A stretch of DNA of 64,000 nt. Source: Planctomycetota bacterium (GTDB lineage Bacteria; Planctomycetota; UBA8108; SXIK01). The stretch lies in NCBI GenBank assembly GCA_965223265.1, contig OZ244999.1, positions 2,048,001 to 2,112,000 of the forward strand. The letters run 5' to 3'. The translations under genes and the position numbers were made by a program. The notes below the pieces were generated by a model. That model had not been told where the DNA came from. It saw only the letters and a list, made by a program, of their open reading frames with translations, and ran no database searches. Positions 1 through 64,000 of the stretch are shown in pieces. Numbering within the stretch: the stretch's first letter is position 1; the number at the start of each line of letters is the position of its first letter.

Positions 1-190
1 GTGCCGTGCCGCGACGTTTTGCGCGGCGTACAGCATGCGGCGGTTTCCGCGCAGCCCTGTCCGTGTGGGCCTGCTGCCCCTGACGTCTGCCGACGAATTC
101 GGGTTGTCGCCGCGCTGCCGATGGTGACTTAGGTCTCTTCTGAGACCTCGTTCGCCCTCGTCGCCCGTGAGAACCAGCTGTCTGTGCTCA

Positions 191-410
191 AGGAAAGGAG
201 AGCGCCGATGCTGCCGGTTCGAGGTGAACAGACGCCTCCCGCTGCGTTGAGGAGCGCCGGATTGGCCGAGCAAGGAGGCCTTCCGTCCGCTCAACCCGCT
301 CCTCCCATCTCGTGTTGCGCCGCCGAGCTGGTGGCGCCACGTTCGTGGTTACGGTCGAGTCATCGAGCCGCGAGCAAAGAGCGAGTCGAGCCCGGCGCAG
401 CTGCGTTCCT
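191..410 (+). ncRNA. Candidate 6S RNA (SsrS)
   Basis: About 190-220 nt non-coding segment directly upstream of rny. Its 5' part (GCTGCCGGTTCGA, 210-222) can pair with its 3' part (TCGAGCCCGGCGCAGC, 386-401) to close a long rod. 6S RNA upstream of rny is a known arrangement. No covariance model was run. Confidence 0.45.
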
Positions 411-439
411 ACCCGACGTCAGCGAAAAGGGAGTCAGCG

Positions 440-1975
440 ATGGATCCTCTCAGTATTGCGACCGGCGTTCTCGCCGGTCTCGTGGTCTTTCTTGTCTATT
501 GGTTGCGGGTGCGCTCGGCGAAGAAGACGGCCGATGAGATTCTCGCAGCGGCGAAGGTTGAAAGCGAGCGCCTGAGTGAAGAGTCTCGCAATCGCCTTGA
601 GAGCGAGCTGCGTGAAAAACGTTCGAGCGTCGACCAAGAGCTCAAAGAGAAGCGAGAAGAGCAGAACGCCTTAGAGAGGCGTGTCGAGAAGAAGGAAGAC
701 AACCTCGATCGAAAGTTCGATTTGCTCAACAAGAAAGAGAGCTATCTCGACAGCAAGGAGAAGAGCCTCGAACAGCGGTCGCGCATGATCGAAAAACGTG
801 AGCAGGAAGTCGAGCAGACGATCGAAGAGGAGAAGCAATCACTCTACAAAATCACGGAGCTCAGCAAAGACGAGGCCGAAAAACTGCTGCTTCAAAAGCT
901 TGAGCGTGAGTTCGAGCATGAGAAAGAAACCTTGATTGCGCGCACCGTCGACCGAGTGAAGGAGACTGCGGAGACCCGCGCGCGCGAAATCCTCGGGACG
1001 TGCATGCAGCGGATAGCGTCGAGCTACTGTCAGGAGATCACAACAGCGACGATCGAAATTCCGAATGACGAGATGAAGGGGCGCGTTATCGGTCGCGAGG
1101 GACGCAACATTCGCGCTTTCGAGCAGGCGACCGGTGTCGACGTCATCGTCGATGACACACCTGGGGTGATCATCCTTTCGTGTTTCGACAGCATTCGGCG
1201 TGAGATGGCTCGCCGCGCCATGCAGAAGCTCATTGCGGATGGGCGCATCCATCCGGCGCGGATCGAAGAAGTTGTCGAGGAAACAAAGAAGGAGATGAAC
1301 GAGCTGATCCAGCAGGAAGGGAAGAAGGTCGTCTACGATCTCAATCTTCCGGGTGTTCACCCGAAGATGATCACGCTGTTGGGGCGCCTGAAGTTCCGCA
1401 CTAGCTATGGTCAAAACGTTTTGACCCATTCGCGCGAATGCGCCAACCTGGCCGGGATGATCGCTTCGGAGCTCGGACTCGACATGACGTTGGCGCGCCG
1501 CTGCGCGATCATGCATGACGTCGGCAAGGCCGTAGATCACGAGATCGAAGGTGGGCACCCCGAGATCGGGGCGAACATCGCGGGGCGTTACGATGAACCG
1601 CCCGAAGTGATCAACTCGATCGCCTCGCACCACAACGACGTCCCGCAGGAGAGCATTTACGCCGTGATCACACAGATCGCGGACTCGATTTCGGGCTCAC
1701 GACCTGGCGCCCGCGGTGAAACCCTCGAACGCTACATCAAGAGGCTCGAGAAGCTTGAGTCGGTAGTTCTCAGTTTCGCCGGTGTGAAATCCGCGAATGC
1801 GATTCAGGCCGGGCGTGAAGTTCGTGTCTTCGTCAACTCCCAGAAGGTGAGCGACAAGAAGGCGCTGAAGTTGTGTCGTGATATAGCCGCTGAAATCGAA
1901 AATCAATTGACCTATCCAGGTGAAATCAAAGTCACGCTTCTGAGGGAGACGCGTGTCGTTGAGTATGCCAGATAG
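440..1975 (+). CDS. rny: Ribonuclease Y
   Basis: N-terminal TM helix, coiled coil, KH motif (KGRVIGREGRNIR), HD domain (MHDVGK), SRPGAR and IQAGRE motifs. Confidence 0.97.
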   Translation: MDPLSIATGVLAGLVVFLVYWLRVRSAKKTADEILAAAKVESERLSEESRNRLESELREKRSSVDQELKEKREEQNALERRVEKKEDNLDRKFDLLNKKESYLDSKEKSLEQRSRMIEKREQEVEQTIEEEKQSLYKITELSKDEAEKLLLQKLEREFEHEKETLIARTVDRVKETAETRAREILGTCMQRIASSYCQEITTATIEIPNDEMKGRVIGREGRNIRAFEQATGVDVIVDDTPGVIILSCFDSIRREMARRAMQKLIADGRIHPARIEEVVEETKKEMNELIQQEGKKVVYDLNLPGVHPKMITLLGRLKFRTSYGQNVLTHSRECANLAGMIASELGLDMTLARRCAIMHDVGKAVDHEIEGGHPEIGANIAGRYDEPPEVINSIASHHNDVPQESIYAVITQIADSISGSRPGARGETLERYIKRLEKLESVVLSFAGVKSANAIQAGREVRVFVNSQKVSDKKALKLCRDIAAEIENQLTYPGEIKVTLLRETRVVEYAR

Positions 1976-2049
1976 TTCGAACGAGTGGCGATGCGAAGGT
2001 TTTGTCTCGGCGCGAACACGCTTCGCGCGTCGTGATTTAGAAAGGATTT

Positions 2050-2850
2050 GTGTTGGAAGTCCGCATACTTGCGATCGGCGACATTGTCGGCAAGCCGGGG
2101 CGCGGTGTTCTCAAGGATCGATTGCCTCAGTTCGTCGAGGAGCGCGACATCGACTTCGTGATCGCCAACGGTGAGAATGCGGCACAAGGCAGCGGCATCA
2201 CGCGCAATCTGTTCAATGAGATTCGTCGCGCCGGTGTTGATTGTGTCACCTGCGGCGACCACGTCTGGAAGCGTATGGAGATCACGCAGGTGCTGGATTC
2301 CGACTCCCGACTGCTTCGGCCGCTGAACTATCCCAGCCAGGCTGCGGGGCGAGGCATTACTGTACTCGAGTCCCGAAAAGGCGTGCGCATCGGAGTGGCG
2401 ACGATCATCGGGCGAATCTTCATGGGGCCGGCAGATTGCCCTTTCGCAGCTGCCGACCATGCGCTCGAGCGTATGAAGGCCGAGACAAATATCTGTGTGG
2501 TCGAGATTCATGCCGAGGCGACCAGCGAGAAGGTGGCGTTGTCGTGGAAACTCGATGGTCGCGCGTCACTCGTATTCGGCACTCACACCCACATTCCGAC
2601 GGCCGACGCCCGAATCCTGCCGCGGGGCACAGCCTACATCACCGACATTGGGATGACGGGACCATACGATTCTGTCATTGGCCGCGACGTCAAGAACGTC
2701 CTACACAAATTCGAGACCAGTATGCACGCGCAGTTCAACGTGGCCTCTGGCAACACCCGCTTGTGTGGCGTGCTCGTCTCGGTCGACGATCAGACTGGCA
2801 AAGCGCTCAGTATCGAGCGTGTCGATTTGCCTCAAAGAGCGCGCGCCTGA
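2050..2850 (+). CDS. ymdB: YmdB-family (TIGR00282) metallophosphoesterase
   Basis: GDIVGKPGR, NGEN, HAEATSEK, GTHTH and TDIGMTG motifs; follows rny. Confidence 0.93.
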   Translation: MLEVRILAIGDIVGKPGRGVLKDRLPQFVEERDIDFVIANGENAAQGSGITRNLFNEIRRAGVDCVTCGDHVWKRMEITQVLDSDSRLLRPLNYPSQAAGRGITVLESRKGVRIGVATIIGRIFMGPADCPFAAADHALERMKAETNICVVEIHAEATSEKVALSWKLDGRASLVFGTHTHIPTADARILPRGTAYITDIGMTGPYDSVIGRDVKNVLHKFETSMHAQFNVASGNTRLCGVLVSVDDQTGKALSIERVDLPQRARA

Positions 2851-2948
2851 AGGAACGTGAAACGGTCAGCCGCAGTACTGTAGCCGGCTGCAGCAGAGCT
2901 CGGGCGTTGGCCACGAACGGAGGTCGATGTGACAGGGCTAGCTCGAGG

Positions 2949-5900
2949 CTAGGGAGCGCACGTCAACGCATCTTCTGTCGGATCGCGCCCGGGAACGACG
3001 CCGCCTGGAAGCGGGATGGCGCGATCGCCGGCGAACAAGGCCCGCAGGAGATAAACGGGGTCACTGAGGTCGGCGGTTCCGTCGTCGTTGACATCGAGGC
3101 GGTCCATGCACTCGGGAGCACTTTGGCCGCGGAAAAGGATGGCGATCAGAGCCAAGGCGTCCGTGAGGTCGATCACTCGATCGTCGTTGACTTCACCGCG
3201 CCGGAACTGTTCCGAGCCCTCACCGACGCGTAGCTGTGCAGCGATCAGGCTTGAGGTGCCTGCGGCGGTGGTGACGCGAACGACACCGCTCGCAGCCTGG
3301 CGTGGGGCTTCAAGGACGAGCCGAGTCGGTGTCCATCTGATGACACGCGAGGGTTCAACCCCTATGGTGACGCGCGCATCCGCATCGAAGCCTTCGCCCG
3401 CGAGTGACCAAGTCTCACCGAACGCGAGTTCCTCGCGCGGCCACGCATCCCACACCAAGAGGCCGGTTTCGGGCTTGCTCACGGCATTGCCGAGCGCCTG
3501 CTGCGGCTCGAAGATCGTCGATTCCGAATCGAGCAGCCGAGATCCTAACGTGCTCAGGGCTGAGGCGCTTCCCACCGCGATATAGTGGACGAGGACTTTG
3601 TGTTCACCCGGGGCGAAAGATAGCGAAAACTCTTCGCGCAGACGATCGACTGCCGGGCGCGACGTTCGGGGGGGAGGCGATGTCCGGGGGTAAACGTGTA
3701 GGAGCGCAGCGTCTCCTCGGCCCAATAGAGCCCATGAGCCCTGCCGGGACTCTGTGTTGTCGTCACTTGAAGTGTCGAATCGAGAGGTGAACGAGTCGAG
3801 GGCGACGTCGAAGTGCAGTTCCACGAGAACGTCCTGGGCACTTGCGGTGGAGTTGATGAGTTCGTCTTCGATGCGTATGAGCGGCTGCGGCCCGAGTTGG
3901 GAAGCGACGTAGCGACGTAGCGTCAGCGGGCCGACTGCGGTAGGACCGACGATGACGCCCCGATCGCCGGGTAGCGCCTTGGCGATCGCGACAGCTCCGG
4001 CGAAGTCGCCGTCAACACTGAGCACCGCGGCGTTGTCGACAACCACGGGAGTTGCAGTGGGCTCCGAAAGCGCCGTCGACGGCAGGACAAGCCATGACGC
4101 CTCGCCGGCGTTCACCACGTGCGGTAGGGTCGTCTCGACGACATCGTCCGCCGCGATCACCGGGTTGAACTGTGGCAGCTCATCGCCGTCATGAAGACCG
4201 CCTCCATCGGAATCGCCCAGCCACGGAAACGTGCCGATCTCGACCGCAGTACGGAAGGCGTAGCTCGCCGTTTCAAACCGATCACCGATGCCGTCTCCAT
4301 CGGTGTCCGAGTTGTCCGGATCCGTGCCCCAGGTGACCTCAAAGCGATTCGGAAGTCCGTCGCCATCGGCGTCGATATCTGGCGTTAGGACGCGCACATG
4401 TGACTGCCCGTCGGTCTGCACGACAGAGGAGCTGACGCGGAGCGTTGCCAACGCTGGGCGATCGGAGCCGACGCTGACGACTATCCAACCACCTCGAGGT
4501 CGTACCGTTACGGACTGAGCCGTCGGTGGCGTCACGGCATCACCGTGGAGGATGCCGGCGAAACGCGCGTCGTCGGAGAGCTCGAACACAAGCCGGACGT
4601 CCGCATCAGCGATCGTCTGATCGGAGAGCGGCGTGCCGTGGGCGTCGCGAACCGCGACGCGGTAAACGATCGGTTCGTCCACGATTCCGACGATCTCCTC
4701 GCGGTGGTGGAGAACGATATGTGTGTTCGGGAGCGTGTCGTCTGCGTCACCGATGCCGTCGCCGTCGGTGTCGGCGTTGGTTGGCGAGGTGCCGCGGTTC
4801 GCTTCTTCGCCGTCCGAAACTCCGTCGCCGTCGGTGTCGGCGCGTAGAGGCGAGGCTCCTATTGCAAACTCCTCAGCGTTTGTTAGTCCGTCGCTGTCAG
4901 GGTCAGCCGCCGCGTCGTCCGGATCGCTTGGGTCAAGTCCAGCTGCGGTCTCGAAACGGTCCGGTAGACCATCGCTATCGCTGTCGATCTGAAAGTTGAC
5001 GACGTTGGAACGATCGGCTGCATCGAGTCCCTGCAGATACGCTCCCGTCGGCGACCTGACGTCGCGCAAGATGGCCTCGACGACTCCTAAATCTTCTGAG
5101 ACAACGACGTACGACAGGAGCGATGCGAGACTCTCCGGAGACTCCGGTCCGATGCCATACTCGATCGACGCGCTCCCGATGGCGTCAACACCGATAAAGA
5201 ATGGCCGCAGGATCGCGCCAGCGCCGACGAACGCGTGGCCGAGGAACAAGTCGTTTCCCAGACGACGGAGCCGGACGACATAAGCGTCGTCATTGGCATC
5301 GAGAAGTTCATCGCCGCTCGATGTCGAAACGATCTCGACTCCGTCGAGAGACATCAGGAAGCTTTCGAACGCGACGTTGGCAACGCGCGAATCGCCTGAA
5401 AAGCTATCGTGCCACCGCAGCCATGGGGCTTCGGGATGGACGAACACCTGCCGGATCACGCCCTGCGGTGAAAAGAAATCTGCAGAAAAGAGTCTCAGCA
5501 GTTGTCCCTCCTCCGCCAGAATTCCGGTTTCGGAGACAAACAACTCGTCGTCGACTGTGAGAAGGCCGAGATCCACAAGAATCGACTCGTCGTCCATGAT
5601 GGCAGCACCTAGGGAGAGGATTTGCCACGTCCGCTCGTCCGCACCCGTGACGACTACAGGGTCGAACACGTCGACAGACACGGTGTCATCGCTGGAAACA
5701 TTCGGATCGTTACCTCTTCGGACTTCGTCACCGTCTCCTTGCCCACCGCCATCCGTATCGGCGGAGGTTGGCGATGATCCAGTGTCGTTCTCGTCGACGA
5801 AGATTCCGGTCGCCGTCTCCACCTGGTCGCCGAGTCCGTCTCCGTCGGTGTCAGCGTCGTCCGGGTCTGTCCCTCGGGCGATCTCGTCGCGATTGCTCAA

Positions 5901-8900
5901 GCCGTCGTTATCGTCATCGAGTCCTGGATCGAACGCGCGAACTGTTGTTTTGGTCTGCAATCCTTCGACGAGAAAGTCGTCGATCTGCCAGCCACCGAAC
6001 TCGATGGAGAAGTCAGATAGGAGAACGAGCACAAGGCGTCCGCGTCGACCGCGGAGAGACGACGCAGACACCCGCACGAGCTCGTAGCCTAACCGTGTGT
6101 TCGTCGACAAATCTGTGATGATCTCGATGTCTGACTGACCATCGTCGAATGCTATGATTGCGATGTCGACTCCCTCTTCCAGCTCTAGGATGTGCTGGAA
6201 GCTGATCACGGGCGAAGAGTCGACGGCGAACGCAAAGACCGGGGTGACAAGTCGGGCTTCGACGTTGGGCGGATAGTCGCCATCGATGACGGTCGCCCAA
6301 ACGTTTTGTCCTGAATGAGCTGCGGACAACTTGGGAGCTCCCCATTGCCAGACGTCAGACGTGACGCGCTCTTCGAAACCAGCAGCGTCACGCTCGAAGT
6401 CGTGCGAGAAAGACTCTTGCGGCGCGATCCCGGCGCCATCGGTGTCGACGATTGAAACCGTCAACTCGCCGGCGCTCGCGGCGCGCACGCCGACGACGAG
6501 TTCTCCTGACGCCATCTCGGCACGGAGGAGCGCCGTCCCCAGACCGCTGAGCGCACGACCGCCTTCGATGGGGTCAGTGAACACCGCCTCGACTCCTTCG
6601 AGCGCCAGTCCGAGCCGCAGCGGCTCGGTGAACGCCTCGCCGTCGACCTCCGCTCTGACGCGCACCGTAGCAGGCTCGCCGACGAGTGCAGAGACTGTCG
6701 GCGGTAACAACACCGCGATCTTCGCCGCCGGAAACGGATCGACACCATCGGGAACGCCATCATGATCCGAATCCGACAGCAGAGGATTGGATCGACCGTC
6801 CGTGGCTTCAGCGAAATCGGACAGCCCGTCGCCGTCGGTGTCCGCGTCGGTCGCTGACGTACCCAGTGCCGCCTCTTGCGCGTTCGACAGCCCATCGGCG
6901 TCGGCGTCGGCGTCAGCGTCGAGTGGATCCGTCGGGTCGAGTCCGTGAGTTACCTCGTAGAGCCCTGACATGCCGTCGCCGTCCAGGTCGAGTGCGAAGT
7001 TGACGACTTCGAGCTCGTCTCGTGGACGGAGCCCCGTGAGCGCGGCTTGCGGCTGCATGGTCAACCAATCGGCCTGGGCGCGGCTGGCGTCCAGGTGCGG
7101 ACTGAGAGAGCCGAAGTGAAGGAGTGCGCGCGTCTCTCCGGGCGCCAACTGCAGCCGGAAGCTCACTGCTGCAGCTGTACCTCCAGCGGCGAGACGCTCG
7201 GATGTCGCGCTCAGAAGGGTGGCGTCCTCGGGGGTTACCTCCGCGCCGTCGTCGCCGTAGAACCAGAGGAAGGACGGCATCCCATCGTCTGGGTCACGAT
7301 CGTTGAAGTGTGCGTACCGATCGCTCGCCAGCCAATTCACCGGTGAAGGTGACGAAGTGCTGGACTTCGTCGCCTCGACATCGATCCAGCCGTCGTGGAA
7401 AAACTCATGGCGCAGCTGCACCACGATCTCCGCGGACTCGGCAGTCACATTCGTGAACCGCTCAACGTATCGAACCAGTCCATGCGTCGGGGAAACCCAG
7501 ACGCGGCGGATCGTCTGGACTGAGTCGACGCGTGCGTCCGTGGCGAGCAATTCGCCTGCCTCGCCACTTTCATGGAGGCTCGCCGTACTCCTGAATCGTC
7601 TGCCGTCAACGTCCAGTTGGAAGCCTCCGCCGTCGGCGAATGCTTCAAGCAGTGGATCGCCGCCGAGCGTGCTTGCTGTCGCAGAGCTGAGAAGCACCCA
7701 CGCCTGGCCGCTGCCATCGATGCGCCGCGCTGGAGTCGTCACGGCTCGCGGGTCATCGGCGGAGTCGTTGGGGTCGCTGCCGACGGCAACTTCGAATCCG
7801 TCAGAGCTCCCGCCTGAGTCCGTATCGGGCGCGCGGGGATCGGTTCCAGTGCTGGAGTTATCGACGAAACGTCCCGAGCGATCCTCCACCTGATCGGAGA
7901 GGCCATCGCCGTCGGTGTCGGAGCGGCGCGGGTTCGTCTCCTGTGCGATTTCTTCTGCGTTGGTCAGCTCGTCGCCGTCTGCATCTTCGTCGGCCGCAAG
8001 CATCTCAACGCTGAGATCGGTCGACTCAAGGGAGAGGTCGTCTAAGTACCAGCCGCCACCCGGAGCGCAAGCGCTACAGCGACTCGCGGCGCGAAAACGA
8101 ATTCGTACGGCGTCGCCGGCGTCGGAAGCGTCTAGCTGGATCAACATCTCCTCAAACCCGCCGCCGTTGTCGCGGCCGAGCACGGGCTGGGGGGCTGCCG
8201 GCCCGTCGTCGGGGGCACACACGTCGGCGAGAAGGTATGGATAGCCGTCGATGGGCTCGATCGTTTCCCACGGACGATGTGGTCGAAGGATTTCGATCCA
8301 GCCGCCTCGGTGGACGCTGTTCTCGACGGCTCCGCACGACGCCGGCTCGAATTCATAGCGTGTGACCAACCGAAGCCGGGCGTCGCCTCTTGCTGGAACC
8401 TGTATCGGTACTGAGACGATCGTTGATTCACCGTCGCCGAACAGCTCGCCGCTCCACCACGCCGCGGAACCTTCTCGCACGTCGGCGTCGTCCGGCTCGG
8501 TGGCCAACGCCGTGATCATCCACCCCATGCCATCCGAGTCTCTCTCTGTCTGCCATCGCCGCACCGCATCGACGCCATCGACGCTATCGAGCGCGACACG
8601 GTGGCGGACGGCGTCGATCGACAGGCCGCCTCCAGTTTGCGACAGGAGGAATCGCAGTGGGCCTGGCGCTACTCCCCGAAGAGCGATAGCGAACTCACCG
8701 GCGATCGTCTCGCAGCCAACCACAGGTCCCCCAGCTCCGGACGTCAAAATGCCCAGTGCGGCGTTCTCGCCGAACACGGCGTTGCCCGAGACGGTCAAAA
8801 GAAAGCGGATAGGTTCGTCGATGCGTTCACCCCGATCGTCGCGAAACACGAGGTGTACGAGAGGTTCACTTGTGTCGACGAAGAAACTCGGGGCGAACAG

Positions 8901-8978
8901 AGTAGCAGTCGCCTGACCGTACGCTGGAAGACTTTGCGTCAGCAGGGCCGAGGCGATCGTGAACCACGTAACCGCCAT
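2949..8978 (-). CDS. Giant secreted Ca-binding surface protein (TSP3-like repeats, IPT/TIG-like domain, C-terminal dockerin-like domain)
   Basis: ORF 2949-9134; the start at 8978 (MAVTWFTIASALL..) gives a signal peptide and removes the overlap with the upstream gene. Many D-x-D-G-D-G-L-x-D/N motifs; tail FRRGEVNDD...DVNDDG...DPTEDALTC. Confidence 0.8.
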   Translation of the reverse strand: MAVTWFTIASALLTQSLPAYGQATATLFAPSFFVDTSEPLVHLVFRDDRGERIDEPIRFLLTVSGNAVFGENAALGILTSGAGGPVVGCETIAGEFAIALRGVAPGPLRFLLSQTGGGLSIDAVRHRVALDSVDGVDAVRRWQTERDSDGMGWMITALATEPDDADVREGSAAWWSGELFGDGESTIVSVPIQVPARGDARLRLVTRYEFEPASCGAVENSVHRGGWIEILRPHRPWETIEPIDGYPYLLADVCAPDDGPAAPQPVLGRDNGGGFEEMLIQLDASDAGDAVRIRFRAASRCSACAPGGGWYLDDLSLESTDLSVEMLAADEDADGDELTNAEEIAQETNPRRSDTDGDGLSDQVEDRSGRFVDNSSTGTDPRAPDTDSGGSSDGFEVAVGSDPNDSADDPRAVTTPARRIDGSGQAWVLLSSATASTLGGDPLLEAFADGGGFQLDVDGRRFRSTASLHESGEAGELLATDARVDSVQTIRRVWVSPTHGLVRYVERFTNVTAESAEIVVQLRHEFFHDGWIDVEATKSSTSSPSPVNWLASDRYAHFNDRDPDDGMPSFLWFYGDDGAEVTPEDATLLSATSERLAAGGTAAAVSFRLQLAPGETRALLHFGSLSPHLDASRAQADWLTMQPQAALTGLRPRDELEVVNFALDLDGDGMSGLYEVTHGLDPTDPLDADADADADGLSNAQEAALGTSATDADTDGDGLSDFAEATDGRSNPLLSDSDHDGVPDGVDPFPAAKIAVLLPPTVSALVGEPATVRVRAEVDGEAFTEPLRLGLALEGVEAVFTDPIEGGRALSGLGTALLRAEMASGELVVGVRAASAGELTVSIVDTDGAGIAPQESFSHDFERDAAGFEERVTSDVWQWGAPKLSAAHSGQNVWATVIDGDYPPNVEARLVTPVFAFAVDSSPVISFQHILELEEGVDIAIIAFDDGQSDIEIITDLSTNTRLGYELVRVSASSLRGRRGRLVLVLLSDFSIEFGGWQIDDFLVEGLQTKTTVRAFDPGLDDDNDGLSNRDEIARGTDPDDADTDGDGLGDQVETATGIFVDENDTGSSPTSADTDGGGQGDGDEVRRGNDPNVSSDDTVSVDVFDPVVVTGADERTWQILSLGAAIMDDESILVDLGLLTVDDELFVSETGILAEEGQLLRLFSADFFSPQGVIRQVFVHPEAPWLRWHDSFSGDSRVANVAFESFLMSLDGVEIVSTSSGDELLDANDDAYVVRLRRLGNDLFLGHAFVGAGAILRPFFIGVDAIGSASIEYGIGPESPESLASLLSYVVVSEDLGVVEAILRDVRSPTGAYLQGLDAADRSNVVNFQIDSDSDGLPDRFETAAGLDPSDPDDAAADPDSDGLTNAEEFAIGASPLRADTDGDGVSDGEEANRGTSPTNADTDGDGIGDADDTLPNTHIVLHHREEIVGIVDEPIVYRVAVRDAHGTPLSDQTIADADVRLVFELSDDARFAGILHGDAVTPPTAQSVTVRPRGGWIVVSVGSDRPALATLRVSSSVVQTDGQSHVRVLTPDIDADGDGLPNRFEVTWGTDPDNSDTDGDGIGDRFETASYAFRTAVEIGTFPWLGDSDGGGLHDGDELPQFNPVIAADDVVETTLPHVVNAGEASWLVLPSTALSEPTATPVVVDNAAVLSVDGDFAGAVAIAKALPGDRGVIVGPTAVGPLTLRRYVASQLGPQPLIRIEDELINSTASAQDVLVELHFDVALDSFTSRFDTSSDDNTESRQGSWALLGRGDAALLHVYPRTSPPPRTSRPAVDRLREEFSLSFAPGEHKVLVHYIAVGSASALSTLGSRLLDSESTIFEPQQALGNAVSKPETGLLVWDAWPREELAFGETWSLAGEGFDADARVTIGVEPSRVIRWTPTRLVLEAPRQAASGVVRVTTAAGTSSLIAAQLRVGEGSEQFRRGEVNDDRVIDLTDALALIAILFRGQSAPECMDRLDVNDDGTADLSDPVYLLRALFAGDRAIPLPGGVVPGRDPTEDALTCAP

Positions 8979-9087
8979 CCGATGGACGAGTCGAAGGCAG
9001 CGGCACGTGCAAAGCGTTTTGCGCCATGGGTCGCACGGCGGGCGAGATGGCGCGCGATGCGGCTTGGTGGGAAAAACGTATGGTTTT

Positions 9088-11490
9088 TCAGGCGTCACAA
9101 GTGAGCTCATCCGGGGTCGGATCGTCACCGGCACTGGGATAGGGTGCCGCGGGCGGTTCTTGACCGCCGAACAGAAAAAGAAGAAGAGCGATCGGATCTG
9201 ACACGTTCAGCTGTCCATCGTCGTTGACGTCGGCTGCTTTTTGGCACTGCATGGGACCGGAAACGAAGAGATGCCGCAGTGTTCTCACCGCGTCGTTGAG
9301 ACTGAGGGTTCCGTCGAGGTCGGCGTCGCCACGAATGAATCCGCCGAAGCGAAGGCCCCATGAAGAGACGGTGGCTGGATCCAAGAAGTCACCATTGCTG
9401 ATTTCCAGGCTCCAGACCCCGGCGATCGGTTCACCTGCAAGGGACTGCAAACGACGCGACGAGGCGTCGTCGGCGCCGAAAATAAATGGAGGCGACGATG
9501 CGCCGAAACTGCTCTGTTGTAGCTGTACTCGAGTGCCAGTAGGCGACTGAAGTGTCATCTCTAAGCCGAAGGGAAAGTTGTGGACGACGTCGACGTAGAC
9601 TTGGATTGGCCGACTCGGGTGCGCAGCTGTCTGGATGTTGCCGGTGCGATCCAGCAGCACCTTGAGGGTTCGCGTTGTCCCAGCTGTAATCACGACATTC
9701 GGCGCGAAGCGCACCGAGTGAAACCACGACAGGCTGAGACGTGAGTTCAGAAATCCTCGTCGCCCGAAAACTCGCTGAAGTAGTTCGGCGTTCGAGCCCG
9801 CGTTCAGAGCCTGGTCGGCTTGAATGACTGCATCAGCGGCGTCGCGAAATGACGCGTTGTTGGACAGAAAGAAGTGGCTTTGAAAGACAAGACGAAGAGT
9901 CTCGTTCCGACCCAGCTCGGTGAATATCTGCCAAAGGGACGCCGACCACATTTCTCCATCGGCGTGTGGCTCGCCAACGAGTGCTTCGGGATACTCCTTC
10001 TCTGAGTCGAGGCGACGGATGCACGGTACGTCGAGGAAATCCTCCAAACCGCGGCTCACCCAATCGGCTAGGCAGAGGTCGCCGAATCCATCGCTGAACT
10101 CGGCCAAGTACGCGGCGGCAAAAAAGTCGGACCATCCTTCGCCAATGGCGAACGTCTCGAAGGATTCGAAGGTCGCTCCGAAGTTCGGAATCTGATTCTC
10201 CTGGGTCGCATGGCCGTACTCGTGGATGATGACTTCGGCATCTTCGGCGAAGTCGACCCCACCCGAGCCAAATGCCATCGCGCCGCGTCCGGGTGTGTCA
10301 AAACTCGGTTCGAAGAAAGCCTGGGGGTCCTCGTATGGGATCCCGGGGGGCTGTGAGTTGGCGAAAGCCGCGATTGGCCAGTTGGCGATGTCGCCGAACC
10401 CGAGCGACTGAATGAAGCGCTGCACGGAATCGATGTGATAGTAAATCATCACTTCTTCGAAGCCATCGTGGTCGCGGCGGAACGGAAAGTCGAGGCGCAC
10501 GCGCCGTACCGCGTTGGGAGTTGATGTGGTGTCAACGAATTCGCCGGCGCAGCCGCCGCTGCCGTCGAGGCCGCGAAGCGCGACGTCTGCATACGCTTCA
10601 TCGGGCACGGCGGACGCGTCGTCGTCGTTATCCTCGAGACTCGGATTCTTCAGCGCCACGACTGGGTTGACGAGAAATACGCGTCCCGTTCCGTCACGTG
10701 CTTCGCCGGGGCCGTATCGCAGTCGGTCAGTCGTCGAGAGCAGCGCCCCGGAATGGGCATCGATGCGAAGTACGAACATGCCGCTAGGTTTCGATGTCCA
10801 GACCGTCACGGCCCAGGTCAAACGCAGCGGAAGTGGTAGTGCGTGGAGCTCGAGTCTGGCCCTCGGTGGGCGGCGCTGCGCTGCTGCAAGGTTGCGAACC
10901 GCCGCGTCGATCGCTTCCGCTGCGGTCAACGTCGGGGTGACCAGCTGAAGCAAGTCCTGGGGCGGCTCTCCTAAGAAAGGAAGAGTGCTCGTGACACCGA
11001 TCAGGTCGACCGTTCCGTTTGCAGACGAACGATCGACATGGACAACGATCTCTCCGCTCGACAGCGGGACGGCTTCGACGAATGGCTGGAAGCGGACGTG
11101 GGTCGTTCCGATCCCCTGCTGCTCGCTCGTCGCTATCAGAGTCACCCCGTCGTCGGCTCCGCCGACAAGCGGTTGGACCGCTGCGAGGAACGCTTGGCAA
11201 GTCTCGGCGATCGAGCCTGTGAGCTGCAAAGGAATGCGGGCAGTCAAGGCGCGGATTCTCCCGGTGGACTCGTCCCAACGTGTCGACAGCGGTTCGGTTG
11301 AGAGTGGCCGCAGGTTTTCGAGCACACGCTGAGCTGTGCGGGTCGGCGGGCGCAAGAGTACCGGCCGATCTTGCGAAAATGCCCCTTCGGCAAGGATTGC
11401 GATCAAGAGGGTGAGCGGCGCACAGGCTCGTGTGACGCCGGAAACATCCCAACGAGCTGGTCCAGTACGAGCCTTCCCGACAACACTCAT
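9088..11490 (-). CDS. Secreted M36/M4-like zinc metallopeptidase with propeptide, proprotein-convertase P-like domain and dockerin-like tail
   Basis: HEYGH zinc motif, IGEGWSDFFA, PHADGEMW; P-domain-like LQSPTGT..GVWSL..SWGL; tail FIRGDADLDG...DVNDDG...DPTPDELTC. Confidence 0.85.
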   Translation of the reverse strand: MSVVGKARTGPARWDVSGVTRACAPLTLLIAILAEGAFSQDRPVLLRPPTRTAQRVLENLRPLSTEPLSTRWDESTGRIRALTARIPLQLTGSIAETCQAFLAAVQPLVGGADDGVTLIATSEQQGIGTTHVRFQPFVEAVPLSSGEIVVHVDRSSANGTVDLIGVTSTLPFLGEPPQDLLQLVTPTLTAAEAIDAAVRNLAAAQRRPPRARLELHALPLPLRLTWAVTVWTSKPSGMFVLRIDAHSGALLSTTDRLRYGPGEARDGTGRVFLVNPVVALKNPSLEDNDDDASAVPDEAYADVALRGLDGSGGCAGEFVDTTSTPNAVRRVRLDFPFRRDHDGFEEVMIYYHIDSVQRFIQSLGFGDIANWPIAAFANSQPPGIPYEDPQAFFEPSFDTPGRGAMAFGSGGVDFAEDAEVIIHEYGHATQENQIPNFGATFESFETFAIGEGWSDFFAAAYLAEFSDGFGDLCLADWVSRGLEDFLDVPCIRRLDSEKEYPEALVGEPHADGEMWSASLWQIFTELGRNETLRLVFQSHFFLSNNASFRDAADAVIQADQALNAGSNAELLQRVFGRRGFLNSRLSLSWFHSVRFAPNVVITAGTTRTLKVLLDRTGNIQTAAHPSRPIQVYVDVVHNFPFGLEMTLQSPTGTRVQLQQSSFGASSPPFIFGADDASSRRLQSLAGEPIAGVWSLEISNGDFLDPATVSSWGLRFGGFIRGDADLDGTLSLNDAVRTLRHLFVSGPMQCQKAADVNDDGQLNVSDPIALLLFLFGGQEPPAAPYPSAGDDPTPDELTCDA

Positions 11491-11502
11491 GCGTCCGTCG
11501 CG

Positions 11503-11566
11503 CAACTGCTTTGCCTCAACTGCTTTGCCTCAACTGCTTTGCCTCAACTGCTTTGCCTCAACTGCT
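11503..11566. repeat. 14-bp tandem repeat (CAACTGCTTTGCCT) x4 plus 8 bp
   Basis: Perfect units start at 11503, 11517, 11531 and 11545; partial unit 11559-11566. Confidence 0.95.
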
Positions 11567-11849
11567 ACAGCAATCACGCAACGCGGCAGTGACTGCATCG
11601 CTTCTTTGTCCGCATTGTAACCGAAGCGTGAAGCGCAGCATCACGTATTCCTTTGCGGCTGCACGGGGAACATGTCAAGGCGCGGTGACAAGATCAAACG
11701 GACGACGAACCTGTTTTTCGTATCGATGGTCAGGATGTTTCGCGTCCGTGGTGTTGGTGAGCGTCAGTCTTGTGGTTGCGTGGGCGTGCGGGTGGGGTCC
11801 TCGAGCGCCTGCCGCTTCTCTGTCTGATCTTCGTAGAAGGCCACAAGTC

Positions 11850-12280
11850 AACCGAGGAAACCTTGGTTTCCGTCCGAGCGTAGCGAGGTCCTCAGCGCAG
11901 GTCGATCTTTGGACATCGCTGTTCGACCTGCGCCTAGCGAGGCGGCACCGGAGGTCGGTCGCAAAGGGGGCAGGATGGGCGGCCCAGCGGCCGCGGAGCG
12001 TCTGTTGGTGGTATTGCGAACGACTTTCGGTGCTAGAGCAAAGCGCGCCATGCTTCCATTCGCACTCGGGGTGCAGGGTGGGGTCCGAACCAGTGCGGGC
12101 GCTGCATTCTTCGTGACGACGTCGAAGGAAATAGGAGTTCCTTGCAATCAGGAAACGAACCGCAGTCACCCAGACTGGGCATCTGTCACTGTGCTCTATT
12201 TGTCTTGGGGTTGTTTTAGCTTAGCGAGTCACCTCCGAGTTGCGTTTGCTTCGTGTTTCGTAACGGAGAGTGCGAAGAGA
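11850..12280 (-). ncRNA. Candidate bridge RNA / seekRNA in the IS 3' non-coding end
   Basis: Long non-coding end downstream of the IS110 transposase, with hairpins and segments matching the IS end and insertion site; boundaries approximate. Confidence 0.55.
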
Positions 12281-13420
12281 TCAGTTCGCTCCTGCCAACT
12301 GCGACGAGCTTTTCATCTTCCCTGGCGGACGGCGCCCGTGACCAGGAAGTGACTGCTTCTGAGGCGTTCCGTTGGGAAAGGGTTGGTAGTCCTTGTCGTT
12401 ATTCCACAAGTGATGGAGCAGAGCCGCCAGCTTGCGGGCGACCGCGACGACGGCTCGTTTCTTTGCGCCTCGGTTTTTCGAACCTGGAGGGCAAATTCGC
12501 TGCCCGAAACGGCGCAGCTCACTGTCCAGAGCGTGGGGGCCGAGGATGCAATGTGCCGCTGTGACTAAGAGCTTGCGCATGTAGGGGTCACCACACTTGC
12601 TGATTCTCAGTTGCGGATCGCGCCCCGAGGACCGATCGACTATGGGAGTAAGCCCAATGTAGGATCCCACCAGACGACTTTGCTCGAAACGACGGTGATC
12701 ATGCACAGTCAAGACGAACGCTAACGCCGTGAGGGCACCCACGCCGTGTACGGTTCGCAGCCTGTCAGTCGGCGGGTAACTCTTGCACAAACCTTCGATC
12801 TGCTTGTCGAAGTCCGCGATCTGTGCACTGAGGTTCGCGATCTGCTTCAGGATCGCAAGGAGCGCGGGCGCCAGCTCTTGCGGGATCTTGTCTTTGACTT
12901 TGCGCTCGAAGTAGTGACCGTCGCACGCAGGTAGGCAGCAGCCAAAACTCAAGCAGCGCGAGCGCACGTGATTGATCATTTCCGTGCGCTGTTTGACGAA
13001 CAGCATGCGGCTGCGGATCACTGCAATCTCGGCTTGCTGCTTGAGACTGCGCAGGTGCACCAGAGGTAACTCAGCTCGGTCGCGCCATGCTGCTCGTGCC
13101 AGCTTCTTGGCGTCGATGCGATCGGTCTTCTTCTTTGTCTTGTAGATCTCCGGCATCTCGCGCGGATTCACCACCAGCACGGTGTGACCGAGCTTCTGCA
13201 GTAACGCGTTGACCCAGACGGCCTGCGGTCCAGCCTCGATCACGACTTCAGCGTGCTCCCATTGACCGAAGAACTTCTCGAACGTCTCCGCCGAGGAGCT
13301 GATCAATTGATCCTCCAGGAGTTCGCCTTGGGGCGATACGGCAAAAACATGGCTCTTTCTCTTCCCGAGATCGACACCCACGGTAATTTCCCGACGACGA
13401 TTCGTGCTAAACTGACGCAT
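12281..13420 (-). CDS. IS110-family DEDD transposase/recombinase
   Basis: GVDLG, VIEAG and KTDRIDA (DEDD RuvC-like) motifs; Transposase_20 region GVG..TA, YIGLTP..SSG..ISKCG, AVARKLA; AGGAGG RBS upstream of ATG 13420. Confidence 0.95.
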   Translation of the reverse strand: MRQFSTNRRREITVGVDLGKRKSHVFAVSPQGELLEDQLISSSAETFEKFFGQWEHAEVVIEAGPQAVWVNALLQKLGHTVLVVNPREMPEIYKTKKKTDRIDAKKLARAAWRDRAELPLVHLRSLKQQAEIAVIRSRMLFVKQRTEMINHVRSRCLSFGCCLPACDGHYFERKVKDKIPQELAPALLAILKQIANLSAQIADFDKQIEGLCKSYPPTDRLRTVHGVGALTALAFVLTVHDHRRFEQSRLVGSYIGLTPIVDRSSGRDPQLRISKCGDPYMRKLLVTAAHCILGPHALDSELRRFGQRICPPGSKNRGAKKRAVVAVARKLAALLHHLWNNDKDYQPFPNGTPQKQSLPGHGRRPPGKMKSSSQLAGAN

Positions 13421-13662
13421 GGCCAATCCTCCTCTGAGTTTGGGCTCGCCACGAGCGAAGCCCGTGATTTTAACTGCAGGCTTTATAGCACTGCGTGGGG
13501 ATGGATTGGCCTTCTCATCCCATTCTTCGTTTGCTTCGTTTGCATCTGTTCAAGATTCAAGAGATCAGAAGAAGAGTTGAACAAAAGGAAACAAAGTCAA
13601 CGAAGGAAGACCGTCCAAAGGAGCAAGCAACGTCGTGTGTCGTCCGGTCTGGCACACCCCGA

Positions 13663-14592
13663 CCCCGATGTTGCAAAAGAAAAGCGCTTCAAGGCGATGC
13701 GCGATTGCGTGTGCGTGTGCGTGTGCGTGGGAGTGGGAGTGGGAGTGGGAGTGGGAGTGTGCGTGGGAGTGGGAGTGTGCGTGGGAGTGGGAGTGGGAGT
13801 GGGAGTGGGCGTGTGCGTGTGCGTGTGCTGAAAGTAGCAGGCACACTCCCGTGTGCCGTCCGGTCTTGTGTGAGCGTGAGCGTGTGCTGAAAGTAGCAGG
13901 CACACTCCCGTGTGCCGTCCGGTCTTGTGTGTGAGCGTGGGCGTGAGCGTGAGCGTGTGCGTGTGCGTGTGCGTGTGCGAGGGCGTGTGCGTGTGCGTGT
14001 GCGTGTGCGTGTGCGTGTGCGTGTGCGTGTGCGTGTGCGTGTGCGTGTGCGTGTGCGTGTGCGTGGGCGTGTGCGTGTGCGTGGGCTGAAAGTAGCAGGC
14101 ACACTCCCGTGTGCCGTCCGGTCTTGTGCGTGTGCGTGTGCGTGTGCGTGTGCGTGTGCGTGTGCGTGTGCGTGTGCGTGTGCGTGTGCGTGTGCGTGTG
14201 CGTGTGCGTGTGCGTGTGCGTGTGCGTGTGCGTGGGCTGAAAGTAGCAGGCACACTCCCGTGTGCCGTCCGGTCTTGTGTGTGAGCGTGGGCGTGAGCGT
14301 GAGCGTGAGCGTGTGCGAGGGCGTGGGCGAGGGCGTGTGCGTGTGCGTGGGCGTGGGCGTGTGCGTGGGCGTGGGCGTGGGAGTGTGCGTGGGAGTGTGC
14401 GTGGGAGTGTGCGTGGGAGTGTGCGTGGGAGTGTGCGTGGGAGTGTGCGTGGGCGATCGAAGACCGGTTCTCTGCGTCTGGCTCCGTATCTGTATCTGTA
14501 TCTGCCTCCGTATCTGCATCTGACTCTGATTCTGACTATTCTGCCTCTGCCTCTGCCTCTGCCTCTGCCTCTGACGCCGTATCTGCATCTGT
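13663..14592 (+). repeat. Composite repeat locus A: conserved leader, GTGnGn hexamer tract with four 44-bp REP units, TCYGnn hexamer tract
   Basis: Leader CCCCGATGTTGCAAAAGAAAAGCGCTTCAAGGCG at 13663-13696; GTGCGT/GTGGGA/GTGAGC hexamers to about 14454; TCTGCC/TCTGTA/TCCGTA hexamers about 14470-14592. Confidence 0.9.
13827..14279 (+). repeat. Array of four identical 44-bp GTAG-type REP-like hairpins
   Basis: GCTGAAAGTAGCAGGCACACTCCCGTGTGCCGTCCGGTCTTGTG at 13827, 13886, 14085 and 14236; palindrome GGCACAC/GTGTGCC preceded by GTAG. Confidence 0.85.
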
Positions 14593-14720
14593 CTGGGTAC
14601 GTCCGAACTACGTCCGTGTCCGCCGCCCTTTCCGAAGGACCAAGACCTCGGCGATCAACCGCGATCGGAACCGATCGCACCTCGCCTTTGTGATACACAC
14701 GTCGTGTCATCCGTGGCATC

Positions 14721-16010
14721 ATGCCGCGCATGAAGAGCTTCTCTTTCGAGCCCGGACTTCTGCAGGAGCCGCCCGTTTTCACCGTGACACAAGTGACGGG
14801 CGCGCTGCGTGAGACGCTCGAAGAGGCGTTTCCGTACGTGCGCGTCCAAGGTGAGATCTCGAATTTTTCGCGGCCGCAGTCTGGGCATCTTTACTTTTCC
14901 CTTGTGGACGACGCCGCCAGCGCCGGGACGTCGCGGATGGCGTCCGCGCAGCTGCCATGCGTGATGTGGCGTTCGTCGGCGTCGCGGTTGAAGTTTCGTC
15001 CGGAGAATGGTGTTCGGGTCGTCGTTGCCGGTCGGCTAACGGTCTATGAGCCTCGCGGCACGTATCAGCTCGTGGCAGATCGTCTGCAACCGGTCGGCCT
15101 CGGCGAGCTGCAGCGTCGATTCGACGCGTTGAAGGAAGACCTCTATCGCGAAGGTCTCTTTGCCGCCGAACGCAAACGGCCCCTGCCGCGCTGGCCGGCG
15201 TGCATCGGGCTGGTAACCTCTCCCACTGGAGCCGCGATACGAGATTTTCTCCGCATCCTGTTCCAGCGCCATCCACGTGCCTGGGTGCGTGTTGTTCCCG
15301 TACGCGTTCAGGGCGATGGCTCGGCCTCGGAGATTGTCGCTGCGCTCGACGTGCTCAACCGTTCGGGATCGCCGGTTGACGTGATCGTTGTGACGCGCGG
15401 CGGTGGCAGCCTGGAAGATCTCTGGTCGTTCAATGAAGAGCCGGTCGCGCGTGCGATCGCGGCAAGCGCCGTACCCGTCGTTTCAGCGATAGGACACGAG
15501 GTCGACTATACGATCGCGGACTTCGTCGCCGACGCCCGCGCGCAAACTCCGACCCATGCGAGCGAGTTGGTCGTGCCAGACGTTAGTGAGGTGACCGAAA
15601 GGCTTGGGGCGACGCTACGCCGGCTTCACCTTGCCGCCGGTGGTATCGTCGCGCGCCGCCGCGAGCGGGTCGACGAGAGGCTCCAGTCACGTACATTCGC
15701 GCGACCCGTCGAGATGTTGGCGAGGCGGGCGGAGTACGTGGACCAACTTTTCGACAAACTCGACAGTGGCCTTCAACGGTGGCTCGTTCGCCAAGAGCAT
15801 GAAATTCAAGCACTTGCTGGTCGACTGGGGGCATTGGATCCACGAAGAGTCTTGGCGCGAGGTTATGCGAAAGTGACCAATGCGGATGGAGAGATAGTCC
15901 TGAACGCTCGACAAGTGAAGATCGGCGAGCTTGTCGCCGTCGAACTGGCCTCTGGTCGAATCGAGGCGCGTGTCGAGTCGAACGGCGACGCATCGGAGTT
16001 TGCTGAATGA
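14721..16010 (+). CDS. xseA: Exodeoxyribonuclease VII large subunit
   Basis: [47 protein letters not shown] motifs. Confidence 0.96.
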
Positions 16011-16360
16011 GTGAGCCGGAACAAAGTCCCTACACATCGTTTGAAGAAGCGTTTGAGGCGGCAGAGAACGCAAGCGATCGACTCGAGCGCGGCGACCTAA
16101 CTCTCGAGGCGAGCTTGAAAGAATACGAACGCGGCGCACGTGCTCTGCGTGAGTGTTATCGGATGCTCGAGACGGCGCAATCACGGCTGGAAGTGCTGCG
16201 CTCGGAGACGCGAAGTGACGGAAACGATTCAGACAGCGCAGCATGGGTTGTCGCCAAACCATCTGGGCCGTTGGAAGAGGTGCTTCGGCATTTGGGGCAG
16301 GAGGGGGAAACGCCTCAGAGCGACGGTGCTTCAGAGGCAGGAAGGATCGTCAAAGAATGA
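16007..16360 (+). CDS. xseB: Exodeoxyribonuclease VII small subunit
   Basis: SFEEA..LERGDLTLEASLKEYERG motif; overlaps the xseA stop. Confidence 0.88.
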   Translation: MSEPEQSPYTSFEEAFEAAENASDRLERGDLTLEASLKEYERGARALRECYRMLETAQSRLEVLRSETRSDGNDSDSAAWVVAKPSGPLEEVLRHLGQEGETPQSDGASEAGRIVKE

Positions 16361-16489
16361 CGAGATTTCCTTGTCTTCTGGCAGATGCGAACTATTATTC
16401 TTCGTTTGAACTTGCAGCGACGGCCCGGCGGCCGCAACGGCCGGCCAGTGAGCTTGTCGATTGAGCTGAGTTCGAAGAGGAGCCCGCTC

Positions 16490-18514
16490 ATGCCTGATGT
16501 CCTGTCTCGTGTCGATCATCCTCATGATCTGCGCGGACTCTCGATCGCGGAGCTTGAACAGCTCGCTACAGAGATTCGCCAGCGGATTATGGAGGTCGTC
16601 AACGTCAACGGGGGGCACCTGGCGTCCAATCTCGGCATGGTCGAACTGACGCTGGCGCTTCATCGCGTCTTCGATCTGCCTCACGATCGTCTCGTTTGGG
16701 ACGTGAGTCATCAGACGTACCCCCACAAATTGCTCACGGGGCGTAAGGATCGATTTCATCTTCTCCGCAAATACAACGGGATTAGTGGGTTCTGCAACAA
16801 ACGCGAGAGCGTCTTCGATCTCTTCGACGCTGGTCACGCGGGTACGGCGGTGTCGCTCGGACTCGGCGTCGCCGTTGCCGACCACCTTCTCGGTCGGCGA
16901 AGTAAGACGATTGCGGTAGTTGGCGATGCAGCGATTGCCGCCGGCATGGCATTTGAAGCGCTGAACCATGCCGGCGAGCTGAAACGCGACTTCATGGTCG
17001 TGCTCAACGACAATCGAATGTCGATCGACGTCTCGGTGGGGGCGCTGTCGAAGTACCTGAACAAGCTGCGCACAAAGCCCAAGTACCAAGATCTCAAGAA
17101 GGATATGCACGACGTCTTGTCGCGCATTCCGGTGGTCGGCAAACGGATGGAAGGGACGCTCGACCACGTTCGGGAGTCGATCAAGCATTCGTTTGTGCCT
17201 GGACTGATTTTTCAGGAGCTTGGTTTCAACTACTACGGGCCGGTCGACGGACACGATCTTTCGGGACTGCTGCAAGTTTTCGAGGATTTGAAACAGCAGA
17301 GCGCTCCGATTCTCCTGCACCTTCACTCGGTGAAGGGGTGCGGCTACGATCCCGCGACGAACGATCCGGTCAAGTACCATGCTCTGAAGGGCTTTCTCAA
17401 GAAAGACACCGTCGGCGACAAGAGCGACGAGACGGACAAGACCGACAAGACCGTCAAGCCGGAGACAGCGGCGCCGCCGAAGCCGCGTCAGGTGATGTAC
17501 TCCGACGTCTTCGCGGAAACGCTGATCGAAGCCGCGCGCAAGGATCGGCGCTTGGTGGCGATCACGGCCGGCATGCCTGGCGGGACAGGGTTGACGGCGT
17601 TCGCCAAAGAGTTTCCAGAACGTTACTTCGACGTCGGCATCGCGGAGCAGCATGGCGCCGCAGTCAGCTCTGGGATGGCGTACGGCGGCTTGAAGGCCGT
17701 GTTCGCCGTCTACTCAACGTTTTGCCAGCGTGCGTACGACCAGTTCGTGCATGACGTTTGCATTCAAGAGAATCCGGTCATCCTCTGCCTGGATAGGGCT
17801 GGTCTGGTCGAGGATGGATGGACGCACCATGGCGTGTTCGACATCGCCTACATGCGCTGCATTCCGAACTGTATTTTGATGGCGCCCAGAGACGCCGAAG
17901 AGTACGTGCGAATGTTCCAGCTGGCTCTTGAGCAGACCGACAAGTGCGTCGCGATACGATACCCCAAGGCCGCGGTGCCGAAACTGCCCTCGAGTCGTGA
18001 GCCGCAGCTCGTCCTTGGCAAAGCCGAAACCCTTCGACAGGGCGAAGGCGTGGCGATCCTCGCCTACGGTGCGATGGTCGAGTTGGCCTACCAAGCTGCT
18101 TCTGAGCTCGAGCAAGGCGGTGTTGATGTTACCGTCGTCAATGCTCGATTTGCTAAGCCCTTCGACACGGACCTTCTGTGTCGACTCGCGCCGCGGCACC
18201 ACAGCTTGATCACGATCGAGGAGCATGCGCTCGCCGGTGGTTTTGGCAGCGCCGTCCTCGAGCACATTGCCGATCTCAACTTGTCGTTCTCGCGCGTGGT
18301 CCGTATGGGCGTGCCGGATCACTTTCAGAACATCGGCGCGCGTGAGCACTTGCTTCAGGACTGCGGGCTGACGGTCGAGAACATCGTGAGCTCCGCTCGC
18401 GAGCTTCACAGTGGCAGCGAGTCGACCCTGCCAACGGCGCAGAGACCGGTTCGAACCAGCGGCGCTGAGGCTTCAGGGCGGAGTCGGTCGGACCTTTCAT
18501 CGCCGGTTCGGTGA
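16490..18514 (+). CDS. dxs: 1-deoxy-D-xylulose-5-phosphate synthase
   Basis: [39 protein letters not shown]; RBS-supported ATG at 16490. Confidence 0.96.
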
Positions 18515-18564
18515 GGCTCACCCCACGGATCTTCGCGCGAACCATCTTTCTGGAGCAGCACCGC

Positions 18565-19020
18565 ATGCGCGCCGTCGTCCAGCGGGTGAATCACGCCGAA
18601 GTGACAGTTGGCGGTGCGTGCACCGGAAAGATCGAGCGTGGTCTTCTTGTCTTTCTTGGTATCGGCCGGAACGACACCGATGACGACGTCCGCTACTTGG
18701 CTGAAAAAGTAGTCGACTTGCGCATCTTTCCCGGCGCGGACGGCAAGTCGATGCAGCGGTCGCTTCGAGACTTGTCCGGCGGCGAGGTGCTGCTTGTCTC
18801 TCAGTTCACGCTCTATGGTGATTGCCGCAAGGGCCGGAGGCCAAGTTTTGACGCTGCCGCGCAACCCGAGACTGCCAAGACTCTTTACAGGGGATTCGCG
18901 GCGGCTTTGACCGCGAGAGGATTTCCGCCGCAGGAAGGAGTCTTCGCTGCGCAGATGTTAGTGTCGCTGGAAAACGACGGGCCAGTGACCATTCTTCTCG
19001 ACAGCGAACGGACTTTCTGA
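18565..19020 (+). CDS. dtd: D-aminoacyl-tRNA deacylase
   Basis: [26 protein letters not shown] motifs. Confidence 0.95.
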
Positions 19021-19088
19021 AACCGAACCACCGCCGCAGTAGAATCTCGTGCGAAATCCCGGCTGAGATAGTCTAATAGTCATAGCCT

Positions 19089-19919
19089 ATGCCCACCGCC
19101 ACCGCCTCTCCACGCAACTACTATGAGGTCTTGAACGTCTCGCCGCATGCGAGCCTTGACGATATCCGTCGCGCGTTCAAGCGGCAGGTCATCGAGGCTC
19201 ATCCGGACAAGAATCCTGAGCGGCGCGACTGGTCGGAGCGGCGCGTTCGAGAGCTCATTCAGGCGTACGAGATCATCGGCAAGGCGGACTCTCGTGAGCG
19301 TTTCGACCGTGAGTATCGAGCCTACAGCCGCATCCGTCGTAAGCGAGGATTGCAGCGACCGTTCTTTTTCGACCGCACTGATCCGGGGTCGCGCGCACTG
19401 TTGATCCTCCACCATCTCGGCCGCCAGGAATCGGACCGTGCGGTGGATCTCGTCTGGGAGATGGAAACGCGGCTTGGTGGCCGATTCCTTGAGGACTACC
19501 TCGATCGCAGTGACTATCTCGACTGTCTCTTTTTGCTCGCCGAGCATCACGTGCTGCGGCGGCAGTTCCGAGAAGCTTTCAACCGTCTGCGAGAGTTCTA
19601 CCTCGAAGACCGCGATGCGGTCAATCGACGCCATTACTTTGACCAAGTGGTTGATCGACTCAAGGATCTCTACCTCCGAAAACTCCCGCCCGTTGTCGCC
19701 TCGCAGGAGATACCGCGACTGATGCGTGAAGTCGAAGGCCTTGGTCTGACGAAAGCAGAAGAGAAGCTTCGCTTGCGGCGCCTCGCGGAAGCGCATGTCG
19801 ATAGTGGAAATCTGCAGGCTGCCCGCTCGGTGATCGGGGTTCTGCGTAGCACGTTTCCCAAGGCGAAGGAAATCGAAAAGATCGAGAGTCTGCTCTCGCG
19901 TCGCGAGCGTTCCGCTTGA
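19089..19919 (+). CDS. J-domain protein with helical (TPR-like) C-terminus
   Basis: NYYEVLNV..HPDKN J-domain; no zinc finger. Confidence 0.8.
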   Translation: MPTATASPRNYYEVLNVSPHASLDDIRRAFKRQVIEAHPDKNPERRDWSERRVRELIQAYEIIGKADSRERFDREYRAYSRIRRKRGLQRPFFFDRTDPGSRALLILHHLGRQESDRAVDLVWEMETRLGGRFLEDYLDRSDYLDCLFLLAEHHVLRRQFREAFNRLREFYLEDRDAVNRRHYFDQVVDRLKDLYLRKLPPVVASQEIPRLMREVEGLGLTKAEEKLRLRRLAEAHVDSGNLQAARSVIGVLRSTFPKAKEIEKIESLLSRRERSA

Positions 19920-19948
19920 CGTGACGTGCACTCGTTTGGAGTGGAGAA

Positions 19949-21058
19949 ATGAACGACACCCTGCACATGCATGCGGTGATCATGGCCGGGGGGTCGGGAA
20001 CTCGTTTCTGGCCGCTGAGCCGTAAGAATCTTCCGAAGCAGTTTCTTGCGCTCACCAGCGAGAAGAGTCTCTTGCGCGAGACGTATCTGCGTCTTCGGGA
20101 AGTCGTCAGCGCCGACCGCATCTGGGTCATCGCCAACGCGCATCACGTCGACCTCGCGCGTTCGGAGCTGCCGGAGGTGCCACCGGAGAACATCATCGGC
20201 GAGCCGGTGGGCCGCAACACGGCTCCGTGCATCGGTCTGGCCGCGGCGTGCGTCGCGGCGAAGGATCCCCAGGCACGACTGCTCGTTTGCCCTGCTGATC
20301 ACAGCATTCGGCCAGTGCCTGAGTTTGCCAGCAGTGTCGCCACGGCGCTCGCGGCCTTGGATCAGCTTGAGACAGAAGATGAGCCCTTCACCGTCACCTT
20401 TGGGATCAAGCCGCACTATCCTGCAACTGGATTCGGCTACATCGAACGAGGCGAAGGGATTCGCGTTGCCGGTGAAGACGCCGGCGTCTTTTCAGTCTCC
20501 AAGTTCAAGGAAAAACCGAGCTCGGACGTGGCGCGCGAGTATATCGACAGTGGCAGCTTCTACTGGAACTCGGGGATCTTTCTCTGGCGTGCTGGCGGCA
20601 TTCTTCAGCTGATCGAGACGCACCTGCCCGAGCTGTCTGCCGGGATCGACCTGCTCTCTCAATCGGGTCTCGAGCCGGCCGATTTGCAGACCACGCTCGA
20701 CGAGCATTTCGCTCGTTTGCCCTCGATTTCGATCGACTACGGGGTTCTAGAGAAGACACCGAGCGTTGCCGTTGTCGAGGCGACGTTCGAATGGGATGAT
20801 GTTGGATCCTGGAAGGCTGTTGAGCGCTATGCCACCGACGACGGCGCCGGTAACCATGTCATCGGTCGCCACGTTGGTATCGACACCGGGCGCTCCATCG
20901 TCGTCGCTGGGAAGCGACTTGTTGCCACGATCGGGCTCAGCGATGTCGTCGTCGTCGAAACGGATGATGCAGTGCTGGTCTGTCACCGCGACCACACTGA
21001 ACGGGTGCGCGAGGTTGTCGACTTGCTGCCGGAGTGCGGCGAGGAACAGCTGCAGTGA
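19949..21058 (+). CDS. manC: Mannose-1-phosphate guanylyltransferase
   Basis: MAGGSGTRFWPLSR..PKQF, EPVGRNTAP, FKEKP, WNSGIF, SIDYG, WDDVGSW. Confidence 0.93.
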   Translation: MNDTLHMHAVIMAGGSGTRFWPLSRKNLPKQFLALTSEKSLLRETYLRLREVVSADRIWVIANAHHVDLARSELPEVPPENIIGEPVGRNTAPCIGLAAACVAAKDPQARLLVCPADHSIRPVPEFASSVATALAALDQLETEDEPFTVTFGIKPHYPATGFGYIERGEGIRVAGEDAGVFSVSKFKEKPSSDVAREYIDSGSFYWNSGIFLWRAGGILQLIETHLPELSAGIDLLSQSGLEPADLQTTLDEHFARLPSISIDYGVLEKTPSVAVVEATFEWDDVGSWKAVERYATDDGAGNHVIGRHVGIDTGRSIVVAGKRLVATIGLSDVVVVETDDAVLVCHRDHTERVREVVDLLPECGEEQLQ

Positions 21059-21077
21059 GTGAAGCGGCGGGCGACGC

Positions 21078-21542
21078 ATGACGCGTCTTCTCGGCATTGA
21101 CCACGGTGACAAACGGATCGGGCTGGCGCTCAGCGATGAACTGCAGCGGATCGCTACGCCGCATGGAGTCGCGCACGGCGAGGCGGAGTTGGGGCGCGAA
21201 ATAGAGCGACTCATTCGTGACGAGTCGCTCGTCGGTTTAGTCGTTGGACTACCGCTCAATATGGATGGTAGCGCGGGTCCCAAGGCGCGTCAGGTGCTCG
21301 AGTTTGTCGAGCGACTGAAGCAGCGATTCGACTTGCCCGTTGAGACCATCGACGAGCGACTGACGAGCGTCCAGGCCGAGTCCATGCTCCGCGACATGGG
21401 GGTGCCGCCAAAGAAGCGAGCCGCCCGGATCGATCAGGTTGCGGCGCAGATCATCCTGCAGGATTTCCTCGACGCGCAGGCCCGGCGGCGACAAGGCGGC
21501 GACGGACCCACGGACGCTTCCGGACTCGCGGATTGCCCTTAG
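21078..21542 (+). CDS. ruvX: RuvX/YqgF (pre-16S rRNA nuclease)
   Basis: LGIDHGDKRIGLALSD, VVGLPLNMDG, DERLTS, DQVAAQIILQ. Confidence 0.93.
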   Translation: MTRLLGIDHGDKRIGLALSDELQRIATPHGVAHGEAELGREIERLIRDESLVGLVVGLPLNMDGSAGPKARQVLEFVERLKQRFDLPVETIDERLTSVQAESMLRDMGVPPKKRAARIDQVAAQIILQDFLDAQARRRQGGDGPTDASGLADCP

Positions 21543-21792
21543 ACGTTTACACCCTGAGCTTTACGTTGTTCCCCGAGCTTCGAGATGTCACTACAAAGGG
21601 TGGAAAAAGAGTGGTTTTCACCGCTCCGCGGTGGTGTTAGGATATGGGGCTTGTTCGATCACCGGGATAAAGAGGACGCGCGAGCCTGGCTATCTCGCTG
21701 GTTGTAGGTGTGACCGCGGGCGTCCGTGAGCGGGGGCTCAACGTCCAGGCCTCGAAATCCTAAGCACAGGAATTTTAATCAAACTGGTCTCA

Positions 21793-22062
21793 ATGAGCTT
21801 GACCAAAGAGGAATCAGCACGCATTCGCGGCGAGTACGCCCGCAAGCAGAACGACAGCGGATCGCCCGAAGTTCAAGTCGCACTCTTGAGCGCCCGCATC
21901 AAGAGCATCACCGAGCACCTCAAGAGCCACAAAAAGGACCATGCGTCCCGTCGTGGACTTCGCATGCTCGTCGGTCGGCGATCGAAACTTTTGCGCTATC
22001 TGTCACGCAAGAATTTCGATCGTTACCGTAACCTGATCGAGTCGCTTGGCCTGCGCCGGTAG
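21793..22062 (+). CDS. rpsO: 30S ribosomal protein S15
   Basis: [28 protein letters not shown]. Confidence 0.98.
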
Positions 22063-22655
22063 AGCCAACGAAGCTGCGCGTCCTCGGCACAAGCGCGCGC
22101 TCAGGCGACAATGCCCGACTCTGTGTCTCTCCACAGAGACGGCGTCCGGCGTTCTGGGTGACGGGCTGCGGCTGCCTCGCAGATTCGCGTCGCGTCACGA
22201 ACTCCCTTATCGGGCGTTCGTACGCCGTCGCTGCGGGTGGCAGAAGCCGACTGGCAGAGTGAGCCGGCCAGCCTTGATCGGAGACTCGCTGCGCATCCGA
22301 GTGAGAAATCTGTTGAGCCTGCGGCTGAGGCCCAAAATGTGCCGAAGATAAGGCGATGAGATGTGACGTTATAGGCAACAGATGCCGCCAACGGAGTTCA
22401 TCGCAAGGAGGTGAAACGGACGAAAATCCCTGACCGGCTGGGCGGTCTGCTGAAGAATAAGAATCAAAGATGCGGCCTTAAGGAACTGTCACGAGGCCAA
22501 GATGTTTCCCGCCGTCTGCGGGCGTGTCCGCCGTTTGCTGCGACGTCTCTCAGCTTTGGAGTCGCTGCGCCGTTCGGACCATGAGGCGACCTGTGCGTTG
22601 AGTCGGGTGGATCCGACTCCTCAGGTCGAAGAGGTTGAAAGCAGGTTAGATCAAG

Positions 22656-24770
22656 ATGATTCACAAAGTTGAGAAGGTGATTGGCGGCCGGACCCTGAGT
22701 ATCGAGACTGGACGCATTGCTCGACAGGCCGCCGGGGCGGTGCTCGTCGCTTACGGCGAGACGTCAGTTTTTTGCGCCGTGACCTTGGCCGAACCACGAG
22801 AAGGTTTGGATTTTTTTCCACTCACCGTCGACTACCGGGAAAAGACGTTCGCGGCAGGAAAGTTCCCAGGCGGATTCTTTAAGCGAGAAGGCCGTCCGAC
22901 GACCAAGGAGATCCTTACCTGCCGGCTCATGGATCGTCCCATTCGTCCGCTTTTTCCATCCGAGTTCAAGATGGATACGGCGGTTCAGTCGATGGTCCTG
23001 TCGGCTGATGGTGAAAACGATCCGGATATCCTGGCAATGGTCGCTTCGTCGGCGGCGCTGGCGATTTCCGAGGCGCCGTTCGGAGGCCCAACCGGGTCGG
23101 TGCGCATTGGGCAAGTCGACGGCGAGCTCGTCGTCAACCCAACGATCTCAGAGCTGGACGCCAGCGAAATCGATCTGGTGGTTTCAGGGACGCGTGATGC
23201 GGTGACGATGGTCGAGGCTGGCGCCAAAGAAATCTCTGAGGAGCGTATGCTCGAAGCGATCGTCTTTGGTCACGGCGTGATCAAAGAGATCATCGAGCTT
23301 CAGGAAGAGCTCGTGCGACGATGCGGCAAGCCGAAGCTTGAGCTCGAACCGCTCGAGGATCATTCGGCGCTGACCACCGATCTGAGAAATCGCTATTTCG
23401 ATCAGATTCCAGGTGTTCTGCGCACTGAAGGCAAGCTCGCGCGCAAGGAAGCGACGAAGAAGTTCGTCGAAGCGTGCCTCGACGAAGTCGCTCCCGAGCC
23501 TGAGGAAGGCGCGGAACCTCCCGCGGGACAACCCGATCGCAAACTCGTCAAGGCACTCTTGAACGAGCTCGCGGAGGAAGCTGAGCGCGAAATGATCCTT
23601 GGCGGCACCCGCACCGACGGGAGGAGTCAAACGGATATCCGCGACCTGTCGATGGAGGTCGGGTTCCTGCCGCGCGTGCATGGCACGGCGCTGTTCACCC
23701 GCGGCGAGACTCAGTCGATCTCGACGGTGACGCTCGGAACGCGGGAGGATCAGCAGATCGTCGATGGCCTCGGCGACGAGGTCAAAGAGAAGTTCATGCT
23801 GCACTACAACTTTCCGTCCTATTGTGTCGGAGAGACGTGGCCGAATCGTGGCCCCAAGCGACGAGAGATCGGCCACGGCGCGTTGGCATCGCGCGCCATC
23901 AAGGCTGTGCTGCCTGACGTCGACAAGTTCCCCTACACCATCCGCGTCGTCTCGGACATCACGGAGTCGAACGGCTCGTCGTCGATGGCGACGGTTTGCG
24001 GCGGTACGCTGGCGCTCATGGACGCCGGTGTGCCCATTCAGCAGCCGGTCGCCGGCATCGCCATGGGCCTTGTCAAGCAGGACGACCGCGTCGCGATTCT
24101 GAGTGACATTCTCGGCAGCGAAGATCACAACGGGGACATGGACTTCAAGGTCGCCGGGACACAGCGCGGCATTACGGCGCTGCAGATGGATATCAAGGTC
24201 ACCGGAATCTCGCAAGAGATCATGTCGCGTGCGCTCGCGCAGGCGAAAGAGGGGCGGATTCATCTGCTCAGGCAGATGCTGAAGGTGCTGCCACGACCAC
24301 GCGACGAGGTGTCTCCGTATGCTCCGAAGTTCTGCACCATGCGCATCGATCCGGAGAAGATCGGCATCGTGATTGGGCCGAGTGGCAAGGTGATCAAGGG
24401 CATTCAGGAAGAGACCGGTGCCAAGATCGACATCGAAGACGACGGCCGCGTCAACATCTGGGGCACGTCATTCGCGAGTGCACGTGCGGCGCAGGTGCGT
24501 ATCGAGTCCTTGACTGAGGAAGTGCGGCCAGGACGCACCTATGAAGGCAAGGTCGTCTCGATCAAGGATTTCGGCTGTTTCGTCGAGGTGCTACCGGGAC
24601 AGGAAGGCCTTGTGCACGTCTCCGAACTTGGAGATGGCTTCGTTCAGAAGGTCAGCGACGTCGTCAAGATCGGTGACATCATTTCGGTGAAGTGCATCGG
24701 AGTCGACAACCAAGGTCGCATCAAACTGTCGAAGAAGGCCGCGGAAGAAGGCGCGCACAACCCCGGTTGA
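22656..24770 (+). CDS. pnp: Polynucleotide phosphorylase
   Basis: DFFPLTVDY, FTRGETQ, RREIGHG, SNGSSSMA, GDMDFKVAGT; KH and S1 domains. Confidence 0.98.
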   Translation: MIHKVEKVIGGRTLSIETGRIARQAAGAVLVAYGETSVFCAVTLAEPREGLDFFPLTVDYREKTFAAGKFPGGFFKREGRPTTKEILTCRLMDRPIRPLFPSEFKMDTAVQSMVLSADGENDPDILAMVASSAALAISEAPFGGPTGSVRIGQVDGELVVNPTISELDASEIDLVVSGTRDAVTMVEAGAKEISEERMLEAIVFGHGVIKEIIELQEELVRRCGKPKLELEPLEDHSALTTDLRNRYFDQIPGVLRTEGKLARKEATKKFVEACLDEVAPEPEEGAEPPAGQPDRKLVKALLNELAEEAEREMILGGTRTDGRSQTDIRDLSMEVGFLPRVHGTALFTRGETQSISTVTLGTREDQQIVDGLGDEVKEKFMLHYNFPSYCVGETWPNRGPKRREIGHGALASRAIKAVLPDVDKFPYTIRVVSDITESNGSSSMATVCGGTLALMDAGVPIQQPVAGIAMGLVKQDDRVAILSDILGSEDHNGDMDFKVAGTQRGITALQMDIKVTGISQEIMSRALAQAKEGRIHLLRQMLKVLPRPRDEVSPYAPKFCTMRIDPEKIGIVIGPSGKVIKGIQEETGAKIDIEDDGRVNIWGTSFASARAAQVRIESLTEEVRPGRTYEGKVVSIKDFGCFVEVLPGQEGLVHVSELGDGFVQKVSDVVKIGDIISVKCIGVDNQGRIKLSKKAAEEGAHNPG

Positions 24771-24784
24771 TACTTTTTCGACAG

Positions 24785-24831
24785 CCGGAGGGGGCGGTGG
24801 CGCCTTTGGGCCACCGCCCCCTCCGGTTTTT
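24785..24831 (+). terminator. Rho-independent terminator of pnp
   Basis: 17-bp stem CCGGAGGGGGCGGTGGC / GCCACCGCCCCCTCCGG followed by TTTTT. Confidence 0.9.
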
Positions 24832-25014
24832 CCGTGTCCTTGAGGCGGAGAAGGAGACGGAGCTTGCCACGTTCAGAGACCCACGAGAGCGTGCCTGCTG
24901 TTTGAGCGATTACGCCGACGCAATCGCAATCGTTCACGCCCACTGGCGCAGCCTCATCGGAAACGCAAGGGATTGCGCCCGCCGCGAGCGCAGCGGGCGC
25001 ATGGGCTCGCACGC

Positions 25015-25338
25015 TCAGCGAGTCAGCCCGCGAAGAAGTGCGAGCAGACGATCAAGCGTCTCGAGAGACGTCGTGACGTCGTCGCCTCTCAGATCGCCCC
25101 AGGCCAGAGCCAGTCGTAGCGCGGTCTCGACCTCGCGCGCACTGCCGCGCGCGACGCGAAAGAGGTGCTGGCGATCTTTCCCAGCGCGCTCGGCGCCTTC
25201 CGAGAGGTTGAGCGCCACCGAAGAAGCAGCGCGCCGAAGCTGCCGATGCAGATCGGGATCGAGCCGCCGAAGCCGCGCCAAAGGAACTCGCAAATCGCCA
25301 ATCAAAGCGAGACTGACATCGAGAGCGATGAAACGCAT
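25015..25338 (-). CDS. Four-helix-bundle protein (23S rRNA IVS-protein / Avd-like family)
   Basis: 107 aa, with QLRRAASSVALNLSEG..F.VARGSAREV..L family motif; GGAGG RBS upstream of ATG 25338. Confidence 0.88.
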   Translation of the reverse strand: MRFIALDVSLALIGDLRVPLARLRRLDPDLHRQLRRAASSVALNLSEGAERAGKDRQHLFRVARGSAREVETALRLALAWGDLRGDDVTTSLETLDRLLALLRGLTR

Positions 25339-25417
25339 GTGAAGCCTCCGCAGAAAAAGTGAGTCGAAAGCCCGCCACGTCCGAGCGGCGGTACTGCACC
25401 CCCCAACGCGGAGCGGA

Positions 25418-25472
25418 GGGGCAGTCAAGGGCGCGAAGCGCCGAGCGCAGCGAGGGCACCCTTGACTGCCCC
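25418..25472. repeat. 14-bp inverted repeat hairpin upstream of the four-helix-bundle gene
   Basis: GGGGCAGTCAAGGG (25418-25431) / CCCTTGACTGCCCC (25459-25472). Confidence 0.8.
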
Positions 25473-25520
25473 GAGCACCGCGTACACTCGACAATGACCG
25501 CCGCCGTACGGTGACCCCTG

Positions 25521-25707
25521 CTACAGAAGCAGAGGCGGAGACAGAGGCAGAAGCAGCGTCAGAAGCAGATACGGATCCAGAGACGGAGACGGGCCGCCCA
25601 CGCCTACGCCCACCCACACGCCCACGCACTCGCCCACGCACTCGCCCACGCACTCGCCCACGCACTCGCCCACGGCCTTGAAGCGCTTCTTGTTCGCGAC
25701 AATGGGG
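25521..25707 (-). repeat. Composite repeat locus B: leader, GTGnGn tract, TCYGnn tract
   Basis: Minus strand: leader 25707-25674, (GTGGGCGAGTGC)n and hexamers to about 25596, TCTGCC/TCCGTC-type hexamers about 25592-25521. Confidence 0.85.
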
Positions 25708-25760
25708 GGCGGAGGCGGATCGCGGCATTGCATCACGCGTGGGCGCTGGTCTCGGCTCCC

Positions 25761-26597
25761 TCAGCTTCGCGTGATCCGCCGCAAGATCGTCGTTGATTCG
25801 AGAAGGCGTGCCTGGGCGCTCACGAGCGCTTTGAGGTTTGGGTGAACCGGTGGTCGAAACAGGCGCCGGAGTCGACGAACGACCTTGTCGTCGGTCTCGA
25901 GTCCTTCGTAGGCCAAGGTGGCGAGGACGCGCTCTTCGCCGACCTGGATGATGCTTTGTTCGGCCTCCGCTGCGCGGAGCTCATTGTCGCGCGATAGCGC
26001 TCTTGCGTCGACGAGGAACGGTTCGAGCAGGCGATATGCGCCGCGCAGGTCGCCTGCCGTCGCCAGGGCGAATGCCGACTCGATCGCTTCTGCGTCGCGC
26101 TGGTTGCGCGCACGTCGGTCGCGCGCGAGACGTCGAATGCGTAGCCATACGTCGGGCGGTAGCTGTTTCTCCCAGCGTGCGAGCTCGAGCTCATTCGTGT
26201 CGAAGACGAGGACGGCGGGGAGCTCCTTGATCTCAAGCGCCGCCAGTACCTCTGCGACTTCTCCTGCCCCAACGAGAACACCGCAGAGCAGATCGCCCAG
26301 GTCTCGGATGCGCTGCGAGGCCGCAACAACGCGGTCCTCGCCCAACTCCGTGGGCGGGAGATAGACGACGAGGAGTTGATCGTTCTGCTGCGCTTGGTCG
26401 AGACCGCGCTCGTAGGCGTCGAACCAAGTAACTGGCGTGCGCGGCGAAGAAGACTCTGCCGCAGGCTGCGTGTTGAGCGGCAGTGTCGCGGCAACGGCCA
26501 CAAGCATCGCCACCACACGGCACACGTTTCTCCGCACCGCTTGCTTCTGCGTTGCCCGTGACCGCGGCTTGAGTTGGAACGGAAGTTTTCTAAGCAT
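25761..26597 (-). CDS. Exported thioredoxin-like-fold protein without CxxC
   Basis: Hydrophobic leader, then WFDAYERGLDQAQQNDQLLVVY..LPAVLVFD pattern; start uncertain. Confidence 0.5.
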   Translation of the reverse strand: MLRKLPFQLKPRSRATQKQAVRRNVCRVVAMLVAVAATLPLNTQPAAESSSPRTPVTWFDAYERGLDQAQQNDQLLVVYLPPTELGEDRVVAASQRIRDLGDLLCGVLVGAGEVAEVLAALEIKELPAVLVFDTNELELARWEKQLPPDVWLRIRRLARDRRARNQRDAEAIESAFALATAGDLRGAYRLLEPFLVDARALSRDNELRAAEAEQSIIQVGEERVLATLAYEGLETDDKVVRRLRRLFRPPVHPNLKALVSAQARLLESTTILRRITRS

Positions 26598-26628
26598 CCG
26601 CCGAGAACCAGTGCGCGTCCGCAAACTT

Positions 26629-28293
26629 TCAGCCAGCAGGACGGACCTGTTCCTGCTTCCAGCGCAGGACCATCCAGGCACCGATGAATCCGACGAGAAC
26701 ACCAATGAAGACGCCAACGATGCCGCCGACTCCCGCGTCACTGTCCGGAGCGTGGGCAGCCGCTTCTCCGTTGCCATCGCCCTGGCCCGGCGCTTTGTCG
26801 GGACTTTCGCTGGCCGCGCTGCGCGCCTGCGAGGCGTTGGCGTCGGGGGCACCGGCGGTGTCGTTCCCGCTGGGGCGGCGCCGTTCTGTGTTTCCGGGCT
26901 GTTTGCGTTCGCTAGCGGCACTGCGCGTCGTGTGACCGGTGGGATCTCCCGGCGTGCTCACGACGGTCGCCTTGTCGGTCTCTTTCCTGTCTTCGGCGTC
27001 GTCAGGCTCCTCGAGGGTCGTCGCGATCGCTAGATCTGCGATCCGCCGTTGGGTGCTCGTCTCCAGTTCCTTCCACAGCTGTTTGATTTCCACAGCATCC
27101 GTCGTCAAAGTCTCCGGCGCCAGCTTCGCGAGGGCCTGGCCATGCGACAGTGTGATTTTCGTCACCGTACTGATGTTGCGTTCGAGCTCGCGCCGCCGGC
27201 GGCGAAGGGCGCCACCTGCGAGTTCGTGTTCCACTTCACGCCACGACTCCCACAGGCGACTCACCTGACGGAAGCTCTTGTGTTCCTTCAAAAAGATCGG
27301 GTGCAGTCGTTCCCAACGCTGCTCGAATTCGCGCACGCGACGCCGGATCTCGAGCATCTCACCCGTCTCGGCGAGCGTCGACGGGGAAACGGCCGCGTCT
27401 TCCGCCGCATCGTAAAGCTTCTTTTCCGCGATCTTCAGATCTTCGAGCACGTACTCAAGGTCAATTCGTAAGTCGTCCGAGAAGATGTCCAGGTGCTCGT
27501 CATATGTCTGCGTGACGCGTCGGTAGTCTGCTTCGAGCTCGGCATCCGAAGGCGTCGCCGGCTTTTTCTTGGTCGCTTGCGTCTCGCCCTCAGCGCCTGA
27601 CGACGCGTTGGCGTTGGCCGCATTCTTGGCGCTTCCGTCAGTGCTCGTTTCGTCGCCACTCTTGCCTTGATTCACACCGCGCTGCGTAGACTTTAGCTCG
27701 GTAAGACGGGCCGTTAGTCGATCTGATGTGAGCCATTTTTTTCCATCGCACACGCGACACGTGACTTTGCCAACGAAGCGGCACGTGGGGCAGATGCGAT
27801 CGAAGATGAGTTTCGGGCATTTGCGTTCGCTTCTGCCGAGACAAGCGCTGCAGAGAAACGAGCCGGCACCGCGGCAAGTAGGGCACTCGCGGTCGTCGCT
27901 CACCTTGCCGTCGCCATCGCATTGGCTGCAGATCAGGCGTCCCGTTGACTCTTTGCCGTCCTGGTCACAGGCCGTGCAGGCACGGCGTCCGGTGCCCTCG
28001 CAGCGCCGACACTTTCGACCGATCTGCCCCTTCCCTTCGCACTGCGTGCACTCCTCTTTGCCGCGTTTGTCGCACCTTGGGCAGCGTTCCTTGCCGTCGG
28101 TCTCGCTCTCGGTCGGCACCGGGCTGGAATCTTCGCGGGCGACTGCCTTGGGGGCGTCTTTTGTCGGGGTGATTTCGCCCGCCGCGCTGCTGGGGGAGAT
28201 CACCGCGAAACCGAGGACGCATACGGAGAGCCAGCGCCACCCCAAAGACCTGAACGACAACGGCTTCGAGAGGACCCGCCCCGTGCTGATCAT
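26629..28293 (-). CDS. Membrane-anchored protein with DnaJ-type CxxCxGxG zinc-finger repeats
   Basis: Nine CxxC motifs, a helical region and a C-terminal TM (GIVGVFIGVLVGFIGAWMV); start uncertain (ORF extends to 28485). Confidence 0.7.
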   Translation of the reverse strand: MISTGRVLSKPLSFRSLGWRWLSVCVLGFAVISPSSAAGEITPTKDAPKAVAREDSSPVPTESETDGKERCPRCDKRGKEECTQCEGKGQIGRKCRRCEGTGRRACTACDQDGKESTGRLICSQCDGDGKVSDDRECPTCRGAGSFLCSACLGRSERKCPKLIFDRICPTCRFVGKVTCRVCDGKKWLTSDRLTARLTELKSTQRGVNQGKSGDETSTDGSAKNAANANASSGAEGETQATKKKPATPSDAELEADYRRVTQTYDEHLDIFSDDLRIDLEYVLEDLKIAEKKLYDAAEDAAVSPSTLAETGEMLEIRRRVREFEQRWERLHPIFLKEHKSFRQVSRLWESWREVEHELAGGALRRRRRELERNISTVTKITLSHGQALAKLAPETLTTDAVEIKQLWKELETSTQRRIADLAIATTLEEPDDAEDRKETDKATVVSTPGDPTGHTTRSAASERKQPGNTERRRPSGNDTAGAPDANASQARSAASESPDKAPGQGDGNGEAAAHAPDSDAGVGGIVGVFIGVLVGFIGAWMVLRWKQEQVRPAG

Positions 28294-28547
28294 TCGCGAG
28301 TGAGTCGCGCCTGCCGTGGTCGCGACGAGGCCAAAACCTTGCCTCCAATTCAAAGGCTCGCTCCTTCCTCCAATGCGAGCGGACGTCGGAAATCGGAAAC
28401 CGTATTCTACAGGGCGTTTCCTGAGGCCACAACGCTCGTTCAGCGACCGAAAACTCTTTCTGCTCCGGGGAGAGAACGCAGGCATCGCCGCCAGGCATTC
28501 TGGCTCGCCGTCGCGCGTCTCCCCCTCAGGCGAACAGACGGTTGCGA

Positions 28548-30992
28548 CTACTGGCAGGGCGCGAACGCGCGACAGGTGAGGTCGTCGGCCGTCGGGTCAG
28601 TGCCGCACGTATCGGTCGGTTCGTTGAGGAGGTCGCCGGCGGCGAAAAGGCGGTTGAGGAGGAAGATGGGGTCGGCGACGTCGAGTCCGCCGTCGTCATT
28701 CGCGTCGGCGGTCTTCTCGCACGTCGGTTGCTCCTTGCCTGCAAAGAGCGCGTTGAGGATGAACACGGCGTCGGCGAGGTCGAGGACGTCGTCGGCGTTG
28801 GCGTCACCGCGGCGGTACGGCGAGCTGGCCTGGTTGCGACCGAAGATCACCGTGAGCGTCTCGGATGAGCGATTCGACGTCAGGACATCTTGGTTGCCGT
28901 CGCCGTTCAGATCTCGCACCTCCACCGTGCGTGCGTCGCCGGTGCGAAGGATGTCGATGACCTCGTACGAGCTGCCATCAACGCGGCTGACGACCGAGAT
29001 GTTCCGGTCGTCCGAGCTTGCCGCGAAAACTTCCACCGCGCCGTCGCCTGTGACGTCGCGTGCGCTGAGGGACGAAACGAGTGGGAAAAGATTGACCGGG
29101 ACTGGGTCGCCAAAGTTGCCATCGCCAAGACTCGCAAAGAGCTGCAGACCTCGGTCGTCGGCAAAGATCAGATCGCCACTGCTCACACCATCGAGAGAGC
29201 CGACAGTGACCGCGAGCAGCCCGGGGACTTGGTCGACGGTCTTTTGCGTCGGGAAGCCGCCTTGTCCGTCACCGAAGAACGCGGTGAAGCCGCCGTCGCC
29301 GGCGACGATGATGTCAACGGCACCGTCGCCACTAACGTCTGCCGCCACGAGATCGTTTGGCCCCGCCAGTGTCAGCGTCAGCGTGCCGCCGCTCGCGAGT
29401 GCACCGTCGCCACCACCGCGAAGAAGCGTGATGTCGTTCGAGCCAGAGTTGAGCACGGCGCCATCGAGTCCCGCGGCGTCAAATGTAGCGAGAACGATCT
29501 GGTTTGGCAAAACGCCGACATTGACGGTGCCGCCCGGCGCCGGAAGCGCGCCGTCGCGGCCGTGGAACACACGCGCCTGCCCAGCGGTGAAGTCGACGGC
29601 GACGATGTCGCCGAACGGATCGCCGTTCAAGTCGCCAATGGCGACGTCTTCGAAGAAGGCACCGCCGGCGCTGATCGTTTCCGACTCGGAGTAGCCGCTG
29701 GAACCGGAGAACACTGTGAGGCCGCCGGTCAGCGACGCGACTGCCTCGTCCTGGCCGTCGCCGTCGAGGTCGCCTGCCGCGGCGCTCGTCGGGCGGTCAG
29801 CGAGCGGTAGAGCCAGACCGCTGCGAAAGGTCCCATCACCGCGGCTGCGAAAAACTGTCACCAGCGTGTCGTCGGTTGTACCGACCACGAGGTCGCCGCC
29901 GTCACCATCGCCCTCGAAGTCGGCGATTTCGGCGGTGAGCGTCCCGCGCTGAAAGAACTGCAGAAGCAAATCGTCGAAGCTGCCGTCACCAACGCCGCGG
30001 AAGACATCGACGCGGTTGCTGCTGACCTCGTTGTCGTTGACGATCACCGCGATGTCGAGGTTCGAGTCGCCGCTCAGCTCGCCGGCGATGATGAAGAGAA
30101 CGGGGTCCTCGAGCTGCAGCGTCTTCGTTGTTGGAAAGTTGCCTTCCCCATCGCCGAGGAGAACGTCGACTCTGCCCGAATTCTGACTGGCAAGAGCAAC
30201 GTCGGTGATCGTGTCTCCATCGAAATCACCCGTGGTCAGCCAGCGCGGGACCAACCCTGCCGGGATGCTCGTGCTGACGAAGGAACCGTCGGCCGCTCCC
30301 GTGAGCAGATTCATGCGCTGCTCGTCGCCGATCGCGACCACCAGGTCGCCGCGACCGTCGCGGTTGAAGTCGCCGGCAACGATGGAGTGCGGACTGGACC
30401 CGACGTTGATGTCTTCCTTCTCGGCGAAGGTTCGCGGCCCGGTGGCACGAAGGATCGAGATACTGGAGCTACCCGTATTCACCGCCGCGATATCGAGCCG
30501 TGTGTCGCCGCTGAGTTCTGCGATCACCGCCTGGCGCGGACTGAAGCCGACTCCGTGCGGCTGCGGGGCATCGAACGTTCCGTCGCCACGACCATATAGA
30601 ACGATGACAGACTCGGCTGACGAATCCGTGACCACAAGGTCCATGTTCTGGTCGCCGTCGACGTCGCCGGCGGCGAGATCGATCAGAGTGCCGTTCAGAA
30701 AGAGCGGCTCACCCGCCGACGTGAGGAATCCCTCGTTGTTGGTGAAGACGCTGAGATCCCCCGATCCACCCGCCGCCAGATCGACCAAGCCATCGCCGTT
30801 GAGGTCGGGCGCGGCGAGGGACAGGGCCGGTGGCAGGAATAGGGTTTCTTCGGAGTCGAAGAGGCCGCTTGTTTGAGCGACCAGGCTGACGGGGAGGGCC
30901 ACCATGAACACGATCAAGACACGAGGTCCGAACGTGCTGACGAGGTCGCGGTAGGCGGGGGATTTGCGGTGAAGGGACATGACGGGCGGCAC
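28548..30992 (-). CDS. Secreted FG-GAP/VCBS repeat protein with dockerin-like tail
   Basis: Many (G)DxNGDGxxD repeats; tail YRRGDANADD...DANDDG...CGTDPTADDLTC. Confidence 0.88.
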   Translation of the reverse strand: MPPVMSLHRKSPAYRDLVSTFGPRVLIVFMVALPVSLVAQTSGLFDSEETLFLPPALSLAAPDLNGDGLVDLAAGGSGDLSVFTNNEGFLTSAGEPLFLNGTLIDLAAGDVDGDQNMDLVVTDSSAESVIVLYGRGDGTFDAPQPHGVGFSPRQAVIAELSGDTRLDIAAVNTGSSSISILRATGPRTFAEKEDINVGSSPHSIVAGDFNRDGRGDLVVAIGDEQRMNLLTGAADGSFVSTSIPAGLVPRWLTTGDFDGDTITDVALASQNSGRVDVLLGDGEGNFPTTKTLQLEDPVLFIIAGELSGDSNLDIAVIVNDNEVSSNRVDVFRGVGDGSFDDLLLQFFQRGTLTAEIADFEGDGDGGDLVVGTTDDTLVTVFRSRGDGTFRSGLALPLADRPTSAAAGDLDGDGQDEAVASLTGGLTVFSGSSGYSESETISAGGAFFEDVAIGDLNGDPFGDIVAVDFTAGQARVFHGRDGALPAPGGTVNVGVLPNQIVLATFDAAGLDGAVLNSGSNDITLLRGGGDGALASGGTLTLTLAGPNDLVAADVSGDGAVDIIVAGDGGFTAFFGDGQGGFPTQKTVDQVPGLLAVTVGSLDGVSSGDLIFADDRGLQLFASLGDGNFGDPVPVNLFPLVSSLSARDVTGDGAVEVFAASSDDRNISVVSRVDGSSYEVIDILRTGDARTVEVRDLNGDGNQDVLTSNRSSETLTVIFGRNQASSPYRRGDANADDVLDLADAVFILNALFAGKEQPTCEKTADANDDGGLDVADPIFLLNRLFAAGDLLNEPTDTCGTDPTADDLTCRAFAPCQ

Positions 30993-31495
30993 TCTTTTTC
31001 GTGTTTTTCTCGCTTCTCTCGCCCCACCGACGGCTGGACGAGAGCGGACTTCGTTTCGTTAGTGGTGGGAGGGGAATCCCTTCGTTTTCAGCACGAAAAC
31101 AGCGCTGAGTCAAAGAGAATCGAACGAGAAATCGACGCCAAGCGAACGGCCCTAAAGTCGGGCAAACTTCGAATCGCTCCGAAAAGTTCGTTGGGAGTGC
31201 CGAGCTCATCTTGTAAGATCAGCAACATTAGAATTCGAGAGGGAAGCGGTCCGGGAATAGAGCATTTGCTAGTCGACCGGAGTCGCTTCAGGGAGAGACG
31301 GACCTCTCGCCCGTGGCCCCAAGCACGTCAGCGAGCGGAATGTCGATCGAAGGGTTTTTTCGCGGGAGATGACAACGTCTACCGGGCTGGTGCGCGGCCG
31401 CTTGGTTGTTTTTCATAGCGTTCGCGTAGCAGCGAGTTGTTTCGGTAGCGGTGCCATCGCTTCGCAAAATGGTGTTTTCCCTTAAGGAGGGGCCC

Positions 31496-33769
31496 ATGCG
31501 GTATGTGTGTTCTTTCGCCTTGGGTGCAGTTTTGTTGGTCGGACTCCAGGCGCAGCTGTTTGCGCAAGGACCGGCGATGTTCGACAAGTATTGCGGTCAT
31601 CTGTCGATTCCGTACGCCATGAACGATTCCGGCGCAGATGATCCGGCTCAAATCGCGCTCAACCCGAATCCCGAGCTCGATTGTACGAACGGTGTCGACG
31701 ACGATGGCGATGGCCCCGTCGACTTCGACGACACGGACTGCCAAGGTGACCTGCAGGTCCAAAACGTGAAGACGAAGCTCAACTGGCGCGTCATCACGTC
31801 CATTAGCGGTACAGACGCTCGTTTCAACGGTCGCGACCGTAGCGGCGACTCCGCATCCGAGCTGGTGCTGAACACGACCGGCCCGGGTGGAGTGAAGCAA
31901 ACCTACCTGCACGGTGAAGACAGCTACACCGCAGTGGGTGTCCGCAGCGTCTATCTGCCCGGTCTTGCGGGCAACGGCAGCAGCCCCGCAGCTGTGCGCA
32001 TTCAAGGCGATGGCCAGAGTTACTACGCCGCGGTCAACGCTGGTAACGCGGGTGTCTCGATCGAGCTGATGGCCGCCGATGGCACGTCGAGCACACTTGC
32101 GAACGCCGTCAACTGGGCCTCGGGGGAAGCCATCTCGATCGAAGAGTACGACTTCGCAGCGCCCACGTGCTACATCGTCGACCTGAGTGCCAACGGCGCG
32201 AATCTGTCGCTGACCGTGACCGAGTCGACCTGTGACCCGTACTTCCCGGCGCCGACGAATGACCGCACGGTCACCATCGAAGCGAGCGACACGACGCTGG
32301 GCTCCGGCGCCGTTGGTGCTTTGGCGAACGGCGATCTCGGTGGCGACACCACCGACGACGTTGCTTCTGCCGACGGTGGCGACTCCTCGATCCTGGACGC
32401 TTTCGTCTACGATCCGGGCAGCCTGCCGCCCGACGGCGCGCCGAAGGTGCTTTGGATGCGCAGTGGTAGCGGTGGTCGCGCGGCACACGTCTACACCGAC
32501 CCCATCAGCTCGAATGACGGCAACCCGTTCAAGCGTATCGTGCAGACGCACGCCGACGACGCCACGGGTTCGTACCTGCAGCTCCTCGGTTTCGACGTTG
32601 ACACCGTCACGATCAACGCTCTCTCCAGCGGCATCATGACGACCGAGGATATCAACGAGAATTATGACCTCGTGGTCATCCCCGGAAGTGGTGGTTCATC
32701 CGCTACGAGGACATTTGCGGTCGATATCCACATCCCGTTCATGGTCGCCGAGCACATCGCCGGCCGCGCTGAGTGGGCGGGTCTCTACGACAACAACAGT
32801 GGTAACGAGCGTCAGTTCACCTGTGCGGAAGGCTCCTCGCCGGTGAACGGTCGTCCGACCCACCTGCATATCTTCACCGAAGAAGAAGGTGGCTCGCCGG
32901 ATCACCCCATCGTCGCTGGCATTCCCCTCGACGGTCAGAACAACGTCGAAATCGCCAACGCCAGTTACTTCGACCTCAACCTCGCGGCGCCGCTTCTCGG
33001 CAACGTGACGGGTATGAACGGTGCGGAGTTCTTGACGGTCGAAGAGGTCCTGACGGCGAAGGACGAAGGCCTTGGCTCGCAGACGCAGATGGCCGGTTGG
33101 CCTCTCGCTGAGGGTGGCTTCCAGCTCGCCGGTATGGCGAACCCCTGCGACGGCACGCCGATCCACCAGGTCGACCCGGACACGGGTGAGCTGATTTCGG
33201 CCCAGGCCGGCATCGCGCTGGCGGCCTTTGAGACCGGCACGCAGACGCTGGATCACGGTCCTTGTATCGACGCATGCGCCGGCGACCCCGACTGTATCGC
33301 TCTTTGCGACAAGGGTACGACGCAGGCACGCAAGGTGTTCTACTGGTTCGACGATACGTCGTGGCCATATTCGTCGCAGGCGGCGATCGACATTTTCCGC
33401 CGCGCGGCCATGTGGAGCCTTGGCATGCTCGATAGCCCGAACCGCAGCTCGCTGCCGTTCGGTCGTGGCGATGCGAACGACGACGGCGCAACCGACATTT
33501 CGGACGCCCTCTTCTCGCTCAACCACCTCTTCGTGGCCAACAGTGACGCTCCGCCATGTCTCGACGCGGCGGATGCCAACGACGACGAAGCGCTCGACAT
33601 CGCCGACGCGGTGTTCACGCTCAACTTCCTGTTCGTCGAAGGCAGTACGCCGATCTCCGGCTTCCGGAGCTGCTTCTCGTCTTGCATGCTCGACTTCACT
33701 CCGTCCGCGGAGGCAGAGGCGGGTGGTGCAACCGTACTGTCTTGTGCTGCCTACAGCAGCTGTCGTTGA
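31496..33769 (+). CDS. Secreted protein of unknown function with Cys/Asp metal-binding motif and dockerin-like tail
   Basis: AAGGAGG RBS; signal peptide; CTNGVDDDGDGPVDFDDTDC motif; tail FGRGDANDDG...DANDDE. Confidence 0.8.
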   Translation: MRYVCSFALGAVLLVGLQAQLFAQGPAMFDKYCGHLSIPYAMNDSGADDPAQIALNPNPELDCTNGVDDDGDGPVDFDDTDCQGDLQVQNVKTKLNWRVITSISGTDARFNGRDRSGDSASELVLNTTGPGGVKQTYLHGEDSYTAVGVRSVYLPGLAGNGSSPAAVRIQGDGQSYYAAVNAGNAGVSIELMAADGTSSTLANAVNWASGEAISIEEYDFAAPTCYIVDLSANGANLSLTVTESTCDPYFPAPTNDRTVTIEASDTTLGSGAVGALANGDLGGDTTDDVASADGGDSSILDAFVYDPGSLPPDGAPKVLWMRSGSGGRAAHVYTDPISSNDGNPFKRIVQTHADDATGSYLQLLGFDVDTVTINALSSGIMTTEDINENYDLVVIPGSGGSSATRTFAVDIHIPFMVAEHIAGRAEWAGLYDNNSGNERQFTCAEGSSPVNGRPTHLHIFTEEEGGSPDHPIVAGIPLDGQNNVEIANASYFDLNLAAPLLGNVTGMNGAEFLTVEEVLTAKDEGLGSQTQMAGWPLAEGGFQLAGMANPCDGTPIHQVDPDTGELISAQAGIALAAFETGTQTLDHGPCIDACAGDPDCIALCDKGTTQARKVFYWFDDTSWPYSSQAAIDIFRRAAMWSLGMLDSPNRSSLPFGRGDANDDGATDISDALFSLNHLFVANSDAPPCLDAADANDDEALDIADAVFTLNFLFVEGSTPISGFRSCFSSCMLDFTPSAEAEAGGATVLSCAAYSSCR

Positions 33770-33798
33770 GCTGATCGTTTGACGACTGAGTAGACGTT

Positions 33799-33865
33799 CA
33801 CCCGGTGGGGAGTTCGACTTCGCGGTTGCGCGAAGTTCGAGCACTCCACCGGGTGTTCGTTTTTT
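33799..33865 (+). terminator. Rho-independent terminator
   Basis: Long hairpin CACCCGGTGG...CCACCGGGTG followed by a T run. Confidence 0.75.
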
Positions 33866-34022
33866 CGGGGCACGTTCTTTCTTTCAACGGCGCGCACGAA
33901 GAGGGGCGGCTCGTGTGGCTGACCGCTCGCACCTGCCGGAGGCGACGGGCGCGCGCGTCAACGCATGTGTGCTATGATGGGAGTCAACAACGGCTCTTTC
34001 CGACGTTTGACGAGGGAATCGC

Positions 34023-34862
34023 ATGAGAGGATGGAAACAGCTGCGCCAGAGCGCGCGCATTAGCGGACTTGGTCTCGGCTTGTTGATTTTTGCCGTCGGC
34101 GTCGCGGGTGGCTATCTCGTTCGCGGTGGCAGCCCGGCGTCTGCGGCGCCCACCGTGGAGGAGTGGAACGCCGCCAATTTCCAGGGCGATGTCAACGGCG
34201 ATGGCGAGCTCAACATCAGTGATGCGATCTTCCTGTTGAATTTTCTTCTCCGCGACGGCGATGCTTTGCCGCGCCTGCGCACGTCCGGTACGGCGCTCCC
34301 GACCACTGGGCAGAGATTCTGTTGGTCGGGTGTGCGAGGTGAGCTGCAGTCGCCCTGTCCGGGCCCCGACGAAGACGACTACGGCCAGGATGCCAGCTTC
34401 GACGCGGGCTACCCTCACGACTTCGAGCTCGTCATGGCCGACCCGGAGGACAGCTCGACGTGGATCACAGTCGACCACGCCATGGGCCTCATGTGGATGT
34501 ACAGGCCTCGACCCCGGCGGGAGAGCTGGCGCAGCGCCCTCAAGTCGATCCAAGGCGATGAGGTCGGCGGGTTTGACGATTGGCGCATGCCGAATTTGTT
34601 CGAGATGATGTCGATCATCAACGCCGGAGCCGTCACCGTCGAGGACGGTTCTCAACCGGAGCCCTTGGGGAGAACCGTTTACGCAGATTACTTTTTCATT
34701 CAGTCGAACAATGAGTTTTGGACTTCGACGTCATGTGTCGACGACGCCAGCCGGGCCTTCTCCGTCGAGTTTTCCCGTGGCCTGACGAAATGCCCGGACA
34801 AGGGCGAGCAAGGCCAGATCGCGATTAAGCTGCTCACGCTCGGCGTCAGGTCGATCGACTAG
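34023..34862 (+). CDS. DUF1566 (Lcl C-terminal-like) protein with a single dockerin-like loop
   Basis: GDVNGDGELNISDAIFLL; LPTTGQ..YGQD; DHAMGLMW; GGFDDWRMPN..E; FWTST. Confidence 0.8.
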   Translation: MRGWKQLRQSARISGLGLGLLIFAVGVAGGYLVRGGSPASAAPTVEEWNAANFQGDVNGDGELNISDAIFLLNFLLRDGDALPRLRTSGTALPTTGQRFCWSGVRGELQSPCPGPDEDDYGQDASFDAGYPHDFELVMADPEDSSTWITVDHAMGLMWMYRPRPRRESWRSALKSIQGDEVGGFDDWRMPNLFEMMSIINAGAVTVEDGSQPEPLGRTVYADYFFIQSNNEFWTSTSCVDDASRAFSVEFSRGLTKCPDKGEQGQIAIKLLTLGVRSID

Positions 34863-35007
34863 ACGCGTCGTCGCCTATTGAGCGATTGCAGGCGAGCCAC
34901 AGCCGTAGTTGTCGCCCGCGGCTTTTCGGAAAAGAGTTTCGTTCGACCGCACCGCGCCTCAGAATAGTTGAGAGGTCGAGGAGGTGCGTCGTTGAAGGTG
35001 TCATCCA

Positions 35008-38000
35008 ATGCTAGTGAAAGCCCGTCCCTTCGTTTGCGCCGCCTTTCTACTCTGGGCGAGCACGCCGCTCACGGCCCAGTCCTCACTGGAGCGCGTCGAG
35101 ACGCAGGCTGAGTTTGAGGCGATTTCGATCCCCGACTCCGACCCGCAGATCGACCGGGTGACGAAGTTTCTCGCCCCGATCGACCCAGCCGATCCGTCAC
35201 TGCTTGGGCTTGTTTTCCAGAACGTCTCGGTTTTCCCTTTCCATGTCGACTATCTGCGCAGCCTGCCGCAATTCGCAGGCCTGAGCGACACGGAGTACCG
35301 CAGCCTGGTGGAGACGCGTGCGACGCGGAAGTATTACGCTGGGCTTCTCTCGCTTCTCTTGCCTCCTGGGCAAGAGCCGGTGTTCGGCTTCGACGTCATC
35401 ACGGCCAACGCCGAGGACTTTCCTGACGAGCTTCTGACGCAGGCCGAAGTCAAGGGGATCTACGAGCAACTGAAGTCGTCGTTCCTGCTCACGCCGCTCG
35501 CCTATGCGCCGCAGACGCGCGAGGCGATCGAGGCGGCGGCGGAGTGGGAGCCTGACCCCGACCTTCCGGTGTTCCTCGGCACTTCCGACACGCCTTACAT
35601 TCCGTACACTCAAGCGGTCGGCTTCGGATTCGTACGCGTTTGGGACGCGGATGAGTTCGAAAGTGCGGCGAGCCGCGGCCTCATCACGTTTCGCGACGTT
35701 CTCATCCTCGAGCGCGCGCCGCGCGATATTGAAGGCGTATTCGCGGCAGTCATCACCGACGAGAAGCAGGGAGAGCTGAGTCACGTCGCCATCCGTACGG
35801 CGCGCCGAGGCACGCCGAACGCGTTTGTGCGCGGCGCCACCGGCATCTTTCAGGAGTTCGAGGATCAGCTGATCCGCATCGAAGTCGGCCCGGCCGATTT
35901 CGAATTTCGGCCGGCCGAGCTACCCGAAGCCGAGGAGTTTTGGGATGCGAACAGGCCGAGTCTTTCAGTGCTGCCGACGATCGATGCCGACTACGCCGGG
36001 CTCGACGCGCTCTCGGAGATGGACCTCAGCTCCGAAGTGAATCCGGTGTCGCGTTTCGGCGGCAAAGCAACCAACTTGGCCCGCCTGCGTCTGTACGTTG
36101 ATGAACCGTATAAGGAGGAAGGTTTCGCGATCCCGGCACGCTATTACTTGCAGTTCGTGCGCGAGAACACGATGCCGTCGGCCATCGACCCGGGACGCAT
36201 GGTCACCTACGAAGAGCATCTGAACGAGCTGTTCACGCTACCGCAGTTTCAGAACGACGCTGAGTTTCGCTTCGATGCGCTCGATGACGTGCGCGACCAC
36301 ATGCGCGATTTCGGCCGCGTCGACCCGCAGCTCGTCCAGCGTCTCGTCGAGCGCATCGGTGAGGTGTTTCCGTCGACGACGACGATGGTGCGCTTTCGCT
36401 CGTCGTCGAACGTCGAGGACGACCTCGAGTTCAACGGTGCAGGTCTTTACAACTCGACTTCGGTGTGCGCGGCGGACCAAGTCGATGGCAATGACTCCGG
36501 TCCGTCGCTCTGCGATCCGCTCAGGGACGACGAGCGGACGATTGAGCGCGGCCTGAAGCGCGTCTGGCGCAGCCTGTGGAATTTTCGCGCCTACGAAGAG
36601 CGGGAGTTTTTTCAGGTGCCGCAAGATCTCTCGGCGATGGCGATTCTCGTCTCGCGCGCTTTTCTCGACGAGCGTGCCAACGCGGTGGCCTTCACCGGCA
36701 ATCCGTCGAGGCCGTTCGACCCGCGTTATTTGGTGGTCGCCCAGGCGGGTGACGAGGCCAGCGTCGTTAGCCCGGAGCCGGGCGTCATCAGCGAGACCAG
36801 CCTTCTCGAGCTTTCGAGCGAGGGTGAGGTGGTGCGTATCGTGCGCGGCCAGGCGTCGTCGCTCGTGCCCGAGGGCGAATTCGTCATGAGCGACGAGAAG
36901 CTGCGCGAGCTCGGTGCGATTCTCTGGGATCTCGATCAGAACTTTCCGCTCGAGCTCGGCGAGCACAGCCGCGACGAAGTGCTCCTCGACACCGAGGTGA
37001 AGGTGGAAGCTGACGGTAGCCTAGCGATCAAGCAGATCCGGCCCTTCCTGTTGACGATCAGTGGCCCGCGTCCGCCGACGTTCGTGCTCGACGTGCCGGA
37101 CGGCACGGAGACCTGTGGCGTCTGGCGTGAGGGACGCTCGGCGCTCAAGGCTCACCAGCTGGAAAGCCGCATCCAACTGCGCAGCGGGCGCTTCGACTTG
37201 CCGGCGGCGCTTGAGAACTTTGCGATCGATCTGGTGGAGAGCGTTGAGGTCGGACCTGACCGCGTTCCCGGCGTGCCGGTCGGCGAGGGCGTCATGAACG
37301 TCCAAGTGCGCGCCGGAGCTCAGCCAGGTGTGGTGGTGTACACGTTTGCGTTCGAGCAGCGCTTCGATGTCGGCGGACAGGAACTCGTTGTCGAGCTCGC
37401 CCGAACGCTCGAGGCCAAGGACGGCGTTCCGGCTGAACCCGAGTGGCAGCTCGACGAAGAAACGATCATGCTGCGCCTCGAGCTCGAAGGATTCCTTGCG
37501 CGCGAAGGCGACAGCGACACGATTCGCTATCGCTCGTGCACGCACGAGCTGCTGCCGATCAACCGCATCTTCGTTGACCTCGATGGCGGGCATTCGCTCG
37601 AGATCGAAGAGCGCTACGAGCTCGTCAATCTCGGCAACTCGCCGGCCGACTTCGTGCGTGCTGAGGTCAATCTCGGCGGCGAGACGCGCGTCGTCGAAGA
37701 CTACACCCAGCTCGTCTACGCAGCGCAGCGTCACAACGAGCGCGTCGTCGCCTGGATCGTTTTGGACCCGCCGGTGACAGTGGGGGCCGACACCGTGGGG
37801 GCGATCGAGCTCGAGCTGGAGGATTTCAAAAACGCTTCACCGCTCTACCCGCCGGCGGCGCGATTCCTCGCGCCGGACTTCACGGTCCTGCGCAGCGTCG
37901 AGATCGTGCGCTACTGCCGCCAGGAACCGGGAAAACCGTGCGCCAGCGATTTCCGCCGCGGTGACGCCAACACGGATGGCCGCGTCAACTTGTCGGACGC

Positions 38001-38220
38001 TGTCGCCGTTCTCAACTGGCTTTTCCGCTCCGCGCCGGAGCTCGCTTGCCCCGACGCCGGTGACTTCGACGACCGCGACGACATCGAACCGGCCGACGCC
38101 ATCCTGATCCTCAACTTCCTCTTCCAGAGCGTCGACTTGAGCACTCCGCCCGGCCCGTTCGACTGCGGCCCCGACCCAACGCCGGACGGCCTCGCGACGT
38201 GCAGTTACCCGGAGTGCTGA
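35008..38220 (+). CDS. Secreted PEP-synthase/dikinase-family protein (His-swivel + ATP-grasp) with dockerin-like tail
   Basis: Signal peptide; LSHVAIRTAR; FGGKATNLA; FRSSSNVED..GAGLY.S; KQIRP; tail FRRGDANTDG...CGPDPTPDGL. Confidence 0.8.
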   Translation: MLVKARPFVCAAFLLWASTPLTAQSSLERVETQAEFEAISIPDSDPQIDRVTKFLAPIDPADPSLLGLVFQNVSVFPFHVDYLRSLPQFAGLSDTEYRSLVETRATRKYYAGLLSLLLPPGQEPVFGFDVITANAEDFPDELLTQAEVKGIYEQLKSSFLLTPLAYAPQTREAIEAAAEWEPDPDLPVFLGTSDTPYIPYTQAVGFGFVRVWDADEFESAASRGLITFRDVLILERAPRDIEGVFAAVITDEKQGELSHVAIRTARRGTPNAFVRGATGIFQEFEDQLIRIEVGPADFEFRPAELPEAEEFWDANRPSLSVLPTIDADYAGLDALSEMDLSSEVNPVSRFGGKATNLARLRLYVDEPYKEEGFAIPARYYLQFVRENTMPSAIDPGRMVTYEEHLNELFTLPQFQNDAEFRFDALDDVRDHMRDFGRVDPQLVQRLVERIGEVFPSTTTMVRFRSSSNVEDDLEFNGAGLYNSTSVCAADQVDGNDSGPSLCDPLRDDERTIERGLKRVWRSLWNFRAYEEREFFQVPQDLSAMAILVSRAFLDERANAVAFTGNPSRPFDPRYLVVAQAGDEASVVSPEPGVISETSLLELSSEGEVVRIVRGQASSLVPEGEFVMSDEKLRELGAILWDLDQNFPLELGEHSRDEVLLDTEVKVEADGSLAIKQIRPFLLTISGPRPPTFVLDVPDGTETCGVWREGRSALKAHQLESRIQLRSGRFDLPAALENFAIDLVESVEVGPDRVPGVPVGEGVMNVQVRAGAQPGVVVYTFAFEQRFDVGGQELVVELARTLEAKDGVPAEPEWQLDEETIMLRLELEGFLAREGDSDTIRYRSCTHELLPINRIFVDLDGGHSLEIEERYELVNLGNSPADFVRAEVNLGGETRVVEDYTQLVYAAQRHNERVVAWIVLDPPVTVGADTVGAIELELEDFKNASPLYPPAARFLAPDFTVLRSVEIVRYCRQEPGKPCASDFRRGDANTDGRVNLSDAVAVLNWLFRSAPELACPDAGDFDDRDDIEPADAILILNFLFQSVDLSTPPGPFDCGPDPTPDGLATCSYPEC

Positions 38221-38500
38221 CGGCGCGTCCAGAGCAGATTTCGTCGGAGTGTGGCATCTGCCCGTTCGACGTGAGGCACGAGGAAAAACTCGCAGCCTCA
38301 CCGTCTGCAAGTCTCTCGCACTCGGGAACTCTCTCGTTCTCAGAATGGGCGGAGGCTCGAAAGCTCACTGAGAACGAGAATCTCTTCAACAACCTGACGA
38401 CTTCACATTTTCAGGTACCCGTCGCGTTGTAGAAAACCTGTGCTACGATCGATGGTCGGCCATCAAAACACGTACCAAGTCTTTGCGTGAGGGGGAGTCT

Positions 38501-39985
38501 ATGAAGGGACTCTGCGTGTGCTTTGCGATCGTCAGTTTCGGCGGCCTGCCGCTCGCGAGCTGGCGAGCGGCCACGGCCGCGCCGGCCGCCAGACCGTGGA
38601 GCGCGGACAGCTTTCAGGGTGACTTCAACAGCGATGGTCAACTCAGCGTCAGCGACGCCGTCTATCTTCTGAACTTTCTTTTTCGCGGTGGGAAGGACTT
38701 GCCGCGACTGCGCACGGCGCGGAGCTCGCTGCCGTCGACTGGCCAGCGGCACTGCTGGTCGGCGACTGGTGAATTGCTCTCACCCTGTCCCGGCCCCGGC
38801 GAGGATGACTACGGTCAGGACGCCCAGTTTGGAGTCGGCTATGAGCACGACTTCGAGCTCATCAAGGATGATCCCGAGGATCCCTCCACTTGGATCACGG
38901 TCGATCACGCCATGGGGTTCATGTGGACCTACACCGACGACGGTGAGCGCAGGTCTTGGCTCGACGCGCTTCATGCTGTCGAGGAACTGGAGCTCGGCGG
39001 GTTCACCGACTGGCGCATGCCGAACCTCTTCGAGCTGGTGTCGATCATCAATACAGGTGCCATTCTGGACGAGAACCGCAACGATGTGTTTCAAGTCGTG
39101 ACGTACGGAGAGTTTTTTTCCGTCGCTCGTGAGCTCTACTGGACTTCCACGACTTGCGCATCGAATACACGACGTGTCTATGCCGTGTCGTTCGACGAAG
39201 GGCGGGTTTTGTGCCCTGACAAGGGATTGGGGAGCGTGATCGATATTCGCCTTCCTAGCTTGTGGATTCGCTCTACTGATTCGTCACCACCGATCGAAAC
39301 AGTTCAAGGCGATGCTGACGGAGACGGTGATCTCGACGTCAACGATGCTCTCTTTCTCCTCGATTCTCTTTTCGCAGCTGGTGATCCTCTGCCGATGTTG
39401 CGTACTTCGGACCGTAGCCTGCCGTCGACCGGCCAGATGAACTGCTTCGTGATGCGTGGCATGCTACAGGCTCCGTGCCCGCAGCCAGGTACGCCAGGAT
39501 ATGGTCAGGATGGTCACTTTCGGCTTGGCTATGCACACGAGTTTGAACTTGTCCGAGATCGACCAGAGGATGCGTCGACCTGGTTCACAATCGACTATGC
39601 GACGGGACTCATGTGGAGCTACGGAGCCGACACTCAGCGTCGGAATTGGCGAGACGCGCTTCGACATGCTGCTGAGCTCGAACTGGGCGGATTCACCGAT
39701 TGGCGTCTGCCGACAATGCTAGAACTTGTGACCTTGCTGAATGCGGGTCAATCCGTGGACGAAGACGGCAATCTCGTATTCCGGCGAACGTCGAGCTACG
39801 AAGGAGTCTTCTCGCTCTTCCCTGGTCCTGACTATTGGACCGCCACGACGTGCTCTTTCCGGGCGAGCCGCACCTACACTCTCAATTTTTTCTCAGGAGG
39901 GCTCAAGTGTAGCGACAAGGGTAAAGACTTTTTTCCTTCTCTTCCGGTGCGCTCTCTTGGCCCAGCCGAAGGATCAACGCCGTAG
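38501..39985 (+). CDS. Tandem DUF1566 protein (two dockerin-loop + DUF1566 modules)
   Basis: Two copies of GDxxxDG..LPSTGQ..YGQD..GGFTDWR(M/L)P..YWT. Confidence 0.8.
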   Translation: MKGLCVCFAIVSFGGLPLASWRAATAAPAARPWSADSFQGDFNSDGQLSVSDAVYLLNFLFRGGKDLPRLRTARSSLPSTGQRHCWSATGELLSPCPGPGEDDYGQDAQFGVGYEHDFELIKDDPEDPSTWITVDHAMGFMWTYTDDGERRSWLDALHAVEELELGGFTDWRMPNLFELVSIINTGAILDENRNDVFQVVTYGEFFSVARELYWTSTTCASNTRRVYAVSFDEGRVLCPDKGLGSVIDIRLPSLWIRSTDSSPPIETVQGDADGDGDLDVNDALFLLDSLFAAGDPLPMLRTSDRSLPSTGQMNCFVMRGMLQAPCPQPGTPGYGQDGHFRLGYAHEFELVRDRPEDASTWFTIDYATGLMWSYGADTQRRNWRDALRHAAELELGGFTDWRLPTMLELVTLLNAGQSVDEDGNLVFRRTSSYEGVFSLFPGPDYWTATTCSFRASRTYTLNFFSGGLKCSDKGKDFFPSLPVRSLGPAEGSTP

Positions 39986-40205
39986 GTTCGGCCGTGGGAA
40001 AGCGGTCGAGGGAGGTCCACGCGCGGTGGAGCCCGGCCCGTGAAGTGCGTCGGGTTGCGCACGAGAGAGGCAAGCGGCGTGAGCGCGGATTTGACGACTC
40101 TGCGCTCCTCCGCATCCTGTGGTAGAAACTCTTCTACCGTAGAGGTAGGAAGAGTGGGGAGTTCGAGGGCGGCACGCCGCTGCAACGCTGACGCTACGCT
40201 CTTCC

Positions 40206-40317
40206 AAAGTAGTGGGCACACGCTGTGTACCGTCCGGCCGTGTGCGTGAGCGTGTGCGTCTCCCAAAGTAGCAGGCACACTCCGTGTGCCGTCCGGTCTT
40301 GTGACCGTGACCGTGAG
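40206..40317 (+). repeat. Two REP-like units of the locus A family with short hexamer spacers
   Basis: AAAGTAGTGGGCACACGCTGTGTACCGTCCGG (from 40206) and AAAGTAGCAGGCACACTCCGTGTGCCGTCCGGTCTTGTG (40265-40303), with GTGTGC/GTGAGC/GTGACC hexamers. Confidence 0.85.
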
Positions 40318-40438
40318 TTGCGACGGCAGTCTCAATGATTTCACAGTCTCGCCGTGTGCCGCCGGAGGTCCAGATCGAACCGAAGGAAGATCGGAACGGC
40401 ACTCGTCGTGAGCCTGCTACTTTGGGAGATCCGCGGCG

Positions 40439-42349
40439 TTAGTCAGCGCTCCGCGCACTCGCCGTTGTGCTCGACCGCTGATTTTGGATCGCCTCGACGA
40501 CCTGGTCGATCGTGTAGAAGTCGCTCTTGAAGACCTCATCGCCGCTCGGCGAGTAGATCACCAGGAGCGGGATGGTCAGACGCCCCGTTTCCTTGAGCTT
40601 CGCCTTGGCGGCGGGGTAGTTTCCCGTCAGATCGACCTTGATGGGGACGACGTCGGGTGCGGCGAGGAGACTCGCGACCCGCTGACTGTGCAGCACCGTC
40701 TCTTCGAGTGCCTTACAGTTGAGACACCACTCCGCGGTGAAGTCGACGACGACCACTTTCTTCTCTCCCTGCGCTGCTGCGAAGCGCTCCGGCGTGAAGT
40801 AGACCCACTCGATGGGGCCCGACTCGGTGAGCCGCACTGCGCCGCCGATCGACACGAGCATGATCACCACTCCGAGAGCGCCGTAGAGCATGCGCTTGAT
40901 CTTTCCCGGCGTGATCTGAAACGTGCGCCACGACAGCCAGAAGCCGGCGCAAAAGCTCAGCGCCATGACCATCCACCAGTAGGCCCGGCTGGGTGGATCC
41001 GGGGGCGTGTTGAGGAGCGCACTGAGGCCGACGCCGAGAAAGTAGGCTGCCGCCGCGAGCATGAGGAGGCCCATCACCTGCTTGATCAGCTCGCTGGCAG
41101 GTCCGCTACGCGGCATCTTCTTCACCAAGTCGGGAAACGCCGACAGAATCAAATAGGGCAGCGCCATGCCGACGCCGATCGCCGCAAACGTCGTCAGCGT
41201 CGTTGCCGCTTGCTGCGTTGCCGCCCAGGCCGCTGCTGCGCCCATGAATGGTGCTGTGCACGGCGTCGACAGCACCGCCGTCATGATGCCAAAGCCGAAC
41301 GAGCCGAGAATGGTGTCGTGCTTCGGCGTGATCTGGTAGACGAACGCCGGCAGGCGCAGCGAGAACACCCCGCACATGCCCACGGCCATGATCGCGATCA
41401 CGGCACCGACGGAGATCGTGAACAGAGGGTATTGGAAGAGCTGGTTGGTGGCAGAAAAGTCGGCCACCTTGGCGACGAGAAGCCCGAGGCCAAGCCAGAA
41501 CGCCACCACCCCGAGTGACATGGTCAGCCCGAGCGCGAAGCAGCGGGCGCGGTTGCCCGCCGCCTGGGAGAGCCCGATGATTTTGATCGGAATCACGGGG
41601 AGGACGCACGGCGTGAAGTTGAGCAGAAACCCGCCGAGTGCTGCGACCACCAACAGCAACAGGAAACCGAGTGAAGAGGCAGCGTCGATCTCGAACTTCC
41701 AGCCGAAGAGGTCGAAGCGCACGGTTTCTTTTGGTAGCTCGGCGGCTCTGTAGTCTTTGAACAGCTCTTCGTTGATTCGCGACACTACAGCGTCTGCAGC
41801 GACGATCTCGAGGGTGGCGGTGTGGCGCTCTGGCTTCGGAATGAGGCAATTGGTGTCGTCACACGCTTGAGACTCGATGTCGAGCGTGATGACCTGCTGG
41901 CCAGGCTTCGCGTCGTCGCCGACTCGCACCGGGAGATAACAGATCGTTCGCCCCGAGAACGAGTAAAGGTCGCCGTCCGCGTAATTCACTTTCACCGGGT
42001 GCGGCTTGGGAAAGCGTACCCGCTCGAGCGTCAACGCATCGCCGGCGTCAGCGACGTTGATCGACGTCGGGTAGGGCTCGAAGTCGCCTACTGGGACGAC
42101 CTGATGCTCGTCAGGGTTGATGTGATAGCCGGCCGCAATGTCAGCGACGATGGCGAGAACCACGGCGTCGCCCGGTCGTGCCTTGTCCTGGTTCCACTGG
42201 ACGCTCCACTGGACCGGATTTTCGGTCGGCTCCGTAGCCGCGGGCGTCTTCTTCTTACCGAGGATCAGCTGAGCCTCGAGCGGGTCGGCCGTCAGGCCGA
42301 AAAGGAACAGTCCGAGCACGAAGGGCAGAAAGCGATGGATGTTTTTCAT
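40439..42349 (-). CDS. DsbD-like thiol:disulfide interchange protein
   Basis: N-domain QACDDTNC; TM domain TPCVLP and TPCTAP; C-terminal thioredoxin FTAEWCLNCK. Confidence 0.88.
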   Translation of the reverse strand: MKNIHRFLPFVLGLFLFGLTADPLEAQLILGKKKTPAATEPTENPVQWSVQWNQDKARPGDAVVLAIVADIAAGYHINPDEHQVVPVGDFEPYPTSINVADAGDALTLERVRFPKPHPVKVNYADGDLYSFSGRTICYLPVRVGDDAKPGQQVITLDIESQACDDTNCLIPKPERHTATLEIVAADAVVSRINEELFKDYRAAELPKETVRFDLFGWKFEIDAASSLGFLLLLVVAALGGFLLNFTPCVLPVIPIKIIGLSQAAGNRARCFALGLTMSLGVVAFWLGLGLLVAKVADFSATNQLFQYPLFTISVGAVIAIMAVGMCGVFSLRLPAFVYQITPKHDTILGSFGFGIMTAVLSTPCTAPFMGAAAAWAATQQAATTLTTFAAIGVGMALPYLILSAFPDLVKKMPRSGPASELIKQVMGLLMLAAAAYFLGVGLSALLNTPPDPPSRAYWWMVMALSFCAGFWLSWRTFQITPGKIKRMLYGALGVVIMLVSIGGAVRLTESGPIEWVYFTPERFAAAQGEKKVVVVDFTAEWCLNCKALEETVLHSQRVASLLAAPDVVPIKVDLTGNYPAAKAKLKETGRLTIPLLVIYSPSGDEVFKSDFYTIDQVVEAIQNQRSSTTASARSAD

Positions 42350-42650
42350 GGCTGCAGATGAACGTTCGATCCAGGAGAGATAGTTCCCACCGACGGCGGC
42401 CAGTGTACCCGAACACCCGAGCAACGACAGCTGTCTCGTACCGCTTCACAGGATGTATAGTGGCCTCGGAAGGCCTTGGATTCGGAACGATCATCGCCGC
42501 TTCGAGGCGAAATCGCGTGAGCGACGGCCCGGAGGTGCCCATGCGCCCGGCTGGCACTGGGTGAACATTTGTTGTACACTTCCTCCTTCGGCCGCAGCCG
42601 AATAACGAACCTGTGAGGGCGGTGGAATCGCCCTCGAGTCGGAGGAAGAC

Positions 42651-42968
42651 ATGTCTCTCGAATTCAATGATGCCAACTTTCAGTCCGAGGTCCTCGATGC
42701 CGAGCAGCCGGTCGTGGTCGATTTCAGTGCTGCATGGTGCGGCCCGTGTCGGCAACTTGCGCCGATCATCGATGAGCTCGCTGATGAGTACTCTGGCAAG
42801 GTCAAGGTGGGCAAAGTGGATATCGACGATGCCCAGGAGACTGCCGGCAAGTACGGCATCATGAGTGTCCCGACCGTGCTCATCTTCAAGAGCGGCCAGC
42901 CGGTCGACCAGATCACTGGTCTCTTTCCCAAGAGTCAGTACAAGCAGAAGATCGACGCGCTTCTGTGA
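42651..42968 (+). CDS. trxA: Thioredoxin
   Basis: WCGPC active site, 105 aa. Confidence 0.96.
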   Translation: MSLEFNDANFQSEVLDAEQPVVVDFSAAWCGPCRQLAPIIDELADEYSGKVKVGKVDIDDAQETAGKYGIMSVPTVLIFKSGQPVDQITGLFPKSQYKQKIDALL

Positions 42969-43435
42969 GTGCCGGCGCCACGCGCAGCGCGGGGAGTGAC
43001 ATGGCAGGTCGCGAGCCTGAAGGGAATCGAGCGCAGGACACCGGTCGACCCGGCGTCCCGGCTGCGTCGAGCCTTCTCGAAACCCACTTTCTCGAGCCGC
43101 AGAATACGGGCGTGCTCGAGGGAGCCGACTGGAAGGTTCGCATTGAGAATCCTGTCTGCGGCGATTTGCTCGATCTTTATGTCCGGCGCGACTCGGAGCA
43201 GCGCATCGAGGCGTGTACGTTTCAGGTTTACGGCTGCCCGGCCGCGATTGCCGTCGGGTCATTTCTCTCTTCTTCACTTCAGGGCCGGAGCCTCGACGAC
43301 CTTGCGCAGTTCGATCAGGAGACGATCTCCACCGCCTTCGGGGGAATACCAGCGGCGCAGGTTCACGCCGCTCACCTTGGCGCGGACGCCGTTCGTGAAC
43401 TCGAACGCCTGTGGCGCCGGGGCGAAACCGAATGA
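42965..43435 (+). CDS. IscU/NifU-N-like Fe-S scaffold homolog
   Basis: HFLEPQNTG, NPVCGD and YGCPAAIA motifs. Confidence 0.8.
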   Translation: MSAGATRSAGSDMAGREPEGNRAQDTGRPGVPAASSLLETHFLEPQNTGVLEGADWKVRIENPVCGDLLDLYVRRDSEQRIEACTFQVYGCPAAIAVGSFLSSSLQGRSLDDLAQFDQETISTAFGGIPAAQVHAAHLGADAVRELERLWRRGETE

Positions 43436-44769
43436 CCGTCACGACGTGTGAACATGCCTCGCCGGACCAACCGTCAGCAAAGAAGTCGATGCCAGCGAAG
43501 AACATGATGCAGCCGATGGACGCGCTTCGTGAGCGTGGCCTCTTCCACCAGTCGACGGATGACGAGAGCGACGAGAAGCCTCTCGCCAAGCTCTTCAGTT
43601 CGAAGCGGGTGACGCTCTACTCTGGTTTCGACCCGACGGCGCCGAGCCTGACGATCGGGAATCTTGTGCCGACGATGATGATGGCGCATCTGCAGCGCGC
43701 CGGACACCGTCCGATCGCGCTGGTCGGCGGCGGCACCGGCCTTGTCGGCGATCCCAGCGGCAAGACCGAGATGCGACAGCTGCTGGCGACGGACGACGTC
43801 GAGCGCAATCTCGAGGCTCAGAAGGAGCAACTGGGGCGCTACTTGGATCTCAGCGGTGATCCTGAGGCTGACGACCAGTGTGGCTTTGTCGTCAACAACG
43901 CTGACTGGCTCGTCGAGCTGAACTATATCGAGTTCCTGCGGGAGATCGGCCGTCACTTCAGCGTCAATCGCATGCTCGCCGCCGAGAGTGTGAAGCAGCG
44001 AATAGAAAGTGCATCCGGGCTGTCGTTTCTGGAGTTCAACTATAGTCTCCTGCAGGCGTACGACTTCCTCGTTCTCAGCCGCCGATATGGCTGTGAGCTG
44101 CAGGTCGGAGGGGGCGACCAGTGGGGCAATATCGTTGCCGGAATCGATCTCATACGTCGTGCGGACGGGCGACGAGCTCACGCCCTCACCGCCCCTCTGC
44201 TGACGACTGCCAGCGGCCAAAAGATGGGAAAAACCGAAAAAGGCTCGGTTTGGCTCGATGCGACGCGCACATCCCCGTACGATTTCTACCAGTACTGGAT
44301 CAATTGCGACGACCGTGATGTGATCCGATTGCTGAGGACGTTTACGTTTTTGCCGTTCGAAGAGATCGCCGCGTTTGAAGAACTGGAAGGCGCCGATCTG
44401 CGGCAGGCGAAAGAAGTGTTGGCCTACGAAACCACAAGTCTAGCGCACGGCGAGGAGGAGGCGAAGAAAGCGCGCGCCGGGGCGCGCTCGCTATTCGGCG
44501 GTGGTGTGGCTGAAACCAAGGGGGCGCCATCCTTTGACGTCGAGTCCGCTCGTATCGATGCGGGCATCGGTGTGCTGGAGCTGGCAGCAGAAGCCGCGCT
44601 GTGTGAATCGAGAAACGCGGCACGTCGGCTGGCCCGTCAGGGTGGCCTTTACGTCAACGGCAACGCCGTAGCGGAGGACTACACTGTGACTGCGGCGGAC
44701 CTTGAGGATGGCGCTGTGCTACTCAGGGCCGGAAAGAAACGGTACCTACGTATCACGCTGTCTCAGTAA
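43432..44769 (+). CDS. tyrS: Tyrosine--tRNA ligase
   Basis: YSGFDPTAPSL, GDPSGK, LQAYDF, GGDQWGNI, KMGKT, S4 tail; exact start uncertain. Confidence 0.95.
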   Translation: MTVTTCEHASPDQPSAKKSMPAKNMMQPMDALRERGLFHQSTDDESDEKPLAKLFSSKRVTLYSGFDPTAPSLTIGNLVPTMMMAHLQRAGHRPIALVGGGTGLVGDPSGKTEMRQLLATDDVERNLEAQKEQLGRYLDLSGDPEADDQCGFVVNNADWLVELNYIEFLREIGRHFSVNRMLAAESVKQRIESASGLSFLEFNYSLLQAYDFLVLSRRYGCELQVGGGDQWGNIVAGIDLIRRADGRRAHALTAPLLTTASGQKMGKTEKGSVWLDATRTSPYDFYQYWINCDDRDVIRLLRTFTFLPFEEIAAFEELEGADLRQAKEVLAYETTSLAHGEEEAKKARAGARSLFGGGVAETKGAPSFDVESARIDAGIGVLELAAEAALCESRNAARRLARQGGLYVNGNAVAEDYTVTAADLEDGAVLLRAGKKRYLRITLSQ

Positions 44770-44913
44770 ACGCGCGAATCAATCATCGAGACGAGAGGCT
44801 CGAGTCGTTCGAGCCACCTGTCACACCGTCTCCCTCCGAGGATGTCAGCTGCGGCGCGACGACTCTCGCGAGAGAAGCGGGATTCATCATCGGGTCATCG
44901 AGGAGCACGGAGA

Positions 44914-45252
44914 ATGGAATACGAAGATAAGGTCATCGTTTGTGAGGACTGCCAGACGGAGTTCACACATTCGGGAGAGGATCAAGCACGCTACGCGAGC
45001 CGAGGCTTCACTTCGGATCCGAAGCGTTGCCGCGAGTGTCGTCAAAAGCGCAAAGAGAGGTCACAGCAAAGTCGCGGCGGGGGCGGTCCTCGGCGTGGCG
45101 GTGGTGGTGGCGGGGAGTTCGCAAGTCGGCGCCACCGCGAGGAGTTCGAGACGGTGTGCGCCGCCTGCGGCGTGACGACGACGGTGCCGTTCAAGCCGCG
45201 TGGGGACCGCCCGGTGTACTGCCGCGACTGTTTTCGATCGCAGAAGCAGTGA
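44914..45252 (+). CDS. Zinc-ribbon / CxxC-x17-CxxC domain protein
   Basis: CEDC..F..PKRCREC and CAACG...VPFKPRGDRPVYCRDCF. Confidence 0.88.
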   Translation: MEYEDKVIVCEDCQTEFTHSGEDQARYASRGFTSDPKRCRECRQKRKERSQQSRGGGGPRRGGGGGGEFASRRHREEFETVCAACGVTTTVPFKPRGDRPVYCRDCFRSQKQ

Positions 45253-45260
45253 GGCGGTGG

Positions 45261-45700
45261 GAGGCGGAGACGGAGACAGAGGCGGAGACGGAGACAGAGA
45301 CAGAGGCGGAGACAGACCCTACAGTTGCATAGATTTCTCGCCGGAAGATCTCGGAAGCTCTTGTTCTACGGCTCGATCCGCGGTTGTGGGACGTCGCGGC
45401 AGACTTCACGTTTGGTGAGGTTTCCCGGAGTGCCTGCTCTACCGCCAACGCTCACCCACACACCCTCACACCCGCACTCTCTCACGCCCACCCGCTCACG
45501 CCCCGCACTCGCCCTCCCACTCGCTCACGGTCTTGAAGTGTTTCTCTTTTGCAACATTGGGGACAAAGGCGGAAGGCTCGCACGCCCGCGCAAACGCAGA
45601 TTACCACGCTTACGCAAACGTACACTCCCACACACGCCCACTCGCACTCCGACTCCCACGCAAACTCCCCTCGCGCTCTCCCCGGCCCACGCTCGCTCCT
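45261..45700 (-). repeat. Composite repeat locus C (degenerate)
   Basis: Minus strand: degenerate GTGnGn hexamers about 45700-45578, leader 45562-45529, GTGnGn tract to about 45450, TCTGTC/TCCGCC hexamers about 45317-45261. Confidence 0.8.
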
Positions 45701-45740
45701 CGCCCTTGGACCCGGCCGCCGATGCGACCGCGGCACGACG

Positions 45741-45773
45741 AAAAAAAGCCCGGTTCCCTTGCGAGAACCGGGC
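45741..45773 (-). terminator. Rho-independent terminator of the 45826-48942 gene
   Basis: Stem GCCCGGTTC/GAACCGGGC with A7 on the + strand (U7 on the - strand). Confidence 0.85.
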
Positions 45774-45825
45774 AGGCAGGACGTTAACCACGCCTCGTGA
45801 AAGCGTCGGCGTGAGTCAACTGAGG

Positions 45826-48800
45826 CTACGCGTCACACCAGTCGTACTCGGCGCAGTCGAGAGGATCTTCCGTCGGATCCTCGCCGCAGCGCGACACAGG
45901 TGGCGGTGGCGGCGGAGCTCCCCTGACGAACAGGGCGTTGAGGCCGTAGAGTCCGTCTGAGATATCCATCCCACCGTCGTCGTTGACGTCACAAGCGTCG
46001 TCGCACGTTGGCGTGTCGGAGCCTTCCACGAAGAGGTAGTTGAGGCTGAAGAGGGAGTCAGAGATATCCATGGTGCCGTCGTTGTTGCAGTCACCACGGC
46101 GGAATCCCTCTTCCTCTCTGCGGCAACGCCAGCAGATCTCGTCGATGCAGATCTCCGCACCTTCGATCGTGACGCGGCGGATCTCCGGTCCGCTCAGGAT
46201 CACCGTTTGCGGGCCACCAGCAGCTGGCGCGACCTGGGTGTCGACCAGTGCACCGCCAGCGTCGAACGCACGCCACGTGCTCGGCGGGGCGCCTTGCGAG
46301 AAGGTGATCGCCACCTCGACGGGGTAGGCTCGGTCGCAGAGCTGCTCAAAGCCGATCACGGCTGGAATTGGCGCGGTCGCCTCGCTCCAAGGCACTTCGA
46401 TCTCGAGGTCGCCGTCGTCGTCGCAATCCCGGATATTGAGTGGGACAATCCCGACAAAACCCGGCAGGACGGCTGCGTGGATCGAGACGCCGTCGAGATC
46501 GATACTCGGCAGGTTCGGCGTCGGCCGACTGAAGCTGGTGCTGGCGTCGCGGCACGTCTCCGGAGGCTCCCGGGGCGGCTCGCAATCCCAGCAGATGCGG
46601 TCGATGCAGATCTCAGCACCGCGTACGAGCACTCGAGCGATCGGTTCCGCCGCGGCGAGCACCACGGTTTGCGGCAATCCTGGATTCAGCGTCACCTCGG
46701 CGTCAACGACACCGCCGCCGACACCAATCGCGGTCCACAGGACCTGCTGGCTACCCTGACGGAAGGAGATCTCGACGCGATAAGGACCGTCCCCGTCACA
46801 GACGCGGGATAGGTGGATCATCGCCGGCTTCTCCCAGTCTGGGCTGCTCTCGAGGATGAAGACTTCGAGCTGGCCGTCGTTGTCGCAGTCCACGACGCGG
46901 ACTGGAACGACCGCACCACTTTCGTCGACACCAGCGGAGACCGCTGCGCCGCCAAACTCGATGGTCTCGTCCTCGAACGCTTCGTCGTAGAACTGACCAG
47001 GTTCGAGGCAGTCCTCAGGTGGTTCGCGTGGATCACAGTCCCAGCAGATTTCGTCGATGCAGATCTCAGCACCTGTGACTTCGACGTAGAGGATCGGCTT
47101 GACACCGCCGAGCACCACGGTCTGGCTGTCAGGGACCTGTACTGTGGTCTCGGAATCCACCACGCTGCCGTCGGCGGCGTAGGCGACCCACTTGACCTCG
47201 TTGACGAACTGACGGAACTTGATCGAGACGCGAGAGGGTTCGCCCGGTTCGCAGACGCCGCGGAACCAGAGGCGGGCCAGTTGCTGCGCCGTCTCCTCGC
47301 TCCAGGGAATCTCCAGCTCGAGCTCGCCGTCGTCGTCGCAGTCGTGGATGTTGAGACCAGCGACGTCGCCATTGGGTAGCACCGCAGCGCGAGCACGGAA
47401 CTGGTCCATGACGACCAAGTTGAGGTCGAACGCAGGACCACCGAAGAACGTGCCTGGCTTGACGCACGGCTCGTCTTCGCGGACTGGCTCGCAGTCCCAG
47501 CAGATCTTATCGATGCAGATCTCAGCGCCGACGACTTCGACCCACATGATGGTTTGCGCACTCTCGAGAACGACGGTTTGCGCATTCATCATCTGGAAGG
47601 TCGTCTTGACGTCGACGAGCGCACCACCCGGCGAGTAGGCACGCCACTCGACTTCTGGAACGCCTTGCGAGAAGGTGATCTCGACGCGGGTCGGTTCGCC
47701 TGGATCGCAGGCGCCGCGGAAGAAGATCTTGGCCAGTTCTTTGCCGCTTTCCTCGCTCCAGGGGATCTCGAGCTCGAGCTCGCGATCGTTGTCACAGTCG
47801 CGGATGTTGAGGCCGGCGACTTCGCCGGTCGGGAGCGTGGCTGGCGTCGCCCGCACCGGACCGAGATCGACGGGATTGAGCCCGAGCGCTTCGCGGTCGA
47901 AGAACTCGTCGGCGCTCACGCAGCGATCGGCGGGGGCGCGACAGCGCCAGCAAATTCGGTCGATGCAGATTTCGGCGCCGACGACTTCAACGTAGAAGAT
48001 GCCGTCGTCGCTGGCGAGCGTCACCGACTGTTGCATGCCGAGGTTCGGCGTGACCTCGACGTCGACCATGTCACCCGCTGGTGAGTAGGCGACCCACTTC
48101 ACTTCCTCAACGCCGTGCCTGAAATCGATCGTCACAGCCTTTGGGGCGCTGCCTTCGCAGACCGGCTGGAAGAAGATCTTGGCGAACGTTAGCGCCGTCT
48201 CCTCGGACCATGGAATTGAGAGCTCGAGCTCACCGTCGTCATCGCAATCGACCACGTCGAGGCCGACGATGTCGCCGTTGGGAAACCGCGCTGAATTGAC
48301 CGACACCGGCCCGAGGGGGATGGTCGCCTGGCCGAAGAGCGGGCGGTCGTAGTGGTCTTCCGCCTGCACGCAATTCGTCGGCGGAGTCGTCGTCGGACAC
48401 GTCCAGCAGATGAGATCGACGCAGATTTCGGCTCCGACCACTTCAATCCAGCGGATTCCACCGACATACTCCAGTTGAATCGTCTGGTTGGTCGCCGAAG
48501 CGGGTGACACGACGGTGTCGACCCAGACGCCTGCCATGTCGAACGCTCTCCACGTCGCGGTCTCAGAGCCCTGGCTAAAGGTGAAGCTGACGCGATTCGG
48601 CCCCGTCCCCGGGCACGCGTCCCAAACGAGGAAGCGGGCCGGCGGCGCCGCATCCTCGGAGCTCAGACGAATGAATAAATCGAGCTTCTCGTCTCGGTTG
48701 CAGTCCATGATCGCCAGCGGCATGGCGGCACCATTCGGACTGACCGCTTGTTGGACCTTGATGGGGCCCAAGACGACTTCGTCGTGCGTGCCTTCGTCGG

Positions 48801-48942
48801 CGTAGAACTCGTCGGCGCTGACGCAGCCGCGCGCCGGGTCGCCGTTGCCCACGTCGACTCCGGCGTGCACCGAGTGGAAGAGACTGAAACAGACGGCCAA
48901 CGCGGCCACGATGGGGGTGAAAAGATAGGGGCTCGATCTCAT
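45826..48942 (-). CDS. Secreted protein with six tandem ~150-aa Cys-containing repeats and dockerin-like tail
   Basis: Six units ending GAEIC(I/V)DxICWxC; tail FRRGDCNNDG...CGEDPTEDPLDC. Confidence 0.85.
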   Translation of the reverse strand: MRSSPYLFTPIVAALAVCFSLFHSVHAGVDVGNGDPARGCVSADEFYADEGTHDEVVLGPIKVQQAVSPNGAAMPLAIMDCNRDEKLDLFIRLSSEDAAPPARFLVWDACPGTGPNRVSFTFSQGSETATWRAFDMAGVWVDTVVSPASATNQTIQLEYVGGIRWIEVVGAEICVDLICWTCPTTTPPTNCVQAEDHYDRPLFGQATIPLGPVSVNSARFPNGDIVGLDVVDCDDDGELELSIPWSEETALTFAKIFFQPVCEGSAPKAVTIDFRHGVEEVKWVAYSPAGDMVDVEVTPNLGMQQSVTLASDDGIFYVEVVGAEICIDRICWRCRAPADRCVSADEFFDREALGLNPVDLGPVRATPATLPTGEVAGLNIRDCDNDRELELEIPWSEESGKELAKIFFRGACDPGEPTRVEITFSQGVPEVEWRAYSPGGALVDVKTTFQMMNAQTVVLESAQTIMWVEVVGAEICIDKICWDCEPVREDEPCVKPGTFFGGPAFDLNLVVMDQFRARAAVLPNGDVAGLNIHDCDDDGELELEIPWSEETAQQLARLWFRGVCEPGEPSRVSIKFRQFVNEVKWVAYAADGSVVDSETTVQVPDSQTVVLGGVKPILYVEVTGAEICIDEICWDCDPREPPEDCLEPGQFYDEAFEDETIEFGGAAVSAGVDESGAVVPVRVVDCDNDGQLEVFILESSPDWEKPAMIHLSRVCDGDGPYRVEISFRQGSQQVLWTAIGVGGGVVDAEVTLNPGLPQTVVLAAAEPIARVLVRGAEICIDRICWDCEPPREPPETCRDASTSFSRPTPNLPSIDLDGVSIHAAVLPGFVGIVPLNIRDCDDDGDLEIEVPWSEATAPIPAVIGFEQLCDRAYPVEVAITFSQGAPPSTWRAFDAGGALVDTQVAPAAGGPQTVILSGPEIRRVTIEGAEICIDEICWRCRREEEGFRRGDCNNDGTMDISDSLFSLNYLFVEGSDTPTCDDACDVNDDGGMDISDGLYGLNALFVRGAPPPPPPVSRCGEDPTEDPLDCAEYDWCDA

Positions 48943-49497
48943 AACACACCTCACTTTCGAGAAAAGAGATCCCGATACAGGCCCAAGGTCTGCAGGAACC
49001 GTGGGGAGGTGTGGGGGGAGGGCTCAGAAAAAACGGAAAGTTCGTTCGCCTTGGATATAAGTTGTTTTTTGAAAGCATCTTAGGTGGCTGGCCTCGCCGG
49101 CGTCGGGCGGTAAAACTGACGACGCCACGCCGCTGGGAGCCGCCACTGCCGTGGTGCGTTTCGTTCGGTGTCACTCTCCTGAAGAGCCGCGGTGCTCCGG
49201 AGCCAGAAAAGTGACCGGACGGCCCACCGTGTCATGCTACCGCAGGTATCAAATGGCCAAACTCGAGCTCGCAGCGCGTCGACGCCGCCATTTGGCCACT
49301 CGACGCCCAGCTCGACCGTGTCAACACGCGAAGAGAATACGCGACTGGGCGTCGCAGCTGGGAGAGGGCCTGATCAAACGTTGCCTGCAGTGCCCAAAGG
49401 CAGCAGACGAGTGAGAAATCGATCCGCGACCGCAGTATACTCGTGAGTCCGCGCGGCGCGCGTCGCCGGACTCGACTCACACCTGGATGCAGACTTG

Positions 49498-50730
49498 ATG
49501 CAGCTTTTCAACACGCTCAACGGCAAGAAGGAAGAATTCCGTCCCATCGGCGCCGGCCGGGTCGGTATGTACCACTGTGGACCGACGATCAAGGAGCCGC
49601 TCAACCTCAGTAAGTTTCGATCGTACCTGTTGGCGGATCTGCTGCGGCGTAAGTTTGAGTTCGACGGTTTTGAGGTGGTGCAGGTGATGAACATCACCGA
49701 CGTCGGCCACCTCAACGAGTTTGAAGAGGATGTCGTTGAGATTGCTGCAGCTCGCCGCGGCATGTACGCCTCGGAGTTGATCGAGCGGCAAGAGAAGATC
49801 TTTCACGAAGATCGGCGTGCGCTCCACATCCTCGACGCGCACCACTACCCGCACGCACGTGAACACATCGATGACATGGTCCACACGGTCCAGGAGCTGG
49901 AGAGCGCCGGACGCACCTACAAAGCTGACGGCAACCTTTATTTTGACGTGACATCGTCGAAGCTACTCGGGAAGCTCAGCGGCAAGAGCAGCACTGAGCT
50001 CACCACAGCCATCGAAGCGTCGAGGACAAAGCCGCATCCCGGCAAACGTCATGGGCTCGACATCGAACTGTGGCGGACCGACCTGGAGCACCAGCGACAC
50101 TGGAAAAGCCCATGGGGGCGCGGTTTTCCTGGTTGGCACGTCGAGTGTGTCGCCATGGGGAGAAAGTACCTTGGTCCACGCTTCGATATTCACACCGGGG
50201 CGCACGACAACGTCTTCCCACACCACGAGTGTGAGATCGCACAAGCGGAGGCGCTCAGCGGCGAGGTGTTCGCGAACTACTGGCTGCATTCGGCCGAAGT
50301 ACTCGTCGACGGACAGCCGATGAGTCTTGCCAACCGTAATGTCGTCACGATTCACGAGCTCCTCGAGGCTGGGTTCCGGGGCTCGGTGCTGCGTGTCGCA
50401 CTGCTCGGTATCGACTACCGCGAGACGCTTGACTTCGGCGACGAGCGGCTCGACGACGCCCGTGGTAAGGCCAACGCGGTCCTCGGATTCTACGAGTACC
50501 TCAAGGACGAGACCGCTGGAAAGAAAGACGGGGGCGGAGCTGTGGGGGAGTGGATTCAGGTCACCGAGGAGAAGTTTCAGCGCGCGCTCGACGACGATCT
50601 GAATTATCCTGCCGCGCTGCAGGCGGTCGTCGACGTCATCGACGAGCTTGAGCCCGAGGGCGTCGGCGATGCCGGCGCGGCGAAAGCCGCGATCGAGCGT
50701 TGGGACCGTGTGCTCGGAATTCTCGGTTAG
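49498..50730 (+). CDS. Cysteine--tRNA ligase paralog with degenerate HIGH/KMSKS
   Basis: CGPT, VMNITDVGH, SPWGRGFPGWHVEC and FPHHECEIAQ are retained; HIGH site reads NLSK and KMSKS site reads PMSLA; about 410 aa. Confidence 0.8.
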   Translation: MQLFNTLNGKKEEFRPIGAGRVGMYHCGPTIKEPLNLSKFRSYLLADLLRRKFEFDGFEVVQVMNITDVGHLNEFEEDVVEIAAARRGMYASELIERQEKIFHEDRRALHILDAHHYPHAREHIDDMVHTVQELESAGRTYKADGNLYFDVTSSKLLGKLSGKSSTELTTAIEASRTKPHPGKRHGLDIELWRTDLEHQRHWKSPWGRGFPGWHVECVAMGRKYLGPRFDIHTGAHDNVFPHHECEIAQAEALSGEVFANYWLHSAEVLVDGQPMSLANRNVVTIHELLEAGFRGSVLRVALLGIDYRETLDFGDERLDDARGKANAVLGFYEYLKDETAGKKDGGGAVGEWIQVTEEKFQRALDDDLNYPAALQAVVDVIDELEPEGVGDAGAAKAAIERWDRVLGILG

Positions 50731-50850
50731 CCGCCTCACCGCTTGCGCGGGAGCTGAGTCTGAACTGCTTGCTCTTTTCTGAAACGGGCTTTGCAGTAAC
50801 CTCGCGTGCCGCGATGTCTCGAAACCTGAGACCGTGAAACTGCGAGCGAG

Positions 50851-51066
50851 TCAGACCTTCCTCGCCCGGCTCGCTTCCAGCTCGCATTCCCGTTTCTTCT
50901 CGGGGCAGTCGGCGCAGGCATCGCAAACCGGCTCGCCGTTCTCGTCAGTCCACGTGCTGAGCCCGCCGCACGAGCCGCGGATGCGTTTGCCCGCGAAGAT
51001 CACGCCGACCGACATGGCAAGGATGACGAGGAGGAAAACGATCAGCGTTGCTACGAAGGCTTTCAC
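50851..51066 (-). CDS. nqrM: Na+-NQR maturation factor NqrM (DUF539)
   Basis: TM helix then IRGSCGGL..CDAC.DC; lies after apbE in the nqr operon. Confidence 0.85.
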   Translation of the reverse strand: MKAFVATLIVFLLVILAMSVGVIFAGKRIRGSCGGLSTWTDENGEPVCDACADCPEKKRECELEASRARKV

Positions 51067-51168
51067 ACGTCACCTCGGCCGGCTGCAGGGGCTGATTCGG
51101 CGCCGTAGGGTTTTTGGGAGCGAGTTCGGGGGATCTGTGTCACGGCGTTGTCCTCTCCGCGAATTCAA

Positions 51169-52296
51169 CTACGCTTCGGAAGCCCGCGGCACGGTGCGGT
51201 CGCGAAGACGGAGTCGCCAAATGACTCCGATCACGAGCACGCCGAGGATAACGTACCCCCACACGCTGCGGCTCTCTCGCGGGTGAAGCTGCTGCATGGC
51301 GGGCGTCTCCTTAACTTCCCAGCCGTCTGCGCCGCGCAGAATCATGAGCACGGGCCAGCCGCTCTCTACAGCAAGATCATAGCCCGAGTCGGGGCCCAAG
51401 ACCAGAAGGCCCGTGGCGAGTGCGTCGGCCTCCATGCACGACGGGCGGACCACCGATACCGACGCCAGAGCGTGCTCCACTGGGCGCCCGGTGCGCGGGT
51501 CGATGGTGTGTGAGTACCGCTTACCGTCGTGGACAAAGAATTTGCGGTAGTCACCGGAGGTCGCCATGGCCTCGCCCGCCAGAGCGACCCGCGCGTGCGC
51601 GCGCCGGAGGGATTCCGATGGCGTTTCGATCCCAGCGATCCACGGCGTGCCGGACGGCTTCGGCTTCCCGACGCGAACCTCGCCTCCGATGTCGACCCAG
51701 TAGCTCAGCCTGCCGATGGACTCGAGATACTCGCTGACGACGTCCACCGCGTAGCCCTTAGCGATCGCTGACAGGTCGATCGCCACGCCGGGCTCGCTCT
51801 TGCGCAGCGCGGGAGGCTGCAATCTCACATTGATCTTGTCGGCACCGATGCGCTCGACGAGTTTCGCGACCGCTTCGGGCGTCGGCGGCGTGTCGCGCGC
51901 CGGGTCAGGCCCGAAGCCCCAAAGATCCACCAGTGGGCGCACGGTGACGTCGAACGCTCCCGACGTCGAGCGGTGCACGGTGAGCGCCGCTTCGACGACC
52001 GTCGCAGTTGCTGGCGAGACACTGAACCAGTCGCTATCGTCGTGGGCCGCGAATCGCGACACATCGGAGTCGTCAATGTATGTCGACATGGCGCGGTTGA
52101 TCGCTTGCAGGCGTCGTTCGATTTCCTCGCCGATCTCCGGCGGCGGTGGAGCTCCGTCTCCGCGTGGGAGCTTGACGCTGTACGACGTTCCCATCGTCGC
52201 ACCGCGGAACTCCACGAGGGCGTCGCCGCGCTGCTCCGCGCAAGCGACGACCGCGACGACGCAGGCGACAAGACCTGTGATCGTGAGTCGGAGCAT
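51169..52296 (-). CDS. apbE: FAD:protein FMN transferase
   Basis: TMGT, DLSAIAKGYAVD, ATSGDY, HTIDPRTG, ADALATG. Confidence 0.93.
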   Translation of the reverse strand: MLRLTITGLVACVVAVVACAEQRGDALVEFRGATMGTSYSVKLPRGDGAPPPPEIGEEIERRLQAINRAMSTYIDDSDVSRFAAHDDSDWFSVSPATATVVEAALTVHRSTSGAFDVTVRPLVDLWGFGPDPARDTPPTPEAVAKLVERIGADKINVRLQPPALRKSEPGVAIDLSAIAKGYAVDVVSEYLESIGRLSYWVDIGGEVRVGKPKPSGTPWIAGIETPSESLRRAHARVALAGEAMATSGDYRKFFVHDGKRYSHTIDPRTGRPVEHALASVSVVRPSCMEADALATGLLVLGPDSGYDLAVESGWPVLMILRGADGWEVKETPAMQQLHPRESRSVWGYVILGVLVIGVIWRLRLRDRTVPRASEA

Positions 52297-52439
52297 CGAA
52301 GTACCGCTGTCCTATTTCTGGCTGCTGAAGGCACTCGCGAGGCGCACTCTTCGTCGATCGTGCAGGCGGACGACGAACGCCGGACTTCTGGCTGCGTCTT
52401 GGCTCTGAGTTCGATCGCTACGCAGGTGCCTGAGAGGGT

Positions 52440-53705
52440 CTACCCGAAGTCGTCGAAGAGGATGTTCTCCTGCTCGACCCCGAGGTCATCGAGCAGCTTG
52501 AAGCATGCTTTCAACATCATCGGTGGGCCGCAGAGATAGTACTCGCAGTCCTCAGGGCTCGGATGATCCTTCAGGTAGTTGTCGTAGAGCACCTGATGAA
52601 TGAAGCCGACATATCCGTCCCACTTGTCCTCGGGCAGCGGATCCGAAAGGGCGACGTTCCACGTGAAGTTGGGATGTGACGCCGCCAAGCTGTCGAAATC
52701 CTCTTCGTAGAACATTTCGCGCTTGCTGCGCGCTCCATACCAAAAGCTGATTTTCCGTTTTGAGTTGATCCGCTTCATCAAATCGAACAGATGGGAGCGC
52801 ATTGGCGCCATGCCTGCGCCACCACCGATGTAGATCATCTCGGCTTCTGTGTCCTTGGCGAAGAACTCACCAAACGGTCCCGAAATCGTCACCTCATCAC
52901 CGGGCTTGAGGTCGAAGATCCACGACGACATTTTGCCCGGCGGTAGCTCCTTGGCCGCTGGCGGCGGCGTGGCTACGCGGACGTTGAGCATGATGATCCC
53001 CTTCTCCTCCGGGTAGTTCGCCATGGAGTACGCGCGGGTCACCACTTCATCGACTTTGGACTCGAGCTTCCACAGGTCGTACTTGTCCCAATCGGCGCGG
53101 TATTCGTCTTCGATGTCGAACGACGAATACTTCAGGGCATGCGGCGGACATTCGATCTGGATGAAGCCACCGGCCCGAAAATCGACGTTCTCGCCAGGCG
53201 GCAACTCGAGAATCAGTTCTTTGATGAACGTCGCCACATTGTGATTCGACCGCACCTTGCATTGCCACTTCTTGACCTCGAAGACCTCCGCTGGCACCTC
53301 GATGCGCATGTCCGATTTTACCGCGACCTGGCACGATAGACGGACTCCCTCGGCTGCCTCGCGTTTGGTGATGTGGTCTCGCTCGGTCGGCAGAATGTCG
53401 CCTCCGCCTTCGAAAATCTTGACCTTGCACTGCGCGCACGTACCGCCGCCGCCGCAAGCCGATGAAACGAAAATCTTCTTGTCGGCAAGAGCGCCGAGGA
53501 GTTTGCCGCCGCACGGAACCGAAAGTGCATGCTCTTCGTCGTCGTTGACGACAACGCGGACGTTGCCGCTCGCGACCAGTCGCGACTTGGCGACGAGGAT
53601 AACAGCGACGAGCGCCAACACGACCGCCGTGAACATCGTGACGCCATAGAAAATGTGAAGTGCTGGCGCCGTTTCGGCGGCGGCGGCGAGAAGCAGAGAG
53701 CTCAT
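52440..53705 (-). CDS. nqrF: Na+-NQR subunit F
   Basis: [45 protein letters not shown]. Confidence 0.97.
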
Positions 53706-53720
53706 AAATCCACTCGAAGT

Positions 53721-54299
53721 CTACATTCCGGAGAAGGCCATGAATGCGAGGGCCATGAGGCCGACGATGATGAACGTGATTCCGAGCCCGCGAAGGCCGT
53801 GCGGTACATCGCTGTACTTGAGCTTTTCCCGAATGCCGGCGAGTGCGATGATCGCGATCGCCCAGCCAACGCCGGAGCCGACGCCGAAGATGACGCTCTG
53901 GCCGAAGGCGTAGTCGCGTTCGACCATGAACAGGGTACCGCCAAGAATTGCACAGTTGACCGTGATGAGCGGCAGGAAGATACCGAGCGCGTTGTAGAGC
54001 GCCGGGAAGAACCGGTCGAGAGTCATCTCGAGGATCTGTACCATCGCAGCGATCACACCGATATAGCTGATCAATCCTAAAAACGTCAAATCCAGGGGCT
54101 TCAGGAGGTGCTGAAAAATCAAGTTGTTGATCGGCACAGTGAGGCTCTGGATCACGATCACCGCAATGCCGAGACCGACAGCGGTGCTGACGCGCTTGGA
54201 AACCGCGATGAACGTGCACATGCCGAGAAAGAAAGCCAGCGCGAGATTCTCGACGAACACGGACTTGACGAAAAGACTGGCGGATTCTCCGAGCATCAC
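53721..54299 (-). CDS. nqrE: Na+-NQR subunit E
   Basis: [24 protein letters not shown]. Confidence 0.95.
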
Positions 54300-54922
54300 T
54301 CAGCCTCGATTTGATCTGTTTTCCAGGTGCGAAGCGCCCAGATCATGAACCCGATGATGAAGAACGCGCTCGGCGGCAGAAGGAGCAGGCCATTGGGGAC
54401 GTACCAGCCGCCTTCAGTGCTGAGCTTGAAAATCTCATAGCCGTAGAGTTTGCCGGAGCCAAAGAGCTCCCGCGTGAATCCGACCCCAAGAAGGATGATG
54501 CTGTACCCGATGCCGTTACCGACACCATCGAGAAAGCTCGTCTTGACGTCGTTTTGCATCGCGAAACCTTCGGCGCGACCCATGACGATGCAGTTCGTGA
54601 TGATCAGACCGACGAAGACGCTCATCTCTTTACTCGTTTCGTAGTTGAACGCCTTCAAGAACTCGTCGACGACCATGACGAGCGTCGCGATGATCGTCAT
54701 TTGGCAGATGATGCGGATCGAGCTTGGGATGTGATTGCGGATGAGACTCACAGCAGCATTCGCGAACGCCACCACGAAGATCACTGCTATGCACATGGTC
54801 ACGGTAGGCTGCATCTTCGTCGTCACGGCGAGCGCCGAACAGATGCCAAGGCACTGCTTTGCGATGGGGTTATCACCGAAGACCGGGTTGAGGAGTGCCT
54901 CTTTGGCTTTGGTCTTTGCCAT
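54296..54922 (-). CDS. nqrD: Na+-NQR subunit D
   Basis: [32 protein letters not shown]. Confidence 0.95.
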
Positions 54923-54927
54923 TGGAG

Positions 54928-55725
54928 TCAACCTCGCTGCTCTTGTCTGAATTTCTTGAGGAAGTGGCCATAGCCATGATCCCCAAGCCAAAAGCGGATC
55001 AAGTTCGTGACGCCTCGCGACGTGATGGTCGCCCCCGACAGGCCGTCAACTTTGAAGCGGGCAGCGGGGTCGTCCGCTGGGACCCTTCCTTTCAGCACTT
55101 CCACTCGAACTGAGCCCAGGTCGTCCGGGTCGAAAGCGAGCTTGCCGCGCCACTGTTGTTTCCAGTTCTTGTTCTCGACTTCGCCGCCGAGACCCGGGGT
55201 TTCGCCATGCTTGTAGAACGTTAGTCCCTTGATCTCATTGCCATCCTGAGCCAAGGCGACGAACCCGTAGAGCGTTGACCACAGACCGTAGCCTCGCACC
55301 GGCAGCACGAGGAAGTCGCCGGTCGGATCCTGGAAACGGTAAACAACACCGTACTTTGCGCGGCGCTGAACCCGAGCGATGTCGACATCCGACGGGAGCT
55401 TCTGCTCCTGCTTGGCGGCTTCATCTTGATCGTATTCGTCGGCCGTAGCGATGTTCAGTTGACTGGGGCTGACGTAGTCACCGGTGGCGAAGTCGACGAT
55501 TTGAGTCTCGACGCGCTCAAAGGCCGATTCGATCTCCTCGCGCGACGGAGCGCCGTCGTCCGCGATCGCGCCCGCGGCGATCAATATGTTCTTTCTCTTG
55601 TCGAGTTCGCGGTTGGCTTCTTGTCGGCCGCGCAGCAGCACTGCCGATGTCGACACAAAGACCGAGCAAACGGCGCAGAGGAGGAATGCGACCAGGAATG
55701 TTTTGAGAATCGAGTCGTTCTGCAT
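54928..55725 (-). CDS. nqrC: Na+-NQR subunit C
   Basis: [23 protein letters not shown] (FMN attachment Thr). Confidence 0.95.
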
Positions 55726-55834
55726 GGCGATCGCCTTGGCAGCACAGACAGGCGCGCGACGCAAACCGTCGCTGCAGGCCCTGCTGCTCTATCTATATGT
55801 CGCTCTCAACGTGCTGAGTGTCTCTTCTTCGGCG

Positions 55835-57079
55835 TTACCCATCGTCACGGCCGTCAGTACTGCCGCCTTGTGGTCGTGTACGAGCGAGTCGTCTCTTGAT
55901 GTTAGCTTGAAGAACGTAATGGTCCATCACCGGCGCGAAGACATTCCCGAAAAGGATCGCCAGCATGATGCCTTCCGGAAAAGCCGGATTGACGACCCGG
56001 ATGAGAATCGTCATGGCACCGATGAGCAGACCGTAGAGCCACTTGCCGACGTTTGTCATGGCGGCGGAAACCGGATCGGTGGCCATGAAAACCGTGCCGA
56101 ACGCGAATCCACCCACGACGAGGTGCCAGTGCGGTGCCATTTGGAACATCGGATTGGCACTGTCGGAGCCGAGGGCGTAAAACGCCGACGACAACGCGAG
56201 CGCGCCGATCACGACGCTTGCCATGATGCGCCACGAGCCGACGCCCGTGCCGATGAGCACGACAGCACCGATCAAACAAGCGAGCGCTGAGGTCTCTCCC
56301 ATCGAACCCTGGACGGTGCCGAGGAACATGTCCATCCACGTCTCATGGACGGCCTCCATGCCGCCGGCGGCCGCGGCGCCGAGCGGTGTGGCGCGGCTGA
56401 AGCCGTCGGCTGCAGTCCATACGGTGTCGCCGGAGATTTGTGCCGGGTACGCGAAGTAGAGGAATGCGCGCGCCGTGAGCGCGGGGTTGAGGAAGTTGCG
56501 CCCCGTGCCACCGAAGACCTCTTTACCGAGGACAACGCCGAACGAGATGCCGATGGCGACTTGCCACAAAGGTATGGTCGGCGGCAGCGTCAAAGGAAAG
56601 AGCATGCCAGTGACAAGGAACCCCTCGTTGATTTCATGCTTGCGGACGATCGCGAACAAGGCTTCCCAGAAACCTCCCACGACGTTGCAGACGATAAACA
56701 CTGGCAGGAAGTACAGTGCCCCGTGGACGAGGTTCGCGACGATACTTTGAGGATCATATCCCACGCCCAGCATGTCGATGATGGTGCCTCGCCACCCTGC
56801 TGCGGCAGCCGCTTCCGAGACACCCGCTAGCGCCAAGTTTGCCTGGTAGCCCGTGTTGACGAACGCCATCAGAATGCACGGCACGAGCGCTGCGACCACG
56901 GTGATCATCATGCGCTTGAGGTCCATGGCATCGCGCACGTGGGCAGCGCCCTTCGTCGTCTCCCCCGGCGTGTAGAGAAACGTGTCGAGCATCTCGTACG
57001 CCGGATAGAGCTTGGCAAGCTTGCCACCGTCCACGAAGAGAGGGTGGAGTTTATCGAGAAACTTTCTCAGTGGCTTCAT
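55835..57079 (-). CDS. nqrB: Na+-NQR subunit B
   Basis: [43 protein letters not shown]. Confidence 0.95.
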
Positions 57080-57082
57080 CGA

Positions 57083-58465
57083 CTACCCATCCCTCTCAAT
57101 GATCGTGAGGTTTTCGCGCAGAATGGGGCCGTACTCTTCCTTGCCTGGGCAGACAAATGAACACAGGCCGAGATCTTCTTCATCCAGCTCGAGGCAGCCG
57201 AGGGCTTGTGCCTGGTCTGTGTCTTTGACGAGTAGCGCGCGAAGGAGAAACGTCGGTTCCATGTCGAGCGGTACGACCTTTTCATAACTTCCGACGGGGA
57301 CCATCGCACGGCGGCTGCCGCCCGTAGACGTCGAGAACGCAAACTTCTTACCGCTCGTGAGGCTCGAGAGAAAGACTCTCTTGACGGAAAACTTGTCGAA
57401 GCCCGGGCTTTGCCAGCCAAGAAACTCGCGTTTATTTCCTTCCTCGACGGCGGAGACTTGGAGGTGGTATCGCCCCAGGAAGCGAAGCGTACCAGCGGCG
57501 CGGCGGCCCGAGAGCACTGACCCTGAGATGACTCGGATGTCGCCGTCCTCCAGTTCGTCCGCCATCAGTTGCGCCAAGTCCGCTCCGAGGCGTGTGCGCA
57601 CCAGCCGCGGGTTCTTGACCTTCGGGCCAGAGAGTGCGATGGTTCGGTCGGGAGCTACGCGACCCGTCGCAAAGAGTTTTCCGATGGCGACGACATCCTG
57701 ATAGCCGATATGCCAAACCGTCTTTTTGGGGCCGACGGGGTCGAGGAAGTGAACGTGCGTGCCGACGAGGCCGGCCGGATGAGGCCCGTCGAACTCGACT
57801 TCTTCGACTTGCCCGGGTGGGTTTGCACCGACGAGGCTCGCGCCCGGCCGACGACATACGAAGACGCGGCAGGCGCTCAAGGCGGCGACGGCGACCAAAC
57901 CGCGCTGGAATTCCTCTAGTGACGAGGCCAGCACGACCTCGGGGTCCGCAGCCAGTGGGTTGGTGTCGATGGCCGTAACAAAGATCGAGTGAGGCTCGGC
58001 GTCAGGAGCCGGGACCTTGCTGTAAGGGCGAGCGCGTAGAGCCGTCCACATCCCAGACTCAACGAGCGTGCTTCGAATCTCTTGGCTCGATTGTTCCTCG
58101 ACCGGCTTCGCCGTTGCCTTTTCGAACGTCACGGCCGGCTCATCATCGCCGACGCCTGGGTTGTCTAGTTCAATTTCGACGGAATCGAGAGCTCGCTTTT
58201 CGCCTCTGTGGATGGCGGTGACTTTGCCTGCAGCCGGCGACGTGTAGCGCACGCCGGGGGTCTTCTTGCAGCTAAAAACGGGGTCGCCGAGCTTGACTTG
58301 ATCGCCGACCTTGACGTGCATCGTCGGTCGCATTCCCACATAGTCGGGTCCCACGAGAGCGACCGACGCGACCGACACGGGCGCAGGCGAGGTCGTCTGC
58401 TCGGGTGTCCCCTGAATCGGCAGATCGAGTCCTTTGTTGATTTGAATCTTCTTCGCTGCTGCCAC
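57083..58465 (-). CDS. nqrA: Na+-NQR subunit A
   Basis: [32 protein letters not shown]; start estimated at GTG 58465 (ORF extends to 58567). Confidence 0.93.
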
Positions 58466-59019
58466 GTGTTCGCTCGAAATCACTCTGGTTTTGGCCGCTG
58501 CAAATGCCGGCGCTTCTGGCGCGGATTGCTCGAAAAAGGCGCTTCGGACGGGACTTCGAAGCGGCAACAGCCTGCTCGGTCGGAACTCAGATTCACAGCA
58601 GATGCCATGCGACGCGCGCTATCCATGAGGTCGGCTTTTCTGCATCGGCGTCGGCGGGGTCACGACCTGAGGGGGCGGGCTGGTTGCGGCGACGGGATTC
58701 TTGCAGTTCTTCCGATAACGGGGGGTGCTCACTTTACCAGCGAGCCAGTCGTTTTCGGGTTTTCCCGTCGAAGTCAGTCGTTCTCTCAGGGGGTCTTGCC
58801 GCGCCGGCGGCGCCGCGAAAAAGCACCAGGGCGGCCAAACGCGCGCCTTCTCGGCTTCTCCACCGCTTTTCCGAAAGCCACGTAGGATAGAGACTTCGGC
58901 ATCCAAACTCCAGAAGAATCGGGCGTAGAAAAGTCGTCCGGCTGGGAGGCGACTAGCCCCGACTTCGGCCGTACTTTTCCTTGCGCGTTAGCGGGGCTGG
59001 ACGTACAATAACACCATTC

Positions 59020-59049
59020 TTGCTGTATAATCTTTATATAATCTATAAA
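59020..59049 (+). promoter_or_regulatory. Putative sigma70 promoter with TATAATCT direct repeats
   Basis: TTGCTG-N18-TATAAA; TATAATCT at 59026 and 59037 in an AT-rich island. Confidence 0.5.
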
Positions 59050-59129
59050 TAACCGGTCGTTGCCACCTTCGCTGATGACAGTCGCCTGATGACATCGGCG
59101 TCTGACGGCAACTCTCCTCTCAGGCATCA

Positions 59130-59342
59130 ATGTCGAAATCGTCCAAAAAACTTGTGCGCACGTTCACCGCGACACCGCGCGACCTTCACATGCTCGAAGC
59201 GTTAGCGCGCTACCACGGCTTTTCGAAGAGTGCGACGATCACCAATCTGATCAAGAAGGAGTTTTGGCGCGTCTTTCCGAGCGGTACGGAGGCTGTTCCT
59301 CCGGACCCTGGCGCTCGGATCGAGCCGCAGGAGTCGTCATGA
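59130..59342 (+). CDS. Small ribbon-helix-helix-like protein
   Basis: 70 aa; strand-helix-helix pattern VRTFTA-PRDLHMLEALARYHG-SKSATITNLIKKE; ATGA overlap with nadA. Confidence 0.6.
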   Translation: MSKSSKKLVRTFTATPRDLHMLEALARYHGFSKSATITNLIKKEFWRVFPSGTEAVPPDPGARIEPQESS

Positions 59343-60388
59343 GTATCGCCAAAGCATCGTCTGCAACCGCTGCGAACCGCGGGCCGCGCGACACGGCGCT
59401 CTTGGAGAGTTTCGCCGCGCCGCCGGCTTGGAAGCTGGAAGACGACGCGTTGCCTGAGGTGCGTCGTCTGCAGGAGGAAATCCGTGCGCTCGCATCGGAG
59501 AAGCGCGCTATCATTCTCGCCCATAACTATCAGCTCCCTCAGGTGCAGGACATCGCCGACTATTTGGGTGATTCACTCGGTCTGGCGATGGAAGCCCAGA
59601 AGACGGGTGCCGAAAGGATCGTGTTCTGCGGCGTGCACTTTATGGCGGAGTCGGCCAAGATTCTCAATCCCGACAAGAAGGTGTTGCTCCCGAATCTGTC
59701 CGCCGGCTGTTCGCTAGCTGACTCGATCAGCGCTGAGTCGCTGGAGGAGTGGAAGGAGCGTTACCCAGGGTACGCCGTCGTCACGTACATCAACAGCACC
59801 GCCGAAGTGAAGGCGCTGTCCGACGTTTGTTGCACATCGGCCAACGCGGTGAGTGTCGTGCGGCAGTTTCCGTCTGATCGCATTCTCTTCACGCCTGACC
59901 GTAATCTTGGCGAGTGGGTCAAGCGTCAAGTGCCTGAGAAGGAAATCGTCATCTATGACGGAGCGTGTCCGACGCACGACGTTCTTCGCGGCGCCAGTCT
60001 CGATAAGGAGCGTCAAGGCCATCCAGAGGCCATCGTGATTGCTCACCCGGAGTGTCGAGAGGACGTTTTGCAGCTCGCCGACGAAATCTGCTCGACGAGT
60101 GGCATGGTCGATGCCGTGGCGCGGCATCCAAACACGAAGACGTTCATCGTCGCGACCGAATGGTCGATCGTTTATCGGCTCCAAAAACTCTACCCGGATC
60201 GGGAGTTCGTGGTTGCTGATGGCTGCATCGGCTGCCGCCTCCACTGCCCATACATGAAGATGATCGACCTGCCCGCGATCAAACGCTCGCTGGTGAGAGA
60301 CGTCGTGGAAATCGACGTTGAGGCGGACGTCATGGAGGGCGCGAGACGCAGCCTTGAGCGCATGTTGGCGATCCCGCGTGATCATTGA
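59339..60388 (+). CDS. nadA: Quinolinate synthase
   Basis: ILAHNYQ, GDSLGL, FCGVHFMAE, AGCSLA, CPTH, AHPEC, CPYMK. Confidence 0.96.
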   Translation: MSIAKASSATAANRGPRDTALLESFAAPPAWKLEDDALPEVRRLQEEIRALASEKRAIILAHNYQLPQVQDIADYLGDSLGLAMEAQKTGAERIVFCGVHFMAESAKILNPDKKVLLPNLSAGCSLADSISAESLEEWKERYPGYAVVTYINSTAEVKALSDVCCTSANAVSVVRQFPSDRILFTPDRNLGEWVKRQVPEKEIVIYDGACPTHDVLRGASLDKERQGHPEAIVIAHPECREDVLQLADEICSTSGMVDAVARHPNTKTFIVATEWSIVYRLQKLYPDREFVVADGCIGCRLHCPYMKMIDLPAIKRSLVRDVVEIDVEADVMEGARRSLERMLAIPRDH

Positions 60389-60528
60389 GCGGGCCGGACA
60401 GCCCCGGATGAGTGGCGCGCACGACGCGAGGCGGTCGTTTGCGTCGGGCCAGACTGGACGACAGGACCCCTAGGAAAAGCTAAGACGACGCCGCCGCTGG
60501 TCGCGCCGCGTTGGGAGAGGTGTCAAGG

Positions 60529-61104
60529 ATGTTCGTTGCACTCGCGGCGTTGATCGTCGTCGACTGTGTGTTGATCATGATCACCGCGGCGGTTGGTCTC
60601 ACCCTCGAAGGCCGAGAGACGCTCCTACGTCACTTTCTCCTCGGGCTGTTCACCGTTTGCTTCACCTGCTTCATCCATGTGCTCGTCATGTTCTATTTGA
60701 TTGGCACCGGGAAAGACATTCGCGACGCCGTCGAGGATTCACCAGGGCTGCGGGAGAAGTTCATCCCGGTCACACGCCAGCTCAAGCGTCTTGTGTTTCC
60801 GCGCGCCTGCTTGGCGATTTTCTTGTCGATTCTGGGCGTTCTCATGGGGGGGGAGATCCACAGCCGCATCGTGAGCTATCAGCCAGCTGATGGCCTGTAC
60901 CCGATACGGGCCCTTTCAGGCTGGTGGATTCATGTCACCCTCATGGCGGCAGCGATCCTCGCGAACGTGTGGGCGTTCGTGGGCGAATGCCGTGCCGCAC
61001 GACTCAATCGAAGCGCCATTCAGGCGATCAATGCCGCGCTTGACCCTGATGCTGGAGCAGGGGGCGCCGCGGCTGCTGGCGTCGACCAAAGCGGGGTCAC
61101 GTAA
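60529..61104 (+). CDS. Hypothetical four-TM membrane protein
   Basis: Four hydrophobic segments containing His residues; lies between nadA and nuoA. Confidence 0.65.
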   Translation: MFVALAALIVVDCVLIMITAAVGLTLEGRETLLRHFLLGLFTVCFTCFIHVLVMFYLIGTGKDIRDAVEDSPGLREKFIPVTRQLKRLVFPRACLAIFLSILGVLMGGEIHSRIVSYQPADGLYPIRALSGWWIHVTLMAAAILANVWAFVGECRAARLNRSAIQAINAALDPDAGAGGAAAAGVDQSGVT

Positions 61105-61311
61105 CGCGGTTTGGCCCGGGGGCTGCGGCGAAAAAAATCATTGCAAAAGCGGCGGAACTCTTTACGCTCTTGCCGCTGGTGCGAACGTCTTTCTCTACGC
61201 CGCCTCGTTCCGAGTGCGGTCCGCGGGTGACGGGTGGTCCTACGGTCGCTTCATGCGCCGCGCCGGACACTCCTCCTCGTGCCGAGCCGCATTTTAAGAC
61301 GCAAAGAAACC

Positions 61312-61788
61312 ATGGGTTACGAACACGCAGCCGTCCTCGTCTTCTTCCTTTTCGGCCTCGTTTTTGTATTCGCCACGGTCGCGATCATCGGGCGCATCCT
61401 GCGACCCCGTGTTCACGATCCGGCCGAACCGGGCAAGCACGAAACCTATGAATGCGGTGAGCCGACCGTCGGATCGTCGTGGGTTCGCTTCGACATTCGT
61501 TTCTACACCGTCGCGTTGATCTTTCTGATCTTCGACGTTGAGGTCACCTTTCTCTACCCGTGGGCGCTGGTGTTTAAACCACTTCGTGAGGCGGGAAGCG
61601 GCCTTTTCGTCTTCGCGGAAGTCTTCTTGTTCCTTCTGATTCTGGGCGTCGGATTGATTTACTGTTGGCGCAAGGGTGACCTCGACTGGGTGAAAGCGAC
61701 TGACTTCACACGACGCCTCAACCAGCCGAAGCGGCGAACGGTAAGCGCCACCGGGCAACAGAGCGAAACGGCGGAGGCTGTCCGCTGA
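61312..61788 (+). CDS. nuoA: NADH-quinone oxidoreductase subunit A
   Basis: YECGE, FLIFDVE, PWA, WRKGDLDW. Confidence 0.95.
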   Translation: MGYEHAAVLVFFLFGLVFVFATVAIIGRILRPRVHDPAEPGKHETYECGEPTVGSSWVRFDIRFYTVALIFLIFDVEVTFLYPWALVFKPLREAGSGLFVFAEVFLFLLILGVGLIYCWRKGDLDWVKATDFTRRLNQPKRRTVSATGQQSETAEAVR

Positions 61789-61862
61789 ACGCCGTGGCTG
61801 GAGGCTCGACTACCGTCGTGGCAGGACGACTTGAACTAGCTGGCTGCAGGAAAAACTAACGG

Positions 61863-62408
61863 ATGAGCACGCCGGAAAACCTGAATCCTGATCCGCTCAC
61901 GAAGAACAACGTGTTTGTGAGTCGAGTCGACGACCTAATCAATTGGACTCGGGCTTCGTCGGTTTGGCCGTTGACGTTTGGTCTGGCTTGCTGCGCGATC
62001 GAAATGATGGCGACTGGTGCTTCGAAGTACGACATCGATCGTTTTGGGTCCGGGCCTTTCCGGGCGACGCCGCGACAGGCAGACTGCATGATCGTCGCCG
62101 GCACCGTCACCCACAAGATGGCGCCACGCGTCAAGCGACTCTACGACCAGATGCCGGAGCCGAAGTACGTCATCGCGATGGGGGGATGCGTCATTCGAGG
62201 CGGTCCATATGTCAAATACGGCTACCACGTAGTGAAGGGCGTAGACCTTTTGGTGCCCGTCGACGTGTACGTGCCCGGATGCCCGCCCAGGCCAGAGGCC
62301 CTACTCGAAGGGTTGTTCCGTGTTCAGAAGCTCATGCGACGCGAGAAGATTGCGGATCGAACGCGCCGCACGACAAAACCAGAGGTTTACGTGCCGCAGC
62401 AAGTTTGA
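61863..62408 (+). CDS. nuoB: NADH-quinone oxidoreductase subunit B
   Basis: [25 protein letters not shown]. Confidence 0.97.
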
Positions 62409-62486
62409 GAGCGACGGGACGAAGGCTAGCGCATCGTTTGCGCGGCCGTAGGCGAACAGGAAACTCAGAGGCAAGGACGACAGCGA

Positions 62487-62975
62487 ATGGGATTGGCGCG
62501 AGAAGCAATCCACGATCGGATCAAAGAGCAGTTTGGCGATGCCGTGGTCGATGACCAGCGCGACGTCCCGGACCCGTTTGTCGTCGTTGCAGCGGAGCGG
62601 CTAAAGGAGGTTGCCCTTTTCTGTCGCGATGACGCCGAATTGTCGTTTGATCTCCTCAATCTCGTCTCCGGGGTCGATTACCCGGACCGCGACACGATTG
62701 AGGTCGTCTACGCGCTCGACTCCACCGCGCAGAAGCATCGGCTGATACTCAAAGTGGCATTGCCTCGGGCGAAACCCGAGGTGGCAACTGTCGAGGACGT
62801 GTGGCGTACCGCCGACTGGCAAGAGAGGGAAACGTTCGACCTCATGGGCGTGAACTTCGTTGGGCACCACAATCTCGTTCGTATCCTATGTGCCGAAGAT
62901 TGGGAGGGGCACCCGCTGCGAAAGGACTACGTGATTCCTGACACCTACCGCGGCATCAAGAACGTTGTTTACTGA
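62487..62975 (+). CDS. nuoC: NADH-quinone oxidoreductase subunit C
   Basis: ERETFDLMG..F.GH, GHPLRKDY. Confidence 0.95.
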   Translation: MGLAREAIHDRIKEQFGDAVVDDQRDVPDPFVVVAAERLKEVALFCRDDAELSFDLLNLVSGVDYPDRDTIEVVYALDSTAQKHRLILKVALPRAKPEVATVEDVWRTADWQERETFDLMGVNFVGHHNLVRILCAEDWEGHPLRKDYVIPDTYRGIKNVVY

Positions 62976-63104
62976 ACGGGGTGTTCGTGGCGGTGCGCGG
63001 GTGGGGATACAAGGACTGGTTGGGCGACTGACAGAACGTACGACGCGACGTTTCTGAAGCATCGAAAAGATCGACGAGATCGACAGGAGGTTCGGTAGCT
63101 CGCT

Positions 63105-64000
63105 ATGGAAAGTTCGGTTGCGAACTCGGTGATTCGCGACATCCGCACGGAAGAGATGCTCCTCAACATGGGGCCCCAACACCCGAGCACGCATGGCGTG
63201 TTTCGCGTGGTGATCCGTACGGACGGAGAGATGATTCTGGAATCCGAATCGCACGTTGGCTACTTGCACCGCTGCTTCGAGAAGTGCGCCGAAGGAAACA
63301 ACTACCTGCAGGTCGTCCCCTACACCGATCGAATGGACTACCTCTGCGCGATGGCAAATAACCTCGGTTACGCGGAGGCGGTTGAGAAGCTGCTGCCGAA
63401 GACCGAAGTGCCTGAGCGAGCGCAGTACATTCGAGTCATGGTGACGGAGCTCAATCGTATCGCCAGTCACTTGATTGCCTTCGGCACCTACGGTCTCGAT
63501 CTTGGCGCGATCACCCCGTTCCTGTATGCCTGGCGTGATCGCGAGAAGATTCTGAAGATTTTCGAGAAGCTTTGCGGCCAGCGTCTCAACTACAGCTACA
63601 TCCGCGTCGGCGGTGTCACGTTCGACATGACTGACGAGATCCTCGAGGATATCCAGTCATTCGTAGACTACTTTGATCCGGCGATCATCGACGAATACGA
63701 CGCGCTGCTGTCGTACAACGGCATCTTCATTTCGCGGACGGCCAACGTCGGAGTGTTGCCGCTCGACTTGGCAATCAGCCACGGCATAACGGGTCCGTCG
63801 CTTCGTGGCTCCGGGTTGGCGCGCGATCTGCGCCGTGACGAGCCGTATTCGATCTACGACCGCTTCGACTTCGACATTCCTGTCGGTAGTGGCGAAATGG
63901 GAACGCTCGGGGACTGCTGGGACCGCTACATCGTGAGAATCCGCGAGATGCGGGAGAGCTGTAAGATTATCCGTCAAGCCGTCGCCGGAATTCCAGAGGG
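63105..64000 (+). CDS. nuoD: NADH-quinone oxidoreductase subunit D (partial, runs off the window)
   Basis: Translated by eye from ATG 63105: LNMGPQHPSTHGVFR..GYLHR..EK..DRMDY; AGGAGG upstream; absent from the ORF track because there is no stop. Confidence 0.93.
   Translation, partial: MESSVANSVIRDIRTEEMLLNMGPQHPSTHGVFRVVIRTDGEMILESESHVGYLHRCFEKCAEGNNYLQVVPYTDRMDYLCAMANNLGYAEAVEKLLPKTEVPERAQYIRVMVTELNRIASHLIAFGTYGLDLGAITPFLYAWRDREKILKIFEKLCGQRLNYSYIRVGGVTFDMTDEILEDIQSFVDYFDPAIIDEYDALLSYNGIFISRTANVGVLPLDLAISHGITGPSLRGSGLARDLRRDEPYSIYDRFDFDIPVGSGEMGTLGDCWDRYIVRIREMRESCKIIRQAVAGIPE

What the first reader, a model, noticed from the sequence alone, without database searches (positions are those of the whole stretch)
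11850..12284. Candidate bridge/seekRNA with segments matching the IS end and insertion site
Seen in the 3' non-coding end: CATTCTTCGT (12105-12114) is identical to the left-end junction (13521-13530). CGTTTGCTTCGT (12243-12254) is identical to the junction plus flank (13528-13539). AAACGAA (12153-12159) is the reverse complement of TTCGTTT at the target. CCATTC (12056-12061) matches the IS end (13520-13525). AGATCAG (12278-12284) is the reverse complement of the left flank CTGATCT. Established: IS110/IS1111 elements encode RNAs whose loops base-pair with target and donor DNA. Inference: these are guide segments of an RNA-guided recombinase. The 6-7-nt matches alone could be chance; the 10- and 12-nt matches are harder to dismiss.
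Basis: partly seen in the sequence, partly recalled or inferred. Interest (0 to 1): 0.7.

Follow-up and report, generated by a model that had tools for sequence, protein, structure and literature searches.

The report
Bridge RNA in IS1111-type insertion sequence
The non-coding tail of a single-copy insertion sequence encodes a guide ("bridge" or "seek") RNA of an already described kind, whose loops match the host repeat it sits in; this copy has lost the tip of its right end and is probably stuck.

Summary
All five sequence matches are at the stated coordinates. The element (window 11835-13526, minus strand) is a single-copy IS110-family, IS1111-type insertion sequence sitting in a dispersed host palindromic repeat. 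Its 3' non-coding end holds a 149-nt RNA module (12189-12041, minus strand). A covariance model built only from 39 distant relatives hits it at 84 bits, E 5.5e-21. In relatives the two sides of its internal loop track the flanks of each element, and a junction strand tracks the right-end tip. 12105-12114 is the left-target guide plus core. 12056-12061 overlaps the donor (right-end) guide. It is absent from the closest relative and is not a family feature. AGATCAG overlaps the stop codon. The guides predict the target ACGA-AG-CAAACGAA, a unit junction of a 9-nt tandem in the host repeat. This copy lacks the conserved right-end tip CATGGAAG. No RNA data exist. Verdict: new member of a known kind.

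The parts
11835..13526 (-). The insertion sequence. Core AG lies at 13526-13525, the left end starts at 13524 (AATGGGATGAG...), and the last homologous base of the right end is 11835.
   Evidence: Homology with relative L038 runs from window 13530 to exactly 11835. The body is single copy in the own genome. The flanks join into the host repeat. The core is assigned from the family rule.
12281..13426 (-). DEDD transposase/recombinase gene: 381 aa from TTG, 379 aa from the ATG at 13420.
   Evidence: Pfam PF01548 (E 4.7e-19) and PF02371 (E 1.1e-17). Matches the IS621 transposase structure 8wt6 at E 3.3e-6, with the D / E / DxxD and S-G stretches aligned. D17, E62, D100, D103 and S264 are invariant or nearly invariant among 11 homologues.
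12041..12189 (-). Conserved bridge/seek RNA module, a three-way junction.
   Evidence: Model R1 was built from 39 relatives without the window or L038. It gives 84 bits, E 5.5e-21, full length 1-160, and this is the only hit in the window. In the own genome R1 gives 5 hits: four coincide with the four copies of the second IS found, and the fifth is this one.
12162..12171 (-). P2 stem, 5' strand (GGGUGACUGC). It pairs with 12097-12105.
   Evidence: 98.3% of cells are paired in 39 relatives, and 4 of 9 pairs show changes on both sides. The MFE of the window RNA recovers it.
12150..12159 (-). Right-target guide on the 5' side of the internal loop (UUCGUUUC), plus CU that pairs with core AG.
Evidence: This is the homologous loop side, complementary to core plus right flank in relatives. 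Here it pairs 9 of 10 with AG-CAAACGAA of the host 9-nt tandem (read).
12109..12115 (-). Left-target guide on the 3' side of the internal loop (CACGA plus core AG). It is followed by AAU (12108-12106), which matches the first bases of the left end.
Evidence: This loop side has the same sense as left flank plus AG plus AU in relatives. It matches 6 of 7 here and 7 of 7 in L038.
12097..12105 (-). P2 stem, 3' strand (GCAGCGCCC).
12079..12083 (-). Junction strand J2/3 (CCCCA): a possible right-donor guide that would pair with TGGG of the left end.
   Evidence: Partial covariation with the left-end variants in relatives. Only 4 nt match here, so this is suggestive only.
12062..12074 (-). P3 hairpin (GCAC ... 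GUGC). The inner hairpin present in most relatives is missing here and in L038.
   Evidence: 100% of cells paired in 39 relatives. Alignments.
12052..12060 (-). Junction strand J3/1 (AAUGGAAGC): the left-donor guide, same sense as the right-end tip CATGGA plus core AG.
Evidence: The 7-mer equals the last 7 nt of the right end in 82 of 88 non-redundant relatives, across five variant types. It matches the L038 right end.
12178..12181 (-). P1 stem, 5' strand (UGCC). It pairs with 12046-12049 (GGCG) and closes the three-way junction.
   Evidence: All 4 pairs show changes on both sides among relatives, with 73% of cells paired.
12243..12254 (-). The 12-mer ACGAAGCAAACG. It has the same sense as the predicted intact target (ACGA-AG-CAAACG) and sits in a weak hairpin loop between the stop codon and the RNA module.
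   Evidence: Exact match. The stretch is not conserved in L038. Not a family feature. Function unknown.
13507..13518 (-). Left subterminal inverted repeat (ATGAGAAGGCCA).
   Evidence: Read. It is a perfect 12-bp inverted repeat with the L038 right end.
11835..11843 (-). Right subterminal inverted repeat, truncated: TGGCCTTCT, lacking CAT. The conserved tip CATGGAAG that follows in relatives is missing.
   Evidence: The RE motif was not found downstream of the RNA in the window or anywhere in the element within 2 mismatches.
13526..13539 (-). Best match in the neighbourhood to the guide-predicted target ACGA-AG-CAAACGAA. It now lies in the left flank.
   Evidence: 6 such 14-mers in the genome, and this is one of them. 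All 6 lie in copies of the host repeat by coordinates.
13524..13700 (.). Host dispersed palindromic repeat, right part on the + strand. Its left part is 11776-11834.
   Evidence: Rfam gives only sub-threshold miRNA-like hairpin hits on it.

Best explanation
The region is the right, non-coding end of an IS1111-type member of the IS110 family. It encodes a bridge RNA (also called seekRNA) for the element's DEDD recombinase.

The conserved module (12189-12041, minus strand) is a three-way junction. Stem P2 carries an internal loop. Its 5' side (UUCGUUUC-CU, 12159-12150) pairs with the top strand of core AG plus right target flank. Its 3' side (CACGA-AG, 12115-12109) has the sense of left target flank plus core, so it pairs with the bottom strand. 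Junction strand J3/1 (AUGGAAG, 12059-12053) has the sense of the right-end tip plus core and would hold the donor. J2/3 may hold the left end.

Read this way, the RNA directs insertion at ACGA-AG-CAAACGAA, the junction between two units of a 9-nt tandem (CAAACGAAG) inside a dispersed host repeat. That is where the element sits.

Shown here: homology of the RNA to a family, covariation of stems, and covariation of loop and junction strands with flanks and ends in relatives.

Inferred: the guide assignment in this copy, by homology; that the RNA is made and bound; and the strand-exchange chemistry, by analogy with IS621 and IS1111-type elements.

This copy lacks the right-end tip that its own donor guide should recognise. 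It is therefore probably no longer mobile.
For: Transposase family and catalytic residues.

Element limits and host repeat: single copy; flanks join seamlessly to 22 repeat copies; limits confirmed by L038.

Family-wide RNA. 147 of 149 3' non-coding regions examined carry the conserved 16-mer within 3 substitutions. A stated structure of 19 pairs is 92.7% paired in 39 relatives, with 64 cells changed on both sides against 17.1 +/- 4.0 in shuffles; 0 of 500 shuffles reach it, and slid controls give 26-47% paired. Model R1, built without the window, hits 12189-12041 at 84 bits, E 5.5e-21. In the own genome R1 gives 5 hits: four coincide with the four copies of the second IS, and the fifth is this element.

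Guides. In 71 non-redundant relatives, ends were located by motifs independent of the loops. The longest exact complementarity of the 5' loop side to its own core plus right flank averages 7.0 nt, against 3.3 nt for other loci. For the 3' loop side against the left flank the figures are 6.1 nt and 3.4 nt. J3/1 equals the right-end tip in 82 of 88, across five variant types including core variants.

In the window, the right-target guide pairs 9 of 10 and the left-target guide 6 of 7 with the tandem-unit junction. L038 has two base changes in the right-target guide and a different right flank, to which it pairs 9 of 10 counting one G-U.

The order of segments agrees with IS1111-type seekRNAs: the segment complementary to the top strand lies 5' of the one complementary to the bottom strand (PMC11187229 section 9). 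The AG crossover agrees with ISPpu9 (PMC12288879 section 15).
Against: No RNA evidence: nothing could be learned about expression.

Thermodynamic folding gives no support by itself. The z-score is -0.70 for the 149-nt module and 0.03 for 243 nt, and the MFE does not reproduce P1 and P3.

No sigma-70-like promoter was found.

The right-target guide has a C-C mismatch at the first flank position, in both the window and L038. The left-target guide matches only 6 of 7.

The sequence that the right-target guide fits now lies to the left of the element. The right flank holds only ACGAAG of the expected unit, so the fit needs a further event: an 11-nt loss at the right junction, or an aberrant insertion.

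The donor guide has no partner at this copy's right end.

There is only one close relative (L038). The right-donor assignment is weak.
Confidence: 0.85

Rival explanations
1. One reading: the whole 3' non-coding end (11850-12284) is the guide RNA, and all five matching segments, including the 12-mer at 12243-12254, are guides.
For: All five matches exist. The 12-mer is unlikely by chance, with 0.01 expected in the window. It spans exactly the predicted crossover (ACGA-AG-CAAACG).
Against: The family model starts at 12189. The stretch 12207-12280 is not conserved in L038, whereas 12206-12035 is 81% identical. Among 85 relatives the longest internal copy of their own target upstream of the RNA is 9 nt, no more than with other loci's targets. 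AGATCAG overlaps the stop codon. CCATTC belongs to a motif conserved across phyla.
Confidence: 0.07
2. The 12-mer is a cis-acting target mimic. It is a copy of the target in the 5' leader that can pair with the right-target guide of the same transcript (7 of 8 by eye) and so mask or pre-organise it.
For: Exact 12-nt identity with the predicted target across the core, same strand as the RNA, in a hairpin loop.
Against: It is unique to this element. The MFE folds do not pair it with the guide. The target is a low-complexity tandem, which raises the chance of partial copies. It is not known whether the leader is transcribed with the RNA.
Confidence: 0.05
3. The conserved 3' block acts as DNA or as a plain 3' UTR (a recombinase binding site, terminator or mRNA stabiliser). 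On this view the matches to flanks reflect target sequence carried in the ends, not RNA guides.
For: No expression data. Folding energy is not better than shuffles. IS ends do carry protein-binding sites.
Against: Compensatory changes keep the stems P1, P2 and P3, which is a signature of RNA. The variable loop sides track flanks that lie outside the element and more than 1 kb away. Related IS1111 and IS110 elements have been shown experimentally to need such an RNA (PMC11187229 sections 7-10; PMC11208160 passages).
Confidence: 0.04
4. The right end is intact and simply divergent. On this view the element ends in ...CTTCTACGA, the crossover is at AG, and the insertion was made at ...CAAACGA-AG-ATCAG using the left-target guide only (a half-site event), not followed by a deletion.
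For: The flanks join to a two-unit repeat copy without any missing base if the 7-nt ACGAAGA is counted once, and 10 of 22 copies have two units. A preprint title and abstract seen only in a search listing report half-match recombination by bridge recombinases (10.64898/2026.08.31.748434).
Against: The tip CATGGAAG is kept in L038 and in 82 of 88 relatives, and it is what this element's own J3/1 strand specifies. A half-site event at AG would still leave CATGGA before AG. Three-unit repeat copies exist, 2 of 22, so a full-site insertion followed by loss of 11 nt (CATGGAAGCAA) is possible.
Confidence: 0.25

Closest known systems
IS1111-family seekRNAs (ISEc11, ISPa11, ISKpn4, ISPst6; Siddiquee et al. 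2024, PMC11187229; outline and sections 6, 7, 9, 10, 13 read)
   Same: The long non-coding region lies downstream of the transposase. Subterminal inverted repeats are present, with a short extension at the left end. The transposase carries the GL-P----SG motif. Two short target-matching segments are present, with the one complementary to the top strand lying 5'. No target duplication is needed. Target-derived bases flank both ends.
   Different: The transposase is 379-381 aa, against the 330-350 quoted for the family. Here donor-matching strands can also be assigned in a three-way junction. Nothing has been tested experimentally. This copy's right end is incomplete.
IS621 bridge RNA (Durrant et al. 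2024, PMC11208160, passages on IS1111 read; Hiraizumi et al. 2024, PMC11208158, passages on handshake guides read)
   Same: A DEDD plus serine recombinase. There is an internal loop whose two sides read the two strands of the target around a 2-nt core. A second set of nucleotides reads the donor. Bases next to the core match the other partner, like the handshake guides. Durrant et al. predict bridge RNAs in the right end of 93% of IS1111 elements, with donor-binding nucleotides often in a multi-loop.
   Different: The RNA lies 3' of the gene, not 5'. The order of the guides in the loop is reversed. The core is AG, not CT. The donor guides are junction strands rather than a second internal loop. 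Protein similarity is remote (E 3.3e-6).
ISPpu9 of Pseudomonas putida (Pares-Guillen et al. 2025, PMC12288879; abstract and sections 13, 15 read)
   Same: An IS110-family element inserted in repetitive extragenic palindromes. [quoted passage not shown]
   Different: ISPpu9 is modular, with internal end-like boxes (B-A') and a separately mobile sRNA gene. No internal end-like box was found here. The internal 12-mer here resembles the target, not the ends.

Membership tests
IS110 family (DEDD transposase) | N-terminal DEDD (RuvC-like) domain PF01548 and C-terminal PF02371 domain | tested here: met
   Both are above the curated cut-offs: 69.1 bits against 29, and 64.6 bits against 21.3.
IS110 family (DEDD transposase) | Catalytic D, E, D, D and the S of the G--P----SG motif | tested here: met
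   D17, E62, D100, D103 and GLTPIVDRSSG are present. They are invariant or nearly invariant in 11 homologues and aligned to the corresponding stretches of IS621.
IS1111 subgroup | Subterminal inverted repeats of 7-17 bp | tested here: met
   ATGAGAAGGCCA at the left end. There is a perfect 12-bp partner in L038, and 9 of 12 bp remain at this copy's right end.
IS1111 subgroup | Longer non-coding region downstream of the transposase gene | tested here: met
   446 nt lie downstream (12280-11835), against about 100 nt upstream (13524-13427).
IS1111 subgroup | Transposase of 330-350 aa (range given in PMC11187229 section 6) | tested here: not met
   379-381 aa. The excess is a C-terminal tail shared with the closest homologues. 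Relatives at 42-50% identity are 345-365 aa.
Bridge RNA / seekRNA | Conserved structured RNA in the non-coding end, supported by covariation | tested here: met
   Rfam 15 holds no matching family: there were only sub-threshold miRNA-like hits, on the host repeat.
Bridge RNA / seekRNA | Loop segments complementary to both strands of the target around a shared core, covarying with targets across relatives | tested here: met
   Family. Window: 9 of 10 and 6 of 7 to ACGA-AG-CAAACGAA. L038: 9 of 10 (one G-U) and 7 of 7.
Bridge RNA / seekRNA | Segment matching the donor (element end plus core) | tested here: inconclusive
   J3/1 equals the right-end tip in 82 of 88 relatives and in L038. The tip is missing from this copy, so the pairing cannot form here.
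Bridge RNA / seekRNA | RNA is produced, binds the recombinase and is needed for transposition | not testable with these tools
   No run on record as RNA holds the stretch.

The most novel reading that the evidence does not exclude
This element carries, in the leader just upstream of its bridge RNA, an exact 12-nt copy of its own target across the crossover point (12254-12243). If this is co-transcribed, it would act as a built-in target mimic that pairs with the right-target guide, gating or pre-organising the guide loop. Such a regulatory layer has not been described for bridge or seek RNAs in the papers read here. Together with the intact recombinase gene and RNA beside a crippled right end, it could mark an element on its way to a host-kept, non-mobile RNA-guided recombinase acting on the dispersed repeat family.
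Probability: 0.05. Interest if true: 0.55.

Novelty: new member of a known kind. Interest (0 to 1): 0.3.

Why it matters
It adds a worked example of an IS1111-type bridge RNA from an environmental, GC-rich 9-Mb genome. Every part is assigned by comparison with about 100 relatives from many phyla: target guides in the P2 loop, a donor guide in a junction strand, and an AG core.

The family-level rule found on the way could be used to read the targets of such elements directly from sequence. The rule is that the loop sides read the flanks, J3/1 reads the right-end tip, and core variants AA and CAG change in all four places together.

For the window itself the result is ordinary: a known kind of mobile element, probably immobilised.

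Tried and rejected
Rfam scan of 11500-13800 at E up to 10: no bridge-RNA family, only sub-threshold miRNA-like hits on the palindromic host repeat.

Thermodynamic folding: z -2.23 for the 471-nt non-coding end, -0.70 for the 149-nt module and 0.03 for 243 nt. This is not used as support.

Promoter and terminator scan of 11780-13600: 0 promoter-like sites, and 3 terminator-like sites against 1.9 expected. Nothing usable.

Closer relatives: none at E 1e-90 or better in 400 other genomes of the phylum, and none in 60 relatives at E 1e-30 or better beyond two remote ones.

Sequencing runs: no RNA holder listed. Laying X1, X5, X6 and X7 (all Logan contigs) gave the following. X1 reproduces 11805-13623 without a difference; it may be the source organism and is not independent. 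The joints from 11825 or 11834 to 13556 are other copies of the host repeat, not excision products. X5 holds a 246-nt contig (11865-12110) with 1 difference. X6 holds a relative about 90% alike, with a different left flank after 13528. No contig listed crossed the right junction in a relative, so the right-end question stays open.

Internal copies of the target in relatives: none beyond control.

ISPpu9-like modular structure (internal end-like boxes): none within 1-2 mismatches.

Right-donor guide in J2/3: only partial covariation, kept as a suggestion.

Assigning the 7-nt direct repeat ACGAAGA as a target duplication or a 7-nt core: rejected. In L038 the left ACGAAGA is followed by the same left end, but the right end continues CATGGAAG-CACACG. 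In relatives the shared core is 2 nt.

Supplementary files of the papers were not opened. Supplementary Table 5 of PMC11208160 and the supplementary figures of PMC11187229 may already list a model or target logos for this clade.

Papers known only from search listings: 10.64898/2026.08.31.748434, PMC13626964 and 10.1101/2025.10.25.684509.

The chance estimates for the guide matches (about 1e-3 each) are my own arithmetic, not a tool result.
Full report
THE OBSERVATION

The five matches are real and at the stated coordinates. The 10-mer CATTCTTCGT and the 12-mer CGTTTGCTTCGT each occur exactly twice in the 64-kb window. Expected counts are 0.19 and 0.01, and 1 of 100 and 0 of 100 shuffles reach two copies. 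The 6-7-mers are not individually beyond chance: one search lists 17 matches of 6 nt or more to a 47-nt target site.

WHAT THE ELEMENT IS

The ORF 13426-12281 (minus strand) carries PF01548 and PF02371. It keeps the catalytic D17, E62, D100, D103 and the GLTPIVDRSSG motif.

The body is single copy in the 9.18-Mb genome. The flanks belong to a dispersed repeat. Joining the flanks, with the 7-nt TCTTCGT counted once, gives a sequence that aligns without a break to 22 uninterrupted copies of a palindromic repeat of about 150 bp. These copies carry one (10 copies), two (10) or three (2) units of a 9-nt tandem, which reads CAAACGAAG in the orientation of the transposase.

The only close relative for which DNA could be obtained is L038, at 73% protein identity, on a metagenome contig. 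It is homologous from window 13530 to exactly 11835. That fixes the right limit and shows that ACGAAGA precedes the left end in both elements.

A FAMILY-WIDE RNA

I fetched 160 loci that encode relatives at 40-49% protein identity, from many phyla, plus four copies of a second IS in the own genome. Of the 149 3' non-coding regions that could be examined, 147 hold the motif GAGTGCGAATGGAAGC within three substitutions.

The shared architecture is a three-way junction:
- P1 closes it.
- P2 (GGGYGACUGC paired with GCAGCRCCC) encloses an internal loop and a variable inner hairpin.
- P3 (GCAC paired with GUGC) usually encloses a hairpin that is missing in the window and in L038.

On an alignment of 39 relatives, without the window or L038, a stated structure of 19 pairs is 92.7% paired. 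It has 64 cells changed on both sides, against 17.1 +/- 4.0 in shuffles; 0 of 500 shuffles reach it. Slid controls give 26-47% paired.

A covariance model built from that alignment (R1) hits the window once, at 12189-12041 on the minus strand, full length, 84 bits, E 5.5e-21. It hits L038 at 88 bits. In the own genome it gives five hits. Four coincide with the four copies of the second IS found, and the fifth is this element.

Rfam 15 has no matching family. Free-energy z-scores are unremarkable, so the case rests on comparison, not on thermodynamics.

THE GUIDE RULE

Multi-copy relatives define ends and flanks exactly.
- The left junction reads [left flank]-AG-ATG(G/A)(G/A)ATGAG followed by the inverted repeat.
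- The right junction reads [inverted repeat ending CTCAT](G/A)GA-AG-[right flank].
- The 5' side of the P2 loop is complementary to AG plus the right flank.
- The 3' side has the sense of left flank plus AG plus AU.

I located ends by their conserved motifs and loops by their conserved stems, so the two were found independently. In 71 non-redundant loop pairs, taken from 103 loci with both ends found out of 149 parsed of 167 sources, the longest exact match of the 5' side to its own right flank averages 7.0 nt, against 3.3 nt for other loci. For the 3' side and the left flank the figures are 6.1 nt and 3.4 nt.

The junction strand J3/1 equals the last seven bases of the right end, core included, in 82 of 88 non-redundant cases. 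These span five variant types: ATGGAAG, ATAGAAG, ATGGCAG, ATAGAAA and ATGGAAA. The six exceptions include three loci whose RNA was mis-parsed by my patterns. Where the core is AA or CAG, it changes in the loop, in J3/1 and at both junctions together.

J2/3 shows only partial covariation with the left end.

This layout agrees with what is published:
- The segment complementary to the top strand lies 5' of the one complementary to the bottom strand, as in IS1111-type seekRNAs (PMC11187229 section 9).
- Donor-binding nucleotides sit in a multi-loop, as in many IS1111 elements (PMC11208160 passages).
- Bases beside the core match the other partner, like the handshake guides of IS621 (PMC11208158 passages).
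- Crossover takes place at AG, as in ISPpu9 (PMC12288879 section 15).

APPLYING THE RULE TO THE WINDOW

- The 5' loop side UUCGUUUC-CU (12159-12150) predicts AG followed by GAAACGAA. The host tandem offers AG-CAAACGAA, which gives 9 of 10.
- The 3' side CACGA-AG (12115-12109) predicts a left flank ending CACGA-AG. The host has AACGA-AG, which gives 6 of 7.
- L038 differs at two bases of the right-target guide (UUUGUGUC) and has the right flank CACACGAA, to which it pairs 9 of 10 counting one G-U. Its left flank CACGA-AG fits 7 of 7.
- Both elements share a C-C mismatch at the first base of the right flank.

CATTCTTCGT (12105-12114) covers the left-target guide, the core and the conserved AAU. 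CCATTC (12056-12061) overlaps J3/1, the donor guide, whose real partner in relatives is the right-end tip rather than the left end.

The predicted 14-mer target occurs six times in the genome, one of them beside this element, and the other five sites are unoccupied.

THE RIGHT END

L038 and the family end in ...GGCCTTCTCATGGA-AG. The window reads ...GGCCTTCT-ACGAAG-ATCAG. No right-end tip motif is present anywhere in the element.

The expected junction after insertion between two tandem units would be CTTCT-CATGGAAG-CAAACGAAG-ATCAG. The observed sequence equals this minus 11 nt (CATGGAAGCAA). A three-unit repeat copy as the original site is plausible, since 2 of 22 copies have three units.

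The alternative is an aberrant, half-site event with a divergent tip. I cannot decide between the two.

Either way, the strand that J3/1 should read and 3 bp of the inverted repeat are gone. This fits the single copy and the five empty target sites. A Logan contig from run X1 reproduces 11805-13623 without a difference. It may come from the same organism, and so only argues against a local assembly slip.

THE 12-MER

ACGAAGCAAACG (12254-12243) equals the predicted target across the crossover. It lies between the stop codon and the RNA module, in the loop of a weak hairpin.

The stretch is not conserved in L038. In 85 relatives the longest internal copy of the element's own target upstream of the RNA is 9 nt, which is the same distribution as with unrelated targets. 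There are no internal end-like boxes of the ISPpu9 kind.

It may be chance helped by the repetitive target, a relic, or a cis target mimic. I give the last about 5%.

WHAT COULD NOT BE DONE

- Expression could not be assessed.
- Closer relatives were not found in 400 genomes of the phylum.
- The contig of the 87%-identical protein could not be fetched.
- Supplementary files were not opened.

VERDICT

This is a new member of a known kind, an IS1111-type bridge/seek RNA, in a copy that has probably lost mobility.

Noticed in passing
window 11776-11834 and 13524-13700; own genome, 22 further copies (for example G000:C1:5573150-5573332): A dispersed palindromic host repeat of about 150 bp with a variable number (1-3) of a 9-nt tandem unit (TTCGTTTGC on the + strand). 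It is the target of the insertion sequence. Rfam gives only sub-threshold miRNA-like hairpin hits on it.
   Followed up: partly
L198:1750-2347 (G000:C1:403572-404169): A perfect 198-bp tandem triplication (3.0 copies, 100% matches) at the right end of another IS copy of the same RNA family. From the motif positions, each unit appears to end in the right-end tip, and each starts with AG followed by what looked like the right flank. This could be a product of repeated recombination between the right end and an internal site.
   Followed up: partly
G000:C1:402205-403257, 5605316-5606359, 5607035-5608087, 5870579-5871622 (L034-L037, L198-L201): Four copies of a second IS of the same family (43-44% protein identity to the window's transposase). 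Three copies carry the canonical right-end motif, one of them in triplicate; none was found beside the copy at 5605316-5606359. All four have an RNA hit of 91 bits with model R1. Two are adjacent to each other (5605-5608 kb).
   Followed up: partly
G000:C1:1962323 and 4355574: Two further exact copies of the 16-nt canonical right-end motif (GGCCTTCTCATGGAAG). No transposase or RNA-model hit was reported beside them. They may be solo ends.
   Followed up: no
window 13706-14455 and 11503-11566: Long hexamer arrays (GTGGGA, then TGTGCG for about 90 copies), interspersed with 59-nt units, lie directly beside the host repeat. A perfect 14-nt tandem (4.6 copies) lies at 11503-11566, overlapping the start (N-terminal end) of the neighbouring 805-aa minus-strand ORF (9088-11505).
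   Followed up: no
L048, L078 (core AA); L043, L058, L088, L129 (tip ATGGCAG): Relatives in which the crossover dinucleotide or the base before it differs. The change is seen together in the loop, in the junction strand J3/1 and at both element junctions. These are natural examples of a reprogrammed core.
   Followed up: partly
runs X5 and X6 laid on window 11700-13650: A plastic-metagenome run holds a 246-nt contig with one difference from 11865-12110. A sediment-metagenome run holds a relative about 90% alike whose left flank after 13528 differs from the window's. So near relatives of this element exist in other samples.
   Followed up: partly

Follow-up and report, generated by a model that had tools for sequence, protein, structure and literature searches.

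Three intergenic hexamer-repeat loci of a planctomycete-like genome as probable samples of a four-layered repeat mosaic

The window, the whole 64,000-nucleotide stretch of DNA that was analysed, contains three intergenic loci (A, B and C) at each of which a conserved leader (L) is followed by an array of GTGnGn hexamers (G array) and then by an array of TCYGnn hexamers (S array). The leaders lie at 13663 (+), 25707 (-) and 45562 (-), and comparison of the 34-nt leader sequences gave 26/34 identities for A/B and 28/34 for A/C, all as proposed in a sequence-only reading of this DNA, with 26/34 for B/C. A 28-nt leader core had one occurrence in the window at up to 3 mismatches, where shuffles expect 0. 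The order of leader, G array and S array was confirmed at A, B and C, while that reading had missed four 42-nt REP units and a module M at locus A and a 117-nt tail (T) between the two arrays at locus C. Gene positions given here are from crude gene calling made within this analysis. No Rfam match at gathering thresholds was found in the window, a sub-threshold ar14 match in two cassette loci being the only one, and a sigma-70-like promoter scan of loci A, B and C returned 0 sites.

Locus A contains the leader and both arrays, with no tail T:

13520 to 13661, + strand: module M, a dispersed, AT-richer unit of about 140 nt (142 nt at this locus) with a REP-like hairpin at its end, directly upstream of leader A
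13659 to 13710, + strand: leader L, copy A, containing the 34-mer first described (13663 to 13696), of a subfamily usually without tail
13701 to 14458, + strand: G-type hexamer array of GCGTNN/GTGnGn units in four blocks (TRF and pattern scan)
13830 to 13871, + strand: REP unit 1, GTAG plus a 7-bp hairpin, in the same orientation as the array
13889 to 13930, + strand: REP unit 2
14088 to 14128, + strand: REP unit 3
14239 to 14280, + strand: REP unit 4
14471 to 14592, + strand: S-type hexamer array (TCYGNN), upstream of xseA (14721 to 16010)

The order of unit types is polar within this G array. Module M was found in 32 copies in the genome (nhmmer), and its placement ahead of a co-oriented leader recurs there. 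The IS110 gene beside locus A was considered as the owner of module M and rejected, as this gene is single-copy and the M homology, which begins at 13524 (blastn), starts about 100 nt away and is independent of it.

Locus B likewise has leader and arrays, with no tail T, and is joined to a gene cassette:

25660 to 25707, - strand: leader L, copy B
25598 to 25669, - strand: G-type array of 12-mer GTGGGCGAGTGC units
25522 to 25587, - strand: S-type array, the end of which is the start of the cassette leader
25339 to 25521, - strand: leader of a type I four-helix-bundle cassette, about 180 nt, conserved, with a long hairpin
25015 to 25338, - strand: four-helix-bundle gene, type Ia, 107 aa (PF05635 E 7.9e-13; TIGR02436 48.9 bits against a cut-off of 24)
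24900 to 25014, - strand: 3' flank of the cassette, with a hairpin past the stop codon, two GATTGC units and a REP-like remnant

Further type I copies are preceded by this cassette leader sequence as well. The corresponding stretch of one other copy gave a fold z of -4.4, and the 3' flank is shared with paralogous copies at 749573, 6976310 and 9046080.

Locus C carries the leader as one end of a compact element:

45317 to 45562, - strand: complete L-g-T element of 246 bp, with ends CCCCAATGTTGCA and, as reverse complement, CCCTACAGTTGCA
45516 to 45566, - strand: leader L, copy C, which forms the element's left end
45446 to 45515, - strand: internal G-type array, degenerate (pattern-defined 45446 to 45499, extended by TRF to 45529)
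45318 to 45434, - strand: tail module T, 117 nt, the right end of the element
45263 to 45316, - strand: flanking S-type array, starting 8 nt past the stop codon of a zinc-finger gene (44923 to 45252, +)
45632 to 45667, - strand: degenerate G-type units upstream of the element and downstream of a terminator (45773 to 45748)

The inverted-end pair of this element lies at genome positions 2093317/2093562 and its flanking 5-mers, TTTGT and TCTGT, are identical at 4/5 positions.

Three copies had originally been counted. A search of the 9.18-Mb planctomycete-like genome returned about 70 (70 leader matches at E<=1e-4), and a leader 24-mer at up to 3 mismatches gave 45 matches compared to 0 for the reversed control. 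The same 24-mer, again at up to 3 mismatches, had 0 matches in 40 relatives, none of the same genus. A metagenome pattern scan with a degenerate leader 19-mer yielded 70 loci, 0 of which had a leader-like continuation and which included no T, R (REP) or M matches; all were rejected as chance matches. When the tracts downstream were tabulated genome-wide, a co-oriented G array followed the leader in 42/43 junctions (42 vs 1), an S array followed the G array in 60/65, and a tail followed the G array in 29. Because leader, G array and S array keep this fixed polarity throughout the genome, the loci are not independent microsatellites, as had been argued. The idea that the leader anchors the arrays was not borne out, since only 42 of the 369 G tracts defined by pattern adjoin it (some 100 of the 369 overlap predicted genes). 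Copies inside predicted genes numbered 2/70 for L, 0/49 for T, 0/331 for R and 1/32 for M, and loci were enriched between convergent genes (33% vs 17%).

A small non-autonomous transposon, L-g-T, with inverted ends and target duplication, has the leader as its left end. Tail module T is present in 49 copies (nhmmer), and a co-oriented tail within 1500 bp of 33 leaders defined 33 L-T pairs, which carry 13-nt imperfect terminal inverted repeats (CCCCAAYGTTGCA and, as reverse complement, CCCKACAGTTGCA). The end pairs span about 197-572 bp, and the elements, of about 210-600 bp, contain no ORF. Six of the 33 could not be anchored and were excluded from the target-duplication count; among the remaining 27, flanking 5-mers were identical in 15 and matched at 4/5 or more positions in 21, with a mean match of 3.93 compared to 2.65 for permuted pairs (maximum 3.28 in 5000 permutations). 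Within arrays a 5-bp duplication is indistinguishable from in-phase insertion, so the evidence for it is the permutation test together with the several perfect 5-bp duplications that have a flank outside arrays. Some of the copies arose by segmental duplication and are thus not independent. In five paralogous gene-pair cassettes L-g-T was found in both orientations (3 vs 2), as independent insertions, and strings such as S array, L, G array, T, S array are recurrent in the genome. The proposal of a non-autonomous element was supported for the leader, which belongs to one that has inverted ends and duplicates a 5-bp target, and not for the S array, which is flank or target and not part of the element.

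In the proposed mechanism L and T, which carry the inverted ends, enclose a G array that would expand and contract, and a 5-bp target is duplicated on insertion, mostly into S arrays and in either orientation, locus C being a complete copy. No same-end inverted pair 600-6000 bp apart in the genome convincingly enclosed a transposase, so we infer that mobilisation occurs, and transposition in trans by an outside transposase is the mode suggested. About half of the leaders, A and B included, lack a tail. Leaders of the A/B subfamily, usually tailless, are joined to module M and the G-then-S scaffold, for which recombination between arrays is a likely cause; A, B and other tailless leaders would then be truncated transposons that lost the tail by recombination. 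The G array is nearly fixed at 42-54 nt in the main L-g-T subfamily, and the arrays that follow leaders are 24 to about 750 bp long; array growth presumably proceeds by slippage or unequal exchange. The leader dyad is kept through paired changes (GAAGC/GCTTC to GAGGCG/CGCCTC), and the fold of L-g-T as a whole is unremarkable (z -1.45).

The common scaffold would be a polar array pair, a G array followed by an S array (TCYGNN). The G array consists of GCGTNN units, with GATTGC/GTTTGC units first, giving way to GTGGGC units; GCGATT and GCGTTT units are concentrated 5' and GCGTGG units 3'. Both array types have invariant cores (GCG; TC.G) beside variable positions, and variability differs more than 10-fold between unit positions. 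The purine strand of S arrays is the leading strand in 147/209, and G arrays are without clear bias. A coding origin of the arrays was weighed; modules L, T, R and M are intergenic, and some G and S tracts overlap predicted genes (100/369 loosely defined G tracts and 32/182 S tracts). An origin of GTGnGn and TCYGnn by adenine mutagenesis, as in diversity-generating retroelements, was rejected, as GATTGC and GTTTGC units do not fit it and no reverse transcriptase (RT) of that type is adjacent.

The four interruptions of the locus A array are explained by REP units seated in G arrays. GTAG-tagged REP hairpins were detected 331 times in the genome (nhmmer), 0 of them in predicted genes, with an unpaired GTAG and a 7-bp stem (GGCACAC/GTGTGCC with compensatory variants). 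REP and G array were co-oriented in 154 cases vs 4, and pairs of REPs were on the same strand in 69 and inverted in 45. The single PF01797 match in the genome is a RAYT-like ORF (27.3 bits against a cut-off of 23) with an HVH motif, preceded by 3 REPs and followed by 9 inverted ones; against the NCBIfam equivalog NF047646 its product scored 56 bits, below the cut-off of 80, over profile positions 46-131 of 146. REPs sit in G arrays in one orientation and are probably mobilised by this single RAYT-like HUH gene. An earlier guess at HUH/RAYT genes fits the REP units embedded in locus A, which are a different module from the leader.

Four-helix-bundle genes (PF05635/TIGR02436) number 39 in the genome. 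An array of at least 36 bp lies within 900 bp of 36/39, compared to 377/5882 (6%) of all genes. The gene at locus B had been put forward as a partner protein of the element; the link is real for the arrays, which this idea fits better, and weak for the leader, since a gene of this kind lies within 900 bp of only 9/64 leader loci. The G-then-S polarity also flanks the four-helix-bundle genes, with direct and polar arms. No inverted arms and no stem around the ORF were found, and folds gave leader and terminator hairpins. Neither L nor T had homology to the cassette leaders beyond the hexamers (blastn). In two relatives, repeat-flanked genes made up 9/11 loci compared to 9/30 control loci, and in a phylum-wide sample 11/30 loci; a four-helix-bundle match was present in 164/301 sampled genomes of the phylum, and GAGACA arrays adjoin homologous genes in another family of the same order. 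A search of genome contigs for related loci returned one, in a deltaproteobacterial MAG, with a (GGCGTC)15 array, and a tblastn search of a plasmid collection with the type I protein gave no match. We found no paper tying these genes to flanking microsatellites, apart from the heptamers described in PMC4990558. According to PMC10053308, four-helix-bundle proteins of this kind are homologues of Avd, and a solved Xanthomonas member, cited in PMC4990558, is a homopentamer.

We hold, with moderate confidence, that the three loci are local samples of a lineage-specific intergenic-repeat mosaic with four layers and not one element in three copies. A further and more tentative reading of these sequence patterns is that the arrays, instead of being neutral microsatellites, may be multivalent recognition sites, offering an invariant 3-4-nt core plus variable spacer every 6 nt to oligomeric four-helix-bundle proteins. 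Arrays and type I/II genes could then form a self-propagating cassette system, a free-living counterpart of ORF-bearing rRNA intervening sequences, with L-g-T and REPs as secondary colonists. The >10-fold positional variability, the strict polarity, the GAGACA arrays beside homologues in another family and the repeat-flanked genes across the phylum support this possibility.

Several other explanations were weighed against the mosaic. The first is that L, G and S are gene-less remnants (arms) of four-helix-bundle cassettes, spread only by cassette duplication or recombination, the inverted ends and target duplication being incidental. The polarity common to these remnants and the gene flanks, and the cassette joined to locus B, are as this would predict. 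We nevertheless consider it unlikely, given that L and T resemble the cassette leaders in nothing beyond the hexamers, that the evidence from inverted ends and target duplications stands, that both element orientations occur inside otherwise paralogous cassettes, and that a gene is near so few of the leader loci (9/64).

Leader-anchored repeat expansion, in which the leader would recruit or prime an enzyme adding GTGnGn units, such as an RT acting with an Avd-like four-helix-bundle protein, appears very unlikely. The 42 G arrays starting directly at the leader 3' end, the unit types graded 5'-to-3', the spread of post-leader lengths and the Avd homology all speak for it. Most G arrays, however, lack the leader, and arrays of this polarity also begin behind cassette hairpins and REPs; the array of the main subfamily is also nearly fixed in length. 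A suggested co-occurrence with RT genes was not seen at any of these loci: the four equal-scoring RVT_1 matches (1.90, 3.42, 3.52 and 5.91 Mb) include none beside a leader or any of the 39 four-helix-bundle genes.

We attach a similarly low probability to the leader as a promoter or as the 5' end of a non-coding RNA with a hexamer-array body, for example a protein-sponge RNA. The dyad kept through paired changes and the invariant array cores would suit such an RNA; the absence of sigma-70-like promoters at A, B and C and of Rfam matches, the ordinary fold of L-g-T, the enrichment between convergent genes in either orientation and the terminator upstream of locus C would not.

At locus B, contigs from four public runs of a single study, possibly including the source sample, reproduced the leader and the beginning of its G array, so an assembly artefact is unlikely as the origin of the loci. 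These contigs break within the cassette at locus B, one of 14.6 kb ending at 25645 inside the G array, and none spans any array, so that the array lengths of the assembly stand unconfirmed by them. Chance resemblance or artefact can be dismissed as a negligible prospect, for although no read or contig spans the arrays, 0 chance matches are expected where 70 copies with a fixed grammar were found and leader and array start were recovered from four runs.

Few small bacterial genes without known function are as common as those of the PF05635/TIGR02436 family, and this closed genome, with 36 intact copies of two subtypes in fixed orientation to two array types, offers a natural experiment on recognition of the flanking repeats by the protein. 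The mosaic reading also indicates that two unrelated kinds of miniature mobile DNA can use microsatellites as landing pads, and provides a bacterial case of arrays with position-by-position unit constraint. Pattern-defined arrays and modules add up to about 58 kb, which genome annotation would otherwise misread as spurious ORFs.

Among known systems, L-g-T is like bacterial MITEs in being small, ORF-less and present in many copies, with imperfect terminal inverted repeats and a short target duplication; there are MITE families that have CC ends and duplications of 4-5 bp. It differs in holding an expandable hexamer array with nested REPs, in its preference for insertion into another microsatellite, and in having no same-end autonomous partner in the genome. 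Pneumococcal BOX elements consist of boxA, variable copies of boxB and boxC, with an internal unit of about 45 nt. They share the modular mosaic, conserved end modules and variable internal repeat number, whereas here the internal unit is 6 nt and the ends form inverted repeats with target duplication. The REP units resemble the REP/RAYT systems and BIMEs covered in PMC3733652 and PMC3337134 in the GTAG tag, the 7-bp stem with complementary variants, the hundreds of extragenic copies, the lone RAYT-like gene flanked by REPs and the clusters reiterated with flanking DNA; here, by comparison, they are mostly head-to-tail and co-directional inside G-type hexamer arrays. A diversity-generating retroelement combines Avd, RT and template/variable repeats, and in this genome no RT was found beside any of the 39 Avd-like genes. 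The ORF-bearing 23S rRNA intervening sequences with an S23p/four-helix-bundle gene encode the same protein family and, as described in PMC4990558, have short tandem repeats just upstream of the ORF whose copy number is strain-variable. Their heptamer GACAGAT and the purine strand of the S array have a CAGA core in common, and border hairpins are common to both. The present genome differs from these inserts in having 39 intergenic copies, and in arms that are long, direct and polar arrays of two hexamers, where in the rRNA inserts a single inverted stem encloses the ORF.

The three look-alike intergenic loci in the window (A, B and C) are real, and more structured than the sequence-only reading had reported. 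When the sequence was re-read, the leaders (L) were found where that reading had placed them and with the sequences it gave; its 34-nt identities were confirmed for A/B (26/34) and A/C (28/34), and B/C gave 26/34. The chance expectation for the 28-nt leader core in the window is 0. TRF and a pattern scan likewise bore out the claimed order of leader, G array (GTGnGn/GCGTNN hexamers) and S array (TCYGNN hexamers) at all three loci. Overlooked at locus A were a 142-nt module (M) upstream of the leader and four 42-nt REP units (R) which break the array, and at locus C a 117-nt module (T, the tail) between its two arrays. At locus B, leader, G array and S array are followed immediately by the conserved leader of a four-helix-bundle cassette (a PF05635/TIGR02436 family gene with conserved flanks), and this junction of arrays and cassette recurs at three further places without L. 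Adjoining locus A is a single-copy IS110-family RNA-guided transposase gene (window 12281-13426, minus strand; NF033542, 217.8 bits), whose upstream region continues into module M and leader A; a perfect 14-nt tandem repeat, CAACTGCTTTGCCT (4.6 copies, window 11503-11566), lies between an 805-aa ORF and this gene.

The window belongs to a closed genome of 9.18 Mb (60.8% G+C), and searching all of it yielded further leader copies, 61 by fuzzy search and 70 by nhmmer (E<=1e-4). A leader 24-mer allowing up to 3 mismatches occurred 45 times, its reversed control 0 times; no occurrence was found in 40 relatives, all outside the genus. A degenerate leader 19-mer matched 70 metagenome contigs, none with a leader-like continuation. 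The flanks of leader copies revealed a recurrent unit, termed L-g-T, composed of leader, short G array and 126-nt tail, with S arrays outside; a co-oriented tail lay within 1500 bp of 33 leaders. A complete copy is present at locus C:

Window 45317-45562: complete L-g-T copy, downstream of a terminator, in a gap flanked by convergent genes

The outer ends of L and T, 13 nt each, form imperfect inverted repeats. Target duplication was assessed in those 27 of the 33 L-T elements for which both ends could be placed. Their two flanking 5-mers were identical in 15/27 and matched at four or more of five positions in 21/27; among the perfect duplications are copies with a non-array flank (e.g., 219534, 779170, 743397). 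The mean flank match was 3.93, as against a mean of 2.65 and a maximum of 3.28 when left and right flanks were permuted 5000 times, indicating that the similarity is more than target preference. Since C precedes the element in 25/27 copies, the element begins CCCC. In five paralogous gene-pair cassettes L-g-T lies within the intervening S array, in orientations 3 versus 2. We read L-g-T as a MITE-like transposon, and a transposon end is the best explanation of the leader. No autonomous partner with L-g-T ends was found in the genome, Rfam gave no match, a scan of loci A, B and C gave no sigma-70-like promoter, and the predicted fold of L-g-T was not unusual. The A and B leaders belong to a subfamily mostly lacking T and often joined to M (e.g., M>L>, L>M>, L M R L), and we infer that recombination or truncation gave rise to them. 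One leader is itself interrupted by a different small element (genome ~779009-779204, about 190 bp), which has inverted ends of its own and is flanked by TTAA, a case of nested mobile DNA.

The order of modules was counted genome-wide.

Junctions between modules at most 60 nt apart
L, then G array: 42 for, 1 against
G array, then S array in the same polarity: 60 for, 5 against
REP co-oriented with G array: 154 for, 4 against
G array, then T: 29 for

G arrays are themselves polar: their 5' end holds GCGATT and GCGTTT units, their 3' end GCGTGG. When every array was compared with its own TRF consensus, using a motif-blind rotation, near-invariant positions (mismatch in at most 2% of units) were GCG in G arrays and C.GA (= TC.G) in S arrays, other positions being mismatched in 10-35% of units. 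The modules are intergenic, and by gene positions from our own rough caller 134/409 loci lie between convergent genes versus 17% of all intergenic gaps. With replication strand taken from GC skew (origin ~7.9 Mb, terminus ~3.5 Mb), the purine-rich strand of S arrays was the leading strand in 147/209; G arrays had no such bias.

PF05635 was matched at 39 places in the genome (36 above cut-off), which on translation gave intact proteins of 107 aa for 19 copies of type I and 17 of type II, the other 3 copies being decayed. Arrays or modules lay within 900 bp of all 39, and 36/39 had an array of at least 36 bp nearby, versus 377/5882 genes overall. Read in gene sense, each side of a type II gene carries purine-strand S arrays followed by C-strand G arrays, and in type I genes the upstream arrays are G arrays (G strand) and the downstream ones S arrays (pyrimidine strand), so that a single G-then-S polarity is common to all; seven convergent type I/II pairs were found. 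The order in which the tracts occur mirrors a scaffold, linked to four-helix-bundle genes, that extends across the genome. Of 64 leader loci, only 9 have such a gene nearby; the proposal that it encodes a partner protein therefore fits the arrays rather than the leader. The arrays are candidate binding sites of these proteins. A 2.7-kb repeat, present in six copies of 97-99.8% identity (one at genome 7186418-7189154) that abut type I genes, codes for a large serine recombinase of 702 aa (Resolvase, Recombinase and Zn ribbon). Its insertion point in the type I cassette leader is identical in every copy, which suggests a site-specific mobile element targeting the cassette hairpin. Equal scores were obtained for four RVT_1 ORFs of 449-455 aa (genome 1895554, 3424405, 3516453, 5913461), none near the repeats; they make up a multicopy retroelement that may be a group II intron.

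Among the 40 relatives, only G007 and G017 combined the GTGGGC array pattern with close four-helix-bundle homologues (17 and 5, respectively). Period-6/7 arrays, GAGACA included, were present at 9/11 of their four-helix-bundle loci and at 9/30 control ABC-transporter loci, so arrays are common generally in these two genomes. The complete genome G001, of the same family and without a homologue, had no period-6 array in 540 kb, where ~11.5 were expected at the density of the genome under study. In a phylum-wide sample 7- or 8-nt arrays, usually as inverted arms, abutted the gene at 11/30 four-helix-bundle loci; in a conservative control, arrays occurred anywhere in 5/30 ABC-transporter loci (five positive genomes). 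PMC4990558 describes tandem heptamers of strain-variable copy number upstream of a homologous ORF in an rRNA insert, and our literature searches found no paper generalising this repeat-ORF arrangement.

Each 42-nt unit of locus A carries GTAG and, directly after it, a 7-bp hairpin; compensatory variants occur among the 331 genome copies. Two further tandem units lie outside the three loci (window 40206-40244 and 40265-40303, plus strand). Long head-to-tail arrays of up to 19 units with a 59-nt period (REP plus three hexamers) were observed at genome 1672742-1674021 and 4207190-4207647, an arrangement unusual among GTAG REPs. The single Y1_Tnp match in the genome is an ORF of ~215 aa with an HVH motif, scoring below the RAYT equivalog cut-off of NCBIfam, with 3 units upstream and 9 inverted units downstream. 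The units of locus A and their genome copies fit the GTAG-REP definition in PMC3733652, and the Y1_Tnp ORF with its flanking units fits the RAYT description in PMC3337134.
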